A DNA stretch of 64,000 nucleotides, taken from a virus (lineage: Duplodnaviria; Heunggongvirae; Uroviricota; Caudoviricetes). The stretch lies in IMG/VR virus record IMGVR_UViG_3300008267_008434, one strand, 5' to 3'. This document shows positions 1-64,000 of the stretch, piece by piece. Position 1 is the stretch's first letter; each line of letters opens with the position of its first letter. Position numbers and translations under genes: made by a program. A model generated the notes under the pieces. That model ran no database searches. It was given only the letters and a program-made list of their open reading frames with translations, and was not told where the DNA came from.

Positions 1-1942
1 ACCTTCAGTTGGTGATTTTATTACAATATATTATGACGGTAAATGGGATATAAATAACACTTGTTATAATTTACCAACCCCAACACCATCAGCGTCCGTC
101 GCATCAACACCGACACCAACCCCAACACCAAGTTCAACGTATACATTTGTGTGTTCGGCAACACCAACGCCAACACCAACTAAGACACCTTGTTTAACAC
201 CATCAAACACACCTGCGTGTCCTCCACCACCTATGGCGGATTGTTATATGTCAATTAATAGTTGTTATCCAATGATGACATATAGAATTATTGCGTACTG
301 TAACAATGTTATTACTGTTGATAGGAATTTACCTGACTTTTCATCATTTTCTGGGTCATGTTATTCAAGAACATTAATCTATCCACCAAATATGACAACA
401 CTTTATGATAGTATAACACCGGCACCTCATTGGAGTAGTGATGTTATTAATTTTGAAACTGTTTGTGATATTGATGAGTTTGATGTTAAAATATGGAACA
501 TGAATATTCCTTGGAGTGAAAATCCTGCAGGTTTATATCCTGCAACATATGAGGGATATGAATATTTTGGATCAATAGATTATCTTGGGACAAAAGAATA
601 TTTTGGATACGCATCAAGTTTGGGACAAAAAGACACTAGTTCGGTATATTACTACAATTCATTTGATGAAAAGATTACGGTACAACCTGAAGAACAAAAA
701 GCAATTGCAATAATACATTATACAAATCAAACCATTGACTTCTTCTATGGAGAGAAATTTGCGCTAGAACCATATGATTCCGCAAATCCTGATGATACAA
801 CAGGACAAGCAAGAAACTTTAAATTACATCTACCTTGGTTGATGTGGCATAAAAATCCTGCGTGTTGTTCGGGAGAAACATTTTGGGTTGATCCTGCGGG
901 GTTTGAAGATAAAAATCTATTTGATGTCCAATACATACAATCAAATAAAAATTCAGGGATGAATCAACCTGGTATTAGATATTATCATCTTTGGGATACT
1001 CACGCAAATGCTGATGGATACCCAAGTAGAATTGGTAAAGTATTCCCTGATAGTAAGATAGTTATTATTGATGATGAGGAAATAATTGCGGCGATGTCAT
1101 ATAAGTCAAATAGAAACTGGACTTTACCAGCACCTCAAGTTTCCTTAGTAACCCCAAATACTTGTGGAACACCAACAACAACGGTAGATGGTATCTTAAC
1201 AGGAAATAACGAAACTATGTATGTGACTTATAGATTCACAAATCAAACTGGTTTTACAGATTCACTACATTGTAATTATTACTCAAAAGTAATCGGTAAT
1301 AATAATGATTGTAATCCTGACACATCTAAAAATGTTGCATTAAGATTTGGTGCGGAATTCGGATGTATGGTACAACCTTCATACAGTGCTGGAACACCTT
1401 GTATTACTTCTTGTAACTACTTACCTCAAGGATATTTTGGTACTAATTTTGAAATTCTGTGTCAAAAAGTTATAACAGGAAATAGACCTGACTCAACTCA
1501 ATGGAGAATAATTGATTATACCGATGTTATTAGTGCGTCAACAATTAATGGATATTTAACTCAAGATGGTATTACAGGCACGACATTCGTAATTACACCT
1601 GAATTATACAACGCAGCACCATATTATAATTTAAATAATTACATATCCTTAACTACATTAGGATCCACAGGTGAAACATTAAATTTTGGTGATGAATTTT
1701 ATTTTTATGGTGGTTTGGAAACAGATATCCAAGCAACAATATATGAAATGAAATATAAGATTAATTTGAGTAATGCTGAATTCTTAAACACATCAAATCC
1801 TACTTGGACTCAAGGAACTAAATCATATATTACTGAGATTGCATTATTGGATAGAAATAAAGATATATTAGTAATGTCCAAACTACAATCACCAGTTCTA
1901 AGACAAGGTATCCAACAGTTCGTAGTTAAGTTAGATTTCTAA
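1..1942 (+). CDS. 5'-partial multi-module Cys-rich protein with (Thr-Pro)n linkers; putative virion adhesin or receptor-binding protein
   Basis: Reading frame is open from nt 1, so the gene starts upstream (listed ORF 149..1942 is an internal Met). The N-terminus carries TPTPTPT linkers encoded by (ACACCA/ACGCCA)n, and there are many CNY/Cys motifs. No catalytic motif recognised. Confidence 0.55.
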   Translation, partial: PSVGDFITIYYDGKWDINNTCYNLPTPTPSASVASTPTPTPTPSSTYTFVCSATPTPTPTKTPCLTPSNTPACPPPPMADCYMSINSCYPMMTYRIIAYCNNVITVDRNLPDFSSFSGSCYSRTLIYPPNMTTLYDSITPAPHWSSDVINFETVCDIDEFDVKIWNMNIPWSENPAGLYPATYEGYEYFGSIDYLGTKEYFGYASSLGQKDTSSVYYYNSFDEKITVQPEEQKAIAIIHYTNQTIDFFYGEKFALEPYDSANPDDTTGQARNFKLHLPWLMWHKNPACCSGETFWVDPAGFEDKNLFDVQYIQSNKNSGMNQPGIRYYHLWDTHANADGYPSRIGKVFPDSKIVIIDDEEIIAAMSYKSNRNWTLPAPQVSLVTPNTCGTPTTTVDGILTGNNETMYVTYRFTNQTGFTDSLHCNYYSKVIGNNNDCNPDTSKNVALRFGAEFGCMVQPSYSAGTPCITSCNYLPQGYFGTNFEILCQKVITGNRPDSTQWRIIDYTDVISASTINGYLTQDGITGTTFVITPELYNAAPYYNLNNYISLTTLGSTGETLNFGDEFYFYGGLETDIQATIYEMKYKINLSNAEFLNTSNPTWTQGTKSYITEIALLDRNKDILVMSKLQSPVLRQGIQQFVVKLDF

Positions 1943-1992
1943 AAACTTTAATTTTAATTAATAGTTGTTATATTATTAATAAATCATTTTTT

Positions 1993-2601
1993 ATGACTAA
2001 AACTATTAAAAATTCACCAAAAGTCCTTGGACTAGATGTCTCAACAAGAACCATTGGGTGGGCATTATTTGATATTAAAGAACAAGAATTATTAGAATTA
2101 ACTCACATCTCACCAAGACCAAAAGCAAAAGACTTTGGAGATAATAAAATGATGGAGTTGTTACTTAAATCTGAAATATTCAGAACAAAATTATCCGAAT
2201 ATAAAAATTTAGGGATTGTTAATGTAGTTATTGAGGAACCGTTGTTGAACTCAAATAATGTCTATACAATTCAAACTCTTTTAAGATTTAACACATTAAT
2301 ATGTAAAGAAATTTATGATGCGTTAGGTATAGTTCCCGAATTTATATCAACATATAACTCAAGAAAATTTGCATTCCCTGAATTAGTACAACCTAATGAT
2401 AAAGGTAAGCATGTTTTATTTGGGGGACTTCCAAAAGACATAGATAAGAAACAAATTATTTGGGATTTAGTGGCAAAAAAAGAACCTCAAATCCAATGGT
2501 TGTACACTAAAAATAACACCTTAAAGAAAGAAAATTTTGATCAAACCGATGCTTATACCTGTGTATTAGGATATATGAACTCAAAAGAAATTTGGAAATA
2601 A
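1993..2601 (+). CDS. RuvC/YqgF-like Holliday junction resolvase (RNase H fold)
   Basis: N-terminal 'LGLDVSTRTIGWALFD' resembles the RuvC/YqgF first catalytic-Asp motif. 'VVIEEP' fits the second acidic motif and 'DQTDAYTCVLGY' the C-terminal D-A motif. Confidence 0.5.
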   Translation: MTKTIKNSPKVLGLDVSTRTIGWALFDIKEQELLELTHISPRPKAKDFGDNKMMELLLKSEIFRTKLSEYKNLGIVNVVIEEPLLNSNNVYTIQTLLRFNTLICKEIYDALGIVPEFISTYNSRKFAFPELVQPNDKGKHVLFGGLPKDIDKKQIIWDLVAKKEPQIQWLYTKNNTLKKENFDQTDAYTCVLGYMNSKEIWK

Positions 2602-2626
2602 TATCGGTTAGATAAAGGATAATTTG

Positions 2627-2660
2627 AAATATCGTCTTTTTAGACGATATTTTTTTTTAT
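2627..2660. terminator. Hairpin (atatcgtc / gacgatat) plus T8 tract, between convergent genes
   Basis: Perfect 8-bp stem with a 6-nt loop, followed by tttttttt. An A-rich flank on the other side makes it potentially bidirectional. Confidence 0.5.
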
Positions 2661-3769
2661 GGTGAACTCGGAGTTGGTGTTGGTGTTTGAGTCAATGTCG
2701 GAGTTGGTGTCGGAGTTAATGTAACACAAGGACAATCAATAAAAACTATATTAATGTTATTACCTACAGGTATCTTATATGATTTTACAGTAATTGTTGA
2801 ACCACCATTTATGTTTATTACTTGAGTCTCGTTATTACTACAGTTTTTAATATTAAAAGTATTTGCAGTATATAGTAAATTAGTTACTTTATACTCACAA
2901 CAAACATCAGGAGTTTGAGTTGGTGTTAATGTAGGTGTAGGTGTTGGTGTAGGTGTTGGAGTTGAACTAACAGGTGGAATACAAACAAGACATCCTCCTT
3001 CAGAAACTAAACCATTCTCAGTGTTCAAGACTATAATATCAACACCACTAATATTATCCGCAGTACCAATGTACTCAATACAAACATCTATCTCATTCAC
3101 TTCCGCCTCATATACCATACCAATTACTGGAGTACCACCTGTCGGGTTTAATATAACATCAGTGGTTGAATAAATAAATCCATTTAAACAATCTTTGAAT
3201 TGTTTGCTATTTGGACATTTAATATAATCATCAAGAGTGTTAAATGTTACTAAACCTGTATAATTACATGGTCTGGTAATTTCAGGTGAAGGTGTTGGAG
3301 TTAATGTTGGAGTTGGTGTTGGAGTTGGTGTATATGTAATACCCGAAACATTAATACCGATCCCACCACAAGGGTTTGTTGAGGTTGGTGTCATTGTTGG
3401 GGTTAATGTCGGAGTTGGTGTCGGAGTTGGAGTTTGTGTTGTGGGTACATCACAATCAAAAATCGCATCAAAATCTATTGAACAAGCAGCACTTGGTGAT
3501 GGAGTTGGTGTAGGGCAAATACCCGAACTAAAAAGTTCATCACATAAATCAGGACAAGAACTTACACAAGGTGATTTACCAAATAATAAACAATTTGGAT
3601 CCCCTAAAGTTAATGCTAAACACCATTGAGTTTGTCCTGTTGAATAATAAATAGTATATGTATCTCCTGTGAAATAATCATAACCCGCATCGTAAGTACC
3701 TGCGGAAAAATATGTACCATCAAAAGATGATGAAGTACCACTTACACAATATTGACCAAAACAAGACAT
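2657..3769 (-). CDS. Multi-module Cys-rich protein with five (Thr-Pro)n linkers; putative structural or adhesin protein
   Basis: 370 aa with TPTPTPTLTPT linkers between ~60-80 aa Cys-containing modules. Paralogous in style to the + strand gene at 1..1942. Confidence 0.55.
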   Translation of the reverse strand: MSCFGQYCVSGTSSSFDGTYFSAGTYDAGYDYFTGDTYTIYYSTGQTQWCLALTLGDPNCLLFGKSPCVSSCPDLCDELFSSGICPTPTPSPSAACSIDFDAIFDCDVPTTQTPTPTPTPTLTPTMTPTSTNPCGGIGINVSGITYTPTPTPTPTLTPTPSPEITRPCNYTGLVTFNTLDDYIKCPNSKQFKDCLNGFIYSTTDVILNPTGGTPVIGMVYEAEVNEIDVCIEYIGTADNISGVDIIVLNTENGLVSEGGCLVCIPPVSSTPTPTPTPTPTLTPTQTPDVCCEYKVTNLLYTANTFNIKNCSNNETQVININGGSTITVKSYKIPVGNNINIVFIDCPCVTLTPTPTPTLTQTPTPTPSSP

Positions 3770-3771
3770 AC

Positions 3772-3993
3772 TTAAACGGTTACGGTGTCAGTTACAACAC
3801 AATTATTATCATCCACAATTTTAACTATAAAATCAGTTAAAGATGAGTACACTGGTGGAATCTCAAAGGTATATGGTAAGTCACCACTTACGATTGTTGA
3901 TACATAAATACAACTTGTGTATCCTGTATCACATACATAAACATCAAATGGTGTTGAACCTGAAATATTATTTATTGTTATATCTGTTGGCAT
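3772..3993 (-). CDS. Small Cys-containing protein, tightly coupled upstream partner of the PT-linker protein
   Basis: 73 aa. Its stop lies 2 nt from the start of the 2657..3769 gene, in a different frame. Confidence 0.4.
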   Translation of the reverse strand: MPTDITINNISGSTPFDVYVCDTGYTSCIYVSTIVSGDLPYTFEIPPVYSSLTDFIVKIVDDNNCVVTDTVTV

Positions 3994-4080
3994 TTACTAT
4001 TGTTATCTTAGATAAATATAAAGGAATGTAAAAACTTGTGAAGTTTGATTATTCCATAATTTATGTTTATATTATAATTT

Positions 4081-4980
4081 ATGGATGAAAATGAATCTTT
4101 GGTTGAATTATTGGAGGATGTTTTGGGGGATCACGGATTACACTACCCAAATAGAGGACAAATATCCTTCAATTGCCCCGTATGTGACGACGATAGAAAC
4201 AAATCCAACCTTGAGGTAAATTATTTTACAAATGTTTATAAATGTTGGTCTTGTTCTGAAAGTGAGGGTACGCACGGATCTTTGGGTAAACTTTTTGATA
4301 AATACGGGAATAAAAAACATAAAAAATTATATAACATCCTTAAACCTGAAACTGTTCAGGTGAAAGAAAAGAAAAAACCTAAAGTCCAACTACCAAAAGA
4401 GTATAAGTTATTTAAGGATGTTAATCCAAGATATCCAATTAGACAACAAGCAATAAATTACCTATATAATCGGGGAATTTCCGATTATATGATTGAAAAA
4501 TACCAAATTGGGTTCTGTGATAATGGTAGTCATTCTGGTAGGATAATTATTCCATCTTATAGTGCAAAAGGAGAACTTAACTATTACATAGGTAGAAGTT
4601 GGGATCCGTATACTAAAGCTAAATACCGAAATCCCGAAGCCGAGAAAGAAAAAATTATTTTTTGGGAAAATTTAATTGATTGGAACAAAGATATATACCT
4701 TGTTGAAGGTGCTTTTGACGGGATTTTCTTAGAAAACTCAATACCAATGCTCGGAAAACATATGTCAGAATTATTGTTTGAATCAATATATAATAAAGCT
4801 AAAGGTGATATTATTATTTGTTTGGATGCTGATGCGTGGGTTAACGCAGTTAAACTTTATCACGAATTAAATGGTGGAGTTCTATGGGGTAGAATAAAAA
4901 TTATCAAATTACCTGATGATAAGGATGTTTGTGATTTGAAGGGAGAAATAAATGATTATTATATTGAAATACGAGATTAA
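4081..4980 (+). CDS. DNA primase (DnaG-type: CHC2 zinc ribbon plus TOPRIM)
   Basis: 'FNCPVCDDD...YKCWSCSESEG' zinc ribbon, then 'YLVEGAFDGIFL' TOPRIM Glu/DxD-type motifs, and 'IIICLDADAW'. Confidence 0.75.
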   Translation: MDENESLVELLEDVLGDHGLHYPNRGQISFNCPVCDDDRNKSNLEVNYFTNVYKCWSCSESEGTHGSLGKLFDKYGNKKHKKLYNILKPETVQVKEKKKPKVQLPKEYKLFKDVNPRYPIRQQAINYLYNRGISDYMIEKYQIGFCDNGSHSGRIIIPSYSAKGELNYYIGRSWDPYTKAKYRNPEAEKEKIIFWENLIDWNKDIYLVEGAFDGIFLENSIPMLGKHMSELLFESIYNKAKGDIIICLDADAWVNAVKLYHELNGGVLWGRIKIIKLPDDKDVCDLKGEINDYYIEIRD

Positions 4981-5837
4981 TGGATTTAAAAGAAATTGCA
5001 AAGGAGATAAGAGAGATTATTGAAAACAAACAAAAGGAACTACAATTAACTTTTGAGGAAGATAGTCACACATACACAATGATTGATTCATCGGGTAACT
5101 TGAGAAGTGATTGGCCGTCAGTATCAAAAGTGATGAAGTTATTTTATACCGAATTTGACTCGGATGGAATTGCTGAAAAGAAGGCTAAAGGTGACCCTGA
5201 AGAAAAGGCTCGTTTATTGAAAGAATGGTCAGATGCGGGAACCTATTCTACAAATATGGGTTCTAGAGTCCACTTCTTTCTTGAACAAAAATCCTTAGAA
5301 ATGTTTGGAATTGAAAAGGAGGTTAGACAACCAATATTTGATTGTGATTTCACACAAATATTAAAGGGAGATTCTATGATTCATGCGGGTACTGATTTTT
5401 TGGAATTGATGAAAGAAAGGGGAGCTGTATTATTGGATACTGAAATAGTATTAGGGTGTAATGAGATTGGATATGTTGGACAACCAGATAAATTTTGGTT
5501 AATAATGAATAGAGAAGGTACTGAATTTGGTTTAATTATTACCGATTGGAAGACAAACAAAAAGAAAAATTTTGAGGATAACATCTTTACCAAAAAAATG
5601 AAACCACCATTTCAAAGTTTGAGTGATAACGCCTTAGGGCACTACTTTACACAGTTACCGTTCTATTCAAAGTTAATATTGAAAATGTTAAAAGGTTCTA
5701 AGTATGAAAATACCAAATTATATGGTGGTATTATTGTTCATTTGAGTGATGAAGGTAAGTTTGAAGAATTTAGAGTACCTAAAGAAGTTATCAATACTAT
5801 TTTGAATATGGATATGTCAAAATACTTGAAAAAATAA
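4980..5837 (+). CDS. Hypothetical protein; weak PD-(D/E)xK-like nuclease signature
   Basis: ATGA overlap with the primase stop. 'GLIITDWKT' resembles a (D/E)xK motif of YqaJ/RecB-type nucleases. Not conclusive. Confidence 0.3.
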   Translation: MDLKEIAKEIREIIENKQKELQLTFEEDSHTYTMIDSSGNLRSDWPSVSKVMKLFYTEFDSDGIAEKKAKGDPEEKARLLKEWSDAGTYSTNMGSRVHFFLEQKSLEMFGIEKEVRQPIFDCDFTQILKGDSMIHAGTDFLELMKERGAVLLDTEIVLGCNEIGYVGQPDKFWLIMNREGTEFGLIITDWKTNKKKNFEDNIFTKKMKPPFQSLSDNALGHYFTQLPFYSKLILKMLKGSKYENTKLYGGIIVHLSDEGKFEEFRVPKEVINTILNMDMSKYLKK

Positions 5838-5948
5838 ATTAATTTAATTATAATTAAATATGGAAAATTCAGTGGAATTAATATGGGTATATACAACATC
5901 GTGGGATCACGAGTTACCATATAAAATAAAAATTAATTATATTATAAA

Positions 5949-6200
5949 ATGAAAATTAGAATGACAAGATCATATGAAATGTGGGAATCATATGAACCAA
6001 TTGAAATTAACCCAGAAGATTATCCTGAATTGGAAGGAATGACAAATGAAGAAATCATTGATTATTTGAATGAAAATATGTATGAATTTGAAATTAAAGA
6101 TGGTTCAGAAGGAAGTTTAGTTGATGAAATTCAGTTTGGACAAGAAATTATTAAAGATAAAATGGGTGATGAAACATTCACATTATATTTAGAAGATTAA
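5949..6200 (+). CDS. Small acidic hypothetical protein
   Basis: 83-aa ORF, acidic, co-oriented. Confidence 0.45.
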   Translation: MKIRMTRSYEMWESYEPIEINPEDYPELEGMTNEEIIDYLNENMYEFEIKDGSEGSLVDEIQFGQEIIKDKMGDETFTLYLED

Positions 6201-6204
6201 AACT

Positions 6205-6420
6205 ATGGAAGATAATATTATTAGACCTAAAATTGATTTAAAACAACAAGAAACCGTTGAGTGTGAAAAATGTAAATGTAAATTCTTTAAGGAGGTTGTT
6301 TTAATTAAAAAAGTGCCTAAATTAATGACAGGAAGTTCGGAAGATACATTAGTACCATTCCCAACATATATGTGTAATGATTGTGGTCATGTGAATATTG
6401 ATTTTAAATTGTTTGATTAA
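6205..6420 (+). CDS. Small C4 zinc-ribbon protein
   Basis: 'CEKCKCKF...CNDCGH' gives two CxxC pairs. Confidence 0.45.
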   Translation: MEDNIIRPKIDLKQQETVECEKCKCKFFKEVVLIKKVPKLMTGSSEDTLVPFPTYMCNDCGHVNIDFKLFD

Positions 6421-6421
6421 A

Positions 6422-6652
6422 ATGACACATAGAGAATTTTATATTTGGTTAGAAGGTTATCTTGCTGGTAAACTTGAAAATAAACATATAGATATTACAC
6501 CTATTGTTGAAAAAATGGGTGAAGTTATTAGTGATGAACAAAAGTGGATTGATGACTTCAAAAGATATAGAGATATTAATCCATTACCAATAAAACCGAA
6601 TCCGTATAACCCACCGTATGAAATTTATTGCGGTACAAAAGACACAGAATGA
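6422..6652 (+). CDS. Hypothetical small protein
   Basis: ORF with ATG directly after the upstream stop (MTHREFYIWLEG...). Confidence 0.4.
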   Translation: MTHREFYIWLEGYLAGKLENKHIDITPIVEKMGEVISDEQKWIDDFKRYRDINPLPIKPNPYNPPYEIYCGTKDTE

Positions 6653-7428
6653 TAAAAAAAATAATACACTTTTCTGATTTACACATTCGTCTTTATAAAG
6701 ATCATGATTTGTATAAGTCAATAATGGAAGATGCGATTAACCAATGGAGAGAAATCAATCCTGATAGAATTGTATTCACTGGTGATTTGGTTCACTCTAA
6801 AAATCAAATGACTCCCGAACTTATTGAAATGGTTCGGTGGTTGCTTTTGGAATGTTCATTTATTGCACCAACAATCATTATACCTGGTAATCACGATTTC
6901 CTTGTAAACAATGTTGAAAGATTAGACGCACTTACACCAATCATTAATTCGTTAAATAATAAAAACATTTTCTATTATAGAGATAGAGGTGTGTATGAAG
7001 ATGAGAATATTAGTTGGTGTGTGTACTCGCAATATCAAGGGAATATTCCTCCTGATTTGAATGTTGCAACAGGAATAAAAGTGGGATTGTTTCACGGACC
7101 AATTCAAGGAATGAAAACCGATTTGGGATTTGACTTTGGAGAGGAGGCGTATGATGTTGAAAAGTTCAATGGACTTGATGTTGTATTATGTGGTGATATC
7201 CATAAAAGACAAGAATTTAACTTTAAAACGGGTAAAGGTTATATGATAGGTAGCCCAATACAACAAAATATTGGTGAAAGTATTGGTAGACATGGATATG
7301 GAGTTTATAATTTAGAAACAAAAGAATATAACTATACGGACTTATTCAACCCCAAGCCATTTTTAAAGTTTGAAATTAAATCATTTGAGGATATTGAAAA
7401 TGGAACCGAATTACTCAAAAATCTTTAA
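6628..7428 (+). CDS. sbcD: SbcD/Mre11-family nuclease (calcineurin-like metallophosphoesterase)
   Basis: All phosphoesterase motifs are present in order: 'FSDLHI', 'FTGDLVH', 'PGNHDF', 'GLFHGP', 'LCGDIHKRQ'. Confidence 0.8.
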   Translation: MRYKRHRMIKKIIHFSDLHIRLYKDHDLYKSIMEDAINQWREINPDRIVFTGDLVHSKNQMTPELIEMVRWLLLECSFIAPTIIIPGNHDFLVNNVERLDALTPIINSLNNKNIFYYRDRGVYEDENISWCVYSQYQGNIPPDLNVATGIKVGLFHGPIQGMKTDLGFDFGEEAYDVEKFNGLDVVLCGDIHKRQEFNFKTGKGYMIGSPIQQNIGESIGRHGYGVYNLETKEYNYTDLFNPKPFLKFEIKSFEDIENGTELLKNL

Positions 7429-8047
7429 TAAAAAAACAATGCAGACAGTGTCTGCATTTTGTGAATTAAACAAAATTGACGATATAGATAAATTCATCAA
7501 AAAATGTTTTACTGATGGATTTAATATTGAAAAATACGGACTTTTGGGAGAAACACTTAATGAAGGTGAAAAAGACTTAAAAACGGATGTTGTTGAGGAA
7601 AAACAATTAATAAAAGAAGTGATTGTTGAAAAACGGGTGGAAGTTCCTATTGAGGTTATCAAAGAGGTGGAGAAAATAGTTGAGGTGGTTAGAGAAGTAC
7701 CCATTGAAATTATTAAGGAAGTCCCTGTTGAAAAAGTTGTCACAAAAATAGAATATATTAGTGACAAGTCTAGTGAGAACGAATTAGACGAACTTAGACA
7801 TAATTTAGACGAACTTTTAGACAAACCTCCTGTTGAAATTATCAAGGAGGTAGAGGTAATTAAAGAAGTTGAAAATAATGAAAAGTTAAAAATGATGGGA
7901 GAAACTTTACAGAAACTTAGAAAAGAACTATCATTAAAAGACAAAAAAATTGAAGAATTAGAAGAAATAAATAAACAATTAGAATCTATGAAGGTAAGCC
8001 AAGGTGCTGTATACCTCAAAGGTTCAAACTTAACACGAAGATTATGA
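7370..8047 (+). CDS. Hypothetical protein with tandem (E-V-P-I-E-I-I-K-E-V) peptide repeats and C-terminal coiled coil
   Basis: Imperfect ~30-nt repeats across ~7615-7745 encode 'EVPIEVIKEVEKIVEVVREVPIEIIKEVPVEKV'. Confidence 0.45.
   Translation: MKLNHLRILKMEPNYSKIFNKKTMQTVSAFCELNKIDDIDKFIKKCFTDGFNIEKYGLLGETLNEGEKDLKTDVVEEKQLIKEVIVEKRVEVPIEVIKEVEKIVEVVREVPIEIIKEVPVEKVVTKIEYISDKSSENELDELRHNLDELLDKPPVEIIKEVEVIKEVENNEKLKMMGETLQKLRKELSLKDKKIEELEEINKQLESMKVSQGAVYLKGSNLTRRL
7615..7745 (+). repeat. Imperfect tandem coding repeats (about 27-30 nt units) encoding the EVPIEIIKEV peptide repeat
   Basis: Repeated gaagt(a/t)cc(c/t)attga(a/g)(a/g)ttat(c/t)aa(a/g)ga(a/g)gt units. Confidence 0.6.
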
Positions 8048-8397
8048 TGATATTAATTTGGTTATTAGCGGCATATGGAATGTCAAATATATTGGTTTAC
8101 GGATCAATATTTCAAGGAATAAGAGATTGGTTTAAAAACACAGGTAATAGTGGAATACCAGTAATAAGTGACTTCTTTAAGTTCATATCTGATTTAGTGT
8201 CCTGCATGATGTGTACATCAACTTGGGTAGGATTTTTTATGTCATTGGTTGCGTATTCACCTTGGCATGAAATTATAGGATTAAATCAGTACGCATCTAT
8301 ATTTTTTGATGGTATGTTAGCATCAGGATTTGTATGGGCGTTTAATGGTATAGTAGAATGGTTTGAAGAAAATCGACCTAATAATAATGTTTTATAA
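8044..8397 (+). CDS. Small integral membrane protein (3 predicted TM segments)
   Basis: Hydrophobic stretches 'ILIWLLAAYGMSNILVYG', 'VGFFMSLVAY', 'MLASGFVWAFNGIV'. ATGA overlap with the upstream gene. Confidence 0.5.
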   Translation: MMILIWLLAAYGMSNILVYGSIFQGIRDWFKNTGNSGIPVISDFFKFISDLVSCMMCTSTWVGFFMSLVAYSPWHEIIGLNQYASIFFDGMLASGFVWAFNGIVEWFEENRPNNNVL

Positions 8398-8407
8398 ATA
8401 AGTAAAA

Positions 8408-8686
8408 ATGGGAAAAGCAAAGAAAGAACACAGAGCGAAAGTGGTAAAAAGAAATCAGAGAATTGCCGAAGAGAAAGGTAAAATGCAAAGAGCATTTAAT
8501 AAACTTCTTCAAGAACAAATGGAAAAATTCCAAGAAAACGAGGAGTTGAATGTTCAAGTGGGTGATCAACCTGTTCAGTTTAGTGTGGTTGATCCTAATG
8601 AGGTAGAAAACACCATAGACATTGAAACTGTTGGTGAAGGAACCCTTATTAAAGAAACTACCACATTTGAAGACGAAGAACAATAA
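8408..8686 (+). CDS. Hypothetical basic/acidic small protein
   Basis: 92-aa ORF between the membrane protein and sbcC. Confidence 0.45.
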   Translation: MGKAKKEHRAKVVKRNQRIAEEKGKMQRAFNKLLQEQMEKFQENEELNVQVGDQPVQFSVVDPNEVENTIDIETVGEGTLIKETTTFEDEEQ

Positions 8687-8689
8687 TAA

Positions 8690-11065
8690 ATGGATCTGTT
8701 TAATCCACCAAAAACATTTAATTATAAAATTATGATAAAAGATTTAGAGTTTTCTAAATTTGAAAACCCACCTATTCAAGTAGTATGGGAAGACATTTCA
8801 GAGAATTTCACACAAGATAAGATTAAGAGTGTTAAACATTACTTCCAAAAGAAGTACGGTTCCACTAATGTGAATGTTATCACAAAAGTTAAAAACATTC
8901 AGGAAGATACTATGCAAAGTGTTGATGTGTCTGTAAACATTATGGACACAAATTATCAAACTGATTTGTTGAAACAATTTCTTAAGTCTAAGGGGTATGA
9001 AAATCGTATTGATGAGGTTATGTCAATCAATAGAATGGTTGAGAATAAAATGTCTGAATCAGAAGATGAAACCTCATCATTTAAGAAATGGTATATCAAA
9101 AATATTGAATTCTCTAATTTCTTATCATATGGTGATAATCAGCGTATTGATTTTGATAAATGTAATGGTATTACAGTAGTTGAATCTAATCCACCTAACT
9201 TTGGTGGTAAGACAGTATTATCGGTGGATTTATTAATGTTCCTATTCTTTAATGAGACAACAAAAACATCAAAGGCGGAAGAAATCTTTAATCGATTTAC
9301 CGATAAAAACTCGGTAGTTGTAAAGGGTGAAATTATTATTGATGGTGAAGAATATATTATTGTTAGAAACATCGAAAGAAAAATGTCTAAGAAAGGTGAA
9401 TGGAATGTTAAAACCGAATTAGACTTCTTCAAAAAACTTTCCGACGGTAGTTTACAAAACTTTACTGGTGAACAAAGACGAGAAACCGAACAATTCATTA
9501 AAACATCAATCGGTTCTAAAGATGATTTCTTAATGACAATTTTAACCACCGCAACAAATCTTGAGGACCTTTTGGAATCAAAACCAACGGCAAGAGGACA
9601 GGTACTCTCAAGGTTTATGGGGTTGGAGTTTTTAAAGAAAAAAGAAGAATCTGCAAAACAAATTTATTCTGATTTTTCTAAATCAATGTTATCTAATGTT
9701 TATAATACTGAGCAATTAAAAAGTGATAATGAACAATATGAAACTGATATTGAAAATTTTAAAACTAGTATTGATACATTGAAAGACGAACTTAATCAAG
9801 TTGAAGTAAACTTAACAAAGGGTAAGGATTATCGTGACGATATGTTAAAAAAGAAACATACTGATATAGATAATGATATTGCTCAAACAAACCCTGATAA
9901 GGTACAAGATGAGATTAACTCATTTGAGTATCAAAAAGGTGACATCATTAAGAAGTCAAATGAATTACAGGTAGTTGAACCATCTTCTTTTTATTATGAG
10001 GATCAACACGATAAGGTTAAAGAAGAATATAACGAAGTATTCAAGGAAAAAATCCAAGTTGAGAGTAAGATTAAATCAATTGAGGAATTAAAGAGTTCCG
10101 TTGATGGTGGAATTAAATGCGAACACTGTGGTATTGATTTAATGATGGCATCAATCACCCAATCTAAAATTGCCGAACTTGATGGTTATAATAGGCAAAA
10201 AGAGGAAAAAGAGGGGTTAATGACGGTTTTATCAGGCAAAGAACAGGCATTTGTACAACTTAAAAAAGAGTTTGATGAGTATGAGAAAAACAAACTTATT
10301 AAAGAAAAATATGATTTGAGTATTGAGAGTTATAATCTTAAAATTGAAAATTTAAAACAAAAATTAGGAAGGTATAACGAATTGATTGAAAAAATTAAGG
10401 AAAATGAGAAGATTGAGGGTATGTTGTTAAAAGCAGGTATTAGAATTGAGGAACTTGAAAGAGAAAAGACTCAAAAACAAACACTAATCAATAATAATAC
10501 TTACCAAATCACCTCGTTGGAAGATAAGATTAAAAATAATTTAAATACAATAATCAAAATTCAGGAGGAATCTGAAAAAGAAAAATTATATAAAATATAT
10601 TTGGAGGCGTTCGGTAAAAATGGGATATCTAAAATCATAATGAAAACTATGATGCCGATAATAAACTCAGAACTTCAAAGACTAATGGAGGATAGTTCAT
10701 ACTTCAAACTTGAAGTTAGAATTAACGATAAGAATGAAGTTGAGTTTATGATGATTGACAACGGTACTGGTGTTGAGAAATTAATGACATCAGGTTCAGG
10801 TTATGAAAAAACAATTGCATCATTGGCATTGAGATCAGTATTAAGTAAGATTTGTTCGTTACCAAAACCAAATATAATTGTCTTTGATGAGGTGTTCGGA
10901 AAAATATCTAACGACAATTTGGAAATGGTTTCAGAATTCTTTATTAAAATTAAAGAATATTTTGAGAAAATATTTGTCATTACACACAACCCAATGGTTA
11001 ATCAGTGGGCGGACACCATCGTTAAGATTAGAAAAGAAGATAATATTTCAAAGGTATATCAATAA
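8690..11065 (+). CDS. sbcC: SbcC/Rad50-family ATPase with CxxC zinc hook
   Basis: N-terminal P-loop is a variant ('ESNPPNFGGKT'). The central part is long coiled coil with 'IKCEHCGID' (zinc hook). C-terminal signature 'SGSGYEKTIASLAL', Walker B 'IIVFDEV' and His-loop 'ITHN' follow. Confidence 0.8.
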   Translation: MDLFNPPKTFNYKIMIKDLEFSKFENPPIQVVWEDISENFTQDKIKSVKHYFQKKYGSTNVNVITKVKNIQEDTMQSVDVSVNIMDTNYQTDLLKQFLKSKGYENRIDEVMSINRMVENKMSESEDETSSFKKWYIKNIEFSNFLSYGDNQRIDFDKCNGITVVESNPPNFGGKTVLSVDLLMFLFFNETTKTSKAEEIFNRFTDKNSVVVKGEIIIDGEEYIIVRNIERKMSKKGEWNVKTELDFFKKLSDGSLQNFTGEQRRETEQFIKTSIGSKDDFLMTILTTATNLEDLLESKPTARGQVLSRFMGLEFLKKKEESAKQIYSDFSKSMLSNVYNTEQLKSDNEQYETDIENFKTSIDTLKDELNQVEVNLTKGKDYRDDMLKKKHTDIDNDIAQTNPDKVQDEINSFEYQKGDIIKKSNELQVVEPSSFYYEDQHDKVKEEYNEVFKEKIQVESKIKSIEELKSSVDGGIKCEHCGIDLMMASITQSKIAELDGYNRQKEEKEGLMTVLSGKEQAFVQLKKEFDEYEKNKLIKEKYDLSIESYNLKIENLKQKLGRYNELIEKIKENEKIEGMLLKAGIRIEELEREKTQKQTLINNNTYQITSLEDKIKNNLNTIIKIQEESEKEKLYKIYLEAFGKNGISKIIMKTMMPIINSELQRLMEDSSYFKLEVRINDKNEVEFMMIDNGTGVEKLMTSGSGYEKTIASLALRSVLSKICSLPKPNIIVFDEVFGKISNDNLEMVSEFFIKIKEYFEKIFVITHNPMVNQWADTIVKIRKEDNISKVYQ

Positions 11066-11117
11066 GATAGATGACTAAGTGGATTTTTATTCTTATATTT
11101 AGGTAAATAAGTTTAAA

Positions 11118-11807
11118 ATGAGAGATAAGAAAATTTTGGTTAGGGATTTAGTTATTCATTTAAAAAAATTAAAGTTTGCAAAATATTTAGTTGAGTATAT
11201 TGATAACGAAATTCCTTTAACCATATTCCCTATTGCGAATAGGGAGGGGTTGACAATTAATGAATGGGTGAAAGATGTTGAAGATGATGTAAGACAACAC
11301 ACAGTTTTGACTACAACCAGATTATCATATGATGGTGTTAAATCATTTTTAGTTTACAAATTAAATACAATTCTCTCAACCTATAACGACGCAAATATTA
11401 AAGTACTTAAAATTACTGAGATTGTTAATACTGAAGAAATTGAGGGTAAATCTTTTGACGCTATATTTGAGTTTAACGGTGAAATTATTATAATTGAAAT
11501 TAAAGTAACCCAAAGCGATACCGCATTTACAGGTGCAACACATACAACATCAAAAGCGGATATTTTTTTATTAATATCATTATCAATTAATCGTGATAAA
11601 AAAGTTAAGGAAAGTGAAAAATATGTTGATGGTATTTTCGGTATGTTAATTAACTTGGATAAAGATTTTTGGAAAGGTGAGGCTAAAAATAATAGTAGTT
11701 TTACTACACTTAAATTTTTATCAAATATTGACTATAGTGAAAATATTTTTTGTGGTAGTCTTAAAAACAATAAAGTATACCAAAAACTAATTTTTGAAAA
11801 AATATGA
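11118..11807 (+). CDS. Hypothetical protein with candidate PD-(D/E)xK motif; possible nuclease partner of the downstream MTase
   Basis: 'SFDAIFEFNGEIIIIEIKV' gives D-x13-E-I-K spacing typical of PD-(D/E)xK. The stop overlaps the MTase start (ATGA). Confidence 0.3.
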   Translation: MRDKKILVRDLVIHLKKLKFAKYLVEYIDNEIPLTIFPIANREGLTINEWVKDVEDDVRQHTVLTTTRLSYDGVKSFLVYKLNTILSTYNDANIKVLKITEIVNTEEIEGKSFDAIFEFNGEIIIIEIKVTQSDTAFTGATHTTSKADIFLLISLSINRDKKVKESEKYVDGIFGMLINLDKDFWKGEAKNNSSFTTLKFLSNIDYSENIFCGSLKNNKVYQKLIFEKI

Positions 11808-12715
11808 ATGAAGTAATTTTAGGTAATGCGATTGAAGTATTACAAAGATATGAGGATAATACATTTGATTTAACTGTAACATCACCACCGTATGATAACT
11901 TAAGAACTTATAATGGAAAAATTAAGGATGAGGTTGTCTTTGAAGATGGATTTAGTTTCCCATTTGTGGAAATGGCTCGTGAGTTATATAGAGTAACCAA
12001 GAAGGGTGGTGTTGTTATTTGGGTGGTAAATGATCAAGTAAAAAATGGTGGAGAAACTGGTAGTTCATTCAGACAAGCACTTAAATTTAAGGAGATTGGA
12101 TTTACATTGTACGATACGATGATTTATCATAAGAATGGAGCCCCATTTCCTGAAACAGGTAGATACTCACAAGTATTTGAATATATGTTCGTCCTTTCAA
12201 AAGGGAAACCAAAAACGGTTAATCTATTAAAAGATAAACCAAATAGATGGGCGGGACATAGTAATTTTGGTGATCCATCAAAAAGAGAAAAAGACGGAAA
12301 CCTTAAAAAGGTTGACAAGTTTGTTGTATCTGAATTCGGTACAAGGTATAATGTATGGTATGTTAATAATGGTAAAGGGTTCTCATCCAAAGACGACATT
12401 GCATTCCAACATCCTGCAATATTTCCGGAATCATTGGCTGAGGATCATATTCTATCTTGGAGTAATGAAGGTGATATAGTATTAGATCCTATGTGTGGTA
12501 GTGGAACGACATTGAAGATGGCGAAACTTAATAACAGGAATTATTTGGGTATTGACATCAATGAAGAATATGTCGATTTATCAAATCTAAGAATACAAAA
12601 TATTGAACCATACACTAATGAAACACCTAATCCAAAGGTTAAATTCCTTTTATCTAAAGAAGATGCTTTATTGAAAAGAAAAAATAATAAAGAATCTAAA
12701 AATTTGTTGGATTAA
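11804..12715 (+). CDS. DNA methyltransferase, beta-class (N6-adenine or N4-cytosine)
   Basis: Motif IV 'TVTSPPYDN' precedes motif I 'LDPMCGSGTTLKMA', which is the beta-class order. Confidence 0.8.
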   Translation: MNEVILGNAIEVLQRYEDNTFDLTVTSPPYDNLRTYNGKIKDEVVFEDGFSFPFVEMARELYRVTKKGGVVIWVVNDQVKNGGETGSSFRQALKFKEIGFTLYDTMIYHKNGAPFPETGRYSQVFEYMFVLSKGKPKTVNLLKDKPNRWAGHSNFGDPSKREKDGNLKKVDKFVVSEFGTRYNVWYVNNGKGFSSKDDIAFQHPAIFPESLAEDHILSWSNEGDIVLDPMCGSGTTLKMAKLNNRNYLGIDINEEYVDLSNLRIQNIEPYTNETPNPKVKFLLSKEDALLKRKNNKESKNLLD

Positions 12716-12746
12716 TAATTATTTGTATATTTGTAAAAAAAACAAT

Positions 12747-13283
12747 ATGAGATATCTAATGTTTGTGTACGGTGAAAGTGAAACTATGGATAGTGAAGCC
12801 TTAACCACTAAAATTGGTAAAGAAATCCAACCCATTGTAATTTCAGAACAGATAAAATACATTTATGGTGATGGTAACGCAATTTTTCATTTTGAATCTG
12901 AGTTAAAATATGAAGAAATGTCTATGTATGTTGAGATGGTTTTTGAAGAATTAGAAGACATTATGTTTACCTTAATACCATTTAATGGTAAGATGGCAAC
13001 AAATATGGGTAAGGATAGAAAAAATCACCTATTGTCTATTGATGAGGAGGATAAGATTGAGATTAATACTTTCACTGTTAGTTCTGAAGATATTAGTAAT
13101 GATGGTGCGATTTTTGATATGTTTATGGATATGATTAATCAAGGTAGTCCATTTATTATCAATAAAACAAATGAAGATGTGTGTAATATGTCATTGGACG
13201 AACTTTTAGATAAAATCAATGACAAGGGAATAAATTCACTCACAAAGGCGGAGAAATTAAAATTGGAACAATACTCAAAATAA
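12747..13283 (+). CDS. Acidic hypothetical protein
   Basis: ORF with a TAtaTTTG box at 12726-12733. The listed start at 12723 lies inside the promoter, so 12747 is preferred. Confidence 0.45.
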   Translation: MRYLMFVYGESETMDSEALTTKIGKEIQPIVISEQIKYIYGDGNAIFHFESELKYEEMSMYVEMVFEELEDIMFTLIPFNGKMATNMGKDRKNHLLSIDEEDKIEINTFTVSSEDISNDGAIFDMFMDMINQGSPFIINKTNEDVCNMSLDELLDKINDKGINSLTKAEKLKLEQYSK

Positions 13284-13288
13284 AATAT

Positions 13289-14089
13289 ATGAAGGAAAAA
13301 GGAACAGGAATGCCCATTAATCAGGATGAAATCTCTCACTACCTAAAGGATATTAGGAAGATTAAAGTTATGACACCTGAAAGGGAAAAAGAATTATCTA
13401 AACTTATGATGTCGGATACTTTAACTGACAAACAACGAAAACAAGTTGAACAGGAGTTGTTAACAGGTAATTTACGATTTGTTATTACCGTTGCAAAACA
13501 ATATCAAAATCAAGGTTTGGATTTTCCTGATTTGGTTGCTGAGGGTAACTTAGGGTTATTGAAAGCAATTAAAAACTTTGATTGGAGTAAAAATTTGAGA
13601 TTTATTTCATATGCCGTTTGGTGGGTTAAACAATCTATTATTCAGTCTTTAAATGACAATGCGAGAACAATTAGACTTCCTGTAAATGTTGTTCAGGAAC
13701 TTCATAAAGCTAAAAAAGAAATTGAGAATAATGGAGGAAAACTATCGGATAAATTCTCATCTTTACCATCAATGATTGACTTAGATATGAATATCAATGA
13801 TGAGGGAGATACATTCCTTGATATGATACCAAATATGGATGCAGACGCTCCTGATGCGGCTTTTAATACTGCGGACATTCTTAAAGAAAAATTAATCAAT
13901 ACACTTAGTGTTTTAGATGAAAGAGAACGAGTAATTATTGAGGATTATTTTGGACTTAGTGGAACACCAAGAACTTTGGAAGATATTGGAGGTGATTTTG
14001 GTTTAACTAAAGAACGAGTAAGACAGATTAAAGAAAGAGCTTTGAGAAGGTTACGAAATGAGAGTTCTGAATTATTTGATTATATCTAA
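13289..14089 (+). CDS. RNA polymerase sigma factor, sigma-70 family (regions 2-4)
   Basis: Region 2: 'LRFVITVAKQYQNQGLDFPDLVAEGNLGLLKAIKNFD' and 'YAVWWVKQSI'. Region 4 HTH: 'LTKERVRQIKERALRRLR'. Confidence 0.85.
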   Translation: MKEKGTGMPINQDEISHYLKDIRKIKVMTPEREKELSKLMMSDTLTDKQRKQVEQELLTGNLRFVITVAKQYQNQGLDFPDLVAEGNLGLLKAIKNFDWSKNLRFISYAVWWVKQSIIQSLNDNARTIRLPVNVVQELHKAKKEIENNGGKLSDKFSSLPSMIDLDMNINDEGDTFLDMIPNMDADAPDAAFNTADILKEKLINTLSVLDERERVIIEDYFGLSGTPRTLEDIGGDFGLTKERVRQIKERALRRLRNESSELFDYI

Positions 14090-14132
14090 ATAATTTTCTA
14101 TACTTTTTGTTTGGTGGTTTAAAAAAGATCAT

Positions 14133-14140
14133 TACATTTG
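14133..14140 (+). promoter_or_regulatory. Bacteroidetes-type -7 box TAcaTTTG, with TTG about 19 nt upstream
   Basis: Matches TAnnTTTG. ttg at 14111-14113. The gene start follows at 14164. Confidence 0.4.
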
Positions 14141-14163
14141 TAATGTATCTAAAACGAAATATT

Positions 14164-14610
14164 ATGACAAACGACATCATCAAAGTAAACGAAGGAACAT
14201 TATCAGGAGACGTATTCTACGGATCATTCAACACCACAGTAAAAGGTAAAAGAATTTCAGTTTCGGTTTCAAACCACCTTAAAGATGCGGACAAAGAATA
14301 CGAATTCCGTATCGCAAATAAATGTCAGGCAGGATTCATCAATATCCACGACACTAAAGGAACTGCGGCGAGTGTTATTCGTGGATACCAAAAAAACTCA
14401 TTGGTTAATATCCAAGCAAAAAATGAGTACGGACAGTGGATGAATGTTTACACAATTAAAGGTGGTAAGTGGTACTCAATCGACAAAGGGTTCTTGGATG
14501 TGTTAACTGTTGGGACAATGAGAGAGTCATTCCCTGATATGTGTGACATGGAACTTTGGGGTAGAATGGGAGCAAAAACTTGGGCAGACAAATCATTTAA
14601 ACAAAACTAA
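14164..14610 (+). CDS. Hypothetical protein
   Basis: ORF downstream of the promoter box. The start is taken at MTNDIIK rather than the listed 14107. Confidence 0.45.
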   Translation: MTNDIIKVNEGTLSGDVFYGSFNTTVKGKRISVSVSNHLKDADKEYEFRIANKCQAGFINIHDTKGTAASVIRGYQKNSLVNIQAKNEYGQWMNVYTIKGGKWYSIDKGFLDVLTVGTMRESFPDMCDMELWGRMGAKTWADKSFKQN

Positions 14611-14616
14611 AAAAAT

Positions 14617-14634
14617 GGGGGGGTATAACCCCCC
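14617..14634. other. G7/C6 hairpin after the gene (possible terminator or RNA-stability element; no U tract on + strand)
   Basis: ggggggg-tataa-cccccc, with an A-run 5' and no T-run 3'. Confidence 0.35.
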
Positions 14635-14675
14635 ACATACACAAAAACAACCTTATTGGGAAATTAAAAAATAAT

Positions 14676-15122
14676 ATGGGAAGCGTAATTGATTATATTG
14701 AATGTACAAATTGTAAACACGAAGCGTTTAGTGACTTCTATTACAAAACAGGGGAACAATATGTAAGTTGTAATAACTGTGGGTATCACTACTCACAAAC
14801 ATTCCAAAGGGACGGTACCGGAAGGTTCATCACCAAAGACGGAAGTGATGATTATCATTTTGAAAATCTGATTATGAATGTTTCGGAACTTAAAAATCCT
14901 TATGGTGCGTACAGAATAAAGACATATCATTCACCAGCAACACAGTGTGGTTCTTTTGAGAATGAAGAACAGTGTAACGAGTTTAAGAAAAGTATTATGG
15001 ATGATGTTGAAATTGAATTTGCGTCGGTATCCAGGTTTATTAACGAGGAAATTGTTGTTGAGACAATAATTGATAATGGACCTGAAGTTGATTCTTCTGG
15101 ATTTACAATTGAGGATCGTTAA
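14676..15122 (+). CDS. Zinc-ribbon protein
   Basis: 'CTNCKH...CNNCGY' gives two CxxC pairs. Confidence 0.45.
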   Translation: MGSVIDYIECTNCKHEAFSDFYYKTGEQYVSCNNCGYHYSQTFQRDGTGRFITKDGSDDYHFENLIMNVSELKNPYGAYRIKTYHSPATQCGSFENEEQCNEFKKSIMDDVEIEFASVSRFINEEIVVETIIDNGPEVDSSGFTIEDR

Positions 15123-15150
15123 TTTAAAATAACAGCCCTATCATATATGA

Positions 15151-15179
15151 ACCCCCACCTAAAATGGGGGTTTTTCTTT
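15151..15179 (+). terminator. Rho-independent terminator
   Basis: accccca-loop-tgggggt followed by ttttcttt. Confidence 0.6.
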
Positions 15180-15212
15180 ATCTTTTATATTTATTAGGTA
15201 TAGTTTAATAAT

Positions 15213-16301
15213 ATGAAAGAAAAATTTTTACCTTGGTTTTTATTATTTTGTGCGATAGGTTTATCGGGAACTGCTGCCTATTATAGTGTTGTTGGATTAT
15301 CAATTGTTTTTATTGGCGTTGCAATACCAGTAATAATAATGGGTTCATTTTTGGAGATATCAAAAATTGCTATTGCAACATATCTTCATGACAAATGGAA
15401 GGAAACATATGGCGCGTTGAAGATATACATGACGATTGCATTGGTGACTTTATCAATTATAACCTCTTTAGGGATTTATGGATTATTGAGTACAGGGTTT
15501 CAGGGAAACATTGCAAAACTTGAAATAAATGAGAAAAAAGTCAAAAATGTTGAAGTTAAAAAGAAACGATTTGAAGAAATAAAAGACGAACTCTCTAAAG
15601 AAAAAACAATTCTTAATGGGGATATAACAAAGTTGAGAGACGGACTTTCAAATAACACCACCACACAATCTGTGGACGGTAGAACTGGACAAGTAGTTAC
15701 AAGAGCAAATAATGCGAATAGACGATCATTTGAGACACAACTATCACAAGCACAAGTTAGAAGAGACACTATCGCAAAACGAATTGATTCAATGAATGAT
15801 AGTATTACTAAACTTGACATTGAAATTTTAGATATGGAATCTCAAGAAATATCTGGTAGTGAACTTGGGGCTATTAAGTATGTAAGTGAACTTCTTGATT
15901 GGGAAATTAAAAGGACTGCAAATTTATTTATTTTAATTTTAATATTTGTATTCGATCCTTTAGCAATCACATTGGTTATTGCAACAAACCAAGCATTTAA
16001 GTCAAGAAGAAAAGAAGAAGACACCCCCCAAGTACCCATTAACTACCCTCCAAGTACCCCCCAAGTTAATGATACCGATGAACTACCGATGAACTACCGA
16101 TCAACTACCGATCAAGTCAATGAGTATAGTTTTATTGATTATGATATATCCAAGGAGTTATCAGATGATATTGAAAATGATACGCCAAAACCATCATCCC
16201 CTGATTTAGTTGTTGATGAATTGTTTGATACAATTGATAAATATGAATTAGATATTAATGAAGTAAAAAATAAAAAAAGATTAGTATATAAAAAAGAATG
16301 A
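15213..16301 (+). CDS. Membrane protein: N-terminal TM helices, long coiled coil, third TM, Pro/Thr-rich tail
   Basis: Hydrophobic N-terminus, heptad-rich middle, 'LFILILIFVFDPLAITLVIA' TM, then the 'PQVPINYPPSTPQV' tail, which contains an 11-bp x3 DNA repeat. Confidence 0.5.
   Translation: MKEKFLPWFLLFCAIGLSGTAAYYSVVGLSIVFIGVAIPVIIMGSFLEISKIAIATYLHDKWKETYGALKIYMTIALVTLSIITSLGIYGLLSTGFQGNIAKLEINEKKVKNVEVKKKRFEEIKDELSKEKTILNGDITKLRDGLSNNTTTQSVDGRTGQVVTRANNANRRSFETQLSQAQVRRDTIAKRIDSMNDSITKLDIEILDMESQEISGSELGAIKYVSELLDWEIKRTANLFILILIFVFDPLAITLVIATNQAFKSRRKEEDTPQVPINYPPSTPQVNDTDELPMNYRSTTDQVNEYSFIDYDISKELSDDIENDTPKPSSPDLVVDELFDTIDKYELDINEVKNKKRLVYKKE
16080..16112 (+). repeat. 11-bp tandem repeat x3 ((g/c)aactaccgat) inside the coding sequence
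   Basis: gaactaccgat gaactaccgat caactaccgat, encoding ELPMNYRSTTD. Confidence 0.8.
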
Positions 16302-16894
16302 TTGATGTTGTAAAATACGGAGAATTTAAACCGACGGGAAAACAAAAGAAGAAAAAACAAATAATTTTATCTCATACATCTAGAGATGTTAAAAACTATT
16401 TAATGTCTTTAAAGTACCGATATAACGGAAAATACGACAAAGTTCCAAATTATATTGTTAACCGAGAAGGTAAAATTTTAAAACTTCTAAATGATAATGA
16501 ACACTCTAATTATTTTTCAGAACCCAATATAAATAGGAACTCAATCATAGTATGTTTAGAGAATTTAGGATGGATGGAAAAAGAACCATTAAAAAATTCA
16601 CACATTAATTGGATTGGTAATATTTATAAGGAGAAGATATATGAAAAAAAGTGGAGAGATTACTTTTTTTGGCAACCATATACTGAAATTCAGATAGAAA
16701 AAACTGCCGAATTATGTAATCATTTAATGAAAGAACTCTCTATAACAAAAGAATGTATCGGACATAATACTAAAATAAATGGTGTTGAAAGATATGAAGG
16801 TATTGTGACTAAAAGTAATTTTGATAGTGAATTTACTGATGTTAGTCCGGCTTTTAATTTTGAACAATTTATAAAGCTAATTGAAAATGAATAA
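16298..16894 (+). CDS. N-acetylmuramoyl-L-alanine amidase (T7 lysozyme / PGRP family)
   Basis: 'NYIVNREGKILKL' and 'NINRNSIIVCLENLGW' parallel the T7 lysozyme motifs 'YHFIIKRDGTVE' and 'NHNSIGVCLVGG'. Confidence 0.5.
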   Translation: MIDVVKYGEFKPTGKQKKKKQIILSHTSRDVKNYLMSLKYRYNGKYDKVPNYIVNREGKILKLLNDNEHSNYFSEPNINRNSIIVCLENLGWMEKEPLKNSHINWIGNIYKEKIYEKKWRDYFFWQPYTEIQIEKTAELCNHLMKELSITKECIGHNTKINGVERYEGIVTKSNFDSEFTDVSPAFNFEQFIKLIENE

Positions 16895-17501
16895 TTACGA
16901 GGAACTAAAAAAATTATTAGAATCATCAAGAAGATTACTTGGGGGGGATTTATTAAACGAAGAGTCTAATAGAATTAGAAAAAGTTATGGTATGATAACT
17001 GAACAGTCTAACCCAACAACTGATATAACAAAAAAAATTAATCCATTAGGGGACTCAGAAGAAGAAATTGAATATGAGACTGCTGATAGCGGTGAAGAAG
17101 AAACAGAGAGTAAACCTGAAAAGAAAAAAGCATATAGAATTTCGGGCGGAATTTTAGTTCTTCATGGAACAGATAGTACTGATATACAATTAACAACCGA
17201 TGATAAAATCGCATTCCAAGAAAGTATGGATGAGTTTGTTGCGGAAGTGGCGGAAATTGTGGACTTCAATAAACTAAATGTTTATGAAAATAATGTAGAA
17301 TGGTCAGGTAAAATTACAGAATTGGATCTTGAGTTCTTCTTCTCAATTGGTGAAACTAAAGGGGTATACATAAATGGTACTATGATTAAGTTGGATGATG
17401 AATTCTTAGAATTTGTTAATAAACTACAAACATACTACGAGAAATTTAAATCTAAGTGGTCTAAAGTGATTGCATCAAAAAAGAAAACACCTGAAAAATG
17501 A
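16881..17501 (+). CDS. Acidic hypothetical protein
   Basis: 206-aa ORF, D/E-rich. Confidence 0.45.
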   Translation: MKMNNYEELKKLLESSRRLLGGDLLNEESNRIRKSYGMITEQSNPTTDITKKINPLGDSEEEIEYETADSGEEETESKPEKKKAYRISGGILVLHGTDSTDIQLTTDDKIAFQESMDEFVAEVAEIVDFNKLNVYENNVEWSGKITELDLEFFFSIGETKGVYINGTMIKLDDEFLEFVNKLQTYYEKFKSKWSKVIASKKKTPEK

Positions 17502-17851
17502 AACAATTCTTAAATACCAATTTTAAATACATCCTATTTGTTGGGGTTGGATTATTTGTTATGTACTTTATGGTTTATTTATTTACACCAAAACCTGAAA
17601 TGTCAGAATTAGATAAATATAAATTAGAACAATTAGATAAAGACATTGACTCAATTTTAAAAAAACAACAACTGCTTGATAAAAGAATCTTAGAATATAA
17701 GACAGAACTAAGTAAGATTGACTCAACAATTGCACAAGTCAGAAACCAAAAAACTATAATAAAAGAATATTATAAAGAAAAAGGTGAAGAAATAACAGGA
17801 ATGAAACCATCTCAAATTGACAGTTTATTCCATAAAAGATATAAGTATTAA
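17498..17851 (+). CDS. Type-II membrane protein with coiled coil (holin/spanin-like candidate)
   Basis: Single N-terminal TM 'ILFVGVGLFVMYFMVYLF', then heptad coiled coil. Lies immediately downstream of the amidase. Confidence 0.35.
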   Translation: MKQFLNTNFKYILFVGVGLFVMYFMVYLFTPKPEMSELDKYKLEQLDKDIDSILKKQQLLDKRILEYKTELSKIDSTIAQVRNQKTIIKEYYKEKGEEITGMKPSQIDSLFHKRYKY

Positions 17852-17852
17852 G

Positions 17853-18260
17853 ATGAAAAATTTATTAATTACATTATTGTTATTCGTTCCATTGTTATCA
17901 TTTGGACAAGTTAAAAAGGACACAACACAGATTTGTTTCCCATATAGTGTTGGAAAACAAATTGCGTTAGATTTAAATAAATTAGATCAGTTAACTGAAG
18001 TACTTAAATTAACTGAAACAGAACTTAAAGAAACTCAAAACAAAGTAAGTGTTCAAAACGATATTATCACTACAATGGAACTTAAAGAAGATAATTATGA
18101 GTTACAAATTCAAAAGGAACAAGAAAAATTTGGAATTGTTGAAGAACAAAATGAAGGATTAAGAAAAGATATTAAAAAAATTAAAACCAAAAATACAGTT
18201 ATTGAAATTGTTGGAGGGGCGATAATTGGTGCATTAACCTATATACTTATTTTTAAATAA
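17853..18260 (+). CDS. Signal-peptide protein with coiled coil and C-terminal TM (lysis-associated candidate)
   Basis: 'MKNLLITLLLFVPLLSFGQ' signal, coiled coil, C-terminal 'IVGGAIIGALTYILIF'. Confidence 0.35.
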   Translation: MKNLLITLLLFVPLLSFGQVKKDTTQICFPYSVGKQIALDLNKLDQLTEVLKLTETELKETQNKVSVQNDIITTMELKEDNYELQIQKEQEKFGIVEEQNEGLRKDIKKIKTKNTVIEIVGGAIIGALTYILIFK

Positions 18261-18505
18261 TGGCACTATCACAAACAGATAAAAGAGAAATTGAAACATT
18301 GGTTAGAAAAGAGATTAAAGATTTCTTAGGATCAACTACTGTGAAACAGTTTGAAGATAAACTGTTAGATAGAATTTCCAAAGAAATGAAGAGAGGTAAA
18401 CTAGAAAAAGATGTAAAAGACTTAATAATAAAATCATTCAGAGAATTCTATACGATAATGTATCAACAAAGAAGTTTCTGGGAATCAAAATTCAGAAGTG
18501 CGTAA
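18260..18505 (+). CDS. Hypothetical small protein
   Basis: 81-aa ORF with ATGG overlap. Confidence 0.4.
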   Translation: MALSQTDKREIETLVRKEIKDFLGSTTVKQFEDKLLDRISKEMKRGKLEKDVKDLIIKSFREFYTIMYQQRSFWESKFRSA

Positions 18506-19206
18506 TGGAAAACCTAACCGACTTATTTAAAAAACAATTCAACCAAGAAGCCAATATGATTGGATTGACAGGTATTGATCAAGCAAAAGCGAGAAAAGAA
18601 TTTACTGAAAATAAAAAGTCGGAAGATGATGATATTAGAAATAAATCAAAAGATTATCTTAAAGATGGTGTTGATTTATCCGACATTATGAAATTAGTTA
18701 AAAATAAAAAATTAACTAATAATAAAATCAAAGGTGAAATAAGAAAATTATTAAAGAAACCTGAAGAACTTAAAGATTTCTTAAAATCTTTAATTAGTAA
18801 AGATAAGACTGAAACTAAAGAGGCAACAGGAACTGGAAGTTCGGGATCTGATATAACAACACCATTGTTTTCAGGTGAAGAACCCAAAAAAGTTGAAGCC
18901 ACAGAAACCGCGTCTTCAGGTTATGGAGTTGGTGCGTATGAAGGACCTAGTATTTGGGCAAAAACCACAAGTAAGAAGAATTGGAAACCATCAAGGAAGA
19001 CACAGATACCAGGAGGAAAATTCGTTCAGGTTAAAAAAAAATGTAAACGATTTCCCTATTGTAATCAGGGAGATATTAAGGCTCTTAATATATTTGAAAA
19101 CGAAACTGTTAAAAATGTTATTGAGAAAGTAAGTAACACCTATAACTTACACGAGGAACATATAAAAGACATTATTTTATATGAGTTAAGAAAAACAAAC
19201 AAATAA
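18505..19206 (+). CDS. Lys-rich hypothetical protein
   Basis: 233-aa K/E-rich ORF. Confidence 0.45.
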   Translation: MENLTDLFKKQFNQEANMIGLTGIDQAKARKEFTENKKSEDDDIRNKSKDYLKDGVDLSDIMKLVKNKKLTNNKIKGEIRKLLKKPEELKDFLKSLISKDKTETKEATGTGSSGSDITTPLFSGEEPKKVEATETASSGYGVGAYEGPSIWAKTTSKKNWKPSRKTQIPGGKFVQVKKKCKRFPYCNQGDIKALNIFENETVKNVIEKVSNTYNLHEEHIKDIILYELRKTNK

Positions 19207-19231
19207 CGATATTTATTATAAAAACACAATT

Positions 19232-20581
19232 ATGAAAAGTAACACTTATTACGATAATTTATTTAGAAAAGTTCTAACCGAAACTTTAGAAGGAAAGGCT
19301 GATGAGATAATGGAAAAATTAAAATTTAATCCTCCAGGGAAATCGTTTGACTATGTCCAAGAAGGAGAAACTTGTGAATGTGGAGGTGAAATGAAAGAAG
19401 GTGAATGTATGGAATGTGGATACATGAATGAAGAGATGAAAGAAAGTAGGTATGTTACATCCAAAGGAGGTAAATTCCCTAACGAAAAAAAGGAATTATC
19501 AAGACAAGATTCTGAATGGACTATGCCAGGATTTGATATGGAAGAATACTGTGCTCAATATTACGATATGGATCCTGAAAGATGTCAATCATATTATGAT
19601 CAAAAAGAATATAATGATAATAGAGGTGAAATCGATGAAAGACTTCATGGTAAACAATCTCGTTTGGATAAAAACAAAAATGGAAGAATAGATTCGGAAG
19701 ATTTTAGATTACTTAGAAAAAAAGGAAAAAATACGGAAATGGAAGAAGGCAACGCATTTTCAGGAGCTCTTGCCAATGCTAAAAAAGAAGGTAAATCTCA
19801 TTTTTCTGTTGATGGTAAAAAATATACTGTTAAAGAAAGTAAAAGACAAAATGATAATGGTGTTTTATATAAATTAGAATACATTAATGAAACCGCATTG
19901 TTTACTGAAGATGAAATAATAGATATTATTGAGGGTATTATTAAAGAAGAAAGTAAAACAAAAAATACGATTAAAACAGGTAAAACACCTGCAGGGTATA
20001 TGGCATATGAAAAGTCACATAAAGGTTCGGGAAAAGAAGAAGATGACTATATGAAAAGTTTTGAGAAGAAAATGAAAGATTATCTTAAAGACGGATCTAA
20101 AGGTAAGTATGAAATGAATCCTAAACATTTTCCTATGGGTAATGGTGAAATTGAAAAAATGGAAAAAATGGCTTATGTACCATCAAATGCTGTACAGGAT
20201 TATGTAGATAACTTTACCGCCGCAGCATTAGAAAACTTAGACTTCAATGATGGGATAGCTCCAAATGAGGATTGGATGACAGATAACATTGAAGGTTCAT
20301 CTAGAACGGGTAATAACCCTGAATGGGCAAATGCGGTTGAAACACCAACAAACAAGAAAAGAAACAAAATAAGAAAAGATAATTTACTTGGTAAACTAAA
20401 AAGAAAGGCATATAATAAATCTGTACAACCAGTAGTTTCAGATAAAACAGGTAATGAAACAGATAAAGCAAGTAAAGTTATGATGAAACTTGAATCAGTT
20501 GAAAACAAAAAAATTGAAAAACTTAATGAGGAGTTCGATAGAATGAAGTCGTTGATTGGTTATCAAGATAAGACACAATAA
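19232..20581 (+). CDS. Lys/Glu-rich hypothetical protein with N-terminal CxxC...CxxC
   Basis: 449-aa ORF with 'CECGGEMKEGECMECG'. Confidence 0.45.
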   Translation: MKSNTYYDNLFRKVLTETLEGKADEIMEKLKFNPPGKSFDYVQEGETCECGGEMKEGECMECGYMNEEMKESRYVTSKGGKFPNEKKELSRQDSEWTMPGFDMEEYCAQYYDMDPERCQSYYDQKEYNDNRGEIDERLHGKQSRLDKNKNGRIDSEDFRLLRKKGKNTEMEEGNAFSGALANAKKEGKSHFSVDGKKYTVKESKRQNDNGVLYKLEYINETALFTEDEIIDIIEGIIKEESKTKNTIKTGKTPAGYMAYEKSHKGSGKEEDDYMKSFEKKMKDYLKDGSKGKYEMNPKHFPMGNGEIEKMEKMAYVPSNAVQDYVDNFTAAALENLDFNDGIAPNEDWMTDNIEGSSRTGNNPEWANAVETPTNKKRNKIRKDNLLGKLKRKAYNKSVQPVVSDKTGNETDKASKVMMKLESVENKKIEKLNEEFDRMKSLIGYQDKTQ

Positions 20582-20606
20582 TTTACATAAAAAATATCTT
20601 TGTTAT

Positions 20607-20643
20607 TATTCTCCATAGATACTTGTCTATGGAGAATTTTTTT
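20607..20643 (+). terminator. Rho-independent terminator (11-bp stem ttctccataga / tctatggagaa plus T7)
   Basis: Perfect inverted repeat followed by ttttttt. Confidence 0.7.
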
Positions 20644-20661
20644 AATTATATAGCAAAACCA

Positions 20662-21093
20662 ATGGATCCCGATGATGTGGACATATGGTTTAGAGTTAAT
20701 AATATAATACCTGAAAAAATGGATTTATATTATGACTTTAGTTTTTCATTATACTATTTGATTTTAGACACATATTTGGGTGACGACAAAAATAGTGAAA
20801 CCAAAATAGTATTATCTGATGAAGATAATTTAAAACATTTTGAATGGTGTTGGAATAAAACAATTGAGAACTTTCAAAAAGAAGAAATTACTTTTAATAA
20901 AAAAGGGGATCATTATGAGTATTTCTTATCATTCTTCACTGACATATTCTATAATCAAAAGGAGAACAAAATAAAAAGTTCAATAGGAACATTCTTTAAC
21001 GACTTATTCGACAGGAAAAAACCTTTTACAAAATCTGATTTGGATATGATATCAAGTATATATAAATCATTAGATAAAAATATGTCAGTATAA
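20662..21093 (+). CDS. Hypothetical protein
   Basis: The listed start at 20623 lies inside the terminator hairpin, so 20662 is preferred. Confidence 0.45.
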   Translation: MDPDDVDIWFRVNNIIPEKMDLYYDFSFSLYYLILDTYLGDDKNSETKIVLSDEDNLKHFEWCWNKTIENFQKEEITFNKKGDHYEYFLSFFTDIFYNQKENKIKSSIGTFFNDLFDRKKPFTKSDLDMISSIYKSLDKNMSV

Positions 21094-21159
21094 TATTGAC
21101 ATTAGAGTTAACTAATTTAGATTTATGATAATATAAATAAACTTTTTTTAATTAACAAA

Positions 21160-21333
21160 ATGGAAACATTAGAAAAAATTAAAGCACTTACAGAGGAACT
21201 TAGTGTTGATGTAACGAAGTTCAACAGTGGTAATAAAAGTGCGGGAACTAGAGCAAGAAAGACTTCCCAAGAATTAAAATCTTTATTACAACAATTAAGA
21301 GGTGAAATTCTAGAATCTAAAAAAGCTGCGTAA
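21160..21333 (+). CDS. Unlisted 57-aa ORF; possible Bacteroidetes histone H1-like DNA-binding protein
   Basis: METLEKIKALTEEL...GNKSAGTRARKTSQELKSLLQQLRGEILESKKAA. The 'GNKxAGTRARK' basic motif is recalled from small Bacteroidetes histone-like proteins. Confidence 0.3.
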   Translation: METLEKIKALTEELSVDVTKFNSGNKSAGTRARKTSQELKSLLQQLRGEILESKKAA

Positions 21334-21334
21334 T

Positions 21335-21526
21335 ATGACTAACATAAATACTATATATCTTTTTGTATTTGTGTTCTCACTAATTGCAGTATTTAGAATT
21401 GTTTTTAGATTTACTGTTTCCCTACTACAATCTGAACCGAAAAAATTTGTGATGAGTAGTAGGGAAACTATTTATTTAGGTTTATTCATATCTTACATCA
21501 TAACATATTTAATACAATCAAATTAA
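21335..21526 (+). CDS. Small membrane protein (2 TM)
   Basis: 'IYLFVFVFSLIAVFRIVFRF' and 'IYLGLFISYIITYLI'. Confidence 0.4.
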   Translation: MTNINTIYLFVFVFSLIAVFRIVFRFTVSLLQSEPKKFVMSSRETIYLGLFISYIITYLIQSN

Positions 21527-21972
21527 TGGGATTATTTGAAGAATTCAGTATACTATTTCCTTACTTACAATCAGTTAGGAAAATTAAAAATTATTTATCT
21601 TTTGACATTGAATTTCCTGAAACATGGAAGTTACCTAAAAAATATGTTAATGAGAAATCTGTAATGGAGAATGAAAAAACAACAACAGGTTATAGGTTCT
21701 TCTCATTTGTTGCTGAGTTTAATGAAACCTCAACAAACCAATTAATTGATAGTATTAAAAATGTCATCTCTTACAATAAAGAAAGAGAAGAAAAAGACAG
21801 GTTATTCCAACACAAGGTAAATGAGTTGAAAGCGATTTTTGAAAAACAAAATTTAAATAGTCTACAAGCTTTGAAATTTGACATAAATGATCCTAAAATT
21901 GAATTAGAAGATGACGAAGAAACCACTGAGCCAACTGGAAGGGATGCAGGATTGGTTGAAGAACGAGATTAA
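21526..21972 (+). CDS. Hypothetical protein
   Basis: 148-aa ORF with ATGG overlap. Confidence 0.45.
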   Translation: MGLFEEFSILFPYLQSVRKIKNYLSFDIEFPETWKLPKKYVNEKSVMENEKTTTGYRFFSFVAEFNETSTNQLIDSIKNVISYNKEREEKDRLFQHKVNELKAIFEKQNLNSLQALKFDINDPKIELEDDEETTEPTGRDAGLVEERD

Positions 21973-22117
21973 TAAAGATAAGAAAGAACTTGAACTTGAA
22001 AAAATAAAATTTCTAAATGAGATTAAAAATTTTAAAAAAGAAGACATAGTTCAAAAAAATACGAATAAAGTTAAACTAACAATATGGCAGAAACTGAAAA
22101 AAATGTTAATGGGATAA
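21944..22117 (+). CDS. Hypothetical small protein (start uncertain)
   Basis: Overlaps the 3' end of the previous gene in another frame. Confidence 0.25.
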   Translation: MQDWLKNEINKDKKELELEKIKFLNEIKNFKKEDIVQKNTNKVKLTIWQKLKKMLMG

Positions 22118-22398
22118 TGGAAAAATTAGCATTAATAACTGATGCCACTCAATCAATGTTCCCAAAAGGTAAATCCGTAATAGTTTTTGAATTGAATGAG
22201 GGAGACTTCAAAGAAGTATTAGGAAATTTTAGACAACTCGATCAAGGACATAAAAAATTTAAAATTGATATATCAGGAGTTGAGGTTGTTTTTATTTTGG
22301 AGGGTCAATACGACGACTCAAAAATAAATGTAGCACCTGTAAAAAGGAGTTTTATTGGGAGACTATTCCCTTTTATAAGTCGTAAATCGTCTATATAA
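22084..22398 (+). CDS. Hypothetical protein
   Basis: 104-aa ORF. Confidence 0.4.
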   Translation: MAETEKNVNGIMEKLALITDATQSMFPKGKSVIVFELNEGDFKEVLGNFRQLDQGHKKFKIDISGVEVVFILEGQYDDSKINVAPVKRSFIGRLFPFISRKSSI

Positions 22399-23001
22399 AA
22401 CCGATTTAGGAATACCATTACTGGATAATAAATCATAAAGGTATTTCTTTTGTTGTGGTGATGAATCTTTAACAATAATAGTATCAATTCTACCTTTATT
22501 AATCATATAATTAGACACACCATCAACAAATCTATCACAATCATCTTCACTCTTTAATGAAAATAGATTTATATCACTGTCATGTTGGATAACAATTTTG
22601 TTATTAATTTTCGATAAAAGTTTAACCCCAATTTTAGGTAGATGTTTCCTCATAAACTTATCAACACCTATCTTAGTTTTATTTTTAATATCGTATAGTT
22701 GTTCCTCTTTTCTATATGGAGTAATTTCAACTATAGTATAGTTTGGATCTTCAAGTTCAATTTTTATTGTTCTACCAAAATCATCTCTAACAAAATATGG
22801 TGATGACTCATCCATCTTTGAAACTAATGCAAGTTCGTAGACGCATTTTTTACCATTCTCAGTCTCAACACCAAAAAATACATTTTTATTTTCTTCTATT
22901 AAGTTTTTATAATATTTTGTAGCATTAACTTTAGTTTTAAACTTCTTTATAATTTTCTTTTTTACCTTATTTTTGAATAATACAATTGTGAAATTGTCCA
23001 T
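22363..23001 (-). CDS. Hypothetical basic protein
   Basis: 212-aa minus-strand ORF, divergent from dnaJ. Confidence 0.45.
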   Translation of the reverse strand: MDNFTIVLFKNKVKKKIIKKFKTKVNATKYYKNLIEENKNVFFGVETENGKKCVYELALVSKMDESSPYFVRDDFGRTIKIELEDPNYTIVEITPYRKEEQLYDIKNKTKIGVDKFMRKHLPKIGVKLLSKINNKIVIQHDSDINLFSLKSEDDCDRFVDGVSNYMINKGRIDTIIVKDSSPQQKKYLYDLLSSNGIPKSVLYRRFTTYKRE

Positions 23002-23008
23002 TTTTTCA

Positions 23009-23016
23009 TATCTTTG
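23009..23016 (+). promoter_or_regulatory. -7 box TAtcTTTG upstream of dnaJ-like gene
   Basis: TAnnTTTG, 29 nt before the ATG at 23046. Confidence 0.4.
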
Positions 23017-23045
23017 TAATTAAATATAATTAAAATACTATATAA

Positions 23046-23975
23046 ATGAATATTCCGAATTATTACGACATATTAGGTGTTCCTGAAACTGCAACCCAAG
23101 ATGAGATAAAAAAAGTATATCGTAAACTGGCAAAAGAAAATCACCCTGATGCTGGTGGTGATGAGGAAAAGTTTAAGCAAATTGCTGAAGCATATGATAC
23201 TATTGGTGACGATAACAAACGACAAGAGTATGATATGAGAAGAAAGAACCCATTTGCAGGAATGGGAGGAGGTGACGATATATTCCAACAGATGTTTAAT
23301 CAGGCATTTGGTAATCGTAGACAAAAAAATGTGGTACATGATTTAGTTATTGATACTGAATTAAAAGTTACTGAATCATATTTGGGTGCGAATAAAGAAA
23401 TCACATATCGTAGGAAATTAAAATGTGATCCATGTAATGGTAGTGGGGGTGAGAAGAAAATTTGTCCCGAATGTAATGGACAAGGTTCTGTAGTGAGACA
23501 GATGGGGTCTGGTATGTTTATACAAATGGTACAAGTTGCTTGTAACACTTGTTCAGGACATGGACGAGTTATTACAAATCCTTGTCATATTTGTAATGGT
23601 AGTGGGACTAAAGATGAGATGAAAACTGTTGAAGTTAAATTACCTAATGGTATTGATGATGGACAATTCATCCGATTACAAGGTGTTGGGGATTTTAGAA
23701 ACGGTGTTTATGGTAACTTAGTTGTTAGAGTTAAATTGGTTTCTGATAATAATTTTGAAAAGTACGGACCTCACTTAATTTATAATGCTTATTTCACATT
23801 GGATGATTTGAAGAAGAGTGATTTTGAAATACCTCATCCTGACGGTACGGTAAGGTTAAGATTCCCAAAGACATTTGATACAACAAAACCCTTAAGAGTT
23901 AAATCAAAAGGGTTTAAAGGTGAAGTGATAGGTGACTTGTTGGTTAACCAGCATGTCCGATTTGAAAGGGATTAA
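23046..23975 (+). CDS. dnaJ: DnaJ-family co-chaperone (J domain plus four CxxCxGxG zinc-finger repeats plus C-terminal domain)
   Basis: 'YYDILGV...HPD' J domain. Repeats 'CDPCNGSGG', 'CPECNGQGS', 'CNTCSGHGR', 'CHICNGSGT'. Confidence 0.85.
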   Translation: MNIPNYYDILGVPETATQDEIKKVYRKLAKENHPDAGGDEEKFKQIAEAYDTIGDDNKRQEYDMRRKNPFAGMGGGDDIFQQMFNQAFGNRRQKNVVHDLVIDTELKVTESYLGANKEITYRRKLKCDPCNGSGGEKKICPECNGQGSVVRQMGSGMFIQMVQVACNTCSGHGRVITNPCHICNGSGTKDEMKTVEVKLPNGIDDGQFIRLQGVGDFRNGVYGNLVVRVKLVSDNNFEKYGPHLIYNAYFTLDDLKKSDFEIPHPDGTVRLRFPKTFDTTKPLRVKSKGFKGEVIGDLLVNQHVRFERD

Positions 23976-24152
23976 AATAAAGAAATTACATCTTTAATTA
24001 TTTGGATGGTACCGTAAATTCCGGCACCAAACATATATAATGAGAATATTAATAATCCCCATTGTGTTTTACTCATACCTTTTTTACATTGACTACATCC
24101 TGTAACTTGTGTTGCTTCTTTTTTTGATTGTTCTACTTCTTGTTTCATAATG

Positions 24153-24665
24153 TTATTTTTGATAATAAATAATTATATCACCAATTATTTTATAAGTGAA
24201 TGATTGGTTAATAATTGATTCTCTTATCACAATATCATCATTTCTTGTTATTATAATCTCTCTAGTGTTAACATTATTGAATAATTTTTTTGGGTGACGG
24301 ATTGAGGTATTTATTGTTATTTTAAGATTATTATTTTTTATGTTGTAATGAGTAAATAATTGATAATCAAAACCTAAACGGTAATCACGAATCAATAATG
24401 CACATTTATGTTTACAGGTATTAAATAAAATAAATGATTGATTAATTAAAACATCGTATATGTCCGACATTGAGTCCATGATTTCATCCGTTGGGACTCT
24501 AATAAATTCACCACTACCGGTAATAGCTCGGAAAGATTCATAAGTTTGAACGATACTCAATGGTTGACCATTAATGGTAACATTTTTAATAGGAACACTC
24601 TCAACAATTATACTCTTAAGTAATGGTAATAAATTCATATATAATATAAATACAAGAAACCCCAC
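24153..24665 (-). CDS. Hypothetical protein
   Basis: 170-aa minus-strand ORF. Confidence 0.4.
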   Translation of the reverse strand: MGFLVFILYMNLLPLLKSIIVESVPIKNVTINGQPLSIVQTYESFRAITGSGEFIRVPTDEIMDSMSDIYDVLINQSFILFNTCKHKCALLIRDYRLGFDYQLFTHYNIKNNNLKITINTSIRHPKKLFNNVNTREIIITRNDDIVIRESIINQSFTYKIIGDIIIYYQK

Positions 24666-24687
24666 CTTTTTAGAGATGGGGTTACAA

Positions 24688-24876
24688 TTATTTCATTCCT
24701 AAAATTGAGGTAATCAACCCAGACCGATTCACCCAGTCATTAGCGGTCAGTTTGTTTAATAGGATTCTGACAACCTGTTGATAATATTGATTACTCAACC
24801 ACATCAACAATACAAAGATAGTGAAGTTTTTGGTTCTGCCAAAACTTTTGTAATCTTTTTTAAAAAAAATATTCAT
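24688..24876 (-). CDS. Hypothetical small protein
   Basis: 62-aa minus-strand ORF. Confidence 0.3.
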   Translation of the reverse strand: MNIFFKKDYKSFGRTKNFTIFVLLMWLSNQYYQQVVRILLNKLTANDWVNRSGLITSILGMK

Positions 24877-24910
24877 TGACTGATTATCATAAATATCTTA
24901 TACTTTACCT

Positions 24911-25750
24911 ATGTTAAGTTATATCGGAGGTAAGAGTAAAATTGGAAAGTGGATAGTCCCTTTCTATGATAATAATATGGAAACATATGTTGAAACATTC
25001 GGAGGGATGTTTTGGTGTTTCTTCAACATGGACTTAAAACAGTTCCCAAACCTAAAGAAAGTTGTTTATAACGACTTTAATCCACTTAATTACAATCTGT
25101 TTAAATGTATTCAGAACCCAACTGAATTATTGAATGCAATTAACGCAATTGATTGTCAGAAATTTGGTGTAGAAGTAACTCCACCAATTTATAAAGAACA
25201 GTTTATCAGGTTTCAGGCTGAAATTTTTAGTGAAGGTTTCAGTGTAGAACCTGGTAATTATGAAGTTGCTGCTAAATACGCTTATGTCCTTACACAGGTT
25301 TTTAGTGGTTCTAAACCTGAGACAAGTTCATTCATTGACTTGAAAGGTAAATACAAATCAAAGTATCTTACATTTAGAGATAAATTATCTAAACCTGATT
25401 GGGTAGAACATTTCTTGAAAATTACGGATGTTGAAAATATGGATTTTGAGGATGTCATTAAAAAGTATGATTCACCAACAACATATTTTTATGTTGATCC
25501 ACCATATTGGAAAACTGAAAATTACTATTCAAATCACGATTTTGACAGAGAAGATCATGAAAGACTTGCAAATATATTAAAAGGAATGGAAGGTAAATTT
25601 AGTTTGTCGTATTATGACTTCCCGTTGTTATCGGAATGGTTCCCTAAAGAACAATATAGTTGGGAGAAAAAAGAATTCGCTAAGGCGGCGGCAGCCAAAA
25701 AAGGTACCAAACAAAATATGGGTGAAGAATTACTTATACTGAATTATTAA
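24911..25750 (+). CDS. dam: DNA adenine methyltransferase (Dam / D12 class)
   Basis: N-terminal 'YIGGKSK', motif I 'VETFGGMF', catalytic 'VDPPYW'. Confidence 0.8.
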   Translation: MLSYIGGKSKIGKWIVPFYDNNMETYVETFGGMFWCFFNMDLKQFPNLKKVVYNDFNPLNYNLFKCIQNPTELLNAINAIDCQKFGVEVTPPIYKEQFIRFQAEIFSEGFSVEPGNYEVAAKYAYVLTQVFSGSKPETSSFIDLKGKYKSKYLTFRDKLSKPDWVEHFLKITDVENMDFEDVIKKYDSPTTYFYVDPPYWKTENYYSNHDFDREDHERLANILKGMEGKFSLSYYDFPLLSEWFPKEQYSWEKKEFAKAAAAKKGTKQNMGEELLILNY

Positions 25751-25799
25751 TTAATTTATTCATTTTTATTTATCGTAATATTTATAGTAAAAACATCAA

Positions 25800-27644
25800 A
25801 TGAAATTAGTAAAAATTTTATCATCGGTAATCGTAGAAAATGTTGATCCTAAATTTAGATTAACAGAAATATCAAATAAATTAATGAATCAACTTGTCCT
25901 TAAATTTAGTAACGAAACTAAAGATTCTGAGGATGATATTAAAAGTTATATTGGTGATTTTGATAAATATAAAAACGGATTACCTGCCGACAAACGAGAC
26001 ATTACAAAATATACATATGATCAACTTAAGTCTGTGATTTTATCAAAAAGAGTTAAGAAGGAAGAAGGTGATATATTTAAAACCTATATGAAGGGTCCTG
26101 GTAAAGGTTCTGATCAAAGACAAGTTAAGTCTATGATTAAGAAATTCTTAGAGATAAGAAATTATCTACCTGAACCTAATAGGGATATTATGAGATACCC
26201 TTATTTGAAGTTGGTTGAATTGATACAAAATAAATTTGGTGGAATTATTACCAAGGCGGCATTTGAAAAATATAAGAAAGAAAGAAACGATTTAACAAAC
26301 GAGCAAATACTTTCTTACATTGAAAGATATGTTGATTTGTATGATAGATTGGAAGCAAATACGCCACCGATTATGTTAATGTCATTTGATGAGTTGGAGG
26401 CGGCATTGGATCATTTACCTGACGGAGATGATACACCAAAGAAAAAAGGTGACGACTTTAAAGATATTGAAACAATCTACGATAAAGATAATTTGTATAT
26501 CTTCAAACCAAACGGTAAAGAACAATGTATTAGATTAGCACATGGAAGACCTTGGTGTACATCAAGAATTGGTGGTGGTAACTTATATTACAACTATCGT
26601 TTGGAAAATAACTTAACACTTTACTATGTTATTGACAGAGATACCCCATTTGATGATTTGAACTTCGCGGTTGTTATCTTGGTTGATGAGTATGGAAGAA
26701 AAAGAATTGCCGATGGTAAAAACATGGCTGGTGGATATTCAGGACACAGAACAGAGACTTGGGATACAATCTCATCTAAAGTTCCGAAGTTAAAAGACAA
26801 AGAATACTTATTTACTCCAGATCCACTTACTGATAGAGAAAAAGGATTATTAAGAAAATACAAACATATTAATGTTCAAGACGATGCAGTTAAAGAACTT
26901 GGTTCGGTTGAAGATGCTGAGTTTTGGTTAGAAATTGCAAGTCCAAACCTAACAAACAAACCAAGAGTTTATATTAATTTACCTTCAGAACTTAAAAAGA
27001 AATATATTTCTTTGGGTATGGATTTAACAGGTGATATGATTACAAGTTCAGAACCTGATGTTGTTAAATATTATTTGGCAAGAAAGATTGATTCGTTGAG
27101 AACCAAAACTTTAAATAATCTTACCACCGCGGATATTGCTTTGATTAATATGCCGGGAATGAAAAATCTTAAGGAAGAACTTAAGGTTAAATATGCCGGA
27201 CAGTTGGCAACAGAAGGTGACAACATTGTTAAGATTACATACCCGAATGATGCGTCATCAAAATATATTGCATTGTTTGGTTTTGATGAATTATTTGAAA
27301 ATTTACCTGAAAGTATTACATATTTAACAATATCAAATAAATCAAACGATTCTCTTGATTTGGATATACCGGCAAGCATTGGTAAGTTTACAAATATAAT
27401 AGCATTGGTACTTGAGAATTGTGTAAAATCACTACCTGAAGAATTAGGAAGAATGGAAGGATTAACATTCCTAACATTACAGAATAATAAAAATCTTCAA
27501 AGTCTACCTGAGTCTTTAGCGGATTTAGAGTATTTGGATCTTATTGCGTTATCGGGATCAAATCCAAGTGTTGTAATACCTGAAAGATTAAAGAATATGA
27601 TGGTTGAAGAAGGTGATGGTTTTTACTATATTTCAAGAGACTAA
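25800..27644 (+). CDS. Large protein: internally duplicated N-terminal module, WC[TS] domain, C-terminal leucine-rich repeats
   Basis: 'LPADKRDITKYTYDQLKSVI' and 'LPEPNRDIMRYPYLKLVELI' are a duplication. 'HGRPWCTSRIGGGNLYYNYRL...LYYVIDRD' is shared with the 54205..55179 gene. C-terminal LxxLxLxxN repeats. Confidence 0.5.
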   Translation: MKLVKILSSVIVENVDPKFRLTEISNKLMNQLVLKFSNETKDSEDDIKSYIGDFDKYKNGLPADKRDITKYTYDQLKSVILSKRVKKEEGDIFKTYMKGPGKGSDQRQVKSMIKKFLEIRNYLPEPNRDIMRYPYLKLVELIQNKFGGIITKAAFEKYKKERNDLTNEQILSYIERYVDLYDRLEANTPPIMLMSFDELEAALDHLPDGDDTPKKKGDDFKDIETIYDKDNLYIFKPNGKEQCIRLAHGRPWCTSRIGGGNLYYNYRLENNLTLYYVIDRDTPFDDLNFAVVILVDEYGRKRIADGKNMAGGYSGHRTETWDTISSKVPKLKDKEYLFTPDPLTDREKGLLRKYKHINVQDDAVKELGSVEDAEFWLEIASPNLTNKPRVYINLPSELKKKYISLGMDLTGDMITSSEPDVVKYYLARKIDSLRTKTLNNLTTADIALINMPGMKNLKEELKVKYAGQLATEGDNIVKITYPNDASSKYIALFGFDELFENLPESITYLTISNKSNDSLDLDIPASIGKFTNIIALVLENCVKSLPEELGRMEGLTFLTLQNNKNLQSLPESLADLEYLDLIALSGSNPSVVIPERLKNMMVEEGDGFYYISRD

Positions 27645-27659
27645 TTTAAATCCGAATAT

Positions 27660-27956
27660 ATGAGTAATGTTGATATTGAAATTTATGTATCACAATTAAT
27701 TAATTTCTTTGAGAGTAATCCAAACGATTTAATTGAATTGATAGGTAATCTTCAGAAAGAAGAGTTCTATCATAAATTGAGAGAGAAGTGTGAAGAGAAC
27801 TATAAGAAAGGTGAAGATATTGTTTTGACAAAAAATCAAATTATTGATATTGTGGTGGAACTTAAAATACCTGAACTATCGGATAAATTAAATCCTAAAC
27901 AAGTTGTGGAAGGGTTTATCCAAAAAACAAAGTTTGGGGATATTATTTTAAATTAA
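27660..27956 (+). CDS. Hypothetical protein
   Basis: 98-aa ORF. Confidence 0.4.
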   Translation: MSNVDIEIYVSQLINFFESNPNDLIELIGNLQKEEFYHKLREKCEENYKKGEDIVLTKNQIIDIVVELKIPELSDKLNPKQVVEGFIQKTKFGDIILN

Positions 27957-27991
27957 TTTCATTTCGTATTTGGCAATTACAAATTAATTAC

Positions 27992-27999
27992 TATCTTTG
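27992..27999 (+). promoter_or_regulatory. -7 box TAtcTTTG with TTTG about 19 nt upstream
   Basis: TAnnTTTG, 24 nt before the ATG at 28024. Confidence 0.4.
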
Positions 28000-28023
28000 T
28001 GATGTAATTAAAACCAAAACATT

Positions 28024-28779
28024 ATGATTTATACACCAGAACTTATCAAATCCGTAGCCCCTTCAGTATTCGCAACATCAGCATCAAGCAAGTTGTCTGA
28101 CAAGTATGTCTTTGTACCAACCGATCAAGTCATTGAATTTTTCGATCGTGAAGGTTGGGAAATTTCAGATGTTAAACAAACAGGTAAAGGAATTCACGCA
28201 ACCCATCAAATTAGATTCCGTAATGGAGAACTTCCTTCAGTTGGAGACACATTGGTTGAAGCAATTGTTCGTAACTCACACAATGGTATGTCAACATTCT
28301 CAGTCAGTGCTGGACTTCACCGATTGGTATGTTCTAACGGACTTACAGTACCTACATCAGTTGCCGACAAATTTAATGTTAGACACAGTGGGTTTGAACT
28401 TGACGATGTGAAACGATTGATGGACGGTTTTGCAAAGAAACTACCAACAATCCAAGGATCTGTTGGACGAATGATGGAACGAGAACTTACCATTGACGAA
28501 CAAATTCAATATGTTCAGAAAGCGTCAAAAATCCGATGGGCTGAAGGATCAATCCCAACTGACAACCAACTTGTTGACATCCTTACACCAAATCGTGTGG
28601 AAGATAGTAATAACGACTTGTGGACAACCTTCAATGTAGTACAAGAGAAGTTTGTACGAGGAGGGTTTGACTACCGAACTAAAACAGGACGAAAGTCAAA
28701 ACTACGAGATCTTAAAAGTATCTTGGCGGTAAACAACATCAACACAAAACTTTGGGAACTTGCCGAAGAAATGATTTAA
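28024..28779 (+). CDS. DUF932-family (phage/plasmid-like) protein
   Basis: 'VRNSHNGMSTFSVSAGLHRLVCSNGL' matches the conserved core of DUF932 proteins of phages and conjugative elements. Confidence 0.5.
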   Translation: MIYTPELIKSVAPSVFATSASSKLSDKYVFVPTDQVIEFFDREGWEISDVKQTGKGIHATHQIRFRNGELPSVGDTLVEAIVRNSHNGMSTFSVSAGLHRLVCSNGLTVPTSVADKFNVRHSGFELDDVKRLMDGFAKKLPTIQGSVGRMMERELTIDEQIQYVQKASKIRWAEGSIPTDNQLVDILTPNRVEDSNNDLWTTFNVVQEKFVRGGFDYRTKTGRKSKLRDLKSILAVNNINTKLWELAEEMI

Positions 28780-28787
28780 AAACAACG

Positions 28788-28811
28788 GAGGGTTAATCAC
28801 CCTCCTTTTCT
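28788..28811 (+). terminator. Rho-independent terminator
   Basis: ggagggt-taatc-accctcc followed by ttttc. Confidence 0.6.
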
Positions 28812-28814
28812 ATT

Positions 28815-29156
28815 ATGGAGAATAGTGAAATAAAATATTTTAAAAAGATTGATGACTTTATTACTTCTTTATTGGAGAAAACGAATAAAGTGTACAGTGT
28901 TATTGAGTGTATGGATTATATTCCGATTACACCTGAACTTTTATTAACTAAACGATTTACAATTGAGTATCTTGATAGTAAATCTTATGGAGGTTCTTTA
29001 ATCCATACTGAAGGTATTTTTAGAAATAATGCTGGTATCTATTTGTATTTATCTAAAATGGAGGTTGAGACTACTTATAAAATAAAAGTAATATACGACA
29101 TATCACAACTTGATGAAGTTGTGTTATTCATAAAAAATTTAACAAGATTAAAATAA
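28815..29156 (+). CDS. Hypothetical protein
   Basis: 113-aa ORF. Confidence 0.4.
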   Translation: MENSEIKYFKKIDDFITSLLEKTNKVYSVIECMDYIPITPELLLTKRFTIEYLDSKSYGGSLIHTEGIFRNNAGIYLYLSKMEVETTYKIKVIYDISQLDEVVLFIKNLTRLK

Positions 29157-29157
29157 A

Positions 29158-29472
29158 ATGGAAATTACAGGAAATCAATTACAAGAAAAAATAAATAATG
29201 GTGAGAAAGTAATCGTTGAATTATGGGCAACTTGGTGTGGACCCTGCAAAATGATGAAACCAATTTTTGAAAGAGTTGCAACTGAAAATACTACTAATGT
29301 ACAGATGTATACGATGGATGTTGATCAAAACAGAGAAGTTGCAATGGCATTAGGGGTTAGGAGCGTACCGACAATTAAAGTATTTAATGGTGGGAATGTA
29401 ACTAACACAAGAGTTGGGGTTCTCCAAGAAAATGAAATAAAAGGTTTAGTTCAAGAATTAATCAATGGATAA
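29158..29472 (+). CDS. trxA: Thioredoxin
   Basis: 'WATWCGPCKMMKP' carries the CGPC active site in a thioredoxin-length protein. Confidence 0.85.
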   Translation: MEITGNQLQEKINNGEKVIVELWATWCGPCKMMKPIFERVATENTTNVQMYTMDVDQNREVAMALGVRSVPTIKVFNGGNVTNTRVGVLQENEIKGLVQELING

Positions 29473-29749
29473 GGTAGTAGTATTATTCACAATGGAAGGA
29501 TGTCCTTTTTGTGTTGAGATGAAAGATATGTTAGTTAAAGAAGGGATTGATTTTGTTGATCGCGACATTGACGAATATGAAGAGGAATATAATATGTTTG
29601 TTGAGATAACAGAGAATGAATTTGTTCCGGCATTTATGTTAATTGAAAATCCTGAGACAGAACCGATTAGTCAATTATTTGCACCTGATAGAGATTATCA
29701 AGATTTAGAAGACGGTGTCAAGATAATTAGAGAATGGATTGAGAAATAA
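29465..29749 (+). CDS. Glutaredoxin-like protein (NrdH/Grx, CPFC active site)
   Basis: 'MEGCPFCVEMKDML' at the N-terminus. 94 aa. Overlaps trx by 8 nt. Confidence 0.7.
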   Translation: MDKVVVLFTMEGCPFCVEMKDMLVKEGIDFVDRDIDEYEEEYNMFVEITENEFVPAFMLIENPETEPISQLFAPDRDYQDLEDGVKIIREWIEK

Positions 29750-29754
29750 AAAAT

Positions 29755-29785
29755 AAACCCCACCTTTTAGGATGGGGTTTTTTGT
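29755..29785. terminator. Bidirectional rho-independent terminator between convergent genes
   Basis: aaacccca-loop-tggggttt with T-run 3' and A-run 5'. Confidence 0.6.
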
Positions 29786-30483
29786 TAGAATAGAATTATA
29801 TGTTCTAATAAATCTTGTTTAAGGTACGGTTTTTCACCATCAGGATTCAGGACATCATCAATTAAATTATAATCCGACAAACGCTCTCTAAATGAGTCCA
29901 TATTAAAATCAAATACATCAAGAATAAGTGACTTAATTGATTTCTTGTCAATTTTTGAGTCGGATATAATTTTAATTTTTAAATCTTCATTATTATCTTC
30001 CTCAGTGGTGAAATAAAATGATACTTCATTGACACCTAATAAATTAAACATATGGTTCATTATGTAATGTGAGTAATATGTGTTTAACCTTCCACAATCT
30101 AAACTATAACCATATGGGAATTCTGATGAAATTGATATTTCTGAAATATCAGGTTCAGGTTCCTCAACAAAAATATCTTTCTTTACCATAACCCAACCCT
30201 TATGAATTGTGTTTATATCCTGATTATATCTAACAACATCAATGGTATTAATATCTGACATTTCCAGCTCCTTCAGGGTATCACCAAAAGATTCCTTGAA
30301 CTCATTTTTAATTTCGTTTATGTCTAAATACTCATTTGATGTTGTTAAACCATTAACAACCATAAATGCACCACAATCTGTGACTTGGATAATTGATTTT
30401 TCTGTTTTGTTGATTTTTGAGAGAATAAAGTCGGCAAATAAATTTACGATTCCTCTTTTTGAATTTTTGTTAATTAATCTCAT
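29785..30483 (-). CDS. Acidic hypothetical protein
   Basis: 232-aa minus-strand ORF. Confidence 0.45.
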   Translation of the reverse strand: MRLINKNSKRGIVNLFADFILSKINKTEKSIIQVTDCGAFMVVNGLTTSNEYLDINEIKNEFKESFGDTLKELEMSDINTIDVVRYNQDINTIHKGWVMVKKDIFVEEPEPDISEISISSEFPYGYSLDCGRLNTYYSHYIMNHMFNLLGVNEVSFYFTTEEDNNEDLKIKIISDSKIDKKSIKSLILDVFDFNMDSFRERLSDYNLIDDVLNPDGEKPYLKQDLLEHIILF

Positions 30484-30535
30484 AACTATTAAATTTTTAT
30501 AATGTGTATGAAATTAAAACAACATTATAAATAGT

Positions 30536-31552
30536 TTAGTAATAAAGACGATCAGGTAACCCGTCATTGATATTCTCAACAACTTTTCTATTATCTGGAT
30601 AGTCAGGAACCCTGATTCTTAAAAAATCATCACTATCGCCCATGTAATGGCGTAACATTGATGAGTAATCACCATATTCAAATAAAGTATCCTCATATCC
30701 AGCAAATGAATTTAAAAAATTCTCAATATCACTTTTAATGTTTTTAATTTTAATATAAGGTATATATACGGTTTTTAAACCGTTTTTGTTTTCAACCCAA
30801 CTGTGCTTACCCTCAAAGTAAGTTGATAACTCATCAAATACCTCCGAGTACACTTCATCATTATATGCCTGATTGTAAGCCTCATCACCCAACCAACGAA
30901 AACTATTCATCAAATCATTTAAATCACCTTTAAATAATGAATTCATAGAGTCCTCATCCTCAACAACAGACATCACATTTGATTCAGTAATGATAAATCT
31001 ACCATCGTCATCCGACATATCTCTAAACAATTCACTTTTATAATCATCTAAAGATAATTCTTGATTACCAACCAATTCTAAAACTCTCTCGGCTAATAAT
31101 TTCATATTCTTTTCGTTAAGTTCTTCAACAATATCTTTATAAACATCGTAAACGGTATCACTATAAGGTTCCCACCAATCCTCATCTAAAACATTTTTTA
31201 CAATATCTCTATCGTTATATTCTCTTGAATACTGGTTGTCCTTAAAAAAATCGGATAACTCAGATAAGTCACTCAACATTAAATAATAACCATCACCACG
31301 AATTTCAACATCACTTAAAAAACCCTGAACAATCTCGTTTAGATATGAAGGATCGTTTTGTAGGCGATATAACATCAACTCATTTACAAACCGTTCATCT
31401 TCGTAGTGTATACTATCTAAATCAAAATAATTTAAAAATCCTGCGCGTTTTACATAGGAATAAAATCTTTTTACATCACCTCCGAATACATCAGAGATAT
31501 CATCCCATTCACCATTATTGAATTTATTTACTAAATCTAAAACTTTTGACAT
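30536..31552 (-). CDS. Highly acidic hypothetical protein
   Basis: 338 aa, D/E-rich. Confidence 0.45.
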   Translation of the reverse strand: MSKVLDLVNKFNNGEWDDISDVFGGDVKRFYSYVKRAGFLNYFDLDSIHYEDERFVNELMLYRLQNDPSYLNEIVQGFLSDVEIRGDGYYLMLSDLSELSDFFKDNQYSREYNDRDIVKNVLDEDWWEPYSDTVYDVYKDIVEELNEKNMKLLAERVLELVGNQELSLDDYKSELFRDMSDDDGRFIITESNVMSVVEDEDSMNSLFKGDLNDLMNSFRWLGDEAYNQAYNDEVYSEVFDELSTYFEGKHSWVENKNGLKTVYIPYIKIKNIKSDIENFLNSFAGYEDTLFEYGDYSSMLRHYMGDSDDFLRIRVPDYPDNRKVVENINDGLPDRLYY

Positions 31553-31618
31553 ACCTATAAATATAAAAAAAGGTGGAAACTTCCGTAACCACCCATTAAT
31601 TTCTTTGGTAGAAATAAA

Positions 31619-31765
31619 TTACCTCTTGTTATAATACTTCTCAACGATTTTTTTAACTGACTCTTGAACAGTGGCATTTTTTACTTGCTGTGGCTGTCCT
31701 TGAGCCGGTGCTTGTTGAGTAGCGGGAGTTCCACCATTGTTCTTATTTTTGCATCCACACCCCAT
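31619..31765 (-). CDS. Unlisted 48-aa ORF (MGCGCKNKNNGGTPATQQAPAQGQPQQV...), Gly/Cys N-terminus, Gln/Pro-rich
   Basis: Translated by hand from the minus strand. Sits upstream of the minus-strand acidic gene pair. Confidence 0.25.
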   Translation of the reverse strand: MGCGCKNKNNGGTPATQQAPAQGQPQQVKNATVQESVKKIVEKYYNKR

Positions 31766-31859
31766 AGCTGATTGTTTTTATTAGGTTTATTTTCTTATAA
31801 ATATCTTAATAGAATGTATTTTGTAAATAATTTTGGTATATCAATAATATTTATAAAAT

Positions 31860-33368
31860 ATGAAAAAAGTAATTAGACTTACCGAATCAGATTTAATTAA
31901 AATAATTAAAACTAAACTCAACGAAGAAGAATCTGAATTTATTGAAATTCCCGCAAATGAATATGAACAGTTATTATCTGTAACTGGATATAATGGTGCG
32001 GCTCTTGAAAAGACAAGAAGGTTTAGAGGTAAGAAAATAAAAGTAAACGGTAGGTTAGATATATCAGGTAAACCAGTTACAAATCTTGGAACAATATATC
32101 TACAAGGATCATTAGAGGCAACTAGATCAAAGTTAGAAACTTTAAATGGTGTGACAATTACGGGGTCTAAATGGTACTATAATACACCATTGGAGTCTAA
32201 AGAAAAGATAAGGAAACGAAGAAAAGAATTGGATGATGCCCAAGAAAGAAGAGAAAATGGTGTGTGGGACTTAGATTATCCGAACATTGATGATGAGGGA
32301 TTAAAAGCAAATGCTGCGTTTCAGTACCTTGTTGAAAATGGTGAGATAGAAGAAATAACATCAGAAGAAAAAAGAGAATTAAAAAATTTAGAACAAAGAC
32401 AACTTAATATTTCTGATAGAATGGAAGCGGAAAATGATGAGGAACTTTTATCTGAATTGCAAAGTGAATACGATGAATTACAAGAAGACATTGATGATTT
32501 ATTAAGAAAGGAAAATAATGATGTTTATGGATTGATACCCAAAAGTTTTGGACATTATAATATGTTATCTTTTATGACAACATATGATGATTTTAATGAT
32601 GTGACAATTGCCGTTGGAACCGAATATGAAGCGGATGAATCAAAAAAAGAATGGGTTGAACAATTATTGGATGATGGAGGATATAGACACTTTAATCAAT
32701 ATACGGTTGAAAGACATATTGATGGTGATGAGGTTGCCGACTATTTTGAAGATGTTATTAGAGAATGGATATATGATGATCCTGATAATTATGACGTTGT
32801 AAAAGATTTAAGTAGAAGTCAAAAAGATGAACTTTGGGTTCTTAAAATGGAGAAATGGGTTTATGAAAATGAAGGAGTCAGGTTTCCAATAAAGTACCCA
32901 ACAAAAGAAGAAAATGGAACTGTATTTGATTTTTGGGATGAAGATGAAGAACACGAATTTCAATTAAAATATGAAGGAAATAAGTGGGTATTATATAAAG
33001 ACGGATCGATAGTTCAACCAGGTCAACTATATGATGATGAAGACACTGACGATCACCAAGATGATCGTGAAAGTAGAATTTCTGATATTGAATATGAAAT
33101 ACAAGAAATTGAAGAAAATCCTGATGGTGATTTGGATGAAGATTCGGTTGAAGAAAGGGTTGAAGATAAAAAATACGAAATTTCTAATGACCCTATAAGT
33201 TGGTTGAGAAATTACGACATGGATGTTGATAATTTTATTGATGAAAAGGCATTTATTGAAGATGTTGCTGGTGATGAGGATTATGGTATTTTGAATGGTT
33301 ACGACTCAACATATGATATTATTAATTTGGGTAACCAAAGTTATGTTGTAATGATAACCGATAAATAA
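31860..33368 (+). CDS. Hyper-acidic protein with conserved N-terminal leader 'MKKVIRLTESDLIKIIK'
   Basis: 502 aa, D/E-rich. The N-terminal 16 aa are nearly identical to those of the genes at 47314, 47615 and 47952. Confidence 0.5.
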   Translation: MKKVIRLTESDLIKIIKTKLNEEESEFIEIPANEYEQLLSVTGYNGAALEKTRRFRGKKIKVNGRLDISGKPVTNLGTIYLQGSLEATRSKLETLNGVTITGSKWYYNTPLESKEKIRKRRKELDDAQERRENGVWDLDYPNIDDEGLKANAAFQYLVENGEIEEITSEEKRELKNLEQRQLNISDRMEAENDEELLSELQSEYDELQEDIDDLLRKENNDVYGLIPKSFGHYNMLSFMTTYDDFNDVTIAVGTEYEADESKKEWVEQLLDDGGYRHFNQYTVERHIDGDEVADYFEDVIREWIYDDPDNYDVVKDLSRSQKDELWVLKMEKWVYENEGVRFPIKYPTKEENGTVFDFWDEDEEHEFQLKYEGNKWVLYKDGSIVQPGQLYDDEDTDDHQDDRESRISDIEYEIQEIEENPDGDLDEDSVEERVEDKKYEISNDPISWLRNYDMDVDNFIDEKAFIEDVAGDEDYGILNGYDSTYDIINLGNQSYVVMITDK

Positions 33369-33404
33369 TTTACAGATGACAAAACCTTTATTATACTTGA
33401 ATAA

Positions 33405-34196
33405 ATGGCAAGAAAAAAGAAAAATAAAGGAATTGAATTTATAATGGAAACAGATTGGTTATTTGAAAAACCAATTGATCAAGAACACAAAGAATATAAA
33501 TTATTAAGTTACTTCCAAAAAATGGGAGAGAAACTTGATAATATGGAACTATATCCTGGTTTCATAGAGTTGTCATTGCATTTGGCAAGTATTCAAACCC
33601 TAATTAAAGATAAAAAATTAATTTATACTGATAAGAAGTTTGATACGATTGATGATGAACTCCTTGTTAAGGATTTGAAAATCAAACAAATTCCTGACAT
33701 GACACAGGAAGAAACTCAAGAGTTTATTAGTATATTAAAATTTTCCGCACCAAGACTAATGGAGTACTTCAATGTTGCAAAGTCCGTGTGGTCAGTCGTG
33801 TTTGAAACAATTGAAGTTAAAATTAAAAAGAACAAAAAAAATCTATCGTTAAACAAAGGATACTTTTACTACAATGAGAATAAAACAAATAGTTTATATG
33901 TTTGGGAGTACAACATAACACCAGCATCAAGAGGTTCCATTGAGAAAAAAACACTTGTAAATTTAATTCATTCCGAACCAAAAGATAAGTTGACTATACC
34001 AAAAATAATTAATACATTTTCTCAATGGAGTTCTGATGAAGAAAAACCATCATTACCTGTGTTTGAAATGAAATGTAGTGATATATTCCCAATCAATGAA
34101 ACATTACTACCATTATTCAAAAGAAAACTGATTTCATATATTAATCAAGAAATGTATGGGAAAGAAAAAAAAGTGATACAAATTAAAGTTAAGTAA
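33405..34196 (+). CDS. Hypothetical protein
   Basis: 263-aa ORF. Confidence 0.45.
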   Translation: MARKKKNKGIEFIMETDWLFEKPIDQEHKEYKLLSYFQKMGEKLDNMELYPGFIELSLHLASIQTLIKDKKLIYTDKKFDTIDDELLVKDLKIKQIPDMTQEETQEFISILKFSAPRLMEYFNVAKSVWSVVFETIEVKIKKNKKNLSLNKGYFYYNENKTNSLYVWEYNITPASRGSIEKKTLVNLIHSEPKDKLTIPKIINTFSQWSSDEEKPSLPVFEMKCSDIFPINETLLPLFKRKLISYINQEMYGKEKKVIQIKVK

Positions 34197-34294
34197 TATG
34201 GATATAATAGAAATTTTTGAAAAGTTGGTTAAGGAAAATCCAAACGATAGTGATTTGGGTAAAAAAGTTAGAGAAATGTATCACAAATTAAAGA

Positions 34295-34486
34295 GTGAAA
34301 ATAATGGGATTCAACAAGAGGATACTCAGAAAAGATAATATTATTAATAATCTTGATAACCTATCAAGATATCTATCAGCCGATGCAATTATTATTAGTG
34401 ACGACTTTTCAAATGAAGTGTTCAAAATGTTCTGCGAAGGAAAAACTGAGGATGAAATCATAAAATATATAAATAAAAACAAATGA
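34295..34486 (+). CDS. Hypothetical small protein
   Basis: 63 aa with ATGA overlap into the GS gene. The antisense ORF 34288..34482 was judged spurious. Confidence 0.3.
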   Translation: MKIMGFNKRILRKDNIINNLDNLSRYLSADAIIISDDFSNEVFKMFCEGKTEDEIIKYINKNK

Positions 34487-35682
34487 AGATTAAACTTGAA
34501 TATCTGTGGTTAGACGGATATATGCCGGAACCAAATTTAAGAAGTAAGGTAAAAATTGTTAATTACGATGACATAAAAAATTCATTTATAACGGGTAGAT
34601 TTCCTGAATGGAACTTTGACGGATCATCAACAAACCAAGCAGAAACTGGGACTTCAGACTGTATTTTAAAACCTGTAAGACATTATTTGGATGATAAATT
34701 TGGTAGTGTGTATGTTCTTTGTGAGGTTATGAATTCAGACGGAACACCACATCAATCAAATACCAGATCATTACTTGGTAATGAACAAGAGGATTTGTGG
34801 TTTGGTTTTGAACAAGAATACTTTATCTATGATAGAAAAAATAAATGTATTTTAGGCCACGATGAAAACAACTTGGAACCACAAGGTAAATATTATTGTG
34901 GTGTTGGAGAATATGTTGCGGGTAGAGAATTTGTTGAAGAACATATGAATTTATGTTTAAGGTATGGGATTAACATAACAGGAATAAATGCCGAGGTTGC
35001 ACTTGGACAATGGGAGTATCAAGTATTCTCTCAAGGTAAATTGAAATCAGGAGATGATTTATGGATGTCTAGATACCTATTACATAAGTTGTCCGAAAAA
35101 TATAATTATGGGATTGAACTACACCCAAAACCAATCCAAAAAGGTGAATGGAATGGATCTGGACTTCACACAAACTTCTCAAATTATAAAATGAGGGAAG
35201 AAGGTGGTGAAAATCATTTTAAATCAATTTTCTCAAGTTTTGCCACAAGACACCAAGAACATATTGAAAATTATGGTTCATCAAATGAATTAAGATTGAC
35301 GGGTAAATTTGAAACCCAATCAATTAATAAGTTTAGTTGGGGTATTTCAGATAGAGGTGCATCAATTAGAGTTCCACAATCAACCGCAAAAGAATGGAAG
35401 GGATATGTTGAAGATAGACGACCATCATCTAATGCTGATCCATATAAAATCATTTATCAAATATGTGAATCATTAAGAAACGCTGAAGAGATTGACGACA
35501 TCAAACATAAAATGAATTATAAACTTGATATGGACAACCTTAAGATGGATTATAAAACAATCCCAACCGATGAACTATTAAAAGAATACTTCAATGATGA
35601 AGAATTTGAATTGGATGGTAAAACAATGGATGGAAGTAATATCCCTACAAAAGAAATTAAATTTGATTTAAATGGAAAATAA
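34483..35682 (+). CDS. glnA: Glutamine synthetase, type II (eukaryotic-like GSII)
   Basis: 'PEWNFDGSST', 'YYCGVGEYVAGREFVEEH', 'GINAEVALGQWEYQV', 'NGSGLHTNFS' and 'ASIRVPQS...GYVEDRRPSSNADPY' are near-identical to GSII signature regions. Length 399 aa. Confidence 0.85.
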   Translation: MKIKLEYLWLDGYMPEPNLRSKVKIVNYDDIKNSFITGRFPEWNFDGSSTNQAETGTSDCILKPVRHYLDDKFGSVYVLCEVMNSDGTPHQSNTRSLLGNEQEDLWFGFEQEYFIYDRKNKCILGHDENNLEPQGKYYCGVGEYVAGREFVEEHMNLCLRYGINITGINAEVALGQWEYQVFSQGKLKSGDDLWMSRYLLHKLSEKYNYGIELHPKPIQKGEWNGSGLHTNFSNYKMREEGGENHFKSIFSSFATRHQEHIENYGSSNELRLTGKFETQSINKFSWGISDRGASIRVPQSTAKEWKGYVEDRRPSSNADPYKIIYQICESLRNAEEIDDIKHKMNYKLDMDNLKMDYKTIPTDELLKEYFNDEEFELDGKTMDGSNIPTKEIKFDLNGK

Positions 35683-36511
35683 TATATTTAACAAATTACC
35701 CGGAATGATGTTTGGTAAGGGTGAGGGTAACATTAGTTGGTACCCAGAAAGGATTCATACCCTACAAGATTTGGTATACCAAATTAAACCAAGAAATATT
35801 ATTGAAATAGGATTCAATGAAGGACATTCAATGGTTTTAATATGTGAGACATTATTGAAAATAATTAATGAAGATCCTGATTTTAATAGGAAACCAATAA
35901 TTGTTTTTGTATTTGATGACTGTAAATATGAGAGTACTGTTAACAATCACTCAATACTTGCCAAGCATTACAGGAAGTGGAACATACATTTGAGTTTATT
36001 TCCTGGTAACTCCCTTGAGGTTGTTCCAAGAGTTTTAGACACATCAAAAACAAAATTTGATTTTATTGAGATTGATGGGTGCCACTTTGAGGAATGCGTT
36101 AGAGGTGATATTAATAATGTGATTAATTTTATTAATGATGATGGTATTGTATATTTGGATGATTATAAGTCCTCAAAAGATCCTACTGAAGGTGTTAATA
36201 ATGTAATTGAATCATTTGACTGGCAAGGATTTAATACCTATCATATTGATGGAGTATTTTGGGCTCACAAAAAGAAAAAAGAAATGGAAGAAAAAAAGGA
36301 ACAAGTAAATCACCCTAACCACTATGGGGGAGAGTCAAACCCATATGAAGCAATCAAGGTGATTGATGCTTGGGACTTAGGATTCTCCCTTGGTAATACT
36401 GTGAAGTATATCTCAAGAGCGGGTAAGAAAGAGTTAGATAAAGAATTACAGGATCTTAAAAAAGCATTGTGGTATTTGCAACACCACATTGAAACATTGG
36501 AGAAAAAATGA
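35672..36511 (+). CDS. Fusion: class I SAM-dependent methyltransferase domain plus C-terminal DUF3310
   Basis: 'IIEIGFNEGHS' (motif I-like) and 'FIEIDGCHFEE...GIVYLDDY' (Methyltransf_24-like). C-terminal 'VNHPNHYGG...IDAWDLGFSLGNTVKYISRAGKK...DLKKALWYLQ' is the DUF3310 signature. Confidence 0.55.
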   Translation: MENNIFNKLPGMMFGKGEGNISWYPERIHTLQDLVYQIKPRNIIEIGFNEGHSMVLICETLLKIINEDPDFNRKPIIVFVFDDCKYESTVNNHSILAKHYRKWNIHLSLFPGNSLEVVPRVLDTSKTKFDFIEIDGCHFEECVRGDINNVINFINDDGIVYLDDYKSSKDPTEGVNNVIESFDWQGFNTYHIDGVFWAHKKKKEMEEKKEQVNHPNHYGGESNPYEAIKVIDAWDLGFSLGNTVKYISRAGKKELDKELQDLKKALWYLQHHIETLEKK

Positions 36512-37110
36512 TAGAAACAGGAAAAATAATAACAGGAGATTGTATTGAGGTGATGAAAACATTACCTGAAGGGTCTGTGGATTTAATCGTCACATCACCA
36601 CCCTACGGAGTCGGGATTGCGTATGATACCCACGATGATGATGTGGAGTTTGAGGAGTATTTGGTATTTGCCAAAAATTGGTTAACTGAAGCATATAATG
36701 TTTTGAAAGATGATGGACGAATCGCGTTGAATATTCCATATGAAATCAATAGACAAAAGAAAGGGGGAAGAATTTTCTTTGTTTCTGAAATGTATCAATT
36801 AATGAAACAAATTGGGTTTGGTTTCTTCGGTATCGTGGATTTAGAAGAAGATTCACCTCATCGTAGTAAAACAACTGCTTGGGGATCTTGGATGAGTCCG
36901 TCAAGTCCGTATATTTATAATCCAAAGGAGTGTGTAATACTTGCATACAAAAAACACCACATTAAAAAGGTTAAGGGAGAACCTCAGTGGAAAGGGACAC
37001 CTACTGAAATTGAACAGGAGGATGGAACCATAAAAAAGAAAGTTGTATATGAAGAACAAGATAAGAAGGAGTTTATGGAACTTGTTTTTCACCAAACTAT
37101 ACCGAGATAG
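36508..37110 (+). pseudogene. Truncated beta-class DNA methyltransferase (N-terminal half only)
   Basis: 'LIVTSPPYGV' catalytic motif is present, but the ORF stops after 200 aa. No downstream 'DPFxGSGTT' SAM motif I in any frame before the terminator. Confidence 0.5.
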
Positions 37111-37172
37111 CCAATACGAGAGTAAATTACTTTAAAACCTTACAGGAAATAAAAGAAGAACAACTCTAATAT

Positions 37173-37203
37173 AAAACCCACCTTAAAAGTGGGTTTTTTT
37201 ATT
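37173..37203 (+). terminator. Rho-independent terminator
   Basis: aaaacccac-loop-gtgggtttt followed by a T-run. Confidence 0.6.
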
Positions 37204-37205
37204 TT

Positions 37206-37532
37206 ATGGATATTTATTCATATATGAAAATAATTATAACGGAAAATAAAAGGGACAGACTGGCGTTAAATTGGTTGAATAATAAATTCGGTAATCTAAC
37301 TAAGGTTGTTAACTATGATAGAACATTTTATGTTAATAAGGATAAAAAACCGTTATTTTACTATTATCAAGATGATAAAAATAAGTTTGTTTTTATTGAT
37401 TACACAAGAATTTGGATATTTTTTGAATCCATTTTTGATATGGAATATGAACAAATACAAGATATTCTAAAAATATGGTTGGAAGAAACCTATAATTTGA
37501 GTGGATATTTACCTATTGATTACGGACACTAA
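37206..37532 (+). CDS. Hypothetical protein
   Basis: 108-aa ORF. Confidence 0.4.
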   Translation: MDIYSYMKIIITENKRDRLALNWLNNKFGNLTKVVNYDRTFYVNKDKKPLFYYYQDDKNKFVFIDYTRIWIFFESIFDMEYEQIQDILKIWLEETYNLSGYLPIDYGH

Positions 37533-37552
37533 CCTATAATATAAAATAAAGT

Positions 37553-38428
37553 ATGAAAATATTTCTTACCGAAAAACAATTAAAATATTTAAAGTCAAAT
37601 CTTATTTCAGAGTCAGATGAGGTAAATCAATATGGGTTTACACAGGACGAAATGAAACGAATTGAAGAATTTGTTAGAAAAAATGTTAAACAACAATATG
37701 AATGGTTAAAAAAAGAAGTTGAGGAGGGTGAGGAACATGCGGAAATTTTGGAAAAAATAAAAAGTCATATTAAAAATAATCCTGATATACCTGAAAAATA
37801 TTTTGATTATATGATTAAAGAATATGAGGGTAAAGTAAAACAATACGAAAGAAATAAAAAGAACCTTGAAAATTTTGATTTTGAAGAGTATGTTAAAGAT
37901 GGTATTGATAGAGATATACACGGAGGAGCATATTCAATGTCTTGGAATATCAGAAGCGAAAAATGGGAGAAAGAACAATTAAATAGAAAGTTAACAAAAG
38001 AAGACATAACTGATATTTTAGTTACCGCTCTTGAGGGTGGATCCAATTATTGGTATTTAATTGATTTACCTGAAAATATAAAATCATATGGGCAATCAAA
38101 ATCTGAAGCGGTTGGTGAATATGTCTTACGAGGTGGGTCAATTGATTTCTACGATAAGGAAGAATATTATGATGTTAGGAGAGCATTAAAAGATGGTGAT
38201 TACAATATTGGTGATAGTGATGATATGGTTGATGAAAAGAGTTATCAGGAAGACATTGAAAATACTAAACTTGGACATATTGATATGAACAGAATATTAG
38301 AGGCAATAACAAAAATAAAAAGTGAATATCCTGAAGTTTGGAAAAATATATTATTGGAAAATGCGGATGCTGGAGATGCCGATGTATTCTTACAACTATG
38401 TGTAATGGGTGAAGTTGTTTATGGGTAA
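37553..38428 (+). CDS. Hypothetical protein with leader-like N-terminus 'MKIFLTEKQLKYL'
   Basis: 291 aa. N-terminal hydrophobic-LTE-x-QL motif. Confidence 0.45.
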   Translation: MKIFLTEKQLKYLKSNLISESDEVNQYGFTQDEMKRIEEFVRKNVKQQYEWLKKEVEEGEEHAEILEKIKSHIKNNPDIPEKYFDYMIKEYEGKVKQYERNKKNLENFDFEEYVKDGIDRDIHGGAYSMSWNIRSEKWEKEQLNRKLTKEDITDILVTALEGGSNYWYLIDLPENIKSYGQSKSEAVGEYVLRGGSIDFYDKEEYYDVRRALKDGDYNIGDSDDMVDEKSYQEDIENTKLGHIDMNRILEAITKIKSEYPEVWKNILLENADAGDADVFLQLCVMGEVVYG

Positions 38429-38446
38429 ATAAAAAATTATAAATTA

Positions 38447-38478
38447 AAAACCCCACTCAAAAGGTGGGGATTTTTTAT
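38447..38478. terminator. Bidirectional terminator between convergent genes
   Basis: ccccac-tcaaaag-gtgggg followed by atttttt. Confidence 0.6.
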
Positions 38479-39023
38479 TTAAGTGATAACCACTTTGACT
38501 TATAATTTTTGTTAGTTCCACAATACCTACCATACTCATTTACAATAGGTCTACCCGTGTTATAACAACCACAAACAACATTCCAGTCACCGTATTTATT
38601 ATAAAGTTTTCGTAGAAGTTTCATACTTGTCCTAATGTTCAACTCAATATCAGTCATAATTTTATGATTTGAATATTTTACTTTATTAATTGAATAAGAT
38701 GTCATAGGCATAATCTGCATCGGACCCAAAGCCCCAACACAAGAGATTCTTTCGGGATTGTACCTCCAATCAAAAGGACCTCTGTATGTTGTTTCTTTAT
38801 ACGCCACATTATATGCAACATACTTAGGAATGTTATATTCATCAGAGTATTTCTCAATACATTCATACATCCGAATAGAAATTGGTGAATTTGGAATACC
38901 TGATCCTTCATTCGTGAATTTACTATTAGATTGAATCTCAATCGTTGACATACCTGATAAGGTAATAATGGTAACAAGACATCCCATCAAGTATACCAAT
39001 TTTAAAATGTTGGATACTTTCAT
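38475..39023 (-). CDS. Lytic transglycosylase (SLT domain) with N-terminal signal-anchor
   Basis: 'ETTYRGPFD...SCVGALGPMQIMPMT' is the SLT catalytic region. N-terminal hydrophobic segment. Confidence 0.6.
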   Translation of the reverse strand: MKVSNILKLVYLMGCLVTIITLSGMSTIEIQSNSKFTNEGSGIPNSPISIRMYECIEKYSDEYNIPKYVAYNVAYKETTYRGPFDWRYNPERISCVGALGPMQIMPMTSYSINKVKYSNHKIMTDIELNIRTSMKLLRKLYNKYGDWNVVCGCYNTGRPIVNEYGRYCGTNKNYKSKWLSLK

Positions 39024-39029
39024 AATCTA

Positions 39030-39374
39030 TTATTTTGATGTGTCTGAGAAAATATTTCTAGCGTATAGTTTAAACACCGAAACACCGATTGAATCTTGAT
39101 AAACTGTGTAATCACCAGTTTTCTTGTCAATGATAATTAGATGGTTATGTTCATCTAATGCTAAGTTAACCTGACTACGATTAACTTTAACCATATGGAT
39201 GGTTGGTTTCTTTGGACCATATTCGTTATTATATGCTGAACCTGCGTAAAATCCCGCAAACAACGAAACCACAATAAACGACACAACTACCACATTTCTA
39301 AATAAAGGTTTATACCTTTCCACGAATTCATTAAATTTCTGTTTCATATTTTTAAGTTTTAAAGATTTATACAA
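39030..39374 (-). CDS. Single-TM membrane protein
   Basis: TM 'VVVSFIVVSLFAGFYAG'. Upstream of the SLT gene on the same strand. Confidence 0.4.
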   Translation of the reverse strand: MYKSLKLKNMKQKFNEFVERYKPLFRNVVVVSFIVVSLFAGFYAGSAYNNEYGPKKPTIHMVKVNRSQVNLALDEHNHLIIIDKKTGDYTVYQDSIGVSVFKLYARNIFSDTSK

Positions 39375-39435
39375 ACATAAGAATTTTTAAACAATAAGAC
39401 AAATGGTATTTACATTTTGGATCTGAAAGGTATTT

Positions 39436-40848
39436 ATGGTTATGAGAAAAAATTTAATATTAGAATCAGGATTAAGGGATATTAACAAATTAGCTAAAAG
39501 ATACCCTAAAGCTAAAATATATTTTCACCAAGATTTAGATGGTGTTACTACCGCACTTGCAATGAAACACTATTTGGAGAATAATGGTATTAAAGTTGTT
39601 GATGCCGAAATAATCCAATACGGGGATAAAGAATTTTCAGTTAAGAAATTAGATGCTGAAGGTGATACAATGCCTGTACTGGTAGATTTTGCCCACGGAA
39701 AACCAATGTTTGTTATTCATACCGATCACCACGATACTCAAGCCGGAGTTGAACAAGGAACATCAACAAGTTTTAGATCATCAAGATCGAATGTTGAAAC
39801 AATATCTCAAACAATATCACCTAAAGATATTTTCTCACCTGAAGACATTACATTAATATCAACTGTGGATTCTGCAGATTATGCAAAACACGATATCGCA
39901 CCTGAACAAGTGATGAACTACCTATTCAAATTAGATAAGGATAAAACATTACAAAGAAATAAAATGTTAATGGGGTTGGTTGTTAATAAACTATTATTAG
40001 CATATAAAAATAAACCAGGTTTTCTTGAAGAAATTGTTTTAACCGCAAATCCATCATTAATGAGTATCCTGAATAATATTAGAGGACAAATGATGAGTAA
40101 AGGATACGCTGAGGTTGGAGATCTTGAAAAGAATAAGGAAATGTATGTCCAAACGATGAAGTCACATCCTAATGTTAAAATTGATGACAACATTATTGTA
40201 CAATATGGTGGTGGATCAATGATGAAACCAGGTTCTTATGATAGATACACCCCATTTAGAAATAATCCTGATGCCGACTTCTTAGTTATTGCTTGGCCGT
40301 TAGGATTGGTTCAAGCATCCTGTAACCCATTCAAAAAAGAAAGAGCACTTAAAGGAGTTAACTTAGGTGAGATTAAAGATGAAGTATTAGGAAAATGGGA
40401 ATCACAATTAAAAGATAGGGATATTCCATTATCAACAATTAAGTGGATATCAGAATCAGGAAAAGGATTTACACCTGAATCTGTTGGGTTCACATATAAA
40501 GATTTTAGAGCGTTATACGGAGATAAATTCAAATCAAAAGACGGTAAAGATTTTATGAGAGATATTGATACGGCAATGTCAAAATCATTTACCGATTTAA
40601 CTGATGAAGAGATGAGTTTACTTGATAGTGTTACCGTAACTGCTTGGGACATTATCCAATCAAATAGTGGAGGACATAAATGTATAACTAACATTTCGGG
40701 ATTAAATTATATGGGTAGAAGTAAAAGACCACCTCAAGGGAAATACAAATATAGTTCTGAAAATGAGGACGCTGCGTATGTGAAATTTACTAAAATGATT
40801 CAGAATGAATTTGTTAGATTATTGAAAGAGAAAGTTCAAGAAGGTTAA
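39436..40848 (+). CDS. DHH/DHHA1-family phosphoesterase (NrnA/RecJ-like)
   Basis: Motif I 'HQDLDGVTTA', motif II 'LVDFAHG', motif III 'HTDHHD'. DHHA1 'GGH' in 'SNSGGHKC'. Confidence 0.6.
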   Translation: MVMRKNLILESGLRDINKLAKRYPKAKIYFHQDLDGVTTALAMKHYLENNGIKVVDAEIIQYGDKEFSVKKLDAEGDTMPVLVDFAHGKPMFVIHTDHHDTQAGVEQGTSTSFRSSRSNVETISQTISPKDIFSPEDITLISTVDSADYAKHDIAPEQVMNYLFKLDKDKTLQRNKMLMGLVVNKLLLAYKNKPGFLEEIVLTANPSLMSILNNIRGQMMSKGYAEVGDLEKNKEMYVQTMKSHPNVKIDDNIIVQYGGGSMMKPGSYDRYTPFRNNPDADFLVIAWPLGLVQASCNPFKKERALKGVNLGEIKDEVLGKWESQLKDRDIPLSTIKWISESGKGFTPESVGFTYKDFRALYGDKFKSKDGKDFMRDIDTAMSKSFTDLTDEEMSLLDSVTVTAWDIIQSNSGGHKCITNISGLNYMGRSKRPPQGKYKYSSENEDAAYVKFTKMIQNEFVRLLKEKVQEG

Positions 40849-41246
40849 TCAAAGTATACTCTATCTCCTTTTGTAATATCATATTCTTCACAGGTTCCGC
40901 CCATAACTTCTAATATCATATCACCATTACCAGGATATCTCTTACATGGGTTAGAAGTACAAGGTTCACAGTTATGATGTATCTTAACAATAGTATTGTT
41001 ACTTATATAGATAATATCCAAAGGAATTATACAATCCTTCATCCAAAAAGAATGTTCACTATCATTCATTATAAATAACATTCCATCAAATGTATCATCA
41101 AATTTTTTACCCATCATACCTTGTTGAGTGTCTTTTGATGTCATTACACATTTGACATTGAACAAATTGTTATTTATTATTATATCCATATACATAAATA
41201 TAATGGCTAATAGAAAACTAAAAAGATTTTCGGGAATACTTGTCAA
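40845..41246 (-). CDS. DUF192-family protein
   Basis: 'GMLFIMNDSEHSFWMKDCIIPLDIIYI' matches the DUF192 (COG1430) core. The true start is probably an internal Met to avoid overlap with the Nudix gene. Confidence 0.5.
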   Translation of the reverse strand: MTSIPENLFSFLLAIIFMYMDIIINNNLFNVKCVMTSKDTQQGMMGKKFDDTFDGMLFIMNDSEHSFWMKDCIIPLDIIYISNNTIVKIHHNCEPCTSNPCKRYPGNGDMILEVMGGTCEEYDITKGDRVYFD

Positions 41247-41631
41247 GTGTGGTAATAAATTTTTACTTTGTAAAAGAAGTCCTGATCAGTCTTCACCTAA
41301 TATATGGTCGGTTCCTGGTGGTGGTGTTGAGTATGGTGAAAAACCTAAAGAAACTGCAATTAGGGAGTTTTATGAGGAAACTAATATTGATTTAACTAAT
41401 GAGATTAATGACATAAGATTAGTTGGTACTTTTAATACATATACTAAAAATGGTGAAGTTAAAGGGATGATGTATATCTACTATTACCAATCAGATGTAG
41501 AGATATATCCTGATTTGGATATGGCTAAAGATGGACACGAACATAGCGAATGTGGGTACTTTAATTTCATGGATTTACCAATTGATGACCATAAAGACCC
41601 ATTATTTAGATTAATTTTAACACTTTTGTAA
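41203..41631 (+). CDS. Nudix hydrolase
   Basis: Nudix box 'GGGVEYGEKPKETAIREFYEETNI'. Start chosen at MANRKL. Confidence 0.8.
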   Translation: MANRKLKRFSGILVKCGNKFLLCKRSPDQSSPNIWSVPGGGVEYGEKPKETAIREFYEETNIDLTNEINDIRLVGTFNTYTKNGEVKGMMYIYYYQSDVEIYPDLDMAKDGHEHSECGYFNFMDLPIDDHKDPLFRLILTLL

Positions 41632-41784
41632 AAAAAAATTGTCTTTTGGTTAACTACAATATATTTATGTGATACAAAACAACATTCCCTTCTAATTTAT
41701 TGTTGGTTTAACATTAATGAAATCCCAAAAATTTTCGTAGTTGATTTTTTTTGGGATTTTTTTATGCCGTATCATTTTTATTTG

Positions 41785-41792
41785 TATATTTG
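41785..41792 (+). promoter_or_regulatory. -7 box TAtaTTTG
   Basis: 16 nt upstream of the ATG at 41809. Preceded by an AT-rich hairpin at 41721-41758. Confidence 0.35.
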
Positions 41793-41808
41793 TAGAAATA
41801 AAAAACAT

Positions 41809-42141
41809 ATGGGGACTTACATTTACACTTACAAGAAAAAATTTAATAAGAACGCAACTCTCAACGGAGAGAAAGTTGTTGTTGGAGAAGCAACATACCT
41901 TTGTAGAGCCGATTACAGTAACAACTACACAGCGGTTGAGAATCGTGAGATGATTAGAGCAACAAAACTTCCAAAAGGTGAACAACCTGACTATATCACT
42001 TTTGATGGTGAGAATGTTTACAAAAACAACAAGTTTGGTATGTGGAATGATGGTTCAGGGTTTTATAGTGGGATTCATCACGAAAACGATCTTGTTGGAA
42101 AATTAAAAAAAGTGGGTAGAAAATTTGTTATTGAGAAATAA
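41809..42141 (+). CDS. Hypothetical protein
   Basis: ORF starting MGTYIYTYKK. The listed 41764 start lies upstream of the promoter box. Confidence 0.4.
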   Translation: MGTYIYTYKKKFNKNATLNGEKVVVGEATYLCRADYSNNYTAVENREMIRATKLPKGEQPDYITFDGENVYKNNKFGMWNDGSGFYSGIHHENDLVGKLKKVGRKFVIEK

Positions 42142-42158
42142 TTTAATATCTTTGAGGT

Positions 42159-42434
42159 ATGAATAAGACGGCATTTAAAATCAGAATTATTAACGAATCG
42201 TTTGGAGAGTTACTAAACGAAGTATTTATTGATGAGACACAATTCAAAATTTTTTTGAAGATGGTTCACGGGTGTTTGGAACTTGAGAATGATTTAAGAT
42301 TCTTCAACGGAGATACATTCTTAATTAACATCCCATTCCGATTCTTGAAAGATTCCATTATTGTGACAGGAACTAAAGACATTGATATGGTTGAACCAAT
42401 CAAAAGTAAAATCGAGGCATTAATAACAAAGTAA
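42159..42434 (+). CDS. Hypothetical protein
   Basis: 91-aa ORF. Confidence 0.4.
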   Translation: MNKTAFKIRIINESFGELLNEVFIDETQFKIFLKMVHGCLELENDLRFFNGDTFLINIPFRFLKDSIIVTGTKDIDMVEPIKSKIEALITK

Positions 42435-42437
42435 TAT

Positions 42438-42887
42438 ATGAAAAAGTTAATTTATTTTATCACCATTATGTTGGTGATTGTTTCTTGTCAAAAGACTAAC
42501 CCACCACCTTACCCACCACCAATTCCACCACAACCTATTGTGACGGATACAACGGTGATTGATACCGCAACAAACCTAATTGGTGAGACATGGGTTATTG
42601 ATGGTTACCGAGTTAATGGTATTGGTGCAATTATTACGATTAGTGATACACTTGTCTTTAACACAATTAATTCGTATACTTTTAATGGTAATACCGCAAC
42701 CTACTCGTTTTATACAACCGCATCTGCGTATTCACTAACAATGAACTACACACCTTGGGGTAATTTAACTGGACCAATATTTGAAGGTAATTTAACTAGT
42801 GGAGTAATTCTCGGACTTAAATTCACCGACATTACAATGGGTTCAGGGAATCAAACGGATTATTACCTGTGGATGCATAGAATATAA
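42438..42887 (+). CDS. Putative lipoprotein
   Basis: Signal peptide ending 'LVIVSC' (lipobox Cys), then a PPYPPPIPPQP linker. Confidence 0.5.
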   Translation: MKKLIYFITIMLVIVSCQKTNPPPYPPPIPPQPIVTDTTVIDTATNLIGETWVIDGYRVNGIGAIITISDTLVFNTINSYTFNGNTATYSFYTTASAYSLTMNYTPWGNLTGPIFEGNLTSGVILGLKFTDITMGSGNQTDYYLWMHRI

Positions 42888-42950
42888 GTTTCCTTGTTTA
42901 GAAAAACAAGGTGGTGGTAGATCGATCCGTTAATGGACGACCCAAAAAAA

Positions 42951-42978
42951 AGGAATCAGAAATGGTTCCTTTTTTTTA
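42951..42978 (+). terminator. Terminator hairpin plus T8; also a perfect 8-bp hairpin at 42892-42911
   Basis: aggaa-loop-ttcct followed by tttttttt. A second hairpin ccttgttt-agaa-aaacaagg lies upstream. Confidence 0.5.
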
Positions 42979-43005
42979 TTTATGATATTTATAAATAAAA
43001 AAGTT

Positions 43006-43842
43006 ATGAATATCAGAAGAATTTTAATTTCCGAACAAGAAAAAAAAGACATATTATCGCAATATGGTGTAAAAAAAGATGTTATCTCTGAACAAACATT
43101 GAATGATGATGGAACATATACAATTAAGAATCTTCAAGAGTTTACAGTACACGCAATTCAGTATGGGGGTAGTGCACCTAGAGTTTACATTAAAAAAGGT
43201 GAGACAGTGAAAAAAAATACCGACGGTAAAAGTCTATCCGTAGATGTTTACTATAAAAAAGAAGACTCAACAGGTAAATTTACAGGTCCTTTGGTTAAAT
43301 CAGGGTCTAAAGGGAAATTTATTTGTGGTGATTATTTATTAAGATTTGAAGGTAGTGAACAAACTTACGAACAAATTGTAATGACTGGACAACCATTTAA
43401 AACTGCAATGAATAAATTATTCTGTGATGGAAATAAATTAAAATCTGATAAAGTAGTTGGAGGTGGTGGTGAAGAACAAAAACCAAAAACAGATAATAGA
43501 TGTAAATTTGTTGAGAAAGAATTCACAAATCAGCAAGTTTGTTATATTCCGAATGATAAAACTTGGATGTATGCAAAAACTGATGATGGAAAATGGTACA
43601 CAACTAAACAAACTGATAAAAAAACATGGTGTGAATTGACGACACCTAAATTCCAAAAGGCTATTGATAAATTAAATATTGAATGTAAAGGATTGGAACC
43701 AATATCAAAGTTGGAACTTAAACCAATTGGTACTATTGAAACTGAAAAGAATTTAGAATTGGTACCATCAAAACAACAAATGATTGATAAAGGTTTAGAG
43801 GCGGCTAAGTTTGTATCAAATCTACAAAACAGACCACAATAA
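43006..43842 (+). CDS. Hypothetical protein with leader motif 'MNIRRILISEQEKK'
   Basis: Start at the internal Met after the terminator T-tract. The N-terminus is paralogous to 'MNLQESIRRILREE' of the two minus-strand genes. Confidence 0.45.
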   Translation: MNIRRILISEQEKKDILSQYGVKKDVISEQTLNDDGTYTIKNLQEFTVHAIQYGGSAPRVYIKKGETVKKNTDGKSLSVDVYYKKEDSTGKFTGPLVKSGSKGKFICGDYLLRFEGSEQTYEQIVMTGQPFKTAMNKLFCDGNKLKSDKVVGGGGEEQKPKTDNRCKFVEKEFTNQQVCYIPNDKTWMYAKTDDGKWYTTKQTDKKTWCELTTPKFQKAIDKLNIECKGLEPISKLELKPIGTIETEKNLELVPSKQQMIDKGLEAAKFVSNLQNRPQ

Positions 43843-43846
43843 AATA

Positions 43847-43872
43847 AAAGGAACTTAGGTTCCTTTTTTTAT
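43847..43872 (+). terminator. Rho-independent terminator
   Basis: ggaac-ttag-gttcc followed by ttttttt. Confidence 0.55.
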
Positions 43873-43886
43873 TTAATTCTTTTTCA

Positions 43887-43894
43887 TATCTTTG
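43887..43894 (+). promoter_or_regulatory. -7 box TAtcTTTG, 4 nt before the ATG (leaderless-type)
   Basis: tatctttg-tggt-ATG. Confidence 0.45.
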
Positions 43895-43898
43895 TGGT

Positions 43899-44288
43899 AT
43901 GGAAAATACATTATATATCGTAAGAGGAATACCAGGTAGTGGTAAATCAACATTTGCAAAAACTTTAGGTGGACAACACTATGAAGCGGATATGTTCTTC
44001 ATTGATGAGAATGGTGTGTATAATTTTGATTTCACTAAAATAAAAGATGCGCATCAATGGTGTCAGAGTTTTGTTAAATCTGATATGATATTGGAATATC
44101 CCAAGATTGTGGTTTCAAATACATTCACACAAGAGTGGGAGATGCAACCATACATTGATATGGCGAAAGAACATGGGTATAAAGTATTCACTATTGTAGT
44201 TGAGAATAGACACGGAGGTGTAAATGAACATAATGTTCCCGAACAAGTTTTAGAAAATATGCGTAATCGTTTTGAAATTAACCTTTAA
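43899..44288 (+). CDS. P-loop polynucleotide 5'-kinase-like protein (T4 Pnk kinase-domain-like, AAA_33)
   Basis: 'GIPGSGKST' Walker A and 'HYEADMFF'. C-terminal 'VPEQVLENMRNRF' parallels the T4 Pnk kinase 'VPIDVLRSMYKSM'. Confidence 0.55.
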   Translation: MENTLYIVRGIPGSGKSTFAKTLGGQHYEADMFFIDENGVYNFDFTKIKDAHQWCQSFVKSDMILEYPKIVVSNTFTQEWEMQPYIDMAKEHGYKVFTIVVENRHGGVNEHNVPEQVLENMRNRFEINL

Positions 44289-44940
44289 CCAAAAACTTTT
44301 TAAAATCGGTTGTTGAAGGTTTTTCATTTTTAAAGTAATAAGTTTCTGTTTTACCATTATAAGTTATTTTCTTATAATATCCATCAGGAACCGTGGCGCC
44401 TGATTTGAGTATTGTGGATTTTTTTGAAAATACACAAATTACAATAACAGACACCTCATACTTTAATGCCAATTCTCTTTCATACGCTTCTAATAAACGC
44501 CAAGTGGTTCTATTGAGATCTTGTTGTTGTAATGTACAGTTAAGGTAACTAAATGTTTTCTTTAACATAATCTTATCACAATTAAAATCTGCGGCAGGTG
44601 CCATATGTCCCTTGTCCCAAATGTTATTTTCATAATCTTTTGAGTCAGATGTTTTAACAGAATCACAAGTGAAGAAATCCATACCAGATCTTGATGCATT
44701 ACCTGACGGACAATCCACGGTATAACTCACAGATAAAGGTTGTTCTAATTTCTCAGAATAAACAACGGTAAAAATATCACTTTTAATGATTACACTATCT
44801 CTTAATGGTTTTTGAGATAATAAAATAAAAGGGAAAATAAAAAATAAGGATAATAAAAACTTTTTCATTTCAATAAATATCAATATATTTGCAATTATGG
44901 GATTTAAAAAAATATTAACGACAGGAAAAGTGTTCATCAC
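44278..44940 (-). CDS. Secreted DNA/RNA non-specific endonuclease (NUC/Serratia-nuclease family)
   Basis: Signal peptide 'MKKFLLSLFFIFPFILLSQ'. Active-site 'DKGHMAPAADF' (DRGH motif). Confidence 0.6.
   Translation of the reverse strand: MMNTFPVVNIFLNPIIANILIFIEMKKFLLSLFFIFPFILLSQKPLRDSVIIKSDIFTVVYSEKLEQPLSVSYTVDCPSGNASRSGMDFFTCDSVKTSDSKDYENNIWDKGHMAPAADFNCDKIMLKKTFSYLNCTLQQQDLNRTTWRLLEAYERELALKYEVSVIVICVFSKKSTILKSGATVPDGYYKKITYNGKTETYYFKNEKPSTTDFKKFLVKG
44884..44891 (+). promoter_or_regulatory. -7 box TAtaTTTG, 5 nt before the ATG
   Basis: tatatttg-caatt-ATG. Confidence 0.45.
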
Positions 44941-45550
44941 AAGTGATACTCACTATGGACACAAAAATATATGTCGTGGTGTGACAAATTGGAGAACACA
45001 AGATGGTGAAGTACCGGTAGATTCTACTCGTGATTTTCAAACTATTGAACAAATGAACCAACGATTGGTTGACGGTATTAATAGTGTTGTTGGACAAGAT
45101 GATACCTTAATTATGTTGGGTGATGTTTCATTCGGAGGATTTGATAATATTGGAATCTTCCTTGAAAGATTGGTTTGTCACAACATTCACCTCGTACTTG
45201 GAAATCATGATCATCATATTGAGAACAACCGTGATTATGTACAAGGGAGATTCCTGAGTGTACAACACTATTTGGAGGTGAACATCAATGGGAAAGACTT
45301 TGTACTTTGTCATTACCCATTACAAAGTTGGAACGGATTGAATAAAGGTGTTATTCATTTACACGGTCATGTTCACTTACCTGAACACCGTAAATTTGGT
45401 AATGGTAAAAGAATGGATGTTGGTGTTGATGGTAACGGTATGGATCCATATAATATTGATGATATCATTAGAATTATGGGTAAAATACCTGTTGGTTCTG
45501 ACATGAGTGGTGATCATCATTTGGATGGTTTGGTTGGAGTTGTGGGTTAA
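44897..45550 (+). CDS. Calcineurin-like metallophosphoesterase
   Basis: 'ITSDTHYGH', 'LGDVSFGG', 'LVLGNHDHH', 'HLHGHVH' motifs. Confidence 0.6.
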   Translation: MGFKKILTTGKVFITSDTHYGHKNICRGVTNWRTQDGEVPVDSTRDFQTIEQMNQRLVDGINSVVGQDDTLIMLGDVSFGGFDNIGIFLERLVCHNIHLVLGNHDHHIENNRDYVQGRFLSVQHYLEVNINGKDFVLCHYPLQSWNGLNKGVIHLHGHVHLPEHRKFGNGKRMDVGVDGNGMDPYNIDDIIRIMGKIPVGSDMSGDHHLDGLVGVVG

Positions 45551-45576
45551 ATCACAACTCCTTTATATTTATATGT

Positions 45577-46827
45577 ATGAAGAAAAATTTAATCATTACT
45601 GAAAATCAACTTGAGATTATTGTAAATAATCTCTTACTGAATGAAGCCGTTGGAGTTCCTGAAGGAATCATTGAATCGGCTGAAGAACTATATGAAATCA
45701 TATTAAACCTATTAAAAGGTATGGATGATTACGACACAACACAAACATTTACTGAAGATAATTTAGATTTAACAATATCTGATTATAAAATACACGAATT
45801 AGAGTTAGCAGTTCAAGTTCACGAAATGGATGAATATGATGGACCATTCACTATGATATCAGCCGGTGTTGCAAATCAATTTAATTTTGATAGAAAACTA
45901 CTAATGAAGGTTCATAAACAGGATAACACAATTGAGTTACAATTACATTTTGCATCAAATGGGGATGATTGGGATTCCCAAGACCCTTATAATTACTTTA
46001 CTAATGATAGAGTTCAATTAATATCTGTAATTGCTCACGAAATTAAACATAAGTTTGATAAACAAAAAAAGACAACTGACTTGATAGGGAAAGATGCTGA
46101 TTATCAAGCATATGCAAGTCAAGGGTTAAACTTCGGAATTCCGGTTATTAGTGAATTTATGAGATATAGTTATTTCATTCAATATGTTGAAAATCTTGTT
46201 AGACCAACTGAAATGGCAACAAGAATGAAATTAACTGGAGTAACAAGAGAAAAGTTTAGAGAATTTTTTGAAAATGATAGTGTTGTTAAAGAACTAAAAG
46301 AAATTAGAGATTTTAGTTTTGAACATTTTATGGAAGAATTACATAATCAAATGGATCGTGTGGATGGTTTATTAGAACACGCAGATGTGGATTATGAAAA
46401 TATGACTGAAGAGGAAAAAATAAAGGTAGTTATGGATATAGTTTATATTAATCTTATTAGTGCTAAAAGAGATATTTTTGATAAAATGACGGATAGTGTT
46501 GATAGTGAAATGGCTAATTTTATGAGAATGTTAGGTATGGGTGTTAAGCGTGAGAACGATGAAGGATTGGAAAAAGTTAGACATAAATATTTAAATCAAC
46601 TTGCCAAATATCGTAATAGAGAAAGTCAGTTCTTTGTTGATGAATGTGAAAGATTTAACTATGTTGCAACAAAATTAATTAAACGACTTGTAAAAATATA
46701 TTCACTTATTCCTGACGAAAAAGAACAAACCAACGAATCAATTCTTAATTGGGAGTTACACCAACAAATAATGGAGAAAAAATACGGAAAAAGAAAAATA
46801 GAAAAAGAGTTTAAATTTAAACGGTAA
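45577..46827 (+). CDS. Hypothetical protein with leader-like N-terminus 'MKKNLIITENQLEIIV'
   Basis: 416-aa ORF. Confidence 0.45.
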   Translation: MKKNLIITENQLEIIVNNLLLNEAVGVPEGIIESAEELYEIILNLLKGMDDYDTTQTFTEDNLDLTISDYKIHELELAVQVHEMDEYDGPFTMISAGVANQFNFDRKLLMKVHKQDNTIELQLHFASNGDDWDSQDPYNYFTNDRVQLISVIAHEIKHKFDKQKKTTDLIGKDADYQAYASQGLNFGIPVISEFMRYSYFIQYVENLVRPTEMATRMKLTGVTREKFREFFENDSVVKELKEIRDFSFEHFMEELHNQMDRVDGLLEHADVDYENMTEEEKIKVVMDIVYINLISAKRDIFDKMTDSVDSEMANFMRMLGMGVKRENDEGLEKVRHKYLNQLAKYRNRESQFFVDECERFNYVATKLIKRLVKIYSLIPDEKEQTNESILNWELHQQIMEKKYGKRKIEKEFKFKR

Positions 46828-46833
46828 AATATA

Positions 46834-46861
46834 ATCCTTCACTTTTGTGGAGGATTTTTTA
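46834..46861 (+). terminator. Rho-independent terminator
   Basis: atccttcac-tttt-gtggaggat (one G-U pair) followed by ttttttatt. Confidence 0.55.
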
Positions 46862-46872
46862 TTATTCATAAT

Positions 46873-47241
46873 ATGAAAAAACTATTATTATTTATTCCAC
46901 TAATTACACTATTATCATTTAAATCATCAGAAAAAATCTACACAGGAACCGCATCTTATTACGGACAACATTGGACAGGTAGAAAGACATCATCAGGAGA
47001 ACTATTCCACAAAGACAGTTTAACTGCGGCTCATAAGTACTTTAAGTTCGGAACAATTGTGAAAGTAACAAACACAAGTAATGATTCTGTTAGATATGTT
47101 AAGATCAACGACAGGTTACCAAAATCATCAAGTTTTGTGATTGATTTGAGTTACGGAACCGCAAAGGAACTTAACTTCATTAGAAAAGGAATCACCAAAG
47201 TGACACTTGAACCAGTTGACACAGTTCCGATTAAGAAATAA
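46873..47241 (+). CDS. Secreted RlpA-like double-psi beta-barrel (DPBB) protein
   Basis: Signal peptide, then 'GTASYYGQHWTGRKTSSGELF...LTAAHKYFKFGTIVKVTN...VRYVKINDRLP', which is the RlpA/expansin-like DPBB signature. Confidence 0.6.
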   Translation: MKKLLLFIPLITLLSFKSSEKIYTGTASYYGQHWTGRKTSSGELFHKDSLTAAHKYFKFGTIVKVTNTSNDSVRYVKINDRLPKSSSFVIDLSYGTAKELNFIRKGITKVTLEPVDTVPIKK

Positions 47242-47247
47242 ATTTTA

Positions 47248-47281
47248 CAAACCCCACTTCAAATAAGAGTGGGGTTTTTTG
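47248..47281 (+). terminator. Rho-independent terminator
   Basis: aaaccccact-loop-agtggggttt followed by tttt. Confidence 0.65.
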
Positions 47282-47301
47282 TTTAATCAGATATTTATTA
47301 A

Positions 47302-47309
47302 TAAATTTG
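47302..47309 (+). promoter_or_regulatory. -7 box TAaaTTTG, 4 nt before the ATG
   Basis: taaatttg-taaa-ATG. Confidence 0.45.
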
Positions 47310-47313
47310 TAAA

Positions 47314-47610
47314 ATGAAAAAAGTAATAAGACTAACCGAATCAGACTTGACAAGAATAATCCAAAGGGTTATTACCGAATCCAAAAAGAAACAAAGTAAA
47401 TCTGAAATATTAAAGATGTCAAAAGAAGAATTGGAAGATGTTTATGGTGAATTGGAAATAAAGGGTGAATACCATGGAAAAAAAGGAACATTCCACCATT
47501 TTAAAAAAGCTATGTTTGATGTTGTTTGTAGTTTTAGAACTGACGATACAACACCATCAGGTTTAAAAAGAAATACAAAAGGAATTAAAGTTAAAAATTT
47601 AGATATTTAA
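47314..47610 (+). CDS. Small basic protein, leader-motif paralog 1 (MKKVIRLTESDLTRIIQRVI)
   Basis: 98 aa, Lys-rich. Shares the N-terminal ~20 aa (and ~45 nt) with the next two genes and with the gene at 31860. Confidence 0.55.
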   Translation: MKKVIRLTESDLTRIIQRVITESKKKQSKSEILKMSKEELEDVYGELEIKGEYHGKKGTFHHFKKAMFDVVCSFRTDDTTPSGLKRNTKGIKVKNLDI

Positions 47611-47614
47611 TGTT

Positions 47615-47947
47615 ATGAAAAAAGTAATAAGATTAACCGAATCAGATTTAACAAGGATTGTTAAACGAGTGATCAATGAAAATAAGAAAAAACCATCAAA
47701 TGAAAAAATTGAGGATGTGTTAAAAAAACTTATGGATGATTACATTGGTGAGGATGAATGGAAAGGTGGTTATAAAGAATCGTCAGATAAACCATATGAC
47801 AGATTTATGGTTAGTTTTAAACAATCGGGGGATGACACCGAAGAGATTGCTGAAGAAATCATTGAGAAACTAAATAATAAATTTGAAAGTAACTTATTTA
47901 AACTTGGTAACGCAAGTAAAAACTCATTTTGGTTTTATATAAAATAA
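47615..47947 (+). CDS. Small protein, leader-motif paralog 2 (MKKVIRLTESDLTRIVKRVI)
   Basis: 110 aa. Tandem paralog. Confidence 0.55.
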   Translation: MKKVIRLTESDLTRIVKRVINENKKKPSNEKIEDVLKKLMDDYIGEDEWKGGYKESSDKPYDRFMVSFKQSGDDTEEIAEEIIEKLNNKFESNLFKLGNASKNSFWFYIK

Positions 47948-47951
47948 TGAT

Positions 47952-48299
47952 ATGAAAAAAATAATTAAACTAACCGAATCAGACTTGACAAGAATTGTTA
48001 ATCGTGTGATTAAAGAAAATGAATCTAAATCTGATTTATTAGACTTAACCGTTTTTCAGTTGAGAAAAAAATTGGGTTTACCTAGTGGGTGTAAGATTGA
48101 GATTAAAAAGGGTGATGTTTCAGGAAAGAAACTTAAATATACTAAATATGTTAAATACATTATTACTCAATTACCGTCACCTGTTGACGGTAATCGTGAA
48201 AAAATAATGGATAAAATAGAATCATTAGAATCTAAAGATATTAATTCTCATGCATCACCCAATTTTGGAAAGGGAGTGACTTGGATTATTAAATACTAA
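47952..48299 (+). CDS. Small basic protein, leader-motif paralog 3 (MKKIIKLTESDLTRIVNRVI)
   Basis: 115 aa. Tandem paralog. Confidence 0.55.
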   Translation: MKKIIKLTESDLTRIVNRVIKENESKSDLLDLTVFQLRKKLGLPSGCKIEIKKGDVSGKKLKYTKYVKYIITQLPSPVDGNREKIMDKIESLESKDINSHASPNFGKGVTWIIKY

Positions 48300-48323
48300 A
48301 AGTATAACATATAAAAAATATTT

Positions 48324-48357
48324 AACCTCCCTTCAGAAATGTTGGGAGGTTTTTTGT
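48324..48357 (+). terminator. Rho-independent terminator
   Basis: aacctccc-loop-gggaggtt followed by ttttgtttt. Confidence 0.65.
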
Positions 48358-48376
48358 TTTATTAAAAAGTAATTTG

Positions 48377-48384
48377 TATATTTG
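48377..48384 (+). promoter_or_regulatory. -7 box TAtaTTTG, 4 nt before the ATG
   Basis: tatatttg-tgtt-ATG. Confidence 0.45.
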
Positions 48385-48388
48385 TGTT

Positions 48389-48589
48389 ATGAAAAAACCC
48401 TGTAAAGAATGTCCTCATATCGTCCGTAATCGTCATAATGATATGATTGTTGATTTTGCTGAGAGAACCGGTAAGAAACACAATTGTCATATGACGGAAG
48501 GAAAAAAAGATTTGTGGAATGTAACGGATAAAAAATTGTATAAATGTGGGAGGACATTGGAAATTGTTATCTTACTTCCCAACCCTTGA
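48389..48589 (+). CDS. Small Cys/His-rich (zinc-binding) protein
   Basis: 'CKECPH...HNCH...CG' cluster. Confidence 0.4.
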   Translation: MKKPCKECPHIVRNRHNDMIVDFAERTGKKHNCHMTEGKKDLWNVTDKKLYKCGRTLEIVILLPNP

Positions 48590-48636
48590 AGAGGCGAAAA
48601 AAATTCTTAAAAAAAGAATTGATAATGTAAAATAAT

Positions 48637-48729
48637 ATGGAACTACTAATTTTAATAGGATTTATAGGATTTTGTTTAGGTAATATATTTCAAATACTGA
48701 TAAGAGATTATTATTTTAAACGCAAATGA
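48637..48729 (+). CDS. Tiny 30-aa hydrophobic peptide with basic C-terminus (MELLILIGFIGFCLGNIFQILIRDYYFKRK)
   Basis: Unlisted ORF in an otherwise non-coding gap. Single TM. Confidence 0.2.
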   Translation: MELLILIGFIGFCLGNIFQILIRDYYFKRK

Positions 48730-48814
48730 AATTTTTTAAATATTTCATATAACGTCCGATGATCAACAATCGTTTTAATGTTGTTTATTTTTTGTCATAT
48801 TAAAAAATAATTCT

Positions 48815-48822
48815 TATATTTG
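48815..48822 (+). promoter_or_regulatory. -7 box TAtaTTTG, 4 nt before the ATG; TTG at 48792
   Basis: tatatttg-tggt-ATG. Confidence 0.45.
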
Positions 48823-48826
48823 TGGT

Positions 48827-49030
48827 ATGGAAAAAACGACAGATAAAAACGGAAGGGACATCAAAGTGGGTGACTATGTTAAGGTAGTTAATAGAATTAC
48901 AGGATCTGTAGAAGATTCTGGTGTGATTACCAAAATTGAAGGTAGACAAGTTCATCTTGGTGTTGAATCTGTAAATGGTGTGTCATTTGATAACATTTAT
49001 TTAAGAGGGGATGTAATTAAACAATATTAA
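48827..49030 (+). CDS. Hypothetical small protein
   Basis: 67-aa ORF. Confidence 0.4.
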   Translation: MEKTTDKNGRDIKVGDYVKVVNRITGSVEDSGVITKIEGRQVHLGVESVNGVSFDNIYLRGDVIKQY

Positions 49031-49034
49031 TGTT

Positions 49035-49361
49035 ATGGAAACAATAGATAATACAAAATTGAGCACCGATAAGTTAAAGGTGTTTGTTGATAGATTGAAC
49101 AAGATTGGTATTGAAGTTAAACTTTCAGGAAATTTCCCGTGGATTTATATTAATGAGATATGTGGTATAAGAGTAACTGAAAAGTTTGAAGCAAATCACG
49201 GATTTACTGTGATGTTTCTTCCAGGTAGAAATGACTCACCACCATCCGAGTTTACAGATATCACCGAGATATTCAAATTGATTAGAAAATATAATAGAGA
49301 GTCTCTTTTAAGAAAAATAATGGAAGATGATCAAAAAAACGGATTGTATGAAACTGAATGA
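49035..49361 (+). CDS. Hypothetical protein
   Basis: 108-aa ORF. Confidence 0.4.
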   Translation: METIDNTKLSTDKLKVFVDRLNKIGIEVKLSGNFPWIYINEICGIRVTEKFEANHGFTVMFLPGRNDSPPSEFTDITEIFKLIRKYNRESLLRKIMEDDQKNGLYETE

Positions 49362-49737
49362 ATTAAGGGTGGGTAGTATTGTTACCCACCCACTATTTGG
49401 AACACCAACAGAAGTTAGAGCAATCGCATTTAACGGACTATACATAGGAACGGAAGATGGATTACCGATACACATTGATGACTTCAAACCCGTTGAGATA
49501 ACTGAAAAAATACTAGACTTACTTCATTTTGTTGAAATGTCAGATACCGCACCTGGTATTGGTGAATTTCATTGGTGGGAAACTGAAAGTATTACACTAA
49601 CACACCTTTATAAAGGTTTATATGGAATTCAGGGTTTTAGTGATATTAAACCTATGAGATATGTTCACCAACTACAAAATGCTTGTTTTGTCATTGATGG
49701 TGAAGATTTGAACACAACAGATTTGTTAATGATGTAA
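49327..49737 (+). CDS. Hypothetical protein (start uncertain)
   Basis: 136-aa ORF. An internal Met at 49348 is possible. Confidence 0.4.
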   Translation: MIKKTDCMKLNELRVGSIVTHPLFGTPTEVRAIAFNGLYIGTEDGLPIHIDDFKPVEITEKILDLLHFVEMSDTAPGIGEFHWWETESITLTHLYKGLYGIQGFSDIKPMRYVHQLQNACFVIDGEDLNTTDLLMM

Positions 49738-49739
49738 TT

Positions 49740-50066
49740 TTAGAATCTTTTATTATGATAAAATTTGTATAACTGTTTAATCGTGTCCTCAAGCATATCA
49801 GAAACTTCTGTCACAAAGTCTATTTCCTCTTGTTCTGGTAAATCCTCCCACCCAAGTTCATAATTATTCCACATAATTGATTCTACCGCTCTTAAAGTTA
49901 AGTCATATTTAAAACCTCTATAACTTTCAGTTTCGTAATACACTTGTTGTGCATTAATTGAAAGTAACTTCTTAACCTCATCTAAATCAATTCTTCTACG
50001 GAAGAACTTTGTTTCATTCAATAATTCTTCCCTCAATATTCTTCTTATGTTTTCTTGTAGGTTCAT
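49740..50066 (-). CDS. Leader-motif paralog (MNLQENIRRILREEL)
   Basis: 108 aa, minus strand. N-terminus near-identical to the next gene. Confidence 0.5.
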   Translation of the reverse strand: MNLQENIRRILREELLNETKFFRRRIDLDEVKKLLSINAQQVYYETESYRGFKYDLTLRAVESIMWNNYELGWEDLPEQEEIDFVTEVSDMLEDTIKQLYKFYHNKRF

Positions 50067-50068
50067 AT

Positions 50069-50518
50069 TTAATATTTTATTATTTCATAATTTTCTAAAT
50101 CCAAGTTTTTCAAGGTAATCTCTTTTTCATAATTAAAAGTTAAATTTTGAATTATTGTTTGATCTAAATTAATATTTGATTTGTGTGTTTTTATTCTGAT
50201 TATTTTAGCGTTATCATTTATTTTAACATCGGATAAAAACAACCAATCCGTATCGTAAAATAAATATTCATCAGAGGTTCTTATCCAATGTATATTTTTA
50301 TCCTTTTTAAATTCCCCAATAATATTAACTAATCTACTCAATTCAATATATTCAGGTATATTCATCAAACCACCATCATTAAAATCTTTATTAAACAGAT
50401 TATCCCAATTGTCATCAAACCCTTCCATGTTACCATGAAAATTAATATATTCTTTTTTATATTTATCTTTTATGGTTTCTTCCCTTAATATTCTTCTTAT
50501 GGATTCTTGTAGGTTCAT
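50069..50518 (-). CDS. Leader-motif paralog (MNLQESIRRILREET)
   Basis: Start at the internal Met (50518), 15 nt downstream of a minus-strand TAttTTTG box at 50534-50541. Confidence 0.5.
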   Translation of the reverse strand: MNLQESIRRILREETIKDKYKKEYINFHGNMEGFDDNWDNLFNKDFNDGGLMNIPEYIELSRLVNIIGEFKKDKNIHWIRTSDEYLFYDTDWLFLSDVKINDNAKIIRIKTHKSNINLDQTIIQNLTFNYEKEITLKNLDLENYEIIKY

Positions 50519-50564
50519 ATTAAAATAAATATCCAAAAATATTGTTTGGTAAATATAAAATGAT

Positions 50565-50572
50565 TACTTTTG
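50565..50572 (+). promoter_or_regulatory. -7 box TActTTTG, 4 nt before the ATG, in a divergent promoter region
   Basis: tacttttg-taaa-ATG. Confidence 0.45.
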
Positions 50573-50576
50573 TAAA

Positions 50577-51113
50577 ATGAAAATGGACTTAACTAAACTT
50601 ACAATGGACGAACTTATTTCTTTAAGAAATAAAATTGAAGGACTTATTCATTCATATGATGATGGGTATTTGTATATCTGTTCTGTTCGTCAGTTCGGTA
50701 GTGTGTGGGAAGAAAGACCAAGTAGTTTACATTCTTTAAAAGAACTTTGTGGTGAATACAATGGAGACAATGGTATTGTTGATGTATATACCAACAACCC
50801 AAATTTGAAATTCCCTGAGATGGATTTTTATAATTATGGTGATGTTATGTATATCAAATCCGAAGATGATTATAGACAATGGAATAAGTACAATAAGGAT
50901 AAAAACCTAATTGAGGATGTAACACAACGACTTGAAGATTGGGAAAATAAAGACAATGTTCCGTTTAGTTACCGTCCACATTTTGCTCCATTTTGGACAA
51001 GAGAAGAATTGAATGAATGGATCACAGAGTTTGAAAACACTGTTTGGGATTTCACCCCACCAGTTTCAATGAAAGTAGATGAATATTATGATGATGAAAA
51101 TGAACAAGATTGA
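50577..51113 (+). CDS. Hypothetical acidic protein
   Basis: 178-aa ORF. Confidence 0.45.
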   Translation: MKMDLTKLTMDELISLRNKIEGLIHSYDDGYLYICSVRQFGSVWEERPSSLHSLKELCGEYNGDNGIVDVYTNNPNLKFPEMDFYNYGDVMYIKSEDDYRQWNKYNKDKNLIEDVTQRLEDWENKDNVPFSYRPHFAPFWTREELNEWITEFENTVWDFTPPVSMKVDEYYDDENEQD

Positions 51114-51705
51114 TAACATAGATTTAATAAAACCATTATTGAATTTTTCACATTATGGTGACTTCTATATGTTATATGTATTTAAACGAAAGAAGGATCA
51201 ACCGGAAGGTGAAAGGGATAATCACCAATCAGTAAGAACAATTAAAACTTATTGTATTGAGTCCATCCCATATTTGGAAAAAAGATATGATGAGATTAAA
51301 CAACTTTGTGAAATGTTTAAGGCTCGTGCATATATCCATGTCCAAAAACAAAACCACAAAGATGTGTCATTAAATATGTTGGCAATACTTGCCGAACGGA
51401 TTAGAGACGGTGTATCAAACCAAAAAGGTTTATTTGATTCAGTTGTTGGGCAAATTAAAACTCAAGAGAAACGGTGGATTGTGGATATTGACGTAACCGA
51501 TTTTCATGCCGTTACTGAACTATCACAATTTATTAATTATCTTAAACCTGAAGGTAAAAAAATTGAAGCGGTTATACCAACAAAGAATGGGTGGCATTTG
51601 ATAACTGGTAAGTTTGATGTTAAGACTTTCAAGGAGAGATTTCCTGATATAGACATCGCTAAAAAAAACCCAACATTATTGTATTATCCTGAAAGTTTGG
51701 GGTAG
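51079..51705 (+). CDS. Hypothetical protein with AEP/prim-pol-like motifs
   Basis: 'WIVDIDVTD' (DxD) and 'TKNGWHLIT' (sGxGxH) resemble archaeo-eukaryotic primase motifs I and II. Start may be the Met at 51100. Confidence 0.35.
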   Translation: MNIMMMKMNKIDNIDLIKPLLNFSHYGDFYMLYVFKRKKDQPEGERDNHQSVRTIKTYCIESIPYLEKRYDEIKQLCEMFKARAYIHVQKQNHKDVSLNMLAILAERIRDGVSNQKGLFDSVVGQIKTQEKRWIVDIDVTDFHAVTELSQFINYLKPEGKKIEAVIPTKNGWHLITGKFDVKTFKERFPDIDIAKKNPTLLYYPESLG

Positions 51706-51729
51706 TGTTGTGGTATAAAAAAATTATTA

Positions 51730-51737
51730 ATATATTT
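51730..51737 (+). promoter_or_regulatory. -7 box TAtaTTTG, 5 nt before the ATG
   Basis: tatatttg-tcaaa-ATG. Confidence 0.45.
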
Positions 51738-51742
51738 GTCAA

Positions 51743-52004
51743 AATGGAAGTAGAAAAATTTGAACAAGCAAAAAAAGTTAAAGAAGATCTTGATAGATTG
51801 GAAAGACAGAAGTATAAATTAGAATCTGCGCTTAAATCTTGTGGTTTGAGTGTCACGATTGGATTTACACACTCTGGAGGTTTCAACGGAAAAGGTGAGG
51901 TTAGTTTCTATAACAAAGAGATTATTAAAGAAATGATAACCAAAGAACTTGAGAGGTTGAATGAAGAAATAGATTTGGTAAAAGAAGAATTTGAAAAATT
52001 GTAA
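51743..52004 (+). CDS. Small coiled-coil protein
   Basis: Start at MEVEKFEQ after the promoter box. Confidence 0.4.
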
Positions 52005-52107
52005 AAAAAGAAAATATGATAGTGTATCTTGTAGGAGGAATTTGTATGGGTGTAATGTTGAGACCATATGTGGATAAATTAATAACAAATTATGTTAATA
52101 GAAAATA

Positions 52108-53238
52108 ATGGAAAATCAAAATAGCGTAGCATATGTTGGAAAAATAGGTTCAGTAGTTGAAATACCAAATGCTGACAACATAGAACTTGTACTTGTTGGT
52201 GGATGGCAGGCGATAACCAAAAAAGGTGAATACCAAGAAGGAGATAAAGTTGTTGTTGCAACCACTGATGCGGTAATACCACAAGCATTGTCTGACTTGA
52301 TGGAAGTGACTAACTACCTTCGTAAAGGACAACGAGTTAGAACCGTAAAACTTCGTGGATTTTATTCCGAATGTTTGTTAATACCATTCAAGTACTTGGC
52401 ACCAAAATCATTGGTGAACAATGTTAATGAAGGTGATGATATGATGGAAATACTTGGAATAACCAAATACGAACCACCGGTTAAAATGGTTACTTTGGGT
52501 GGAGGTAAGAAAGTTAGATACCACCAAAATCCAAACTTCCATATCTATCACAAATTCCCAAACATGAAGAATGTTCCTGATATGTTCACCGAAGAAGATG
52601 AGGTTGTTATCACCCGTAAAATACACGGAACTAATGCCAGATTTGGAATAGTTAGAAAGAAAAAACTTTCTTTGTGGGATAGAGTGAAAAAGTTCTTCGG
52701 TAATGAGTGGGTTGAGTTTGAATATGTGTATGGTTCTCATAATGTGGAGAAAGGATCTGATTCTCAAGGATTCTACGATACTGATGTGTGGAGAGAAGTT
52801 GCCAACAAATATGACATACGAAAAAAACTTTGGGATCATGTTAAGGATACATATTACCCTGAATCTTTGGAACAAGGACTTACTATCTATGGGGAAATCT
52901 ATGGTAAAGGAATCCAAAAAAACTATGAATATGGTTTGGAGGAAATAAAGTTTGTTGGTTTTGATGTTGAAGTTGATGGTGTTTATCAACCACACCTTGA
53001 AGAAACCGTTCATTTTGATTGTTTGGAACTCCCACAAGTTGAAGTATTATATGAAGGAACTTGGAGTAAAGAAGAACAAGATAAATATGTCTTCGGTAAT
53101 TTTATAAAAGGAACCAAAGTTCCTCACGAAGGTATCGTTGTTAAATCTGTGACTGGTGATCGTCATAAAGTTGCAAAGGTTATCAATCCTGATTATTTAA
53201 TATATGGGGAGAAAAATAATGTTGGTGACTCCCATTGA
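52108..53238 (+). CDS. ATP-dependent RNA ligase (Rnl2-like nucleotidyltransferase)
   Basis: Motif I 'RKIHGTN' (KxHGT), motif IV 'HEGIVVKS', motif V 'KVAKVIN'. Confidence 0.6.
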   Translation: MENQNSVAYVGKIGSVVEIPNADNIELVLVGGWQAITKKGEYQEGDKVVVATTDAVIPQALSDLMEVTNYLRKGQRVRTVKLRGFYSECLLIPFKYLAPKSLVNNVNEGDDMMEILGITKYEPPVKMVTLGGGKKVRYHQNPNFHIYHKFPNMKNVPDMFTEEDEVVITRKIHGTNARFGIVRKKKLSLWDRVKKFFGNEWVEFEYVYGSHNVEKGSDSQGFYDTDVWREVANKYDIRKKLWDHVKDTYYPESLEQGLTIYGEIYGKGIQKNYEYGLEEIKFVGFDVEVDGVYQPHLEETVHFDCLELPQVEVLYEGTWSKEEQDKYVFGNFIKGTKVPHEGIVVKSVTGDRHKVAKVINPDYLIYGEKNNVGDSH

Positions 53239-53277
53239 TGGAGTCATCATTTTTTCATATAATTAAAAAAAGAAATT

Positions 53278-53544
53278 ATGAGTAGTGTTAGAGTTTATGT
53301 GGACCTTGATGATGTCTACGATGAGATGGATAGAAGTGACAAAAGAACTATGGCTCAGTGGTTACACGATGACGGCATATTAGAATCACACCCAAATCCT
53401 GAAATAAGAAAAGTTGTTAGAGGTGATATAGAATCTCAAGGAGAAAAAGAATTAAGAGATAACCTCACAAAACTATGGAACAATTATTACCTACTAACAA
53501 ACGAAGAAGAAGAATTAATTAAAAAACTTTCAAGTAGATTTTAA
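53278..53544 (+). CDS. Hypothetical small protein
   Basis: 88-aa ORF. Confidence 0.4.
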   Translation: MSSVRVYVDLDDVYDEMDRSDKRTMAQWLHDDGILESHPNPEIRKVVRGDIESQGEKELRDNLTKLWNNYYLLTNEEEELIKKLSSRF

Positions 53545-53545
53545 T

Positions 53546-53965
53546 ATGAGACATCACGCAAATTTCTTCATTAACCGACTTGCAACTGAATGGTTAAAAA
53601 ATGGTAAATTGATTATTGGTTGTGATCTTGATGACACAATAATTCCATATAATGAAGAATTAAAAGAACATTGTCAAAAAGTTGTTGACTTGATTTTGGA
53701 ATGTCAAAAAGAAGGTATTATATTTTTAATTAATACTGCAAGAAGTGAACGACAATTGGAAACCGCAAAAGAACAAGTTGAAAAGTTGGGTATTGAAGTT
53801 CATGGGGTAAATCAAATGCATCCTGAGTGGGATAAACCATATGGGATGAATGGTAAGATATATGCAAACATATTCCTTGATGATAGAGGTGGAATAAAAA
53901 GTACATATTGGGATTTAAGTGAGGTTTTATCAATAGTAAAAAGAGAAAGAAGAAATGAAAAATAG
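53546..53965 (+). CDS. HAD-superfamily phosphatase (small)
   Basis: 'IIGCDLDDTII' DxDxT motif I, with 'INTARS' as a motif II-like Thr/Ser. Confidence 0.5.
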   Translation: MRHHANFFINRLATEWLKNGKLIIGCDLDDTIIPYNEELKEHCQKVVDLILECQKEGIIFLINTARSERQLETAKEQVEKLGIEVHGVNQMHPEWDKPYGMNGKIYANIFLDDRGGIKSTYWDLSEVLSIVKRERRNEK

Positions 53966-54200
53966 AATAGAAACAAGACAAATTATTTTTGGTGTGTATG
54001 AAAAAGGACACGGATGTGATTCATATGTGGGTTATTTTAAATTTGAAAATGATGCAAAAAAAGAACTCAAATCTCAGATGAATCGACTTAAAGAAGAATA
54101 TGGGACTTCAGATCTTGAGTTGAAAAACGATAGAGTTGTTAAGGTTGATGGTAGAACAGAAGAAATATTTTTTATTATTCATCCAATTGTATTAAGATAA
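53955..54200 (+). CDS. Hypothetical small protein
   Basis: 81-aa ORF. Confidence 0.35.
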   Translation: MKNRIETRQIIFGVYEKGHGCDSYVGYFKFENDAKKELKSQMNRLKEEYGTSDLELKNDRVVKVDGRTEEIFFIIHPIVLR

Positions 54201-54204
54201 AATT

Positions 54205-55179
54205 ATGGGACTAAAACATTTAAAAGAACAGAATCCTGATTTGAATATCAATTTAATTGATTTGATTTCCAAATTGGATCCGACTAAAACAAAAAAGTTA
54301 ACACCTTTATTAATTAAGATGTTAAAAGATGGTATTGAAATTCGTAAAAATGATATGTATTGGGGCGGGAATGAAAATGACTCACCAACAGTAAAAATAA
54401 TTAAAGAATTACCCGATTCAAAAATGACACTTTTGAATTGGTTGTGTGTAAATTATTTCAATGTGGAAAATTTGGATAAACTTCCCCTATTTACAGAATA
54501 TCTTGAAAGAGGATTGGTGGAAAATACGGACATATCAACATATAAAGATTTCAACGACATAATTAGGGAAGTTGGAAAGGCAGCAACTAAAGAGATGTTG
54601 AAAAAATCCAAAAAGGATATTATGATTGTTCACGACGACGATGAATGGTTATTCTTTAAACCATTAACTCACGATGCTGCGATTACATATGGGTTTGGAA
54701 CAAAGTGGTGTACATCAATGAAGAACGATGGTGAGTACTTCTATAGATATTCGGCACAAGGAGTTTTGATTTATGTAATAAATAAAAAGACAAACAGAAA
54801 GTTTGGTATTCATAGTAATAATGAGGTTAAAATTGGTATATATGATGAAGTTGATAATCATATTGATTCATTTGAAACTGGTTTACCTAATGAATTGATT
54901 AAAAAACTTTTTGAGTGGTTGGATGTTAAAACTAATCATACTAATTATGACTTGTTCTCACCTGAAGAAAAAATTAAGAGTCGTAAACATTATTTCAATG
55001 GGAAAGACGAAATTATAGAACTAACCGAACAAACTATGGATGAACTTCCAATTCCTGTTGAGGATATGATGATGGAAGAGCCAAGATTGGTACCAAGAAT
55101 GGCACCAAGGTTAGTACCGATGACTATACCAATGAGAAATTATCCTGCAATTTTAAGAGATTTTGACGATTTACCATAA
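54205..55179 (+). CDS. WC[TS]-domain protein (paralogous domain with the 25800..27644 gene)
   Basis: 'IMIVHDDDEWLFFKPLTHDAAITYGFGTKWCTSMKNDGEYFYRYSAQGVLIYVINKK' aligns with the middle of the LRR protein. Confidence 0.45.
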   Translation: MGLKHLKEQNPDLNINLIDLISKLDPTKTKKLTPLLIKMLKDGIEIRKNDMYWGGNENDSPTVKIIKELPDSKMTLLNWLCVNYFNVENLDKLPLFTEYLERGLVENTDISTYKDFNDIIREVGKAATKEMLKKSKKDIMIVHDDDEWLFFKPLTHDAAITYGFGTKWCTSMKNDGEYFYRYSAQGVLIYVINKKTNRKFGIHSNNEVKIGIYDEVDNHIDSFETGLPNELIKKLFEWLDVKTNHTNYDLFSPEEKIKSRKHYFNGKDEIIELTEQTMDELPIPVEDMMMEEPRLVPRMAPRLVPMTIPMRNYPAILRDFDDLP

Positions 55180-55208
55180 ATAAATTTGTTTTAATTAAAG
55201 TCTTTTAC

Positions 55209-55216
55209 TATATTTG
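55209..55216 (+). promoter_or_regulatory. -7 box TAtaTTTG, 4 nt before the GTG start
   Basis: tatatttg-caaa-GTG. Confidence 0.4.
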
Positions 55217-55220
55217 CAAA

Positions 55221-55427
55221 GTGAGATTGGGTAAAAGAAAATATAGGATGGTTCTTGATGAACGAAACAAAAGATTCATAATTGAAAAAAAAGTGGATCT
55301 TTTGTTTATTAAATATTGGAGTAGAAGATATCTACGAAACAATAATGATACTTTTTACCATACTGAAGAACATACTTTGGCAAGAAAGATTGTTAACATA
55401 TTGAATGGGAATGAACATCTTATTTAA
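55221..55427 (+). CDS. Small basic protein (GTG start)
   Basis: 68-aa ORF. Confidence 0.35.
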   Translation: MRLGKRKYRMVLDERNKRFIIEKKVDLLFIKYWSRRYLRNNNDTFYHTEEHTLARKIVNILNGNEHLI

Positions 55428-55499
55428 AAATAAAATTTTAGTTTACTATTGACACAATAAAATAAAAAACCTAAACTTTCACTTATAAAAAATAAAGTT

Positions 55500-55934
55500 A
55501 TGACAATTAAACAAGCGTTAAAAGCAAAAAATAAACTCGTCAAAAGTATTGGTGAGAATACAAAATTAATGCAACAGTACAACTCTGTTGAAGTAGGTAA
55601 CCAACGACCATATAGCACGGAAGTATTATTCAACCAAATCAGTAAAGACACTTTAGAGTTGGCTGAATTAAAATCTAAAATCCATAAGGCAAACACTCCG
55701 GTGTTGGGGGACATTTTTTATATGTCAGAATTGAAGTCAATGATTCAGGCTCTTAAGAAAATGGATTGTACCGAAGGTAAATCAAACAAAGATAGATACC
55801 GAATGGAGAGTGAATTGGTGATGACATCTGAAATTTCATTGGTAACAAGAAATGAAATGGTTAAGTCAATGGAGGATAGAATTGAGAACATCCAAGATAA
55901 GTTGGATATTTTCAATGCAACCACTGAGATTTAA
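55500..55934 (+). CDS. Hypothetical protein
   Basis: 144-aa ORF. Confidence 0.45.
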   Translation: MTIKQALKAKNKLVKSIGENTKLMQQYNSVEVGNQRPYSTEVLFNQISKDTLELAELKSKIHKANTPVLGDIFYMSELKSMIQALKKMDCTEGKSNKDRYRMESELVMTSEISLVTRNEMVKSMEDRIENIQDKLDIFNATTEI

Positions 55935-56116
55935 TATGGTTTGGGGATAAGGTTAAAAGTATTGGTTTTTCTAACTATACGATCGGCTGATTTGATAATT
56001 GATTATGATATAGAAATAGTCCACTAAAATTGAACATTCAAATACTCAACCTGCATTTTATTAAAGCTTAAAACTCTTTTTTTGACCTATTTTAATCTTT
56101 GAAACAAACTATATAA

Positions 56117-56146
56117 AACCCCCAATGTAAGTTGGGGGTTTGTTTT
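56117..56146 (+). terminator. Rho-independent terminator
   Basis: aacccccaa-tgtaag-ttgggggtt followed by tgttttat. Confidence 0.6.
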
Positions 56147-56162
56147 ATATAAAAAAAATTAT

Positions 56163-56170
56163 TATATTTG
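56163..56170 (+). promoter_or_regulatory. -7 box TAtaTTTG, 4 nt before the ATG of a tiny peptide ORF
   Basis: tatatttg-tgat-ATG. Confidence 0.4.
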
Positions 56171-56174
56171 TGAT

Positions 56175-56255
56175 ATGGGATTATTGTTGTTTGTATTATA
56201 TACATCATTAGTTTTATTAATTGCGTATTTTTTTAAACACAAAAAAAATATGTAA
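56175..56255 (+). CDS. Tiny 26-aa hydrophobic peptide (MGLLLFVLYTSLVLLIAYFFKHKKNM)
   Basis: Unlisted ORF. Single TM plus basic tail. Confidence 0.2.
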   Translation: MGLLLFVLYTSLVLLIAYFFKHKKNM

Positions 56256-56354
56256 TGAATGTTGAAGAATTAATTGAGTATTTTCGTGAGGTACACGAAA
56301 GTGAACATAAGATATGGTTCACAATGGAAGAAATTGAAAAAATAATTAAAGAAT

Positions 56355-56594
56355 ATGGAAAAAAGAAGTAATCACTACGGAGATGTTGCAAAATGGATTG
56401 AAAAGGTTATTGACTCTTGTGAGACATACCAACAAACTTTTACTGCCAAAAAATTGATTAGAAATTTTAATGATCAACTAAGGAGAGACACTCCTGACAA
56501 GTATTGGGGAGATTATCAGTATAGTGTTATTTGGCCACTTGAGGCAATGGTAACATCCAAACGACAATCATTCATAAACAAAATTGAGGGGTAA
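56355..56594 (+). CDS. Hypothetical small protein
   Basis: 79-aa ORF. Confidence 0.4.
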   Translation: MEKRSNHYGDVAKWIEKVIDSCETYQQTFTAKKLIRNFNDQLRRDTPDKYWGDYQYSVIWPLEAMVTSKRQSFINKIEG

Positions 56595-57175
56595 TGAAAG
56601 TTATATTTTTGGATCACGATGGAGTTATTTGTCTTTCCAATAATTGGGGAGGACGAACGAAAAAATGGGCAAACTATCGTAGTGAAAACCCTGATAGTAG
56701 TAAGGAAAAAAAAGACGCTCCAGTATCTTTTCGTTTTGATGATTTTGACACTAAGTCGGTTAAAGTTCTTAATGAAATTCTTGAAGAAACAGGAGCTGAG
56801 ATTGTGGTATCTTCAGATTGGAAACTACACGCTACACTAGAAGAACTTGGTGAGTACTATGAGTTACACGGAATAAGTAAAAAACCAATATCATTAACAC
56901 CAAACATAGGTACGTGTACAGTTCATGGTAATTTATTTATTTGGTCCCCACGATGGGATTTAGAACAAACACGAACAATTGAAATTAGACAATATCTTCA
57001 TGATCACCCTGAAGTAACTCATTGGGTCTCTATTGATGACTTGAATATGGGTAAAATTGGTGAACCCTGGAAAGATGAGTGGGCGATAGATAATTTTGTA
57101 TTGACACCAAAATCAAACGAAGGTATTAAACAATCTGGGGTTAAAGAAAAGATATTAAAATATTTGAAAGATTAA
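56594..57175 (+). CDS. HAD-superfamily hydrolase
   Basis: 'KVIFLDHDGVI' DxDGx motif I. C-terminal 'VSIDDLN' Asp pair. Confidence 0.5.
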   Translation: MKVIFLDHDGVICLSNNWGGRTKKWANYRSENPDSSKEKKDAPVSFRFDDFDTKSVKVLNEILEETGAEIVVSSDWKLHATLEELGEYYELHGISKKPISLTPNIGTCTVHGNLFIWSPRWDLEQTRTIEIRQYLHDHPEVTHWVSIDDLNMGKIGEPWKDEWAIDNFVLTPKSNEGIKQSGVKEKILKYLKD

Positions 57176-57337
57176 TAAAATGAAGGATATAGTTGGGTGT
57201 GCTGATTATGATAGTATGGGGAATCACGGGAGATTCCCAAAATCAAAATATAAAGAGATGAAAACATTTAAAAGAGGAATTCAAAAAGTTATTTTATGGT
57301 TTTCATTTAAGTTTACCAAAAAAAGAAAAAAAGATAT

Positions 57338-57733
57338 TTGGGAATTGTAAAAAATATTGATATGACTAAAGAAGAAATGAATAAATACCTTGAGTCCATA
57401 GGCGGACTTGAGAATGGGTATTACACAGACAGACCACCGATTACAAAATGTGGATTCTTTGGTGTTGATAGTGGTTGGTACCCATTAATTAAAGAATTAA
57501 TTGAGGATTTAATTAAACTTGGGTGGAACAAACAAACTTGTCAAGTTAAAGAAAAATTTGGTGGTCTTAGATTTTATATTAATGAAGGTTCTAACGAGAT
57601 TTATGAAAGAATTGTTAAAGCTGAAAAAGATAGTTATGAAATCTGTGAAACCTGTGGTGAAAAGGGTAATATGAGAACAGATATTGGTTGGTATAGAACA
57701 TTATGTAATAAACACTATGAAGAGTATATATGA
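57338..57733 (+). CDS. Zinc-ribbon protein
   Basis: 'CETCGEKG...CNKHY'. Confidence 0.4.
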   Translation: MGIVKNIDMTKEEMNKYLESIGGLENGYYTDRPPITKCGFFGVDSGWYPLIKELIEDLIKLGWNKQTCQVKEKFGGLRFYINEGSNEIYERIVKAEKDSYEICETCGEKGNMRTDIGWYRTLCNKHYEEYI

Positions 57734-58025
57734 AATATTTAAAGGTAATGAACATCTAATAGATTTACATCCTGTTGAAGAGTTAATTGATTATACTCAA
57801 GAACTTGAGGGTATGATATTTGAAAAAAATATGGAGAAAGATAAAGAACACATCTTCAAATCAATGTTAGAGGATATACTTACCAGTTGTAATGAACTTG
57901 AAGAAAATAAATTACTTGTGGAAAGATATCCTGATTTGTATAAAAAAATGGATGCCGATATAATAGTTGAAAGTCTAAAAAAGTTTATTTTAGAAATGAA
58001 CAGAAATCATAGATTAGGGTTATGA
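57717..58025 (+). CDS. Hypothetical protein
   Basis: Start at MKSIYEIF. The listed 57684 start overlaps the previous gene. Confidence 0.35.
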   Translation: MKSIYEIFKGNEHLIDLHPVEELIDYTQELEGMIFEKNMEKDKEHIFKSMLEDILTSCNELEENKLLVERYPDLYKKMDADIIVESLKKFILEMNRNHRLGL

Positions 58026-58330
58026 AAAAAATTGAAATTAGTGAGGGTTGTTTTGGACCTGATGTTATGGTGGATGATGAGTCTTTATTCATGCACGAAT
58101 ATGATAACAGGAAACCTGAAATGATTACTGACTTACAGGACGAATTAATTGATGAATTAAAATCATTAAAGGATAAACTCGGTATGAATGATTGGTATCA
58201 GATTGCTGAAATGGTTGTTACTACTTCTGAAAAATACGAATACGATACGGAAGAATCTGATGAAGGAGATTCTTGTGGACAATGTGGAAATTATAATTGG
58301 AAATACATCTATAAAAAAGTGGAAAAATGA
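58022..58330 (+). CDS. Acidic small protein with C-terminal CxxC
   Basis: 102 aa, ends with 'CGQCGNY'. Confidence 0.4.
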   Translation: MKKIEISEGCFGPDVMVDDESLFMHEYDNRKPEMITDLQDELIDELKSLKDKLGMNDWYQIAEMVVTTSEKYEYDTEESDEGDSCGQCGNYNWKYIYKKVEK

Positions 58331-58680
58331 GAAAAAGTGTAAAGTTGGTATTGGTTGATCCAAATGAGTTACCGTATGTGGTTGCAAAACAACCAATAAT
58401 GAAAAATGATTTATATCTAACCCCAAACAATGAGATTAAAACTTGTGTTGGTGGTGAGACAAGAAAAGAATTAAGTGAATGTCTAAAAATAATGGCAACA
58501 CCTAATCAAGTACCTAATGATGAGAATTCATTAAAAAAATTAACAGAGATACTAAGTAGTGGTGGAGAGTTTGAATTGGAGATGGAAGATGAATTCACTA
58601 ACCCGAAAGCATTTGAAAATGTTGGATGGGGAGATGGATTACCACAACCTATTTTAGTTGATAATAAAATAGTAATATAA
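58327..58680 (+). CDS. Hypothetical protein
   Basis: 117-aa ORF with ATGA overlap. Confidence 0.4.
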   Translation: MRKSVKLVLVDPNELPYVVAKQPIMKNDLYLTPNNEIKTCVGGETRKELSECLKIMATPNQVPNDENSLKKLTEILSSGGEFELEMEDEFTNPKAFENVGWGDGLPQPILVDNKIVI

Positions 58681-58793
58681 AGAAGTATGTTAAGTATTAT
58701 TGAACAAGTTATGCATTTATCTGTAATTGGTTTAACCATTATAGTTATTACCGCACAAATAATTTTTGATGTTTGTTGTAAAGATTAAGTATT

Positions 58794-59045
58794 ATGTTAG
58801 AAGAAATTGTGGAGTATTATCAAGATGAGGAAATCCTGAAGGCGGATGGATTTGACGATGCGGTAATTGGAATTGATGAAAAATCAATGAGATTAATTTA
58901 TTCTGTGAGAAAATGTATTGAAATCTTAATCACCGAAGAAGATATGACTTTGGAAGATGCCTTAGAACATTTCAGTTTTAATGTTAGTGGATCCTATGTT
59001 GGAGAAAAAACACCAATTTGGTGTGAAGATATGTTTGAGAATTAA
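58794..59045 (+). CDS. Hypothetical acidic protein
   Basis: 83-aa ORF. Confidence 0.4.
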   Translation: MLEEIVEYYQDEEILKADGFDDAVIGIDEKSMRLIYSVRKCIEILITEEDMTLEDALEHFSFNVSGSYVGEKTPIWCEDMFEN

Positions 59046-59055
59046 AAATTTTTAT

Positions 59056-59063
59056 TATATTTG
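59056..59063 (+). promoter_or_regulatory. -7 box TAtaTTTG, 4 nt before the ATG
   Basis: tatatttg-tgaa-ATG. Confidence 0.45.
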
Positions 59064-59067
59064 TGAA

Positions 59068-59253
59068 ATGAAGAATCCAAAGATTAACACACCAAAGGGT
59101 GTTGGTGAAATTGAAACAGTGTATATTTCAGAATTAGGGTTCCTTATGATTCGTGTTTATTATGAGGACAAGACTTATGTTTCTTATAACCTTGGTAAAC
59201 ACGATGTTAATGAAAATGTATTCACAGATAAAATTATGAATGATGTCAGATAA
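59068..59253 (+). CDS. Hypothetical small protein
   Basis: Start at MKNPKIN, inside the listed 58981 ORF. Confidence 0.4.
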   Translation: MKNPKINTPKGVGEIETVYISELGFLMIRVYYEDKTYVSYNLGKHDVNENVFTDKIMNDVR

Positions 59254-59479
59254 ACCTTCTATTATTGATCAAGAATTTAAAATCACATTTACTCAGGACA
59301 ACGATTGTTGTTCAAATGAATATCAATTCATTACAGTTAAAACACAGAATGGTGGTGGTGGAGACTTCTTTGTTATTGAAACTCAAAGATGGGCATTTGA
59401 TTCTATTGAAGATTTGGTAAGGATATTATATCAATTTAAAAATAAACACGACAGAATTAAAATTGAAGAAAAATGTTAA
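59240..59479 (+). CDS. Hypothetical small protein
   Basis: 79-aa ORF. Confidence 0.4.
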   Translation: MMSDKPSIIDQEFKITFTQDNDCCSNEYQFITVKTQNGGGGDFFVIETQRWAFDSIEDLVRILYQFKNKHDRIKIEEKC

Positions 59480-59581
59480 GACTTTGGGATTGGATGAGAA
59501 TGCACATTCCTTATATGTTTGAATTGGATCATTACATTAAAGGAATAATTATTAAACGAATTAAAAAAAAACTTAGAAAAA

Positions 59582-59836
59582 ATGACTGAGAGAGAACTAA
59601 TACTTTTAGGGTTTAAAAGTGAAGAAATTATTGATTTTGAAGGACAAGAAAATCCTGATTATTACTATGCGTATGATGTGGTAAATGGATTAACACTTAT
59701 TACACCATCCAAAGGAGAATTGGTAGGTGAAGAATGGTATGTTGAAATATTTAATACTGATCCATCTATTAGATTTTATAAGATGGAAAAAGTTCAGGTA
59801 TTAATTAACACATTGGAAAAAGCGATAATTAAATAA
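59582..59836 (+). CDS. Hypothetical small protein
   Basis: 84-aa ORF. Confidence 0.4.
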   Translation: MTERELILLGFKSEEIIDFEGQENPDYYYAYDVVNGLTLITPSKGELVGEEWYVEIFNTDPSIRFYKMEKVQVLINTLEKAIIK

Positions 59837-60147
59837 TGAAAAAACTATTGTTTATTGTTGGATTAATCTCTATTCTTATTGGGTGTAGAACAACATATGT
59901 TGATGTTTATTATCTTGAAAAGTATCCTGTTGAATGGTCTGATACATTAGTACAACAACCCGATCATTGGCACTACCATAGTAGTGATGGTTGGCTTTGT
60001 TTGGAAATACCCGCAGACACCTTCTGTTTAGATATTAAAGATACTATTATCGTCCCAACATATATGGGAACATATAAAAAAAAAGAATATGAAATAAAAT
60101 GGAATCTAAAAACATTAAACAGTTATGAAGGAAAAAAATGTCATTGA
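59836..60147 (+). CDS. Putative lipoprotein
   Basis: 'MKKLLFIVGLISILIGC' signal plus lipobox Cys. Confidence 0.5.
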   Translation: MKKLLFIVGLISILIGCRTTYVDVYYLEKYPVEWSDTLVQQPDHWHYHSSDGWLCLEIPADTFCLDIKDTIIVPTYMGTYKKKEYEIKWNLKTLNSYEGKKCH

Positions 60148-60276
60148 AGTTTGTTTTGGTGTGGGAATGAATCAACTATTTCCAGAGACAATTAAAATTG
60201 TGATTGAAAGCGTTAAAAAACCAATTAAAGAAAAAGAAGAAGATAGGGATCATGATAAATACATTTATTATTAATT

Positions 60277-60540
60277 GTGATTAAGGATAATTTTACATAT
60301 TCAGAAGTACTTGAATTACTTGAAAAACTTAACGGTAATAAAGTAGAAAATGTTAAGTATTGGTTTGATGAAACTTTGGATGATGGGTTAAGTAATGTTG
60401 AAAAAATTTCTTATATCTGTGATAATGAGTCAAAAATATTGGAGGCAATTATGAAAGGACATAAGGCTTGTGATAATGACGAGTTTCAAATTGCAAGAGA
60501 TAAAATGAAAAAGTATAGAAAGGAGTTAGGATTAATATGA
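60277..60540 (+). CDS. Hypothetical small protein
   Basis: 87-aa ORF. Confidence 0.4.
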   Translation: MIKDNFTYSEVLELLEKLNGNKVENVKYWFDETLDDGLSNVEKISYICDNESKILEAIMKGHKACDNDEFQIARDKMKKYRKELGLI

Positions 60541-61166
60541 AAGGTTATTTAAAATATTACGAACCATTTGAAGATAACGGATATACATCACCAGGTGGGT
60601 GGTGGTTAAAGACAACAAAAGAGTGGGATGTTAATGGACAATCATTTAGTTTATCTGATGAAAGTAAAGAATGGGTTAAAGAAACAAATCCACCCAAGTT
60701 AATGGAAGTAGATTTTGATGTAATACCTGTTTGTTACTATGATGAAAAAACTCAAAAAGGGTATCATAAGTTTGTTGGGAAAATAAACATACCAAACAAA
60801 CCTAAATCAAAAATATTCTTGATTGACATTGATGGAACAATTTGTGATGACATTAAGAACGAGGACTCTCACCTATACCCAACTGCAAAAGTTATTCAGG
60901 GATCATTGGAACAGATTAATAAATGGGCGGAAGAAGGACACACCATTACTTTTTTTACCGCAAGGGAGGAAAAGGATAGAGTGGTTACATTAAAATGGCT
61001 TTGGGAACATGGATTCAAATTTCATCAATTAATTATGGACAAACCAAGAATTAGTGATAATCAAGAATATGTTTGGATTGATAATAGAAAAGTAAGGGCG
61101 GTAACATACTTAGGTACTTGGACGGATTTAGTTGAGGTGAATGCAAAGATCCAAACATTTGGATAA
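60537..61166 (+). CDS. HAD-superfamily phosphatase (T4 Pnk phosphatase-domain-like / nucleotidase-like)
   Basis: 'KIFLIDIDGTICDD' motif I DxDGT. 'ITFFTAREE' motif II. 'WIDNRK' is a motif III/IV candidate. Confidence 0.5.
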   Translation: MKGYLKYYEPFEDNGYTSPGGWWLKTTKEWDVNGQSFSLSDESKEWVKETNPPKLMEVDFDVIPVCYYDEKTQKGYHKFVGKINIPNKPKSKIFLIDIDGTICDDIKNEDSHLYPTAKVIQGSLEQINKWAEEGHTITFFTAREEKDRVVTLKWLWEHGFKFHQLIMDKPRISDNQEYVWIDNRKVRAVTYLGTWTDLVEVNAKIQTFG

Positions 61167-61211
61167 TTCAAATTTTTTTAGTAGTATTGTAATCAATATA
61201 AAAAAATCAGT

Positions 61212-61406
61212 ATGAAATATTTTAAATTATTTTTGATGTGGTTGACATTTATTGTCATCGCATCACTTTACGGTGAGTATGTCGTAAGTAGAAATGTTAA
61301 CGGGTTCCTCCAACTTTTAGGTTTCGTTGGTATGGTAGGGATCTTTGGAATAATGGGAAACGAAACAATAAAAATTTTAACAAACAATAAGAAAGAAGAA
61401 AAATGA
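61212..61406 (+). CDS. Small 2-TM membrane protein (NfeD-like partner candidate of the SPFH gene)
   Basis: 'LFLMWLTFIVIASLYG' and 'LLGFVGMVGIFGIMG'. ATGA overlap with the SPFH gene. Confidence 0.4.
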   Translation: MKYFKLFLMWLTFIVIASLYGEYVVSRNVNGFLQLLGFVGMVGIFGIMGNETIKILTNNKKEEK

Positions 61407-62353
61407 TTAGTACAGTAATTTTTGTAGTGTGTTTGATTGCGGCGGTAGTATTCGCAATGAAAACAAGAGGTAATATGTATGTAACAAGTACAGACAGATG
61501 GGGAGATAATAGAGAAAAGTTTAATGCGGCGTGGTTATTTAAACCACTTGGTATTTTTGTCTTTGGAACTCTTGTATCGTTATTCCAACCATTTGCGGTT
61601 GAAAGAATTGATGCGGGACATAAGGGTATTATTGTAAACTTAACTGGTGACAACAGAGGTGTACAAAATTACCAATATACAACAGGGTGGGTTATGTATA
61701 ATACTTGGTTTAAACAAGTTCTTGAGTTCCCAACTTACCAACAACATATTGAGTATGATGATCAGGTGGTAATTACAAAAGGTGGATTCTCAGCAACAAT
61801 TAAACCATCATTTAACTACTCATTAAAACCTGATGCGATTGGTGATATGTTCGTTAATCTTCGTCTTGAGGTTAAAGATATTGAACAAGGATGGTTGAAA
61901 AATGCAATCGTTGGAGCAGTTAATGATGAAGCAAATAAATGGGAAGTTGATAGTATCTTTAGTAATCGTCAACAATTTGAGGCGGCAATCGTGGCGGAAT
62001 GTAATAAACGATTGACAAAATGGTTTGATGTTTCACAGTTGAGAACGAATATTACACCACCTGAAGCGTTACAAGAATCAATTATCGCAAAGACAAAGGC
62101 GATACAACAGGCTGAAGCGTCAGAACAACAGGCAATCGCAGCAATCGCGGAAGGTAAAAGAAAGGTTGCGGTGGCAAGAGCGGATTCTGCTGAGACAGTT
62201 ATTAATGCCAATGCCGCAGCACTTGCAATCAAGATTAAACAAGATAGGTTAACACCGTTGTATATTGAATATTTGAAAGCAAATTCGTGGGATGGGAAGT
62301 TACCAACAACGGTGGCAGGTAATTCAGGAATGTTCTTAAACTTGAATAAATAA
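61403..62353 (+). CDS. SPFH/band-7 (HflK/C-, stomatin/prohibitin-like) membrane protein
   Basis: N-terminal TM, 'VERIDAGHKGIIVNLTGD' SPFH core, C-terminal Ala-rich coiled coil 'AIAAIAEGKRKVAVARADSAETVINANAAA'. Confidence 0.5.
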   Translation: MISTVIFVVCLIAAVVFAMKTRGNMYVTSTDRWGDNREKFNAAWLFKPLGIFVFGTLVSLFQPFAVERIDAGHKGIIVNLTGDNRGVQNYQYTTGWVMYNTWFKQVLEFPTYQQHIEYDDQVVITKGGFSATIKPSFNYSLKPDAIGDMFVNLRLEVKDIEQGWLKNAIVGAVNDEANKWEVDSIFSNRQQFEAAIVAECNKRLTKWFDVSQLRTNITPPEALQESIIAKTKAIQQAEASEQQAIAAIAEGKRKVAVARADSAETVINANAAALAIKIKQDRLTPLYIEYLKANSWDGKLPTTVAGNSGMFLNLNK

Positions 62354-62622
62354 TGGTTAAGGGATTATTTGGGATGGTGATAATAGTTGTTACCATCCTA
62401 TTTCTAACAGGATGTGGTTGTAGTGATGAAGAATATTACAAACGAAAGTTTAAATTTAGTCCAGGTGACTTTGTAACACATAAGGTTAGTGGTGATAAAA
62501 TTTTAATCACCGATACCTCAAGGTTTAACTCTGAATGTGGTTGTAATGTGGTGTTAGAATATTATGGAGTAAATTCCGCAGAAAACAATAATCTTTACGA
62601 AGAAATTGAATTAACAAAATAA
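62353..62622 (+). CDS. Putative lipoprotein
   Basis: 'VVTILFLTGCGCSD' lipobox. Confidence 0.45.
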   Translation: MVKGLFGMVIIVVTILFLTGCGCSDEEYYKRKFKFSPGDFVTHKVSGDKILITDTSRFNSECGCNVVLEYYGVNSAENNNLYEEIELTK

Positions 62623-62640
62623 AAAAGATTCAAAATACTT

Positions 62641-62669
62641 AACCCTTCCTTAATCGGAGGGGTTTTTTA
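62641..62669 (+). terminator. Rho-independent terminator
   Basis: cccttcc-ttaatc-ggagggg followed by ttttttat. Confidence 0.6.
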
Positions 62670-62705
62670 TTTCATATTAATTTCTTATTATTAGAAAAAA
62701 GAATT

Positions 62706-62891
62706 ATGAGAGAAACAAAATTTAAGGTAGGAGACAAGGCGTGGAAACCAAAAGGTTATAAATTCCCCTGTACAATAATTGGGGTATTTGAGACAATCAA
62801 AGGTGATATCCGTGTTGTAGGTGAAATGGATGATTACGGATTATTACACATCTTCAACGAAGAACAATTGGATCATTATGGAGAACAATAA
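62706..62891 (+). CDS. Hypothetical small protein
   Basis: 61-aa ORF. Confidence 0.4.
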   Translation: MRETKFKVGDKAWKPKGYKFPCTIIGVFETIKGDIRVVGEMDDYGLLHIFNEEQLDHYGEQ

Positions 62892-63084
62892 TATACAATC
62901 ACCAGTAGAATGGTTGATAGACGAGGCAATGAAATTAATGATTCAATATATGACAGGAACATTAAATGAAGACACTATTGAAGATGATGTTTATAGAATT
63001 GGAACTAGAGCAAAAGAAATGGAAAAAGAAAGATTGGAATCCCTTAAGGATTTTGATACTTGGAAAGAATGGAAAAACTCTTAA
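62878..63084 (+). CDS. Hypothetical small protein
   Basis: Start at MENNNIQ, overlapping the previous stop region. Confidence 0.35.
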   Translation: MENNNIQSPVEWLIDEAMKLMIQYMTGTLNEDTIEDDVYRIGTRAKEMEKERLESLKDFDTWKEWKNS

Positions 63085-63096
63085 TATATTTTAACA

Positions 63097-63354
63097 ATGA
63101 CAACAAAATACCCAAAACCAGGAGAAAAATACCAACATTACAAAGGTGGACAATATGAAGTCATTTGTATGTGTAATCACACGGAGACAAATGAACCACT
63201 TGTTGTGTATCGTTCATTATCATTTGGATCACAATACGCTCGTCCATTTAGTGAGTGGTACGAACAAGTTAGTACTGTAAAAATAGGTGCGTATGATCAA
63301 CCAATATATAGATTCCAAAGTACTGAAGAACCTAATTATGTAATTCACAAATAA
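63097..63354 (+). CDS. DUF1653-family protein
   Basis: 'YQHYKGGQYEVICMCNHTETNEPLVVYRSL...ARPFSEW' matches the DUF1653 core. Confidence 0.55.
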   Translation: MTTKYPKPGEKYQHYKGGQYEVICMCNHTETNEPLVVYRSLSFGSQYARPFSEWYEQVSTVKIGAYDQPIYRFQSTEEPNYVIHK

Positions 63355-63362
63355 AAAAGGTT

Positions 63363-63602
63363 ATGTATAGAATTAAGATTGAAGAAAGAAACAATGGAGA
63401 GAAACGATATATACCACAGAAAGGTTATTTACACATTTCAGGTGGATGGATTAAACGACAAGAAATAAGATGGGATAATTTATTTTGTGGTTCATTTAGT
63501 AGTGAATCTCTTGCTTTGGAAAAAATTGAAGAATACAAAAAACTGGTTGAAAAAAGAAAGGGTGAAGAAGTTAAATCCACAACTTATAAAATGATTGATT
63601 GA
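63363..63602 (+). CDS. Hypothetical small protein
   Basis: 79-aa ORF. Confidence 0.4.
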   Translation: MYRIKIEERNNGEKRYIPQKGYLHISGGWIKRQEIRWDNLFCGSFSSESLALEKIEEYKKLVEKRKGEEVKSTTYKMID

Positions 63603-64000
63603 TGAAAGCAAAATTGATTAAAACAGAAGTAAACTATATCCTTGAAGATGACAAGGGGGTTGTTATCGCGTCAACATCATTGAATAAAGAAGGATTATCA
63701 TTATCTATTAAAAACTGCCAAGTCATTGAGAATGGTTATGATTTGGATGAGTTGGCTGAAGAATTAACAGGGCAATATGCAACATTAAATCCAAAATCAT
63801 TTAAAAGAGGTGTTTTATATGGTTTCCAAAAAGCACTTGAGTTGATGGGTGATAATAGGTTTAGTGAGGGGGATGTTATGTTAGGGTGGGACGCTGGCGT
63901 TATGTCACAGGTTATATGTCACACCACTAATTTTGGTTTAAAACGAGAAGATGAACTTAAAAAACATAGAGAATCATATCAAATAGATTTAAAACCAGCA
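63602..64000 (+). CDS. 3'-partial hypothetical protein (runs off the window end)
   Basis: ATG at 63602 (ATGA overlap). Open through nt 64000 (MKAKLIKTEVNYILEDDKG...). Confidence 0.45.
   Translation, partial: MKAKLIKTEVNYILEDDKGVVIASTSLNKEGLSLSIKNCQVIENGYDLDELAEELTGQYATLNPKSFKRGVLYGFQKALELMGDNRFSEGDVMLGWDAGVMSQVICHTTNFGLKREDELKKHRESYQIDLKPA

Follow-up and report, generated by a model that had tools for sequence, protein, structure and literature searches.

A Bacteroidota-type promoter box adjoins the start codon of eleven genes in an uncultivated giant phage

In the window, that is, the whole 64,000-nt stretch of DNA that was analysed, eleven phage genes have a Bacteroidota-type promoter box adjoining the start codon. 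We propose, from the sequence, that the boxes probably belong to genuine Bacteroidota sigma-A-type promoters (-33 TTG / -7 TAnnTTTG) at which RNA polymerase would start on the first base of the start codon, A or G, making leaderless mRNAs. A preliminary description had listed ten TAnnTTTG sites 4–5 nt before start codons. All ten are present in the sequence, and nine of the ten start coordinates are exact; the tenth, given as 51743, was wrong, since the ATG is at 51744. An additional site, absent from that description, precedes ATG 42159 (Table 1). Site 55221 is the only one of the eleven with a GTG start.

The signal is the position of the box rather than the number of boxes. The preliminary description had allowed that the motif might be no more frequent than AT-rich composition predicts, and on shuffling, the positioned motif proved clearly above chance and the bare motif weakly so. 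The pattern of TAnnTTTG, a gap of exactly 4 nt and ATG (TANNTTTGNNNNATG) occurs eight times, against 2.19 ± 1.62 in 100 dinucleotide shuffles, none of which reached eight; all eight occurrences are on the + strand, and each opens an ORF. The bare 8-mer occurs 129 times against 105 ± 9.5, and no enrichment is seen in the window for the E. coli sigma-70 consensus (86 versus 98 ± 10). When the distance from box to ATG (ORFs of at least 25 aa) is plotted, there are eight cases at offset 4 and zero to three at each other offset from 0 to 40; the - strand of the window gives no peak. All eleven boxes lie in intergenic DNA, which makes up only 6% of the window, and the sites cluster at 42–60 kb, a region of small, poorly conserved genes.

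Table 1. Promoter sites and the phage sigma factor in the window. The gap counts the nucleotides that separate the last base of TAnnTTTG from the start codon; leader lengths are predicted.
Feature	Coordinates	Strand	Hairpin	TTG	Box	Gap or leader	Start and product
Site 42159	42125..42161	+		42125-42127, 19-nt spacer	TATCTTTG 42147-42154	4-nt gap	ATG; ORF 42159-42434, 91 aa
Site 43899	43846..43901	+	43846-43867, with T run		TATCTTTG 43887-43894	4-nt gap	ATG 43899; 129-aa PNK-like ATPase
Site 44897	44884..44899	+			TATATTTG 44884-44891	5-nt gap	ATG 44897; 217-aa phosphoesterase
Site 47314, composite cassette	47249..47316	+	47249-47277	47279-47281, inside T tail	TAAATTTG 47302-47309	4-nt gap	ATG 47314; 98 aa
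Site 48389, composite cassette	48324..48391	+	48324-48351	48354-48356	TATATTTG 48377-48384	4-nt gap	ATG 48389; 66 aa
Site 48827	48792..48829	+		48792-48794	TATATTTG 48815-48822	4-nt gap	67 aa
Site 50577	50542..50579	+		50542-50544	TACTTTTG 50565-50572	4-nt gap	178 aa
Site 51744	51708..51746	+		51708-51710	TATATTTG 51731-51738	5-nt gap	ATG 51744; 86 aa
Site 55221	55186..55223	+		55186-55188	TATATTTG 55209-55216	4-nt gap	GTG; 68 aa
Site 56175, composite cassette	56116..56177	+	56116-56141	56140-56142	TATATTTG 56163-56170	4-nt gap	ORF 56175-56255; hydrophobic peptide, only 26 aa
Site 59068	59035..59070	+		59035-59037, 18-nt spacer	TATATTTG 59056-59063	4-nt gap	ATG 59068; 61 aa
Leadered promoter	12726..12749	+		19 nt upstream	TATATTTG 12726-12733	13-nt leader	ATG 12747
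Leadered promoter	27992..28026	+		at 19 nt	TATCTTTG	24-nt leader	ATG 28024
Similar leadered site	14133						to 14164
Similar leadered site	23009						to 23046
Similar leadered site	41785						to 41809
Phage sigma factor	13289..14089	+					266 aa; diverged Bacteroidota-type primary sigma-A homologue

That TAnnTTTG is here the -7 element of a Bacteroidetes sigma-A promoter, as had been claimed, is borne out by features the claim did not use, the TTG at -33 and an A tract. The box matches the refined form TAHHTTTG at all eleven sites, and neither of its N positions is ever a G. A TTG is present at nine of them, and the spacing comparison that had been suggested places its G exactly at -33 (20-nt spacer) in seven of the eleven, with one spacer of 19 nt and one of 18 nt; boxes 43887 and 44884 have no TTG at -33. 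At sites 55221 and 59068, the TTG is the 3′ end of a further box upstream (TAAATTTG at 55181-55188 and TATGTTTG at 59030-59037, respectively). In 182 unique related sites, T, T and G have frequencies of 0.75, 0.87 and 0.53 at -35, -34 and -33, an A tract extends from -24 to -19, G is below 5% at -10 and -9, and T-4 (0.84) and T-1 (0.87) precede an A at +1; the columns other than the fixed letters of the box and the ATG are unselected features.

The sigma-ABfr promoters of Bacteroidetes (TTTG / TAnnTTTG), mapped in B. fragilis, F. johnsoniae, F. psychrophilum and B. thetaiotaomicron, have in common with the phage sites the -7 box, the lack of G at -10/-9, the TTG at -33, the AT-rich tracts between and a purine start, predicted in the phage, at the fifth base after the G. 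For F. johnsoniae, Baez et al. 2019 (PMC6847099) described T-12 A-11 T-8 T-7 T-6 G-5, the form TAHHTTTG, AT-rich tracts and a transcription start site (TSS) 4–5 nt past the box. Since the gap is 4 nt and the published distance is 4–5 nt, the A of the ATG would be +1. The leaderless status of the transcripts is read from this spacing, and the start may be 1–2 nt off; at site 51744, the predicted leader is 0–1 nt. Leadered sites of the same promoter type have a purine (84%) at the fifth base after the G, which is the same predicted TSS.

The layout recurs in 134 related IMG/VR loci (1.95 Mb, contigs up to ~308 kb), in which orthologous sites are counted repeatedly and hence are not independent events. 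There, 182 unique TAnnTTTG contexts are followed at offset 4 by an ATG that begins an ORF of 30 aa or more, versus a background of ~15 per offset, and the layout precedes 52 distinct protein families. The start codons at offset 4 are 175 ATG, 18 GTG and 1 TTG. Orthologues hold the box, the 4-nt gap and the ATG; the N positions, the gap bases and the upstream sequence drift. For site 42159, the arrangement is kept in ~28 of 31 unique contexts. Most orthologues of 43899 share hairpin, box, 4-nt gap and ATG, the rest being operon-internal and using the identical ATG. Site 44897, which sits in a 28-nt gap opposite a divergent minus-strand gene (44278-44868), has TAnnTTTG+4+ATG in a distant orthologue group (60–65% identity), many close orthologues being operon-internal. 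Many orthologues of 48389 have TAYCTTTG+4+GTG, with the GTG at the predicted +1; those of 51744 have a 4-nt gap in three contexts and are otherwise operon-internal. Both orthologues of 55221 carry TACATTTG+4+ATG in the equivalent position, and orthologue L053 of 59068 retains TATCTTTG+4+ATG.

If the true starts were downstream of the box-adjacent ATG, or the ORFs were not genes, the transcripts would have ordinary short leaders. A few sites lend themselves to this: at 50577, an in-frame second ATG 6 nt downstream (50583) is the start in orthologues, from which the promoter is mostly absent; at 55221, an ATG is present 27 nt downstream of the GTG; and for the 26-aa ORF at 56175, no orthologue was detected among the fetched related loci. 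A genuine start codon next to the box is observed, weakly for 56175 and ambiguously for 50577. We consider such a general displacement of starts very unlikely. The box-adjacent ATG is the first of its ORF in every case, and tblastn alignments of orthologues begin at residue 1 for 42159, 43899, 44897, 48389 and 51744. Copies that lie inside an operon in relatives lack the motif and start at the same ATG, confirming the start codon. Moreover, if the ATG or GTG placed precisely at +1 were unused, it would not stay conserved across 52 families. Site 50577 provides a counterpoint to the leaderless reading, in that a start at the orthologues' second ATG would give a 6-nt leader.

The claim that these genes lack a Shine-Dalgarno (SD) sequence held up as well: SD cores are depleted upstream of genes in the window (7 of 114, versus 17.4 ± 3.7 in random windows), and the sites themselves have none because a gap of 4–5 nt is too short to hold one. 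There is next to no structure in the first 36 nt (mean -0.78 versus -2.67 kcal/mol in random windows, p = 4e-4). Initiation in Bacteroidota, which lack SD sequences, draws on the upstream sequence context (PMC6847099), and the motif occupies the position of a ribosome-binding site; the box might then act in the RNA as a translation-initiation or ribosome-binding element, with transcripts starting further upstream. This is extremely unlikely, given that the Kozak-like context in the literature is rich in A and is not TTTG, and that the TTG at -33, the A tract and the 19–20 nt spacing, which reach ~35 nt upstream, are features of promoters rather than of ribosome-binding sites. In addition, the same box stands 13–45 nt upstream of other genes, terminators immediately precede several sites, and the motif is entirely missing from operon-internal copies of these genes.

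The terminator hairpin and the promoter form one short unit at 43846, 47249, 48324, 56116 and possibly 59010; the hairpin is absent at the other six or seven sites. Among related sites, a hairpin ends at -39 to -33 in 45 of 197 (~23%), versus 12 of 197 random positions, which leaves no space for a leader transcribed from further upstream. These units partly resemble the promoter-early stem-loop (PeSL) cassettes of T4-type phages (Arbiol et al. 2010, PMC2839356), as follows. Both have a strong promoter matching the consensus of the host primary sigma, an AT-rich upstream tract and a terminator stem-loop; both lie in a variable region before small ORFs of unknown function; and in both, the same gene occurs with or without the cassette among relatives. 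PeSLs end in a Shine-Dalgarno followed by the start codon, whereas the phage cassettes have no SD and a start codon at the predicted +1. In the phage, the stem-loop stands before the promoter, where its T tail provides the -33 TTG, and it is present at only four to five of the eleven sites. PeSLs mediate modular shuffling or mini-circle formation, of which the phage loci give a single hint, in that a gene led by a promoter in some relatives is operon-internal in others.

Other genes have the box further upstream. The leaders of 13–29 nt that had been reported agree with the sequence, being 13 nt to 12747, 23 to 14164, 29 to 23046, 24 to 28024, 16 to 41809 and 15 to 50518 on the minus strand. 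The box of the last (50534-50541) is back to back with site 50577. Promoter 12726 heads the operon containing the sigma gene, the identity of which is confirmed by Pfam regions 1.2, 2 and 4. The protein is without ~20 aa of region 3. Its nearest cellular homologues are chromosomal sigma-A factors of Bacteroidota and FCB relatives, with 39–44% identity to Bacteroidota primary sigma-A, which independently backs the earlier assignment of the host to this phylum, and regions 2 and 4.2 keep the Bacteroidota-specific motifs VAKQYQNQGL, FISYAVWWxxQSI, RLPxN and ERVRQIKE.A.RRLR.

The preliminary description implied a split between genes dependent on the host sigma and on the phage sigma. This is doubtful in view of the Bacteroidota-type signatures in regions 2 and 4.2; as a diverged homologue of Bacteroidota sigma-A, the phage factor may read the same boxes as the host's. 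It is possible, though we rather doubt it, that the leaderless promoters are read mainly by the phage sigma, not host sigma-A, as a phage-specific middle or late class. The homology and the retained motifs make its binding to -33/-7-type promoters plausible, the leaderless sites favour a 20-nt spacer (90 versus 17 with 19 nt) where the leadered sites are mixed (43 versus 34), and the missing part of region 3 could change spacing or start-site preference. However, a 20-nt spacer is common in cellular Bacteroidota promoters too, and the leaderless boxes are no poorer a fit to the host consensus than the leadered ones, including promoter 12726, which must first be fired by the host enzyme. The genes served are small variable ORFs of a type usually expressed early, and no sequence feature separates the two promoter classes.

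About half of the promoters in the phage family have this layout (leaderless:leadered sites, 121:109), yet it is rare in the host phylum; in the window, ~60% of promoter-like sites abut a start codon. In 0.51 Mb of Bacteroidota chromosomal DNA, the ratio is 2:26 (~7%), and in Bacteroides phage B40-8, none of ~9 such promoters is leaderless, all leaders being 20–45 nt. Bacterial leaders are typically 23–33 nt in Bacteroidetes, and leaderless or nearly leaderless transcripts amount to 3.7% in B. thetaiotaomicron, 5.5% in F. psychrophilum and at most 13% in F. johnsoniae; this low host fraction, only 3.7–13%, is a counterpoint to the leaderless reading. Of 37 Bacteroidetes/Chlorobi genomes, a single one yielded leaderless genes, at 2.4% (PMC3160421). 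No leaderless transcripts occur in the jumbo phages phiKZ and AR9.

Known leaderless systems, such as lambda cI from PRM and those of Actinobacteria, Deinococcus-Thermus and their phages, have in common with the phage sites a +1 on the A of the AUG (predicted here), no SD and an unstructured 5′ end; they use a Pribnow box at -10, whereas the phage sites have a -33/-7 promoter. A high leaderless fraction is found in Thermus phage P23-45. GTG at +1 is tolerated in mycobacteria, as at the phage sites; in E. coli, leaderless mRNAs starting with GTG initiate poorly, which bears on site 55221. The mechanism is not new: the same architecture occurs at low frequency in the hosts and also in other phyla and their phages.

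On the leaderless reading, each promoter would yield an mRNA with a leader of 0–1 nt, and its first ORF would need leaderless initiation, with a 5′-terminal AUG or GUG recognised by the ribosome and initiator tRNA. Downstream ORFs of the unit would use the SD-less, A-rich internal initiation usual in Bacteroidota. Several sites appear fused to the terminator of the preceding unit, giving compact terminator/promoter/ATG cassettes. Their fit to the host consensus makes host sigma-A the factor most likely to fire these promoters early in infection, and the phage sigma-A-like factor may take them over later. It is tempting, if unlikely, to suppose that leaderless expression is the main mode for promoter-proximal genes in this phage family, paired with its own truncated sigma-A-like factor. 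If so, the cassettes would be a phage-specific expression system, portable between genes; their mRNAs might be preferentially translated or escape host or phage attack on leadered mRNAs, and the shortened sigma region 3 might tune starts exactly to the AUG.

The proposal predicts that Bacteroidota ribosomes translate mRNAs with a 5′-terminal AUG or GUG at a level on which a phage can depend, which bears on how translation starts in a phylum without SD. The ~45-nt cassettes would be ready-made compact expression parts for Bacteroidota. Box+4 nt+RTG would also serve as a sequence-only rule for fixing start codons and transcription units in abundant uncultivated phages, in which start calling is otherwise poor because SD sites are absent, and it would supply a call of the host phylum.

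The preliminary description had placed the Bacteroidetes −7 box TAnnTTTG immediately before ten start codons. Reading the 70 nt 5′ of each start, we find all ten boxes with a 4–5 nt gap; nine of the listed starts are correct, and the one given as 51743 lies at 51744. The gap from the G of the box to the start codon is 4 nt at 43899, 47314, 48389, 48827, 50577, 56175, and 59068, and also at 55221, where the codon is GTG; it is 5 nt at 44897 and 51744. An eleventh site had been overlooked, TATCTTTG-AGGT-ATG at 42147–42161, which starts a 91-aa ORF. The window is about 30% G+C and nearly all coding, on the plus strand, with about 6% intergenic DNA, and all 11 boxes are intergenic. The TANNTTTGNNNNATG pattern occurs eight times, each on the plus strand, versus 2.19 ± 1.62 in dinucleotide shuffles, none of which had eight. 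As an internal control for spacing, box offsets of 0–40 were scanned for an ATG that begins an ORF of 25 aa or more: there are eight at offset 4, 0–3 at each other offset, and no peak on the minus strand. In the shuffle test that had been suggested for motif frequency, the bare 8-mer is only slightly enriched (129 versus 105 ± 9.5); the departure from chance lies in where the box stands rather than in how often it occurs.

Further features, on which the sites had not been selected, mark them as predicted promoters. The −33 spacing agrees, with a TTG 18–20 nt 5′ of the box at 9 of the 11 sites; seven have a 20-nt spacer, so that the G falls precisely at −33. The region has more terminator-like hairpins than expected (16 versus 5.7 ± 2.5), and four or five of them (43846, 47249, 48324, 56116, and perhaps 59010) stop just 5′ of the promoter, the T tail merging into the −33 TTG. 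ATCTTTG and ATATTTG are among the top enriched intergenic 7-mers, along with the terminator tail GGTTTTT. E. coli-type promoters were considered as an alternative and rejected, since the sigma-70 consensus is unenriched in the window (86 versus 98 ± 10). In the F. johnsoniae promoter, T-12, A-11, T-8, T-7, T-6, and G-5 are invariant, and the start of transcription lies 4–5 nt beyond the box (PMC6847099). By this published geometry, a 4-nt gap makes the A of ATG the predicted +1, and a 5-nt gap gives a predicted leader of 0–1 nt.

Shine-Dalgarno (SD) cores are scarcer before the window's genes than expected (7 of 114 versus 17.4 ± 3.7 in random windows), a depletion compatible with a host in Bacteroidota. 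Over their first 36 nt, the eleven predicted transcripts are almost without structure, the mean MFE being −0.78 kcal/mol versus −2.67 in random windows (p = 4e-4) and −1.26 at other gene starts.

All 11 leaderless-type sites, those with the 4–5 nt gap, lie at 42–60 kb, and most precede small ORFs without recognisable function. Leadered boxes, farther from their start codons, occur mainly at 1–42 kb, ahead of larger conserved genes, among them the sigma operon and the DnaJ homologue.

Promoters and genes discussed in the text, by window position except for the phage 11b entry
Feature	Position	Strand	Remarks
Sigma operon promoter	12726	+	standard box, 13-nt leader
DnaJ-type co-chaperone homologue, full-length	23046-23975	+	TIGR02349, 6e-73; leadered box, 29 nt
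PNK-like ATPase (phrog_2071/505)	from 43899	+	leaderless-type promoter
Phosphoesterase (phrog_547)	44897-45550	+	leaderless-type promoter
Back-to-back divergent promoters	50534-50572	both	within 58-nt gap
Minus-strand box TATTTTTG	50541-50534	-	15-nt leader to ATG 50518
Plus-strand box TACTTTTG	50565-50572	+	leaderless-type to ATG 50577
RNA ligase (PF09414 + PF21189)	52108-53238	+	103 nt downstream of the short 51744 ORF, which itself has a leaderless-type promoter
Box and start of the annotated CDS PHG11b_43, phage 11b	21103-21118, start 21116		T run + TATATTTG + 5 nt + ATG

Two other kinds of start were noticed. The sequence TATATTTA, by eye frequent before several genes, was rejected as a second promoter motif for the phage sigma, being unenriched intergenically after the removal of ATATTTG sites. 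In this sequence A takes the place of G-5; with a 5-nt gap, it precedes three real starts, 45577, 31552 (minus strand), and 41189 (minus strand), two of them directly behind a hairpin. Weak or variant leaderless promoters are conceivable here, but intergenic DNA shows no enrichment of the 8-mer. Separately, the starts at 42982, 37206, 28815, 46873, and 53278 lie 4–25 nt 3′ of a terminator-like hairpin and T run with no box between, as in ggaatcagaaatggttcc-TTTTTTTTATTT-ATG at 42982. It follows that these genes would need terminator read-through or an unrecognised promoter type.

No close cultured relative was found: megablast of 43–60 kb gave zero matches to GenBank phages, and the best tblastn hits were at 29% identity for the RNA ligase and 37% for the phage sigma. 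In IMG/VR there is a large family of relatives, from which we fetched 134 loci, on contigs of up to ~308 kb, around homologues of the RNA ligase and the phosphoesterase. These loci, 1.95 Mb in all, hold 2,571 unique TAnnTTTG contexts, in 182 of which an ATG at offset 4 begins an ORF of 30 aa or longer, versus about 15 per offset elsewhere. A smaller peak at offset 14, taken at first for a second class of spacing, is an artefact, TAnnTTTG within conserved coding sequence being recounted across orthologues. The 182-site logo has T 0.75, T 0.87, and G 0.53 at −35, −34, and −33, an A tract from −24 to −19, T at −10, A or C at −9, T-4 (0.84), T-1 (0.87), and ATG from +1, followed by A-rich codons. 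This is the predicted signature of a Bacteroidota sigma-A promoter in which −1 is a pyrimidine and +1 a purine. Start codons at offset 4 in the family are ATG in 175 cases, GTG in 18, and TTG in one, and the leaderless-type sites precede 52 distinct protein families.

When sites were defined blind to the start codon (TTG, 19/20-nt spacer, TAHHTTTG, A tract), 203 unique family sites were obtained. An RTG-initiated ORF lies at offset 4–5 in 100 of these, behind an 8–60 nt leader in 56, and at another short offset in 5; 42 have no nearby ORF. In 84% of the leadered sites, a purine occupies the fifth position beyond the G, which gives the same predicted start point.

Comparison of orthologues indicates that the box-adjacent ATG is the real start codon. 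At 42159, the arrangement TAnnTTTG, 4 nt, ATG is kept in ~28 of 31 distinct upstream contexts (57–93% protein identity), while the N positions, the four gap bases, and all upstream sequence vary; three distant orthologues have a 16-nt leader instead. The comparison also indicates that individual genes gain and lose the cassette. At 43899, the hairpin, box, 4 nt, and ATG are found in most relatives, and elsewhere the gene is operon-internal with the identical ATG. For 44897, many close relatives are operon-internal, and a distant group (60–65% identity) has TAGATTTG-CAGT-ATG. The gene at 50577 starts ATG-AAA-ATG-GAC; its orthologues begin at the second ATG (50583), mostly with no promoter, and the window copy seems to have gained a promoter and thereby a two-residue N-terminal extension. 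Five sites (47314, 48827, 55221, 56175, and 59068) have few or zero orthologues among the 134 loci. One of these, with its box at 56163, leads into a hydrophobic ORF of just 26 aa, 56175–56255 (MGLLLFVLYTSLVLLIAYFFKHKKNM), with no orthologue in those loci; overlapping small ORFs then follow.

Many relatives of 48389 (loci L005, L009, L057, L061, L062, L064, L066, L073, L075, L077, L078, L080, L082, L099, and L102) have TACCTTTG-TAAG-GTG, with GTG at the predicted +1. The family has 18 GTG starts at this position in all, which suggests that a 5′-terminal GUG is usable in the host group. At 55221, the GTG gene of the window, the codon is ATG in both orthologues.

The PNK-like ATPase, phosphoesterase, and RNA ligase lie within 10 kb and are a possible RNA/tRNA-repair set, in likeness to T4 Pnk/Rnl. 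Searches of the window for tRNA genes and Rfam matches gave none. On the minus strand, 44278–44868 is an unlisted gene of ~196 aa whose product has an N-terminus like a signal peptide (MKKFLLSLFFIFPF...) and contains GHMAPAADF, a motif that recalls secreted non-specific nucleases. A gap of 28 nt separates it from the divergent gene at 44897, so its own promoter must lie within the coding sequence of the latter; a search for its box gave no clear candidate.

The terminator–promoter composites are similar to the PeSL cassettes that T4-type phages carry (PMC2839356). They differ in lacking an SD, in having the start codon at the predicted +1, and in that the stem-loop lies upstream, in a minority of sites only.

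How common is this layout in hosts and other phages? The phage-family loci have 121 leaderless-type versus 109 leadered sites, whereas Bacteroidota/FCB chromosomal DNA taken from around rpoD (0.51 Mb) has 2 versus 26; with coding DNA filtered out, the ratios are 194:232 and 7:95. Bacteroides phage B40-8 has no leaderless-type and ~9 leadered sites (20–45 nt leaders). The cultured Flavobacterium phage 11b (L215), in which leadered sites were not counted, has one or two leaderless-type sites; that before PHG11b_43 indicates that the layout occurs sporadically beyond the studied family. Short or absent leaders make up 3.7% in B. thetaiotaomicron (PMC7366714), 5.5% in F. psychrophilum (PMC9723704), and at most 13% in F. 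johnsoniae (PMC6847099), and of 37 Bacteroidetes/Chlorobi genomes in an older census, 1 had detected leaderless genes (PMC3160421). Leaderless transcripts are absent from the jumbo phages phiKZ and AR9. The controls thus point to the host's own rare architecture, ~7–10 times commoner in the studied phage family.

The phage sigma, ORF 13289–14089, has sigma-70 regions 1.2, 2, and 4 and scores as RpoD/RpoS-like, under every equivalog cut-off. It is highly conserved (77–94%) on contigs of up to 328 kb, and a protein-database search matched only phage-family members, giving no host clue. In a genome-contig scan, its closest cellular homologues are chromosomal primary sigma genes (39–44% identity, residues 15–259) of Bacteroidota (Hymenobacter, Sphingobacterium, Runella, Flavobacteriia, Crocinitomicaceae, Prolixibacteraceae, Bacteroidales, and Saprospiraceae) and their FCB relatives (Ignavibacteria, Chlorobiaceae, and Balneolia), which backs the assignment of the host to Bacteroidota. 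In an alignment that includes E. coli, the phage sigma shares Bacteroidota signatures in regions 2 and 4.2, has the motifs VAKQYQNQGL, FISYAVWW..QSI, RLP.N, and ERVRQIKE.A.RRLR where E. coli differs, and lacks ~20 residues of region 3. A sequence search of the PDB for a Bacteroidota sigma-A structure on which contact residues could be mapped returned only sigmas of Firmicutes, Actinobacteria, Thermus, and Proteobacteria.

From this likeness, the phage sigma may recognise the same −33/−7 boxes. The preliminary description had asked which genes depend instead on the phage sigma; the factor is indeed there, but since it is Bacteroidota-like, the split into host-sigma and phage-sigma genes may not be a real one. 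A standard box heads the sigma operon itself, so that host sigma-A must act first. A difference in spacer length (20 nt versus 19 nt: 90 versus 17 at leaderless sites, 43 versus 34 at leadered sites, in orthologous, non-independent counts) was rejected as evidence for two sigmas; it is real but small, inside the host range, and confounded by orthology.

The original observation is confirmed and extended, and its interpretation is supported as far as the sequence reaches. A search of the open-access literature found no published description of such phage leaderless cassettes; the mechanism itself is already known. The most likely mechanism, and one we hold to be quite probable, is that host sigma-A-type promoters, possibly also used by the sigma-A-like factor of the phage, would initiate transcription on the start codon, so that in each short unit the leading gene would have a leaderless mRNA. 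What is new is the density that leaderless-type sites reach in a phage whose host phylum seldom has this layout, and their packaging into compact cassettes.

Follow-up and report, generated by a model that had tools for sequence, protein, structure and literature searches.

The DNA analyzed here (the window, 64,000 nucleotides), which probably comes from a jumbo phage with a host among the Bacteroidota, appears to encode a split pathway for healing and sealing nucleic-acid ends, and we consider it on balance probable that this pathway mends RNA cut by host defense nucleases. The phage is large and comes from a freshwater habitat. At the core of the predicted pathway are a stand-alone kinase of the polynucleotide-kinase (PNK) type, a phosphoesterase of the calcineurin type and an RNA ligase dependent on ATP. 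Such a split set had been claimed in an earlier note, and the profile families bear it out: an open reading frame (ORF) check recovered all six ORFs named there on the + strand with unchanged ends, and their superfamilies were upheld by Pfam profiles above the curated cut-offs. Similar toolkits have been known from jumbo phages since 2021 and are annotated in hundreds of phage genomes; the window is thus a new example, not a new system. The features are as follows:

43899..44288, + strand: stand-alone P-loop kinase, PNK type, candidate 5'-OH kinase (129 aa)
44278-44868, − strand: secreted nuclease, Endonuclease_NS (Pfam), with signal peptide
44897..45550, + strand: calcineurin-like metallophosphoesterase, aq_1665 subfamily (217 aa)
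51079..51705, + strand: conserved 208-aa neighbor of ligase and kinase
52108..53238, + strand: Rnl5-type (DraRnl/NgrRnl) nick-sealing RNA ligase with N-terminal OB domain (376 aa)
53546..53965, + strand: capless HAD phosphatase, BT0820-like, located two genes downstream from the ligase (139 aa)
56594..57175, + strand: stand-alone HAD phosphatase, 'Swiss Army Knife' (SAK) RNA-repair family (193 aa)
60537..61166, + strand: HAD phosphatase domain at residues 94-209, preceded by an additional N-terminal region (209 aa)

Families and catalytic motifs

The three core proteins could be assigned to families, and their catalytic motifs are intact. The kinase matched Pfam AAA_33 (E = 1.5e-11, above the curated cut-off) and the PHROG profiles phrog_2071 (1.9e-43), phrog_505 ('polynucleotide kinase', 1.3e-6, residues 3-126) and phrog_8238 (3.5e-5; a 737-position profile annotated as RNA ligase). 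When its family profile was compared with the PDB, the best solved-structure matches, over ≈100 residues, were polynucleotide kinase domains, led by that of Clostridium Pnkp (4gp7, 4.2e-4), with T4 Pnk (1ly1/1ltq) at 4-6e-3 and Pnkp1 at 0.02; at E-values from 4e-4 to 2e-2, these similarities are weak, which counts against the proposed pathway. The P-loop, GIPGSGKST, can be read in the translation, and among homologues of 49-71% identity G10xxG13xGK16, E29xD31, N74-T75, E102-N103, H105 and H111 are invariant and R104 nearly so. The structure model, at a pLDDT of 53, likewise gave no support. Candidate assignments as a dNMP, adenylate or thymidylate kinase gained no support, there being no Pfam match with E < 0.01 to those families, and the PNK type proposed earlier is in keeping with both results. 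A T4-Pnk-like C-terminal motif had also been proposed; this was not recovered, as the PDB alignments to T4 Pnk end at residue 101. The only profile that carries the kinase alignment toward the C-terminus is phrog_505.

The phosphoesterase, a candidate enzyme for healing 2',3'-cyclic or 3'-phosphate ends, matched Pfam Metallophos (1.2e-6, above the curated cut-off) and phrog_547 ('phosphoesterase', 1.1e-46). The motifs SDTHYGH, GDVSF, GNHDHH and HGHVH are readable in the translation, and the metal-binding motifs D17xH19, G75-D76, G102-N103-H104, H139 and G157-H158xH160 are invariant over homologues of 30-89% identity. The likeness to Clostridium Pnkp that had been suggested holds at the level of the superfamily, but the subfamily is that of aq_1665 (1xm7, 4.2e-12), the only significant solved relative; the PDB matches listed for the profile with E up to 0.1 included no chain named Pnkp and no phosphatase of the lambda type. 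The lambda-phosphatase type of the Clostridium enzyme was rejected for this reason and because the GDxxDRG signature is absent. To our knowledge, the aq_1665 subfamily is uncharacterized and has no known substrate.

The ligase had been called Rnl2-like. Judged by its profile matches, it is of the Rnl5 type, neither Rnl2-like nor a DNA ligase: NCBIfam TIGR02306 (RNA_lig_DRB0094) matched almost the full length (3.6e-40, residues 12-364; 137.9 bits against a curated cut-off of 151.15 bits), compared with 3.8e-4 for Rnl2, and the best PDB match was NgrRnl (1.6e-21 with the profile). Pfam RNA_ligase (4.2e-14, residues 164-359) and the Pfam PHA02142 OB-fold domain (4.6e-14, residues 8-93) both exceeded their curated cut-offs. 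An OB domain had been proposed as the mark of a DNA ligase; since the one found here is N-terminal and defines Rnl5, it does not serve as such a mark. The KxHGT nucleotidyltransferase motif described earlier was confirmed as motif I (T169-R-K171-I-H173-G174-T). Over homologues of 58-85% identity, the invariant residues are T169xK171xH173G174 (motif I), E263 (III), F285-D286 (IIIa), E341-G342xV344xK346 (IV) and K357 (V), with K354 in motif V nearly invariant, in agreement with the essential residues of DraRnl (PMC1807946). The nick-sealing biochemistry of Rnl5 has been described (PMC1807946, PMC5397189).

The three HAD proteins had all been given a DxDG(T/V) motif and a part in RNA repair, and in each respect the description holds for some but not all of them. 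HAD 56594-57175 (motif I DHDGV) is the only one that belongs to an RNA-repair-associated family, matching Pfam HAD_SAK_2 (8.6e-21; 75.2 bits, cut-off 27.5), and is a candidate 3'- or 2'-phosphomonoesterase; most close relatives retain it at a distance of 3-9 kb on the downstream side of the ligase, and stand-alone SAK-HADs have been described as RNA-repair phosphatases of jumbo phages (PMC7824862). HAD 60537-61166 (DIDGT) is probably an accessory phosphatase, with Pfam LNS2_PITM1-3 (1.4e-8) and Acid_phosphat_B (9e-8) above their curated cut-offs but HAD_PNKP (6.7e-4) under its own. Matches to phrog_415 (8.6e-12) and phrog_505 (4.5e-9), both 'polynucleotide kinase', together with weak tblastn similarity to the phosphatase portion of Pnkp genes from siphophages, suggest a weak resemblance to Pnkp phosphatase domains, and a 120-aa homologue lies ≈1.1 kb downstream of the ligase at loci L040/L041. 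HAD 53546-53965, which has DLDDT instead, matched Pfam Hydrolase_3 (2.4e-5, above the curated cut-off), NCBIfam HAD_phos_BT0820 (5.9e-8, under its cut-off), PDB 2obb (6.6e-5) and phrog_1238 (4.6e-22). We know of no link between BT0820-like HADs and RNA repair, and the membership of this gene in the module, by position only (near the ligase in 5 of the 20 full-flank relatives defined below), is uncertain. Two of the three HADs thus have no specific tie to RNA repair, which we count against a repair pathway.

Linkage of the core genes

By comparison between genomes, the grouping of kinase, phosphoesterase and ligase is evidently more than chance: the association noted earlier is conserved, and relatives as well as unrelated phages show it in a far more compact form. 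Among the IMG/VR relatives having both 10-kb flanks (n = 20), the kinase was within 10 kb of the ligase in 16, despite rearrangements, and this phosphoesterase in 11, the order varying in both cases; these loci are akin and thus not independent. Compact or overlapping ligase-kinase-phosphoesterase operons of varying order occur in relatives. In L033, the ligase (10001-11125) is separated by 7 nt from the phosphoesterase (11133-11765), which overlaps the kinase (11762-12172) by 4 nt. In L016, L024, L027, L029 and L041, the kinase and phosphoesterase genes are either overlapping or immediately adjacent, with both orders represented, and in L078 the ligase is followed directly by the kinase. The "dispersed" layout in the earlier description is therefore correct for the window, where the kinase-to-ligase cassette is spread over 9.3 kb, but not for relatives with compact operons. 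It looks secondary, arising from inserted small ORFs and the reverse-strand gene for the secreted nuclease, which is strain-specific in comparison with the relatives.

Kinase homologues of ≈50% identity adjoin RNA ligase genes in many phages. In at least five unrelated phage genera (Vequintavirus, Pakpunavirus, Thalassavirus, Saclayvirus and Phapecoctavirus) and in phage Amme-3, an RNA ligase is flanked by the same kinase family, with a phosphoesterase nearby. Alignment placed the phosphoesterases of Vequintavirus and Amme-3 in the family of the window protein (28-32% identity). Wherever checked, the ligase of these cassettes is Rnl1-type, with Pfam RNA_lig_T4_1 in Vequintavirus and the annotation in Phapecoctavirus and Saclayvirus reading RNA_lig_T4_1/RNA ligase 1. 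Since the kinase/phosphoesterase pair is found beside both Rnl1-type and Rnl5 ligases, one healing pair is combined with two RNA ligase families, and the comparison of genomes lends good support to a functional link among the three core genes. Against a repair pathway, no healing enzyme was annotated near the Rnl5-type ligase in pf16, Bambus or a spring-water podovirus. The cluster adjoins thymidylate synthase genes in some relatives and thus lies in a general nucleotide/early-gene region, which counts against a repair pathway. The relatives' clusters also contain HNH homing endonucleases; in other phages, the cluster has NAD+-salvage genes as neighbors, encoding ribose-phosphate pyrophosphokinase and nicotinamide phosphoribosyltransferase.

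Proposed pathway and alternatives

In the pathway that we favor, a host ribonuclease would cut a structured RNA, most plausibly a tRNA, leaving a 5'-OH and a 2',3'-cyclic or 3'-phosphate. The metallophosphoesterase would free a 3'-OH by taking off the terminal or cyclic phosphate, and HAD 56594-57175 (SAK type), perhaps along with the Pnkp-like HAD 60537-61166, would assist it or serve as backup. The 129-aa kinase would then phosphorylate the 5'-OH, and the Rnl5 ligase, adenylylated at Lys171, would seal the 3'-OH/5'-PO4 nick, kept in a duplex-like context by the secondary structure of the RNA itself. A role in countering anticodon nucleases is inferred, as are the activities, the order of the steps and RNA as the substrate. 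Against tRNA repair, the window showed neither tRNA genes nor matches to Rfam RNA families. Rnl5 ligases, moreover, seal nicks in duplexes, and the only physiological evidence for the family concerns DNA 'ribo-patch' repair after irradiation (PMC5397189).

The latter evidence could point to a templated 'fill-in and seal' repair, akin to that by LigD in bacteria or to the ribo-patch pathway proposed for Deinococcus, which we nevertheless consider unlikely. The 208-aa protein, a candidate fourth component with a tentatively modeled AEP (primase-polymerase) fold, would supply ribonucleotides where phage DNA or an RNA:DNA hybrid is broken or gapped; end cleaning would fall to the kinase and phosphoesterase, and sealing to the Rnl5 ligase, which needs ribonucleotides on the 3'-OH side. 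DraRnl requires at least two 3'-terminal ribonucleotides and takes DNA as 5'-PO4 and template strands, and its loss sensitizes Deinococcus to ionizing radiation (PMC5397189). However, the AEP assignment comes from a structure model with a pLDDT of 67.5, and no sequence-profile support for this fold was found. The 208-aa family adjoins the kinase or ligase in L035, L058, L060 and L077, but is within 10 kb of the ligase in only one of the 20 full-flank relatives, and it also adjoins the gene for a CCA-adding enzyme, a tRNA 3'-end enzyme. Moreover, the same healing pair accompanies Rnl1-type ligases in other phages, which, from what is established for T4 Rnl1, are tRNA-repair enzymes.

About equally unlikely is routine processing of the phage's or host's own RNA rather than counter-defense. 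Such processing could join tRNA or mRNA fragments left by introns or by endonucleases that the phage encodes, or could recycle the RNA ends that phage nucleases make. Because the enzymology would be the same as in repair, all family-level evidence fits, and nucleases are encoded nearby, by the Endonuclease_NS gene in the window and the HNH genes in relatives. However, the former is strain-specific and its product carries a signal peptide, the window yielded no sign of an intron, a tRNA gene or a structured RNA, and the NAD+-salvage neighbors in other phages fit an anti-defense neighborhood.

The least probable explanation is an inherited early-region synteny with no joint pathway, the kinase and HADs acting in nucleotide salvage and the metallophosphoesterase in signaling-nucleotide degradation or as a protein phosphatase: the spread of the genes over 17 kb among ≈35 small ORFs, the thymidylate synthase neighbors, the generic BT0820-like or acid-phosphatase-like character of HAD 53546 and the HAD domain of 60537, and the signaling nucleotides proposed as targets of calcineurin-like phosphodiesterases in jumbo phages (PMC7824862) would agree with this, but relatives have overlapping operons in several orders, synteny alone poorly explains adjacency recurring in unrelated genera with a different ligase family, and the kinase has no Pfam match with E < 0.01 to a nucleoside or nucleotide kinase family.

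Comparison with known systems

The proposed end-healing and sealing of RNA resembles the jumbo-phage RNA repair kits catalogued by Iyer, Anantharaman, Krishnan, Burroughs and Aravind in 2021 (PMC7824862, section 3.4.9), which combine ATP-grasp RNA ligases and polynucleotide kinases with HAD, SAK-HAD or, rarely, calcineurin-like phosphatases and are read there as a counter to host RNases. The ligase, kinase, PNK-HAD, SAK-HAD and calcineurin-like classes are each present in the window. That survey sorts ligases into Rnl1, Rnl2 and rare divergent forms, whereas the window ligase is Rnl5-type; the window kinase, moreover, is a minimal protein of 129 aa that stands alone, and the main phosphoesterase belongs with aq_1665. 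RlaP, CCA-adding enzyme, 2H, KptA and RtcB families were not on record among the called genes of the window (≈1-63,200).

In the Vequintavirus (rV5-like), Pakpunavirus, Thalassavirus, Saclayvirus and Phapecoctavirus cassettes, the homologous kinase (40-53% identity) sits directly beside the RNA ligase, as does the homologous phosphoesterase of Vequintavirus and Amme-3. These cassettes are compact, unlike that in the window, and, wherever checked, differ in ligase type; a literature search found no biochemical characterization of them. With DraRnl (Deinococcus radiodurans) and NgrRnl (Naegleria), the window ligase shares the domain order, N-terminal OB and C-terminal nucleotidyltransferase, and the essential motifs T-x-K-x-H-G, E (III), F-D (IIIa), E-G-x-V-x (IV) and K (V). 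DraRnl, however, shares an operon of two genes with a DEDDh-like exonuclease and has been implicated in the ribo-patch repair of DNA, whereas the phage ligase is linked to a kinase and a phosphoesterase.

The predicted steps of 3'-end dephosphorylation, 5'-phosphorylation and ATP-dependent sealing are those of T4 Pnkp with Rnl1/Rnl2. The window kinase aligns with the Pnkp kinase domain (phrog_505; 1ly1/1ltq), and the HAD fold is present, but in T4 the kinase is fused to the HAD phosphatase, whereas here it stands alone, the main phosphoesterase is a binuclear metallophosphoesterase and the ligase is of another family. Clostridium thermocellum Pnkp (CthPnkp) is a single trifunctional polypeptide with a lambda-phosphatase-type domain and a partner methyltransferase, Hen1; no Hen1-like gene is on record among the called genes of the window. 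As predicted for the window, CthPnkp/Hen1 brings together kinase, calcineurin-superfamily phosphoesterase and adenylyltransferase activities, and among solved structures the window kinase is matched best by the kinase domain of CthPnkp (4gp7). In the window, however, three separate genes are involved, with another phosphoesterase subfamily and another ligase clade.

Ligase and kinase

All six open reading frames that the earlier note had read as a split Pnkp-like RNA repair toolkit are present in the window with the ends it gave. Their profile matches are listed here.

Genes of the putative repair set in the window, with E-values in brackets
43899-44288, + strand: kinase; Pfam AAA_33 (1.5e-11), phrog_2071 (1.9e-43), phrog_505 "polynucleotide kinase" (1.3e-6)
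44897-45550, + strand: phosphoesterase; Pfam Metallophos (1.2e-6), phrog_547 (1.1e-46)
52108-53238, + strand: ligase; Pfam RNA_ligase and PHA02142 OB-fold, phrog_968 "RNA ligase" (3.5e-61)
53546-53965, + strand: HAD protein; Pfam Hydrolase_3, phrog_1238 (4.6e-22)
56594-57175, + strand: HAD protein; Pfam HAD_SAK_2 (8.6e-21), phrog_1818 (1.9e-13; function unknown)
60537-61166, + strand: HAD protein; Pfam LNS2 and Acid_phosphat_B, HAD_PNKP under threshold, phrog_415 and phrog_505

The ligase carries an N-terminal OB-fold (Pfam PHA02142, residues 8–93, 4.6e-14) ahead of its nucleotidyltransferase domain, the order that defines the Rnl5 family (PMC1807946, PMC5397189). Mn2+-dependent sealing of nicked duplexes whose 3'-OH strand is RNA is a mark of this family. 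The RNA_lig_DRB0094 model (TIGR02306) matched residues 12–364 over model positions 7–339 of 341 (E = 3.6e-40). The only strong solved relatives were the Naegleria NgrRnl structures (2.5e-16 with the single sequence, 1.6e-21 with a profile); ligase residues 8–127 align with NgrRnl 8–129, including the R-x-R-T-x-x-L-R-G segment. Among 14 homologues (58–85% identity), T169, K171, H173, G174, E263, F285-D286, E341-G342, V344 and K346 are invariant, as is the motif V lysine K357, while K354 is at least 90% conserved; the C-terminus lies 19 residues past K357, i.e., shortly after motif V. Most of the essential nucleotidyltransferase residues of DraRnl, for which PMC1807946 was the reference and of which motif Ia could not be mapped onto the ligase, have invariant or nearly invariant counterparts in the family. 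Judged by sequence, the protein is a divergent Rnl5-type RNA ligase and not a strict equivalog; we call it divergent because its score on TIGR02306 (137.9 bits) lies under the curated equivalog cut-off of 151.15 bits.

The earlier description of this ligase as Rnl2-like could not be upheld: TIGR02307 matched residues 163–290 only, at E = 3.8e-4 and 20.1 bits against a cut-off of 197.15, and the T4 Rnl2 structures (3.3e-4) matched across motifs III–IV only. It had also been proposed that an OB domain would mark the protein as an ATP-dependent DNA ligase. An OB domain is indeed present, but it sits at the N-terminus, as in Rnl5; Pfam gave no match to a DNA ligase family at E ≤ 0.01, and there were no DNA ligases among the PDB matches. 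The objection therefore does not apply, and the DNA ligase assignment was rejected.

The kinase is 129 residues long (129–137 in homologues). Its family is very large: the protein search gave at least 7996 matches (among the 8000 candidates scored), and homologues occur in 625 phage records. The match to phrog_505, a bifunctional Pnkp profile, spans residues 3–126, and a 737-position PHROG profile annotated as RNA ligase likewise matches the protein. The P-loop (G10-K16-S/T) and E29-x-D31 are invariant in the family alignment; D31 presumably corresponds to the catalytic Asp of polynucleotide kinases, with the alignment one position off. When a profile of 14 homologues was compared with the PDB, weak matches over about 100 residues were obtained to the CthPnkp kinase (4.2e-4), T4 Pnk (4e-3) and Pnkp1 (0.02), and the remaining kinases matched at the P-loop only. 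An AlphaFold model built from an 18-sequence alignment (78–90% identity) had a pLDDT of 53, too low for a fold search. We rejected a dNMP or adenylate kinase, since none of the nucleoside or nucleotide kinase Pfam families matched at E < 0.01; the lone adenylate kinase match in the PDB (6ln3, E = 0.032) covered the P-loop region only. Polynucleotide kinase is thus the best-supported, not a proven, assignment for this candidate.

Phosphoesterase, HAD proteins and a 208-residue neighbour

Every binuclear-metal motif of the phosphoesterase is invariant among its homologues. The motifs SDTHYGH and GDVSF are present, and the GDxxDRG signature is missing (there is no DRG). In a profile search of the PDB at E ≤ 0.1, the uncharacterised Aquifex protein aq_1665 (4.2e-12) was the sole significant solved relative, and no chain named as Clostridium Pnkp or as a lambda-type phosphatase was returned. 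Because aq_1665 stands alone and GDxxDRG is missing, the kinship with the Clostridium Pnkp phosphoesterase that had been proposed shrinks to membership in the calcineurin-like superfamily.

Of the three HAD proteins that had been proposed, only one belongs to an RNA-repair family. The definitions of the "Swiss Army Knife" HAD (SAK-HAD) and RlaP families reportedly originate with Burroughs and Aravind in 2016. On its profile match, the protein at 56594-57175 is a clear member of the SAK-HAD RNA-repair family: it scored 75.2 bits on SAK-HAD (PF18143) against a gathering cut-off of 27.5, over profile positions 1–136 of 139, and HAD motif I is intact (D7-H-D9-G-V). Such proteins are typically stand-alone in jumbo phages (PMC7824862).

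In the protein at 60537-61166, the C-terminal HAD domain (residues 94–209) has a weak likeness to the phosphatase half of phage Pnkp, seen only in PHROG 415 and 505 and in weak tblastn matches (~25% identity); the score on PNK-HAD (PF25109) was 20.2 bits, under the gathering cut-off of 27.6. L040 and L041, two of the ligase/kinase neighbourhood loci of other phages (L numbers) used for comparison, encode a short homologue a little way downstream of the ligase. In L041 it is followed directly by a canonical response-regulator receiver domain protein (12584–13216; Response_reg, 5.1e-28); PMC7824862 notes links between receiver-like domains and RNA ligases. The protein at 53546-53965 resembles Bacteroides BT0820 (PDB 2obb; NCBIfam), did not match PNK-HAD (PF25109) and is tied to the ligase only by position. 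Single-sequence PDB searches with the two larger HAD proteins gave no informative match.

A further gene, at 51079-51705 (208 residues), adjoins the kinase or the ligase in several relatives. It matched no Pfam family, seven homologues searched at E ≤ 10 gave no consistent family, and a Foldseek search of its model against viral structures returned uncharacterised phage proteins only. In the crAss-like phage cr116_1, an RNA ligase gene lies about 1.6 kb upstream of the homologue. The homologue in Cellulophaga phage phi17:2 (L065, 5616–9401) precedes an adjacent CCA-adding enzyme gene and then genes for a WGR-PARP protein and an ATP-dependent DNA ligase, which gives the family a second and different setting concerned with nucleic-acid end processing. 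From its model, we tentatively consider the 208-residue protein an AEP-fold candidate for a fourth component, which, if so, could add nucleotides ahead of ligation. It is unlikely, in our estimate, that it is a minimal AEP-type polymerase which, together with the Rnl5 ligase and the end-healing enzymes, forms a templated "fill-in and seal" pathway. By such a route, RNA nucleotides lost to host nucleases would be restored, or phage DNA breaks patched with ribonucleotides, and the Rnl5 ligase, which needs a 3'-ribonucleotide end, would close the nick last. Were it true, the Rnl5 family, whose physiological role has been called uncharted (PMC5397189), would gain a defined partner set, and the system would be a counterpart, in phages, of bacterial LigD.

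Gene linkage in relatives and in the window

Among the 20 IMG/VR loci with both 10-kb flanks around a related ligase, the kinase was found within 10 kb of the ligase in 16 and the aq_1665-type phosphoesterase in 11. In L016, L024, L027, L029, L033 and L041 the kinase gene overlaps or abuts the phosphoesterase gene, in one order or the other; L033 has the order ligase-phosphoesterase-kinase, with a 7-nt gap followed by a 4-nt overlap, and in L078 the kinase directly follows the ligase. L046, the one locus examined of a distant subgroup (ligase ~60% identical, without an aq_1665-type phosphoesterase near it), has a different, GDIHG-type calcineurin-like phosphoesterase (7442–8179) between kinase and ligase, and in L058 a second gene of the Metallophos family lies downstream of the ligase (12664–13383). 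These may represent non-orthologous replacement.

The same kinase family also sits directly beside an RNA ligase in unrelated phages (Vequintavirus, Pakpunavirus, Thalassavirus, Saclayvirus, Phapecoctavirus and Pseudomonas phage Amme-3), with a phosphoesterase zero to four genes away. This phosphoesterase belongs to the same family by alignment in Vequintavirus and Amme-3 (28–32% identity); in the other lineages it is identified from the deposited annotation. The Vequintavirus ligase is Rnl1-type by Pfam, those of Phapecoctavirus and Saclayvirus are annotated RNA_lig_T4_1 or RNA ligase 1, and that of Amme-3 matched no Pfam family. In Ralstonia phage RSP15, HD and metallophosphoesterase genes flank the kinase, with tRNA genes near. 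That one putative healing pair is combined with two different RNA ligase families argues strongly, if circumstantially, for a heal-and-seal pathway.

In Pseudomonas and Vibrio phages, a ribose-phosphate pyrophosphokinase adjoins the RNA ligase-kinase cassette, joined in the Pseudomonas ones by a nicotinamide phosphoribosyltransferase of NAD+ salvage (L002, 5399–8112; L068, 3421–6247; L069, 5337–6209; L073, 6115–8062). This adjacency suggests a shared counter-defence neighbourhood.

The toolkit had been described as dispersed, which is true of the window but not of the relatives and unrelated phages, where the cassettes are compact. In the window, a DNA/RNA non-specific endonuclease gene on the minus strand (44278-44868; Pfam Endonuclease_NS, 7.7e-24), whose product has an N-terminal signal-peptide-like segment (MKKFLLSLFFIFPFILLSQ), parts the kinase from the phosphoesterase exactly. 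It was found only in contigs with a ligase identical to that of the window (this strain) and is therefore presumably a recent insertion into a usually overlapping gene pair. About 6.5 kb of small ORFs separate the phosphoesterase from the ligase. Comparison with the compact cassettes of unrelated phages suggests that this stretched layout is derived.

Three tandem paralogous small ORFs at 47314-48299 (+) start with MKK(V/I)I(R/K)LTESDLTRI(I/V), and two adjacent ORFs at 49740-50536 (−) have a similar MNLQE(N/S)IRRILREE at the N-terminus or close to it (residue 7 in the 155-residue ORF as called from a TTG start); together these look like a small-protein family that has expanded locally and fills the stretch from phosphoesterase to ligase. 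Right after the phosphoesterase in the window (45577-46827, +) and in close relatives (39–51% identity) lies a 416-residue ORF with an HExxH-like AHEIKH motif, for which Pfam and PHROG searches gave no family; it is missing from the compact clusters of distant relatives. A family of about 300 residues with a conserved "NTKWC" (phrog_17056, phrog_28193) is encoded about 1 kb downstream of the ligase (54205-55179, +), and a paralogue lies between kinase and phosphoesterase in L011 (2971–3837), L012 (4928–5884), L014 (5593–6507) and L020 (4421–5323). Both proteins were rejected as core members, being cluster companions in close relatives only and of no recognisable family.

The phage and the proposed pathway

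The window has a G+C content of about 30%, with nearly every gene on the plus strand. It encodes SbcC/SbcD-like proteins, a DnaG-like primase, several DNA methyltransferases, a GlnII-like glutamine synthetase (34483-35682, +; 1.8e-99, under the curated cut-off) and other auxiliary genes usual in large phages: a full DnaJ, a sigma-70 family factor, neighbouring thioredoxin and glutaredoxin genes and a Band_7/SPFH protein (23046-23975, 13289-14089, ~29158-29749 and 61403-62353, all +). Two to four kilobases upstream of the kinase are a DHH-family gene (39436-40848, +), with weak matches to Pfam DHH (4.4e-4, under the cut-off) and a RecJ model (3.6e-3), and a NUDIX hydrolase gene (41128-41631, +; 4.2e-19); enzymes of either class can have nucleotides or RNA ends as substrates. 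A near-identical DNA search of the INPHARED phage records gave no match to the window, so the phage is absent from the INPHARED/GenBank phage collection; identical copies of window proteins were found on freshwater metagenome contigs. It is a jumbo phage, since IMG/VR contigs bearing ligase relatives reach 290 kb. The host is probably a member of the Bacteroidota: homologues of the 208-residue protein are confined to phages of Cellulophaga, Tenacibaculum and Prevotella and to crAss-like phages, and ligase relatives were binned with Bacteroidetes and Sediminibacterium genomes.

Defences that cut tRNA are widespread among hosts, and repair kits are a known means by which phages counter them. The best-supported reading of the locus, and one we hold to be fairly probable, is the repair of RNA cut to 5'-OH and 2',3'-cyclic or 3'-phosphate ends. 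The phosphoesterase and HAD enzymes would make the 3'-OH, the kinase the 5'-phosphate, and the Rnl5 ligase would then seal a nick kept in a duplex-like context. Rfam and tRNA scans of the window gave no matches; thus, it shows no evident RNA partner or gene for a substrate. Ribo-patch repair of breaks in DNA or in hybrids, in the manner of LigD, a reading prompted by Deinococcus data (PMC5397189) and by the AEP-like neighbour at 51079-51705, appears unlikely, and it seems improbable that the genes serve routine RNA processing instead of counter-defence. That kinase, phosphoesterase and ligase have no joint pathway is, with their recurrent adjacency in unrelated phages in view, also improbable.

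If RNA repair is the correct reading, the locus adds an example from an abundant, uncultured freshwater jumbo phage group. The genetic tie of an Rnl5-type ligase to a 5'-kinase and a phosphoesterase, as a three-gene operon in relatives, suggests a healing-and-sealing role for phage Rnl5. The pair of small kinase and aq_1665-type phosphoesterase is very common, and the literature searched held no biochemical characterisation of it, so that one biochemical study would annotate many genomes.

The locus is a further example of known phage RNA repair kits and not a new system, since a 2021 catalogue (PMC7824862) already lists jumbo-phage kits with exactly these enzyme classes, many deposited phage genomes have the ligase-kinase-phosphoesterase cassette annotated, and Rnl5 homologues in phages have been noted since 2007 (PMC1807946). 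Particular to it are the Rnl5 ligase tied to healing enzymes, the minimal kinase, the aq_1665-type phosphoesterase, the secondarily scattered layout and a possible AEP-like partner. The T4-type bifunctional Pnkp is a kinase-HAD fusion, whereas the kinase here stands alone, its ORF ending at 44288, without a C-terminal HAD 3'-phosphatase, and the HAD proteins have genes of their own. None of the genes called in the window is recorded as belonging to a Hen1-like family. In the Clostridium-type Pnkp/Hen1 system, a lambda-phosphatase-type domain (GDxHG, GDxxDRG) is fused between kinase and ligase, whereas in the window the three putative activities are encoded by separate genes.

Follow-up and report, generated by a model that had tools for sequence, protein, structure and literature searches.

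About ten genes in the stretch of phage DNA analyzed here (64 kb, hereafter the window) encode proteins that begin with the same short peptide, or with a weaker or shortened form of it, and continue with unrelated bodies (cargos). The full peptide is exactly 22 residues long, with the consensus MKKVIRLTESDLTRIVKRVI[K/N]E. We consider it fairly probable that this tag is a capsid-targeting propeptide of the T4 style, in a longer, new form and used on a far larger scale.

Tagged genes in the window

Four genes carry the strict tag (class A), with the N-terminus MKK(V/I)I(R/K)LTESDL..I...(V/L)..E, and six further genes carry weaker or shortened forms (Table 1). The first-pass annotation had proposed a shared leader on otherwise unrelated proteins, and this was borne out: the ORFs were as it described, and 131 cargos from related loci fell into 104 BLASTP clusters. 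The gene at 37224 is an extra carrier that was absent from its list. The likely true starts of three genes are 43006, 37224, and 50518, not those of the longer ORFs, because a promoter-like motif overlaps the upstream start codons.

The tandem trio starting at 47314 had been described as small basic paralogs. Two of the three cargos are indeed basic, but the other is acidic, and no kinship among them was detectable past the tag; the best cargo-cargo BLASTP match, between 47314 and 47615, had an E-value of 0.01. Orthologs of the 47615 protein were found in two related contigs, L001 and L002, with 81% identity. Searches of Pfam, PHROG, and NCBIfam assigned no family to the 47314 protein, nor to the 45577 protein. 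The phrog_2355 profile (146 positions) was spanned end to end by the C-terminus of the 37553 protein; the match was confined to this part, indicating that the tag sits on an added N-terminal extension.

Table 1. Coordinates of tagged genes and transcription signals in the window, and of genes with shared tags in Flavobacterium phage vB_FspM_immuto
Feature	Position	Strand	Remarks
Tagged gene, strict tag MKKVIRLTESDLIKIIKTKLNE	31860..33368	+	502 aa; tag 31860-31925; hyper-acidic cargo, pI 4.2; ATATTTAT at 31847
Variant-tag gene, MKIIITENK	37224..37532	+	102 aa; ATATTTAT at 37210; first of two-gene unit with 37553
Variant-tag gene, MKIFLTEKQLKYLKSNLISE	37553..38428	+	291 aa; phrog_2355 match in C-terminal 150 aa
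Variant-tag gene, MNIRRILISEQEKK	43006..43842	+	278 aa; basic, Cys-containing cargo; ATATTTAT at 42985
Variant-tag gene, MKKNLIITENQLEIIVNNLLLNE	45577..46827	+	416 aa; HExxH motif (AHEIKH) in cargo; ATATTTAT at 45565
Intrinsic-terminator-like hairpin	47249..47277	+	11-bp stem, then T run; ends upstream RlpA-like gene
Promoter-like motif ATATTTAT	47291..47298	+	23 nt ahead of first gene of trio
Tagged gene 1 of trio, MKKVIRLTESDLTRIIQRVITE	47314..47610	+	98 aa; tag 47314-47379; cargo 76 aa, pI 9.4
Tagged gene 2 of trio, MKKVIRLTESDLTRIVKRVINE	47615..47947	+	110 aa; tag 47615-47680; cargo 88 aa, pI 5.0
Tagged gene 3 of trio, MKKIIKLTESDLTRIVNRVIKE	47952..48299	+	115 aa; tag 47952-48017; cargo 93 aa, pI 9.6
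Terminator-like hairpin closing trio unit	48324..48357	+	AACCTCCC, 12-nt loop, GGGAGGTT, T run; read directly from sequence
Class B short-tag gene, MNLQENIRRILREE	49740..50066	-	108 aa
Class B short-tag gene, MNLQESIRRILREE	50069..50518	-	149 aa; ATATTTAT at 50532; heads two-gene unit
immuto tag ...GIITE/S	25061, 111675		gene positions in immuto
immuto tag MENFDLKKFLVENKLT	1803, 103806, 117631, 118632		gene positions in immuto
immuto third tag family	102294, 102880, 113188		gene positions in immuto

Anatomy and distribution of the tag

In the alignment of tagged proteins from related loci, positions 1-20 and 22 were conserved. Both Glu9 and Glu22 were invariant in all 131 proteins. Since Glu22 lay outside the pattern used for the motif search, its conservation is independent of how the tags were selected. 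Position 20 was I, V or L in 125 of the 131, which puts Glu22 in the context (I/V/L)-x-E, and the two commonest endings of the tag were VIKE and VINE. Past Glu22 the information content dropped abruptly, not gradually, from 4.3 to 1.5, 0.9, and then about 0.4 bits. A polar linker follows directly, and its first residue is mostly N, Q, S or D, not Ala. Cleavage had originally been placed after Glu9 (LTE/S). The sequence L7-T8-E9 was present in every aligned protein and is a second candidate site, but the conservation boundary points to Glu22 (VIKE/VINE) as the junction with the cargo.

The motif was located exactly 4 residues past a Met in 180 of 189 matches in the window and 82 related loci. 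This placement and the invariance of Glu22 exclude a chance origin. The short form, class B, MNLQE(S/N)IRRILREE, can be aligned to the latter half of the class A tag, DLTRIVKRVIKEE. In some proteins the tag recurs internally, in frame and without a start codon; these copies are compatible with a polyprotein reading and equally with a generic interaction motif.

When codons of the tags were compared, synonymous variation was seen at L7, T8, S10, R14, and R18, indicating that selection acts at the protein level. An element working as nucleic acid, either an enhancer of translation initiation or a recombination site for swapping cassettes, would fit the A-rich gene starts (ATGAAAAAAGTAATAAGA) and the resemblance of the first 45 nt in four window genes, which had been called nearly identical and in fact amounts to 36-41 of 45 positions (80-91%). 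In T-even phages, the conserved DNA of capsid-targeting sequences has also been proposed to help cassette shuffling. Such an element is nevertheless extremely improbable here, as codons at many positions switch freely among synonyms without any change of amino acid, and the internal copies are in frame and without a start codon. Recombination may be a side benefit of the tag DNA, which leaves the selection on the protein unexplained.

A profile HMM of the leader, a check suggested by the first-pass annotation, matched 8,112 protein clusters in a library of 1.84 billion proteins. Among the best 150 matches, the tag mostly began at residue 1. Tag identity was 86-100% across many related contigs. 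As had been supposed, the tag matched no family or structure in sequence searches of Pfam, PHROG, NCBIfam, and PDB. A tagged protein and the tag alone were compared by tblastn with 50,697 cultured-phage records, and neither had a match up to E = 10. Nor did the tag turn up among 185,579 species genomes when the exact octapeptide MKKVIRLT was used as the seed of the scan. A literature search on peptide strings and on tags in metagenomes that resemble the T4 capsid-targeting sequence (CTS) returned nothing relevant.

The 47615 protein was modeled by AlphaFold2 with a tag-only alignment. Residues 1-8 were predicted to be extended and residues 9-24 to form a helix with a hydrophobic face; pLDDT was about 90 for the tag only, with a mean of 63, and the body was uninformative. 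The closest PDB match to the tag was a designed idealised helix. The model of the tag is compatible with a propeptide as well as with a docking helix. A ribbon-helix-helix domain (about 45 residues: strand, helix A, and conserved helix B) was rejected, since conservation stops at residue 22 and neither RHH nor other Pfam families matched.

Cargo diversity

Tagged proteins were 51 to 502 aa long, with cargos of 29 to 480 residues. Almost no cargos belonged to a Pfam or PHROG family, the exceptions including LysM, PG_binding_1, DUF6576, and phrog_2355. Two thirds of the cargos were acidic or neutral. The tag on homologous cargos could be full, truncated or reduced to the helix, and its versions thus look interchangeable.

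These features bear on whether the tagged genes form one fast-evolving multigene family, in which the N-terminus alone is still recognizable and plays no sorting role. Tandem arrays, namely the trio in the window and up to six tagged genes within 6 kb in the related contig L006, would suit such a family, as would the similarity between the cargos of 47314 and 47615. We regard it as improbable, because the 131 cargos form as many as 104 unrelated clusters over this range of lengths, some of them contain independent known domains, homologous cargos carry differing versions of the tag, and conservation halts abruptly at residue 22.

LysM or PG_binding_1 was found in 3 of 133 tagged proteins, which matched endolysin PHROGs via those domains, and 8 of 131 cargos had a transmembrane-like segment. 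Both observations could suggest an export or lysis-related signal that directs late proteins to the cell envelope. However, soluble and highly charged proteins make up over 90% of the cargos, and genuine signal peptides in the window, such as MKKLIYFITIMLVIVSCQ, look different from the tag. The tag is amphipathic and charged, without a hydrophobic core of 10 or more residues, a twin-arginine (RR) motif or a lipobox, by which Sec, Tat, and lipoprotein signal peptides were rejected. An envelope-directing role is therefore very improbable. A RiPP leader was also rejected, as RiPP leaders precede short core peptides and the cargos here extend from 29 up to 480 residues.

Transcription units and promoter-like motif

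The hairpin that follows the RlpA-like gene sets the trio apart as a transcription unit of its own. The unit is closed by a second hairpin, which fell outside the automated terminator scan due to the loop-length rule of the scan. Ahead of the trio lies ATATTTAT, and the same motif precedes other tagged genes (Table 1).

In relatives of the window phage, the motif [AGT]TATTTAT was found within 45 nt upstream of genes that head the operons of the head and baseplate, namely those for terminase (96%), gp21 (98%), scaffold (85%), a 238-aa head protein (100%), and gp25 (100%). It was upstream of 68% of tag genes versus 26% of all genes. The proportion was 0-4% for the genes of gp32, a UvsX-like protein, RNR, and RNase H. 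The motif before the trio is thus a putative late promoter, as for the head and baseplate genes of the relatives, but its specificity for late genes is weakened by the DnaB gene, which the motif precedes in 54% of relatives.

Carrier phages and their head genes

By their sequences, the carrier phages are distant relatives of T4, giant (jumbo) and uncultured, and the host of the clade is probably in Bacteroidota. The contigs came from lakes, and proteins of the window also occurred on contigs longer than 200 kb. The relatives of the window phage encode the baseplate proteins gp25 and gp6, gp32, RNase H, and a protein with a weak RecA/UvsX-like match, as well as a T4-type terminase, Portal_T4 (gp20), Peptidase_S77, and Gp23. 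At least 10 tag-bearing contigs have these head or baseplate genes.

A prohead protease, which the first-pass annotation had advised looking for elsewhere in the genome, and whose absence it would have taken as refutation, is present in the clade. This gp21-type protease scored 79 bits on Peptidase_S77 (cut-off, 27), whereas its score on the S80 profile was 16 bits, under the cut-off of that profile. The gp21 of the clade was seen in more than 600 viral contigs. In two relatives (L051 and L264), Peptidase_S77 (6001-6729 in L264) was found together with Gp23, Portal_T4, and a scaffold-like protein that is acidic and 451 aa long (7748-9100 in L264). The head module also encodes proteins of 238 aa and 155 aa. 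The protease, portal, scaffold, and gp23 were all seen in related contigs and none inside the 64-kb window, which is linked to the head-gene contigs through syntenic relatives 70-99% identical to it. A walk upstream from the window via relatives reached fibre, baseplate, and replication genes, and did not arrive at gp21 of the window phage itself.

Motifs of the tag recurred in products of the head genes. In the capsid protein of the clade, SFLINE/A aligns at the cleavage site of T4 gp23, SFLTE65/A, with FLINE/A conserved, and its nearly invariant propeptide contains KVIKE23, with VIKE being one of the two commonest tag endings. A conserved gene adjoining the capsid gene starts with M(D/N)RL.QIIKKVIKE/ATGDSS, which corresponds to the tag's helix half with E/A behind it.

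Conserved adjacency of tag genes to head genes was considered and rejected, as only 2 of 80 gp21-centred loci had a tag gene between gp21 and the scaffold gene. Core modules contained few tag genes, 0.1-0.7 per 100 kb.

Proposed function of the tag

We infer the following course of events. Tagged genes would be transcribed alongside virion genes from promoters of the TATTTAT type. With its extended segment and the amphipathic helix behind this, the tag would bind the scaffolding core of the assembling prohead, and any protein attached to the tag would thereby be built into the head. The gp21-type prohead serine protease would then cut after Glu22, and probably also after Glu9, since both fit the T4 rule (L/I/V)-x-E. 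The freed cargo would remain in the DNA-filled head and enter the host along with the DNA.

That the leader targets proteins to the capsid had been suggested from the beginning. Its N-terminal position, the unrelated cargos, the h-x-E ending, and the T4-like head genes all point this way, circumstantially. Several observations speak against it: the residue after Glu22 is mostly other than Ala, two thirds of the cargos are not basic, the head module lies outside the window, tag genes seldom adjoin head genes, the T4 CTS has no similarity to the tag, and the promoter-like motif also precedes many DnaB genes. Moreover, with about ten tagged genes in 64 kb and up to six in 6 kb of a relative, compared with about five in T4, one may ask whether all of the products can be packaged. 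One rival explanation stands beside capsid targeting. The tag, as a strand with an amphipathic helix, could stay uncleaved and serve in docking or oligomerisation, tethering many late proteins to one shared partner that is not the prohead core. This partner might be a chaperone, the membrane, another part of the virion, or the tag itself. The AlphaFold2 prediction of an extended segment and a confident helix with a hydrophobic face would suit such an element, and so would the designed helix found in PDB and the internal second copies. Furthermore, the window encodes a full-length DnaJ (23046-23975), and hydrophobic stretches with basic flanks resemble chaperone-binding motifs. A simple docking helix, however, does not need an invariant Glu that closes the conserved block precisely, within the context (I/V/L)-x-E, which recurs in the capsid propeptide. 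The strict N-terminal placement and the polar linker after Glu22 also better suit a propeptide that is removed. We therefore judge docking unlikely, and prefer the capsid-targeting propeptide.

A bolder form of the capsid-targeting proposal is offered tentatively. The tag might be a universal loading-and-release cassette, by which each virion would be loaded with dozens of different effectors out of a repertoire exceeding 8,000 protein families, giving an arsenal about 10 times more diverse than that of any studied phage, with the internal copies serving as polyprotein cut-and-load modules; we think this possible but doubtful.

If the tag is a capsid signal, the proteins delivered with the phage DNA, the first weapons against host defence, could be listed from sequence alone. 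The T4 principle of capsid targeting would then span the T4 superfamily, with each lineage using a tag of its own, and the tag could be used as a packaging signal in engineered Bacteroidota phages. If the loading cassette is true as well, a search with 22 residues would yield thousands of candidate proteins for host takeover or anti-defence in abundant environmental phages. The clade is uncultured and widespread, and even if it is no capsid signal, the tag is still among the most strongly conserved short peptide modules in phage accessory genes.

Comparison with known systems

The internal proteins of T4 have only a capsid-targeting sequence of 10-20 residues in common, which is removed by gp21 (PMC3012670, PMC9026906, PMC5694885). 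In the T4 genome (NC_000866), the N-termini are MKTYQEFIAE/A (IPII and IPIII), MELITE/L (Alt), and MAKINELLRE/S (gp24). Like the CTS of IPI, IPII, IPIII, and Alt, the tag is a short N-terminal peptide on unrelated proteins that ends in (L/I)-x-E. Its carriers, like T4, have a gp21-family Peptidase_S77, an acidic scaffold, and gp23 with a conserved cleavage site, and the cargo genes are likewise small, fast-evolving, and located in accessory regions (PMC3012670, PMC9026906).

The differences from T4 are also clear. Beyond the terminal h-x-E the tag has no similarity to MKTYQEFIAE, so it would be CTS-like in function at best and is not homologous to the T4 CTS. It has 22 residues, compared with 6-19 in the T4 N-termini above (10-20 in the literature), is built of a strand and a helix, and offers both Glu9 and Glu22 as candidate cleavage sites. 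T4 has about 5 tagged genes, whereas about ten were found in this window and 8,112 clusters overall. Many cargos are acidic, unlike the basic internal proteins of T4, and the tag recurs inside some proteins.

The giant phages phiKZ, 201phi2-1, and SPN3US similarly package many proteins, and theirs have N-terminal propeptides that are cut at x-x-E by a gp21-related protease; the SPN3US paralogs gp53 and gp54 have an identical 15-residue N-terminus (PMC5694885). The propeptides of phiKZ-type inner-body proteins, however, end in (S/A/G)-x-E and are mostly longer than 100 residues, in contrast to the 22-residue tag with I, V or L at position 20. Membership in the phiKZ type was rejected by this position and by the protease scores (S77, 79 bits; S80, 16 bits).

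Cargo of extracellular contractile injection systems offers another parallel: an N-terminal tag, as on the effectors of the Photorhabdus PVC, loads diverse effector-like proteins into a phage-derived particle. Those signals are about 50 residues long, disordered, and uncleaved, and serve to load a tail tube encoded by a bacterial locus, unlike the tag described here, which belongs to a virulent T4-like phage and follows the logic of a head protease.

A cultured parallel is Flavobacterium phage vB_FspM_immuto, which is T4-like, infects a Bacteroidota host (Flavobacterium sp. LMO8), and encodes an S77 protease. Its shared tags, found here, are without description in the literature searched, and none of them was found in the loci of the window's clade. 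The sequences differ from that of the window tag, and each is carried by just two to four genes. Nevertheless, immuto has three N-terminal tag families of its own on unrelated proteins, most members of which have h-x-E at the junction between tag and cargo. One of the families, MKKSQLRQIIKE/A, resembles the helix-only tag of class B.

A bounded N-terminal peptide on unrelated proteins

All ORFs named in the first-pass annotation were present in the window, which has a G+C content of ~30% and dense gene packing. Four genes shared the strict start MKK(V/I)I(R/K)LTESDL..I...(V/L)..E, and weaker versions were recognisable on others, including gene 37224, which the first-pass list had missed (Table). 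Here the shared 22-residue N-terminal peptide is called the tag, and the rest of each protein the cargo. A short-form start, MNLQE(S/N)IRRILREE, could be aligned to the latter half of the long form, DLTRIVKRVIKEE; it keeps the helix portion of the tag and lacks MKKVIRLTE. The first ~45 nt had been described as nearly identical; the identity measured among the strict-tag genes was only 80-91%. The trio of tandem tagged genes is a self-contained unit. It had been read as three small basic paralogs, but its cargos showed no detectable paralogy (best E-value 0.01), and only two of these cargos are basic (pI 9.4, 5.0, and 9.6 in gene order).

In a set of 131 distinct, complete proteins (51-502 aa), conservation was strong at positions 1-20 and 22, and Glu9 and Glu22 were invariant, although Glu22 lay outside the search pattern used to collect tags. 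Information content was 4.3 bits at position 22, followed by 1.5, 0.9, and ~0.4 bits. The conserved block and the drop behind it therefore define a sharply bounded 22-residue module ending in (I/V/L)-x-E, most commonly VIKE or VINE. In 82 fetched loci and the window, the motif lay exactly four residues after a Met in 180 of 189 cases. AlphaFold2 predicted residues 1-8 as extended and 9-24 as a confident helix, and was uninformative for the body. Synonymous codons varied at many tag positions (Leu7 as TTA, CTA, or CTT; Arg18 as CGA, AGA, CGT, or AGG), thus selection acts on the protein. A nucleic-acid element as the conserved entity is disfavoured by specific tests.

Table. Features of the window and of the cultured phage immuto (NC_055915, vB_FspM_immuto_2-6A; loci L353-L356)
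Feature	Position	Remark
DnaJ, complete	23046-23975	host-like auxiliary gene
Type-II-like glutamine synthetase	34483-35682	host-like auxiliary gene
Band 7/SPFH protein	61403-62353	host-like auxiliary gene
Candidate non-specific nuclease	44278-44940 (-)	signal peptide; resembles immuto nuclease
Strict tag	31860, 47314, 47615, 47952	last three (+) form the trio
Weaker tag	37224, 37553, 43006, 45577
Short-form tag	50066(-), 50518(-)
Terminator hairpin	47249-47277	upstream of trio
ATATTTAT motif	47291	between upstream hairpin and trio
Second hairpin	48324-48357	downstream of trio
MKKQILSEQF.RMQ.LAGIITE|S	25061, 111675	immuto tag family
ME(N)(T)FDLKKFLVENKLT...	1803, 103806, 117631, 118632	immuto tag family
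MKKS(Q/E)L..(I/L)I...	102294, 102880, 113188	immuto tag family

Spread of the tag and diversity of cargos

A profile of the N-termini retrieved hundreds of metagenomic proteins whose starts were almost identical and whose remaining sequences were unrelated. The HMM search that the first-pass annotation had proposed, run exhaustively on 1.84 billion representative proteins, gave 8,112 clusters at E<=0.001 and 714 at E<=1e-10, and the match began at residue 1 in most of the best 150 clusters. Scanning IMG/VR confirmed 186 places on viral contigs up to 322 kb, most matching residues 1-22 only. The tag was not found in 50,697 cultured-phage records or in 185,579 species genomes (the latter scan seeded on the exact octapeptide MKKVIRLT), had no match in Pfam, PHROGs, NCBIfam, or PDB, and was not described in the literature searched.

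The claim of unrelated bodies held, as the 131 cargos formed 104 BLASTP clusters. Pfam and PHROG families were nearly absent from them (exceptions: two LysM, one PG_binding_1, and one DUF6576), and most cargos were soluble and highly charged. Descent as a plain multigene family and use of the tag as an export signal are both disfavoured, each by specific tests. Homologous cargos carried full, truncated, helix-only, or MK.LITE-type versions of the tag, so the versions look interchangeable.

Several top HMM matches had a second, internal in-frame tag copy. In metagenomic proteins P0122, P0124, P0126, P0130, P0131, P0139, and P0149, this copy lacked Met and lay between two cargo-like halves; such proteins resemble polyproteins or fusions of neighbouring genes. 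In the window, the 416-aa variant-tag protein (45577-46827) has an HExxH motif (AHEIKH) and no match to known families, and could be a metalloprotease cargo. Another short motif at the N-terminus, (S)E(E/Q)EK..I....(H/Y), recurs on otherwise different proteins of the window (43006-43842) and the related loci L052 (3432 region) and L317 (minus strand), for example as SEQEKKDILSQYG, LSEEEKNSIRGQH, and ENEKNRILNLH. The divergent genes 24153-24638(-) and 25800-27644(+) have TATTTAT motifs, and their starts, MNLLPLLKSIIVES and MKLVKILSSVIVEN, may be another tag type with an I-V-E ending.

The carrier is a T4-like jumbo phage

Exact window proteins were found on contigs of 0.2-1 Mb, therefore the carrier is a jumbo phage. 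On related contigs, variable fibre-like ORFs lie upstream of the window, and past them come a T4-like baseplate block (gp25 and Baseplate_J/gp6) and then large structural ORFs. Upstream of the baseplate block are gp32, a RecA/UvsX-like gene (weak match), RNase H, DnaB helicase, and class II ribonucleotide reductase (RNR). Tag and T4-type genes occurred together on at least 10 contigs. The window itself encodes a DnaG-type primase, SbcCD-like nucleases, a RuvC-like resolvase, RNA ligase, an SLT lytic transglycosylase, and an RlpA-like protein; no tRNA genes were found in it. The RNR gene showed 79-89% identity over >600 viral contigs. Its product is 619-711 aa in most relatives (L239:9254-11110, L111:63-2198), and the 370-aa ORF of one contig (L103:420-1532) possibly reflects an intein, a split gene, or a frameshift.

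A prohead protease, which had been expected elsewhere in the genome, was present in the clade (Peptidase_S77, 79 bits against the Pfam cut-off of 27), located in related contigs. Terminase_6N, Portal_T4, and Gp23 were also confirmed with Pfam. The nearest cultured capsid proteins were those of Microcystis phage Mel-JY01 (43% identity) and Flavobacterium phage immuto (41%). A local search of all fetched loci with T4 gp21 (prohead protease) and gp23 (capsid protein) matched three tag-seeded loci (L049, L051, and L053). The gene order in L051 was gp21 homolog, 71-aa gene, two tagged genes, acidic 451-aa scaffold-like gene, and gp23. Conserved tag genes inside the head module were not found: only 2 of 80 gp21-centred loci had one, and tag genes were rare in every core module. 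This missing adjacency to head genes is a weak point and counts against capsid targeting.

Promoter motifs

The motif [AGT]TATTTAT was scored within 45 nt upstream of each gene. It preceded the first genes of head and baseplate operons in 85-100% of variants, and gp32, UvsX-like, RNR, and RNase H genes in 0-4%. For tag genes the figure was 68%, versus 26% for all genes; DnaB genes also reached 54%. Every tagged transcription unit of the window had TATTTAT. Early-looking genes instead had the Bacteroidetes -7 motif TAnnTTTG, which suggests a host in Bacteroidota, and the split between the two motifs suggests two temporal promoter classes. In the window, TA..TTTG was seen upstream of 12747, 14143, 23046 (DnaJ), 28024, 42159, 43899, 44897, 48389, 48827, 50577, and 51744.

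Candidate cleavage sites

When the clade capsid protein was aligned with T4 gp23, SFLINE|A fell at T4 SFLTE65|A (the bar marks candidate cleavage after Glu). Capsid residues 1-60 were nearly invariant in 25 variants (including L264:9141-9320) and contained five h-x-E motifs: ALLE6, KVIKE23, HLKE44, LYE51, and FLINE60. A conserved gene adjoining the capsid gene starts with M(D/N)RL.QIIKKVIKE|ATGDSS; its distant members differ in their N-termini, yet keep x-x-E|AT, or x-x-E|MT in one case. The N-termini of T4 proteins are built in the same way (MKTYQEFIAE|A, MELITE|L, and MAKINELLRE|S). The capsid-adjoining gene L329:10861-11802, which has homologs in 14 or more head-module loci, carries a helix-only tag (MDRLNQIIKKVIKE|AT), and its product combines repeats of the motif G.Y..P...G with a basic, Cys-rich domain at the C-terminus. 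Neither Pfam nor NCBIfam gave a family for it, and cultured phages gave no homolog.

Immuto has a T4-type head module like that of the clade. It also has its own tags, which form three families on unrelated proteins (Table), most members with h-x-E at the tag-cargo junction. None of these families was present in loci from the clade of the window. Immuto offers a tractable system for testing the capsid-targeting idea.

Comparison with known systems

The best-supported explanation is that the tag is probably a T4-type capsid-targeting propeptide. On this reading it would attach to the prohead core and be removed by the S77 protease through a cut after Glu22, and probably one after Glu9, and the released cargo would remain inside the head until it is delivered into the host along with the DNA. 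Caution is called for because tagged genes are numerous, many cargos are acidic, the residue after Glu22 is mostly not Ala, and some tags recur internally. The main rival, an uncleaved docking helix, accounts for these features about equally well; we consider this rival rather unlikely. The principle of capsid targeting is already known from T4, in which diverse internal proteins have only a capsid-targeting sequence in common (PMC3012670, PMC9026906, PMC5694885). The architecture here is the same, namely unrelated proteins sharing only a short N-terminal sequence. The tag nevertheless departs from the T4 sequence in five respects: it shows no sequence relationship to it, has twice the length, is bipartite, occurs on ~10 genes per 64 kb, and is spread over thousands of protein families within an uncultured clade.
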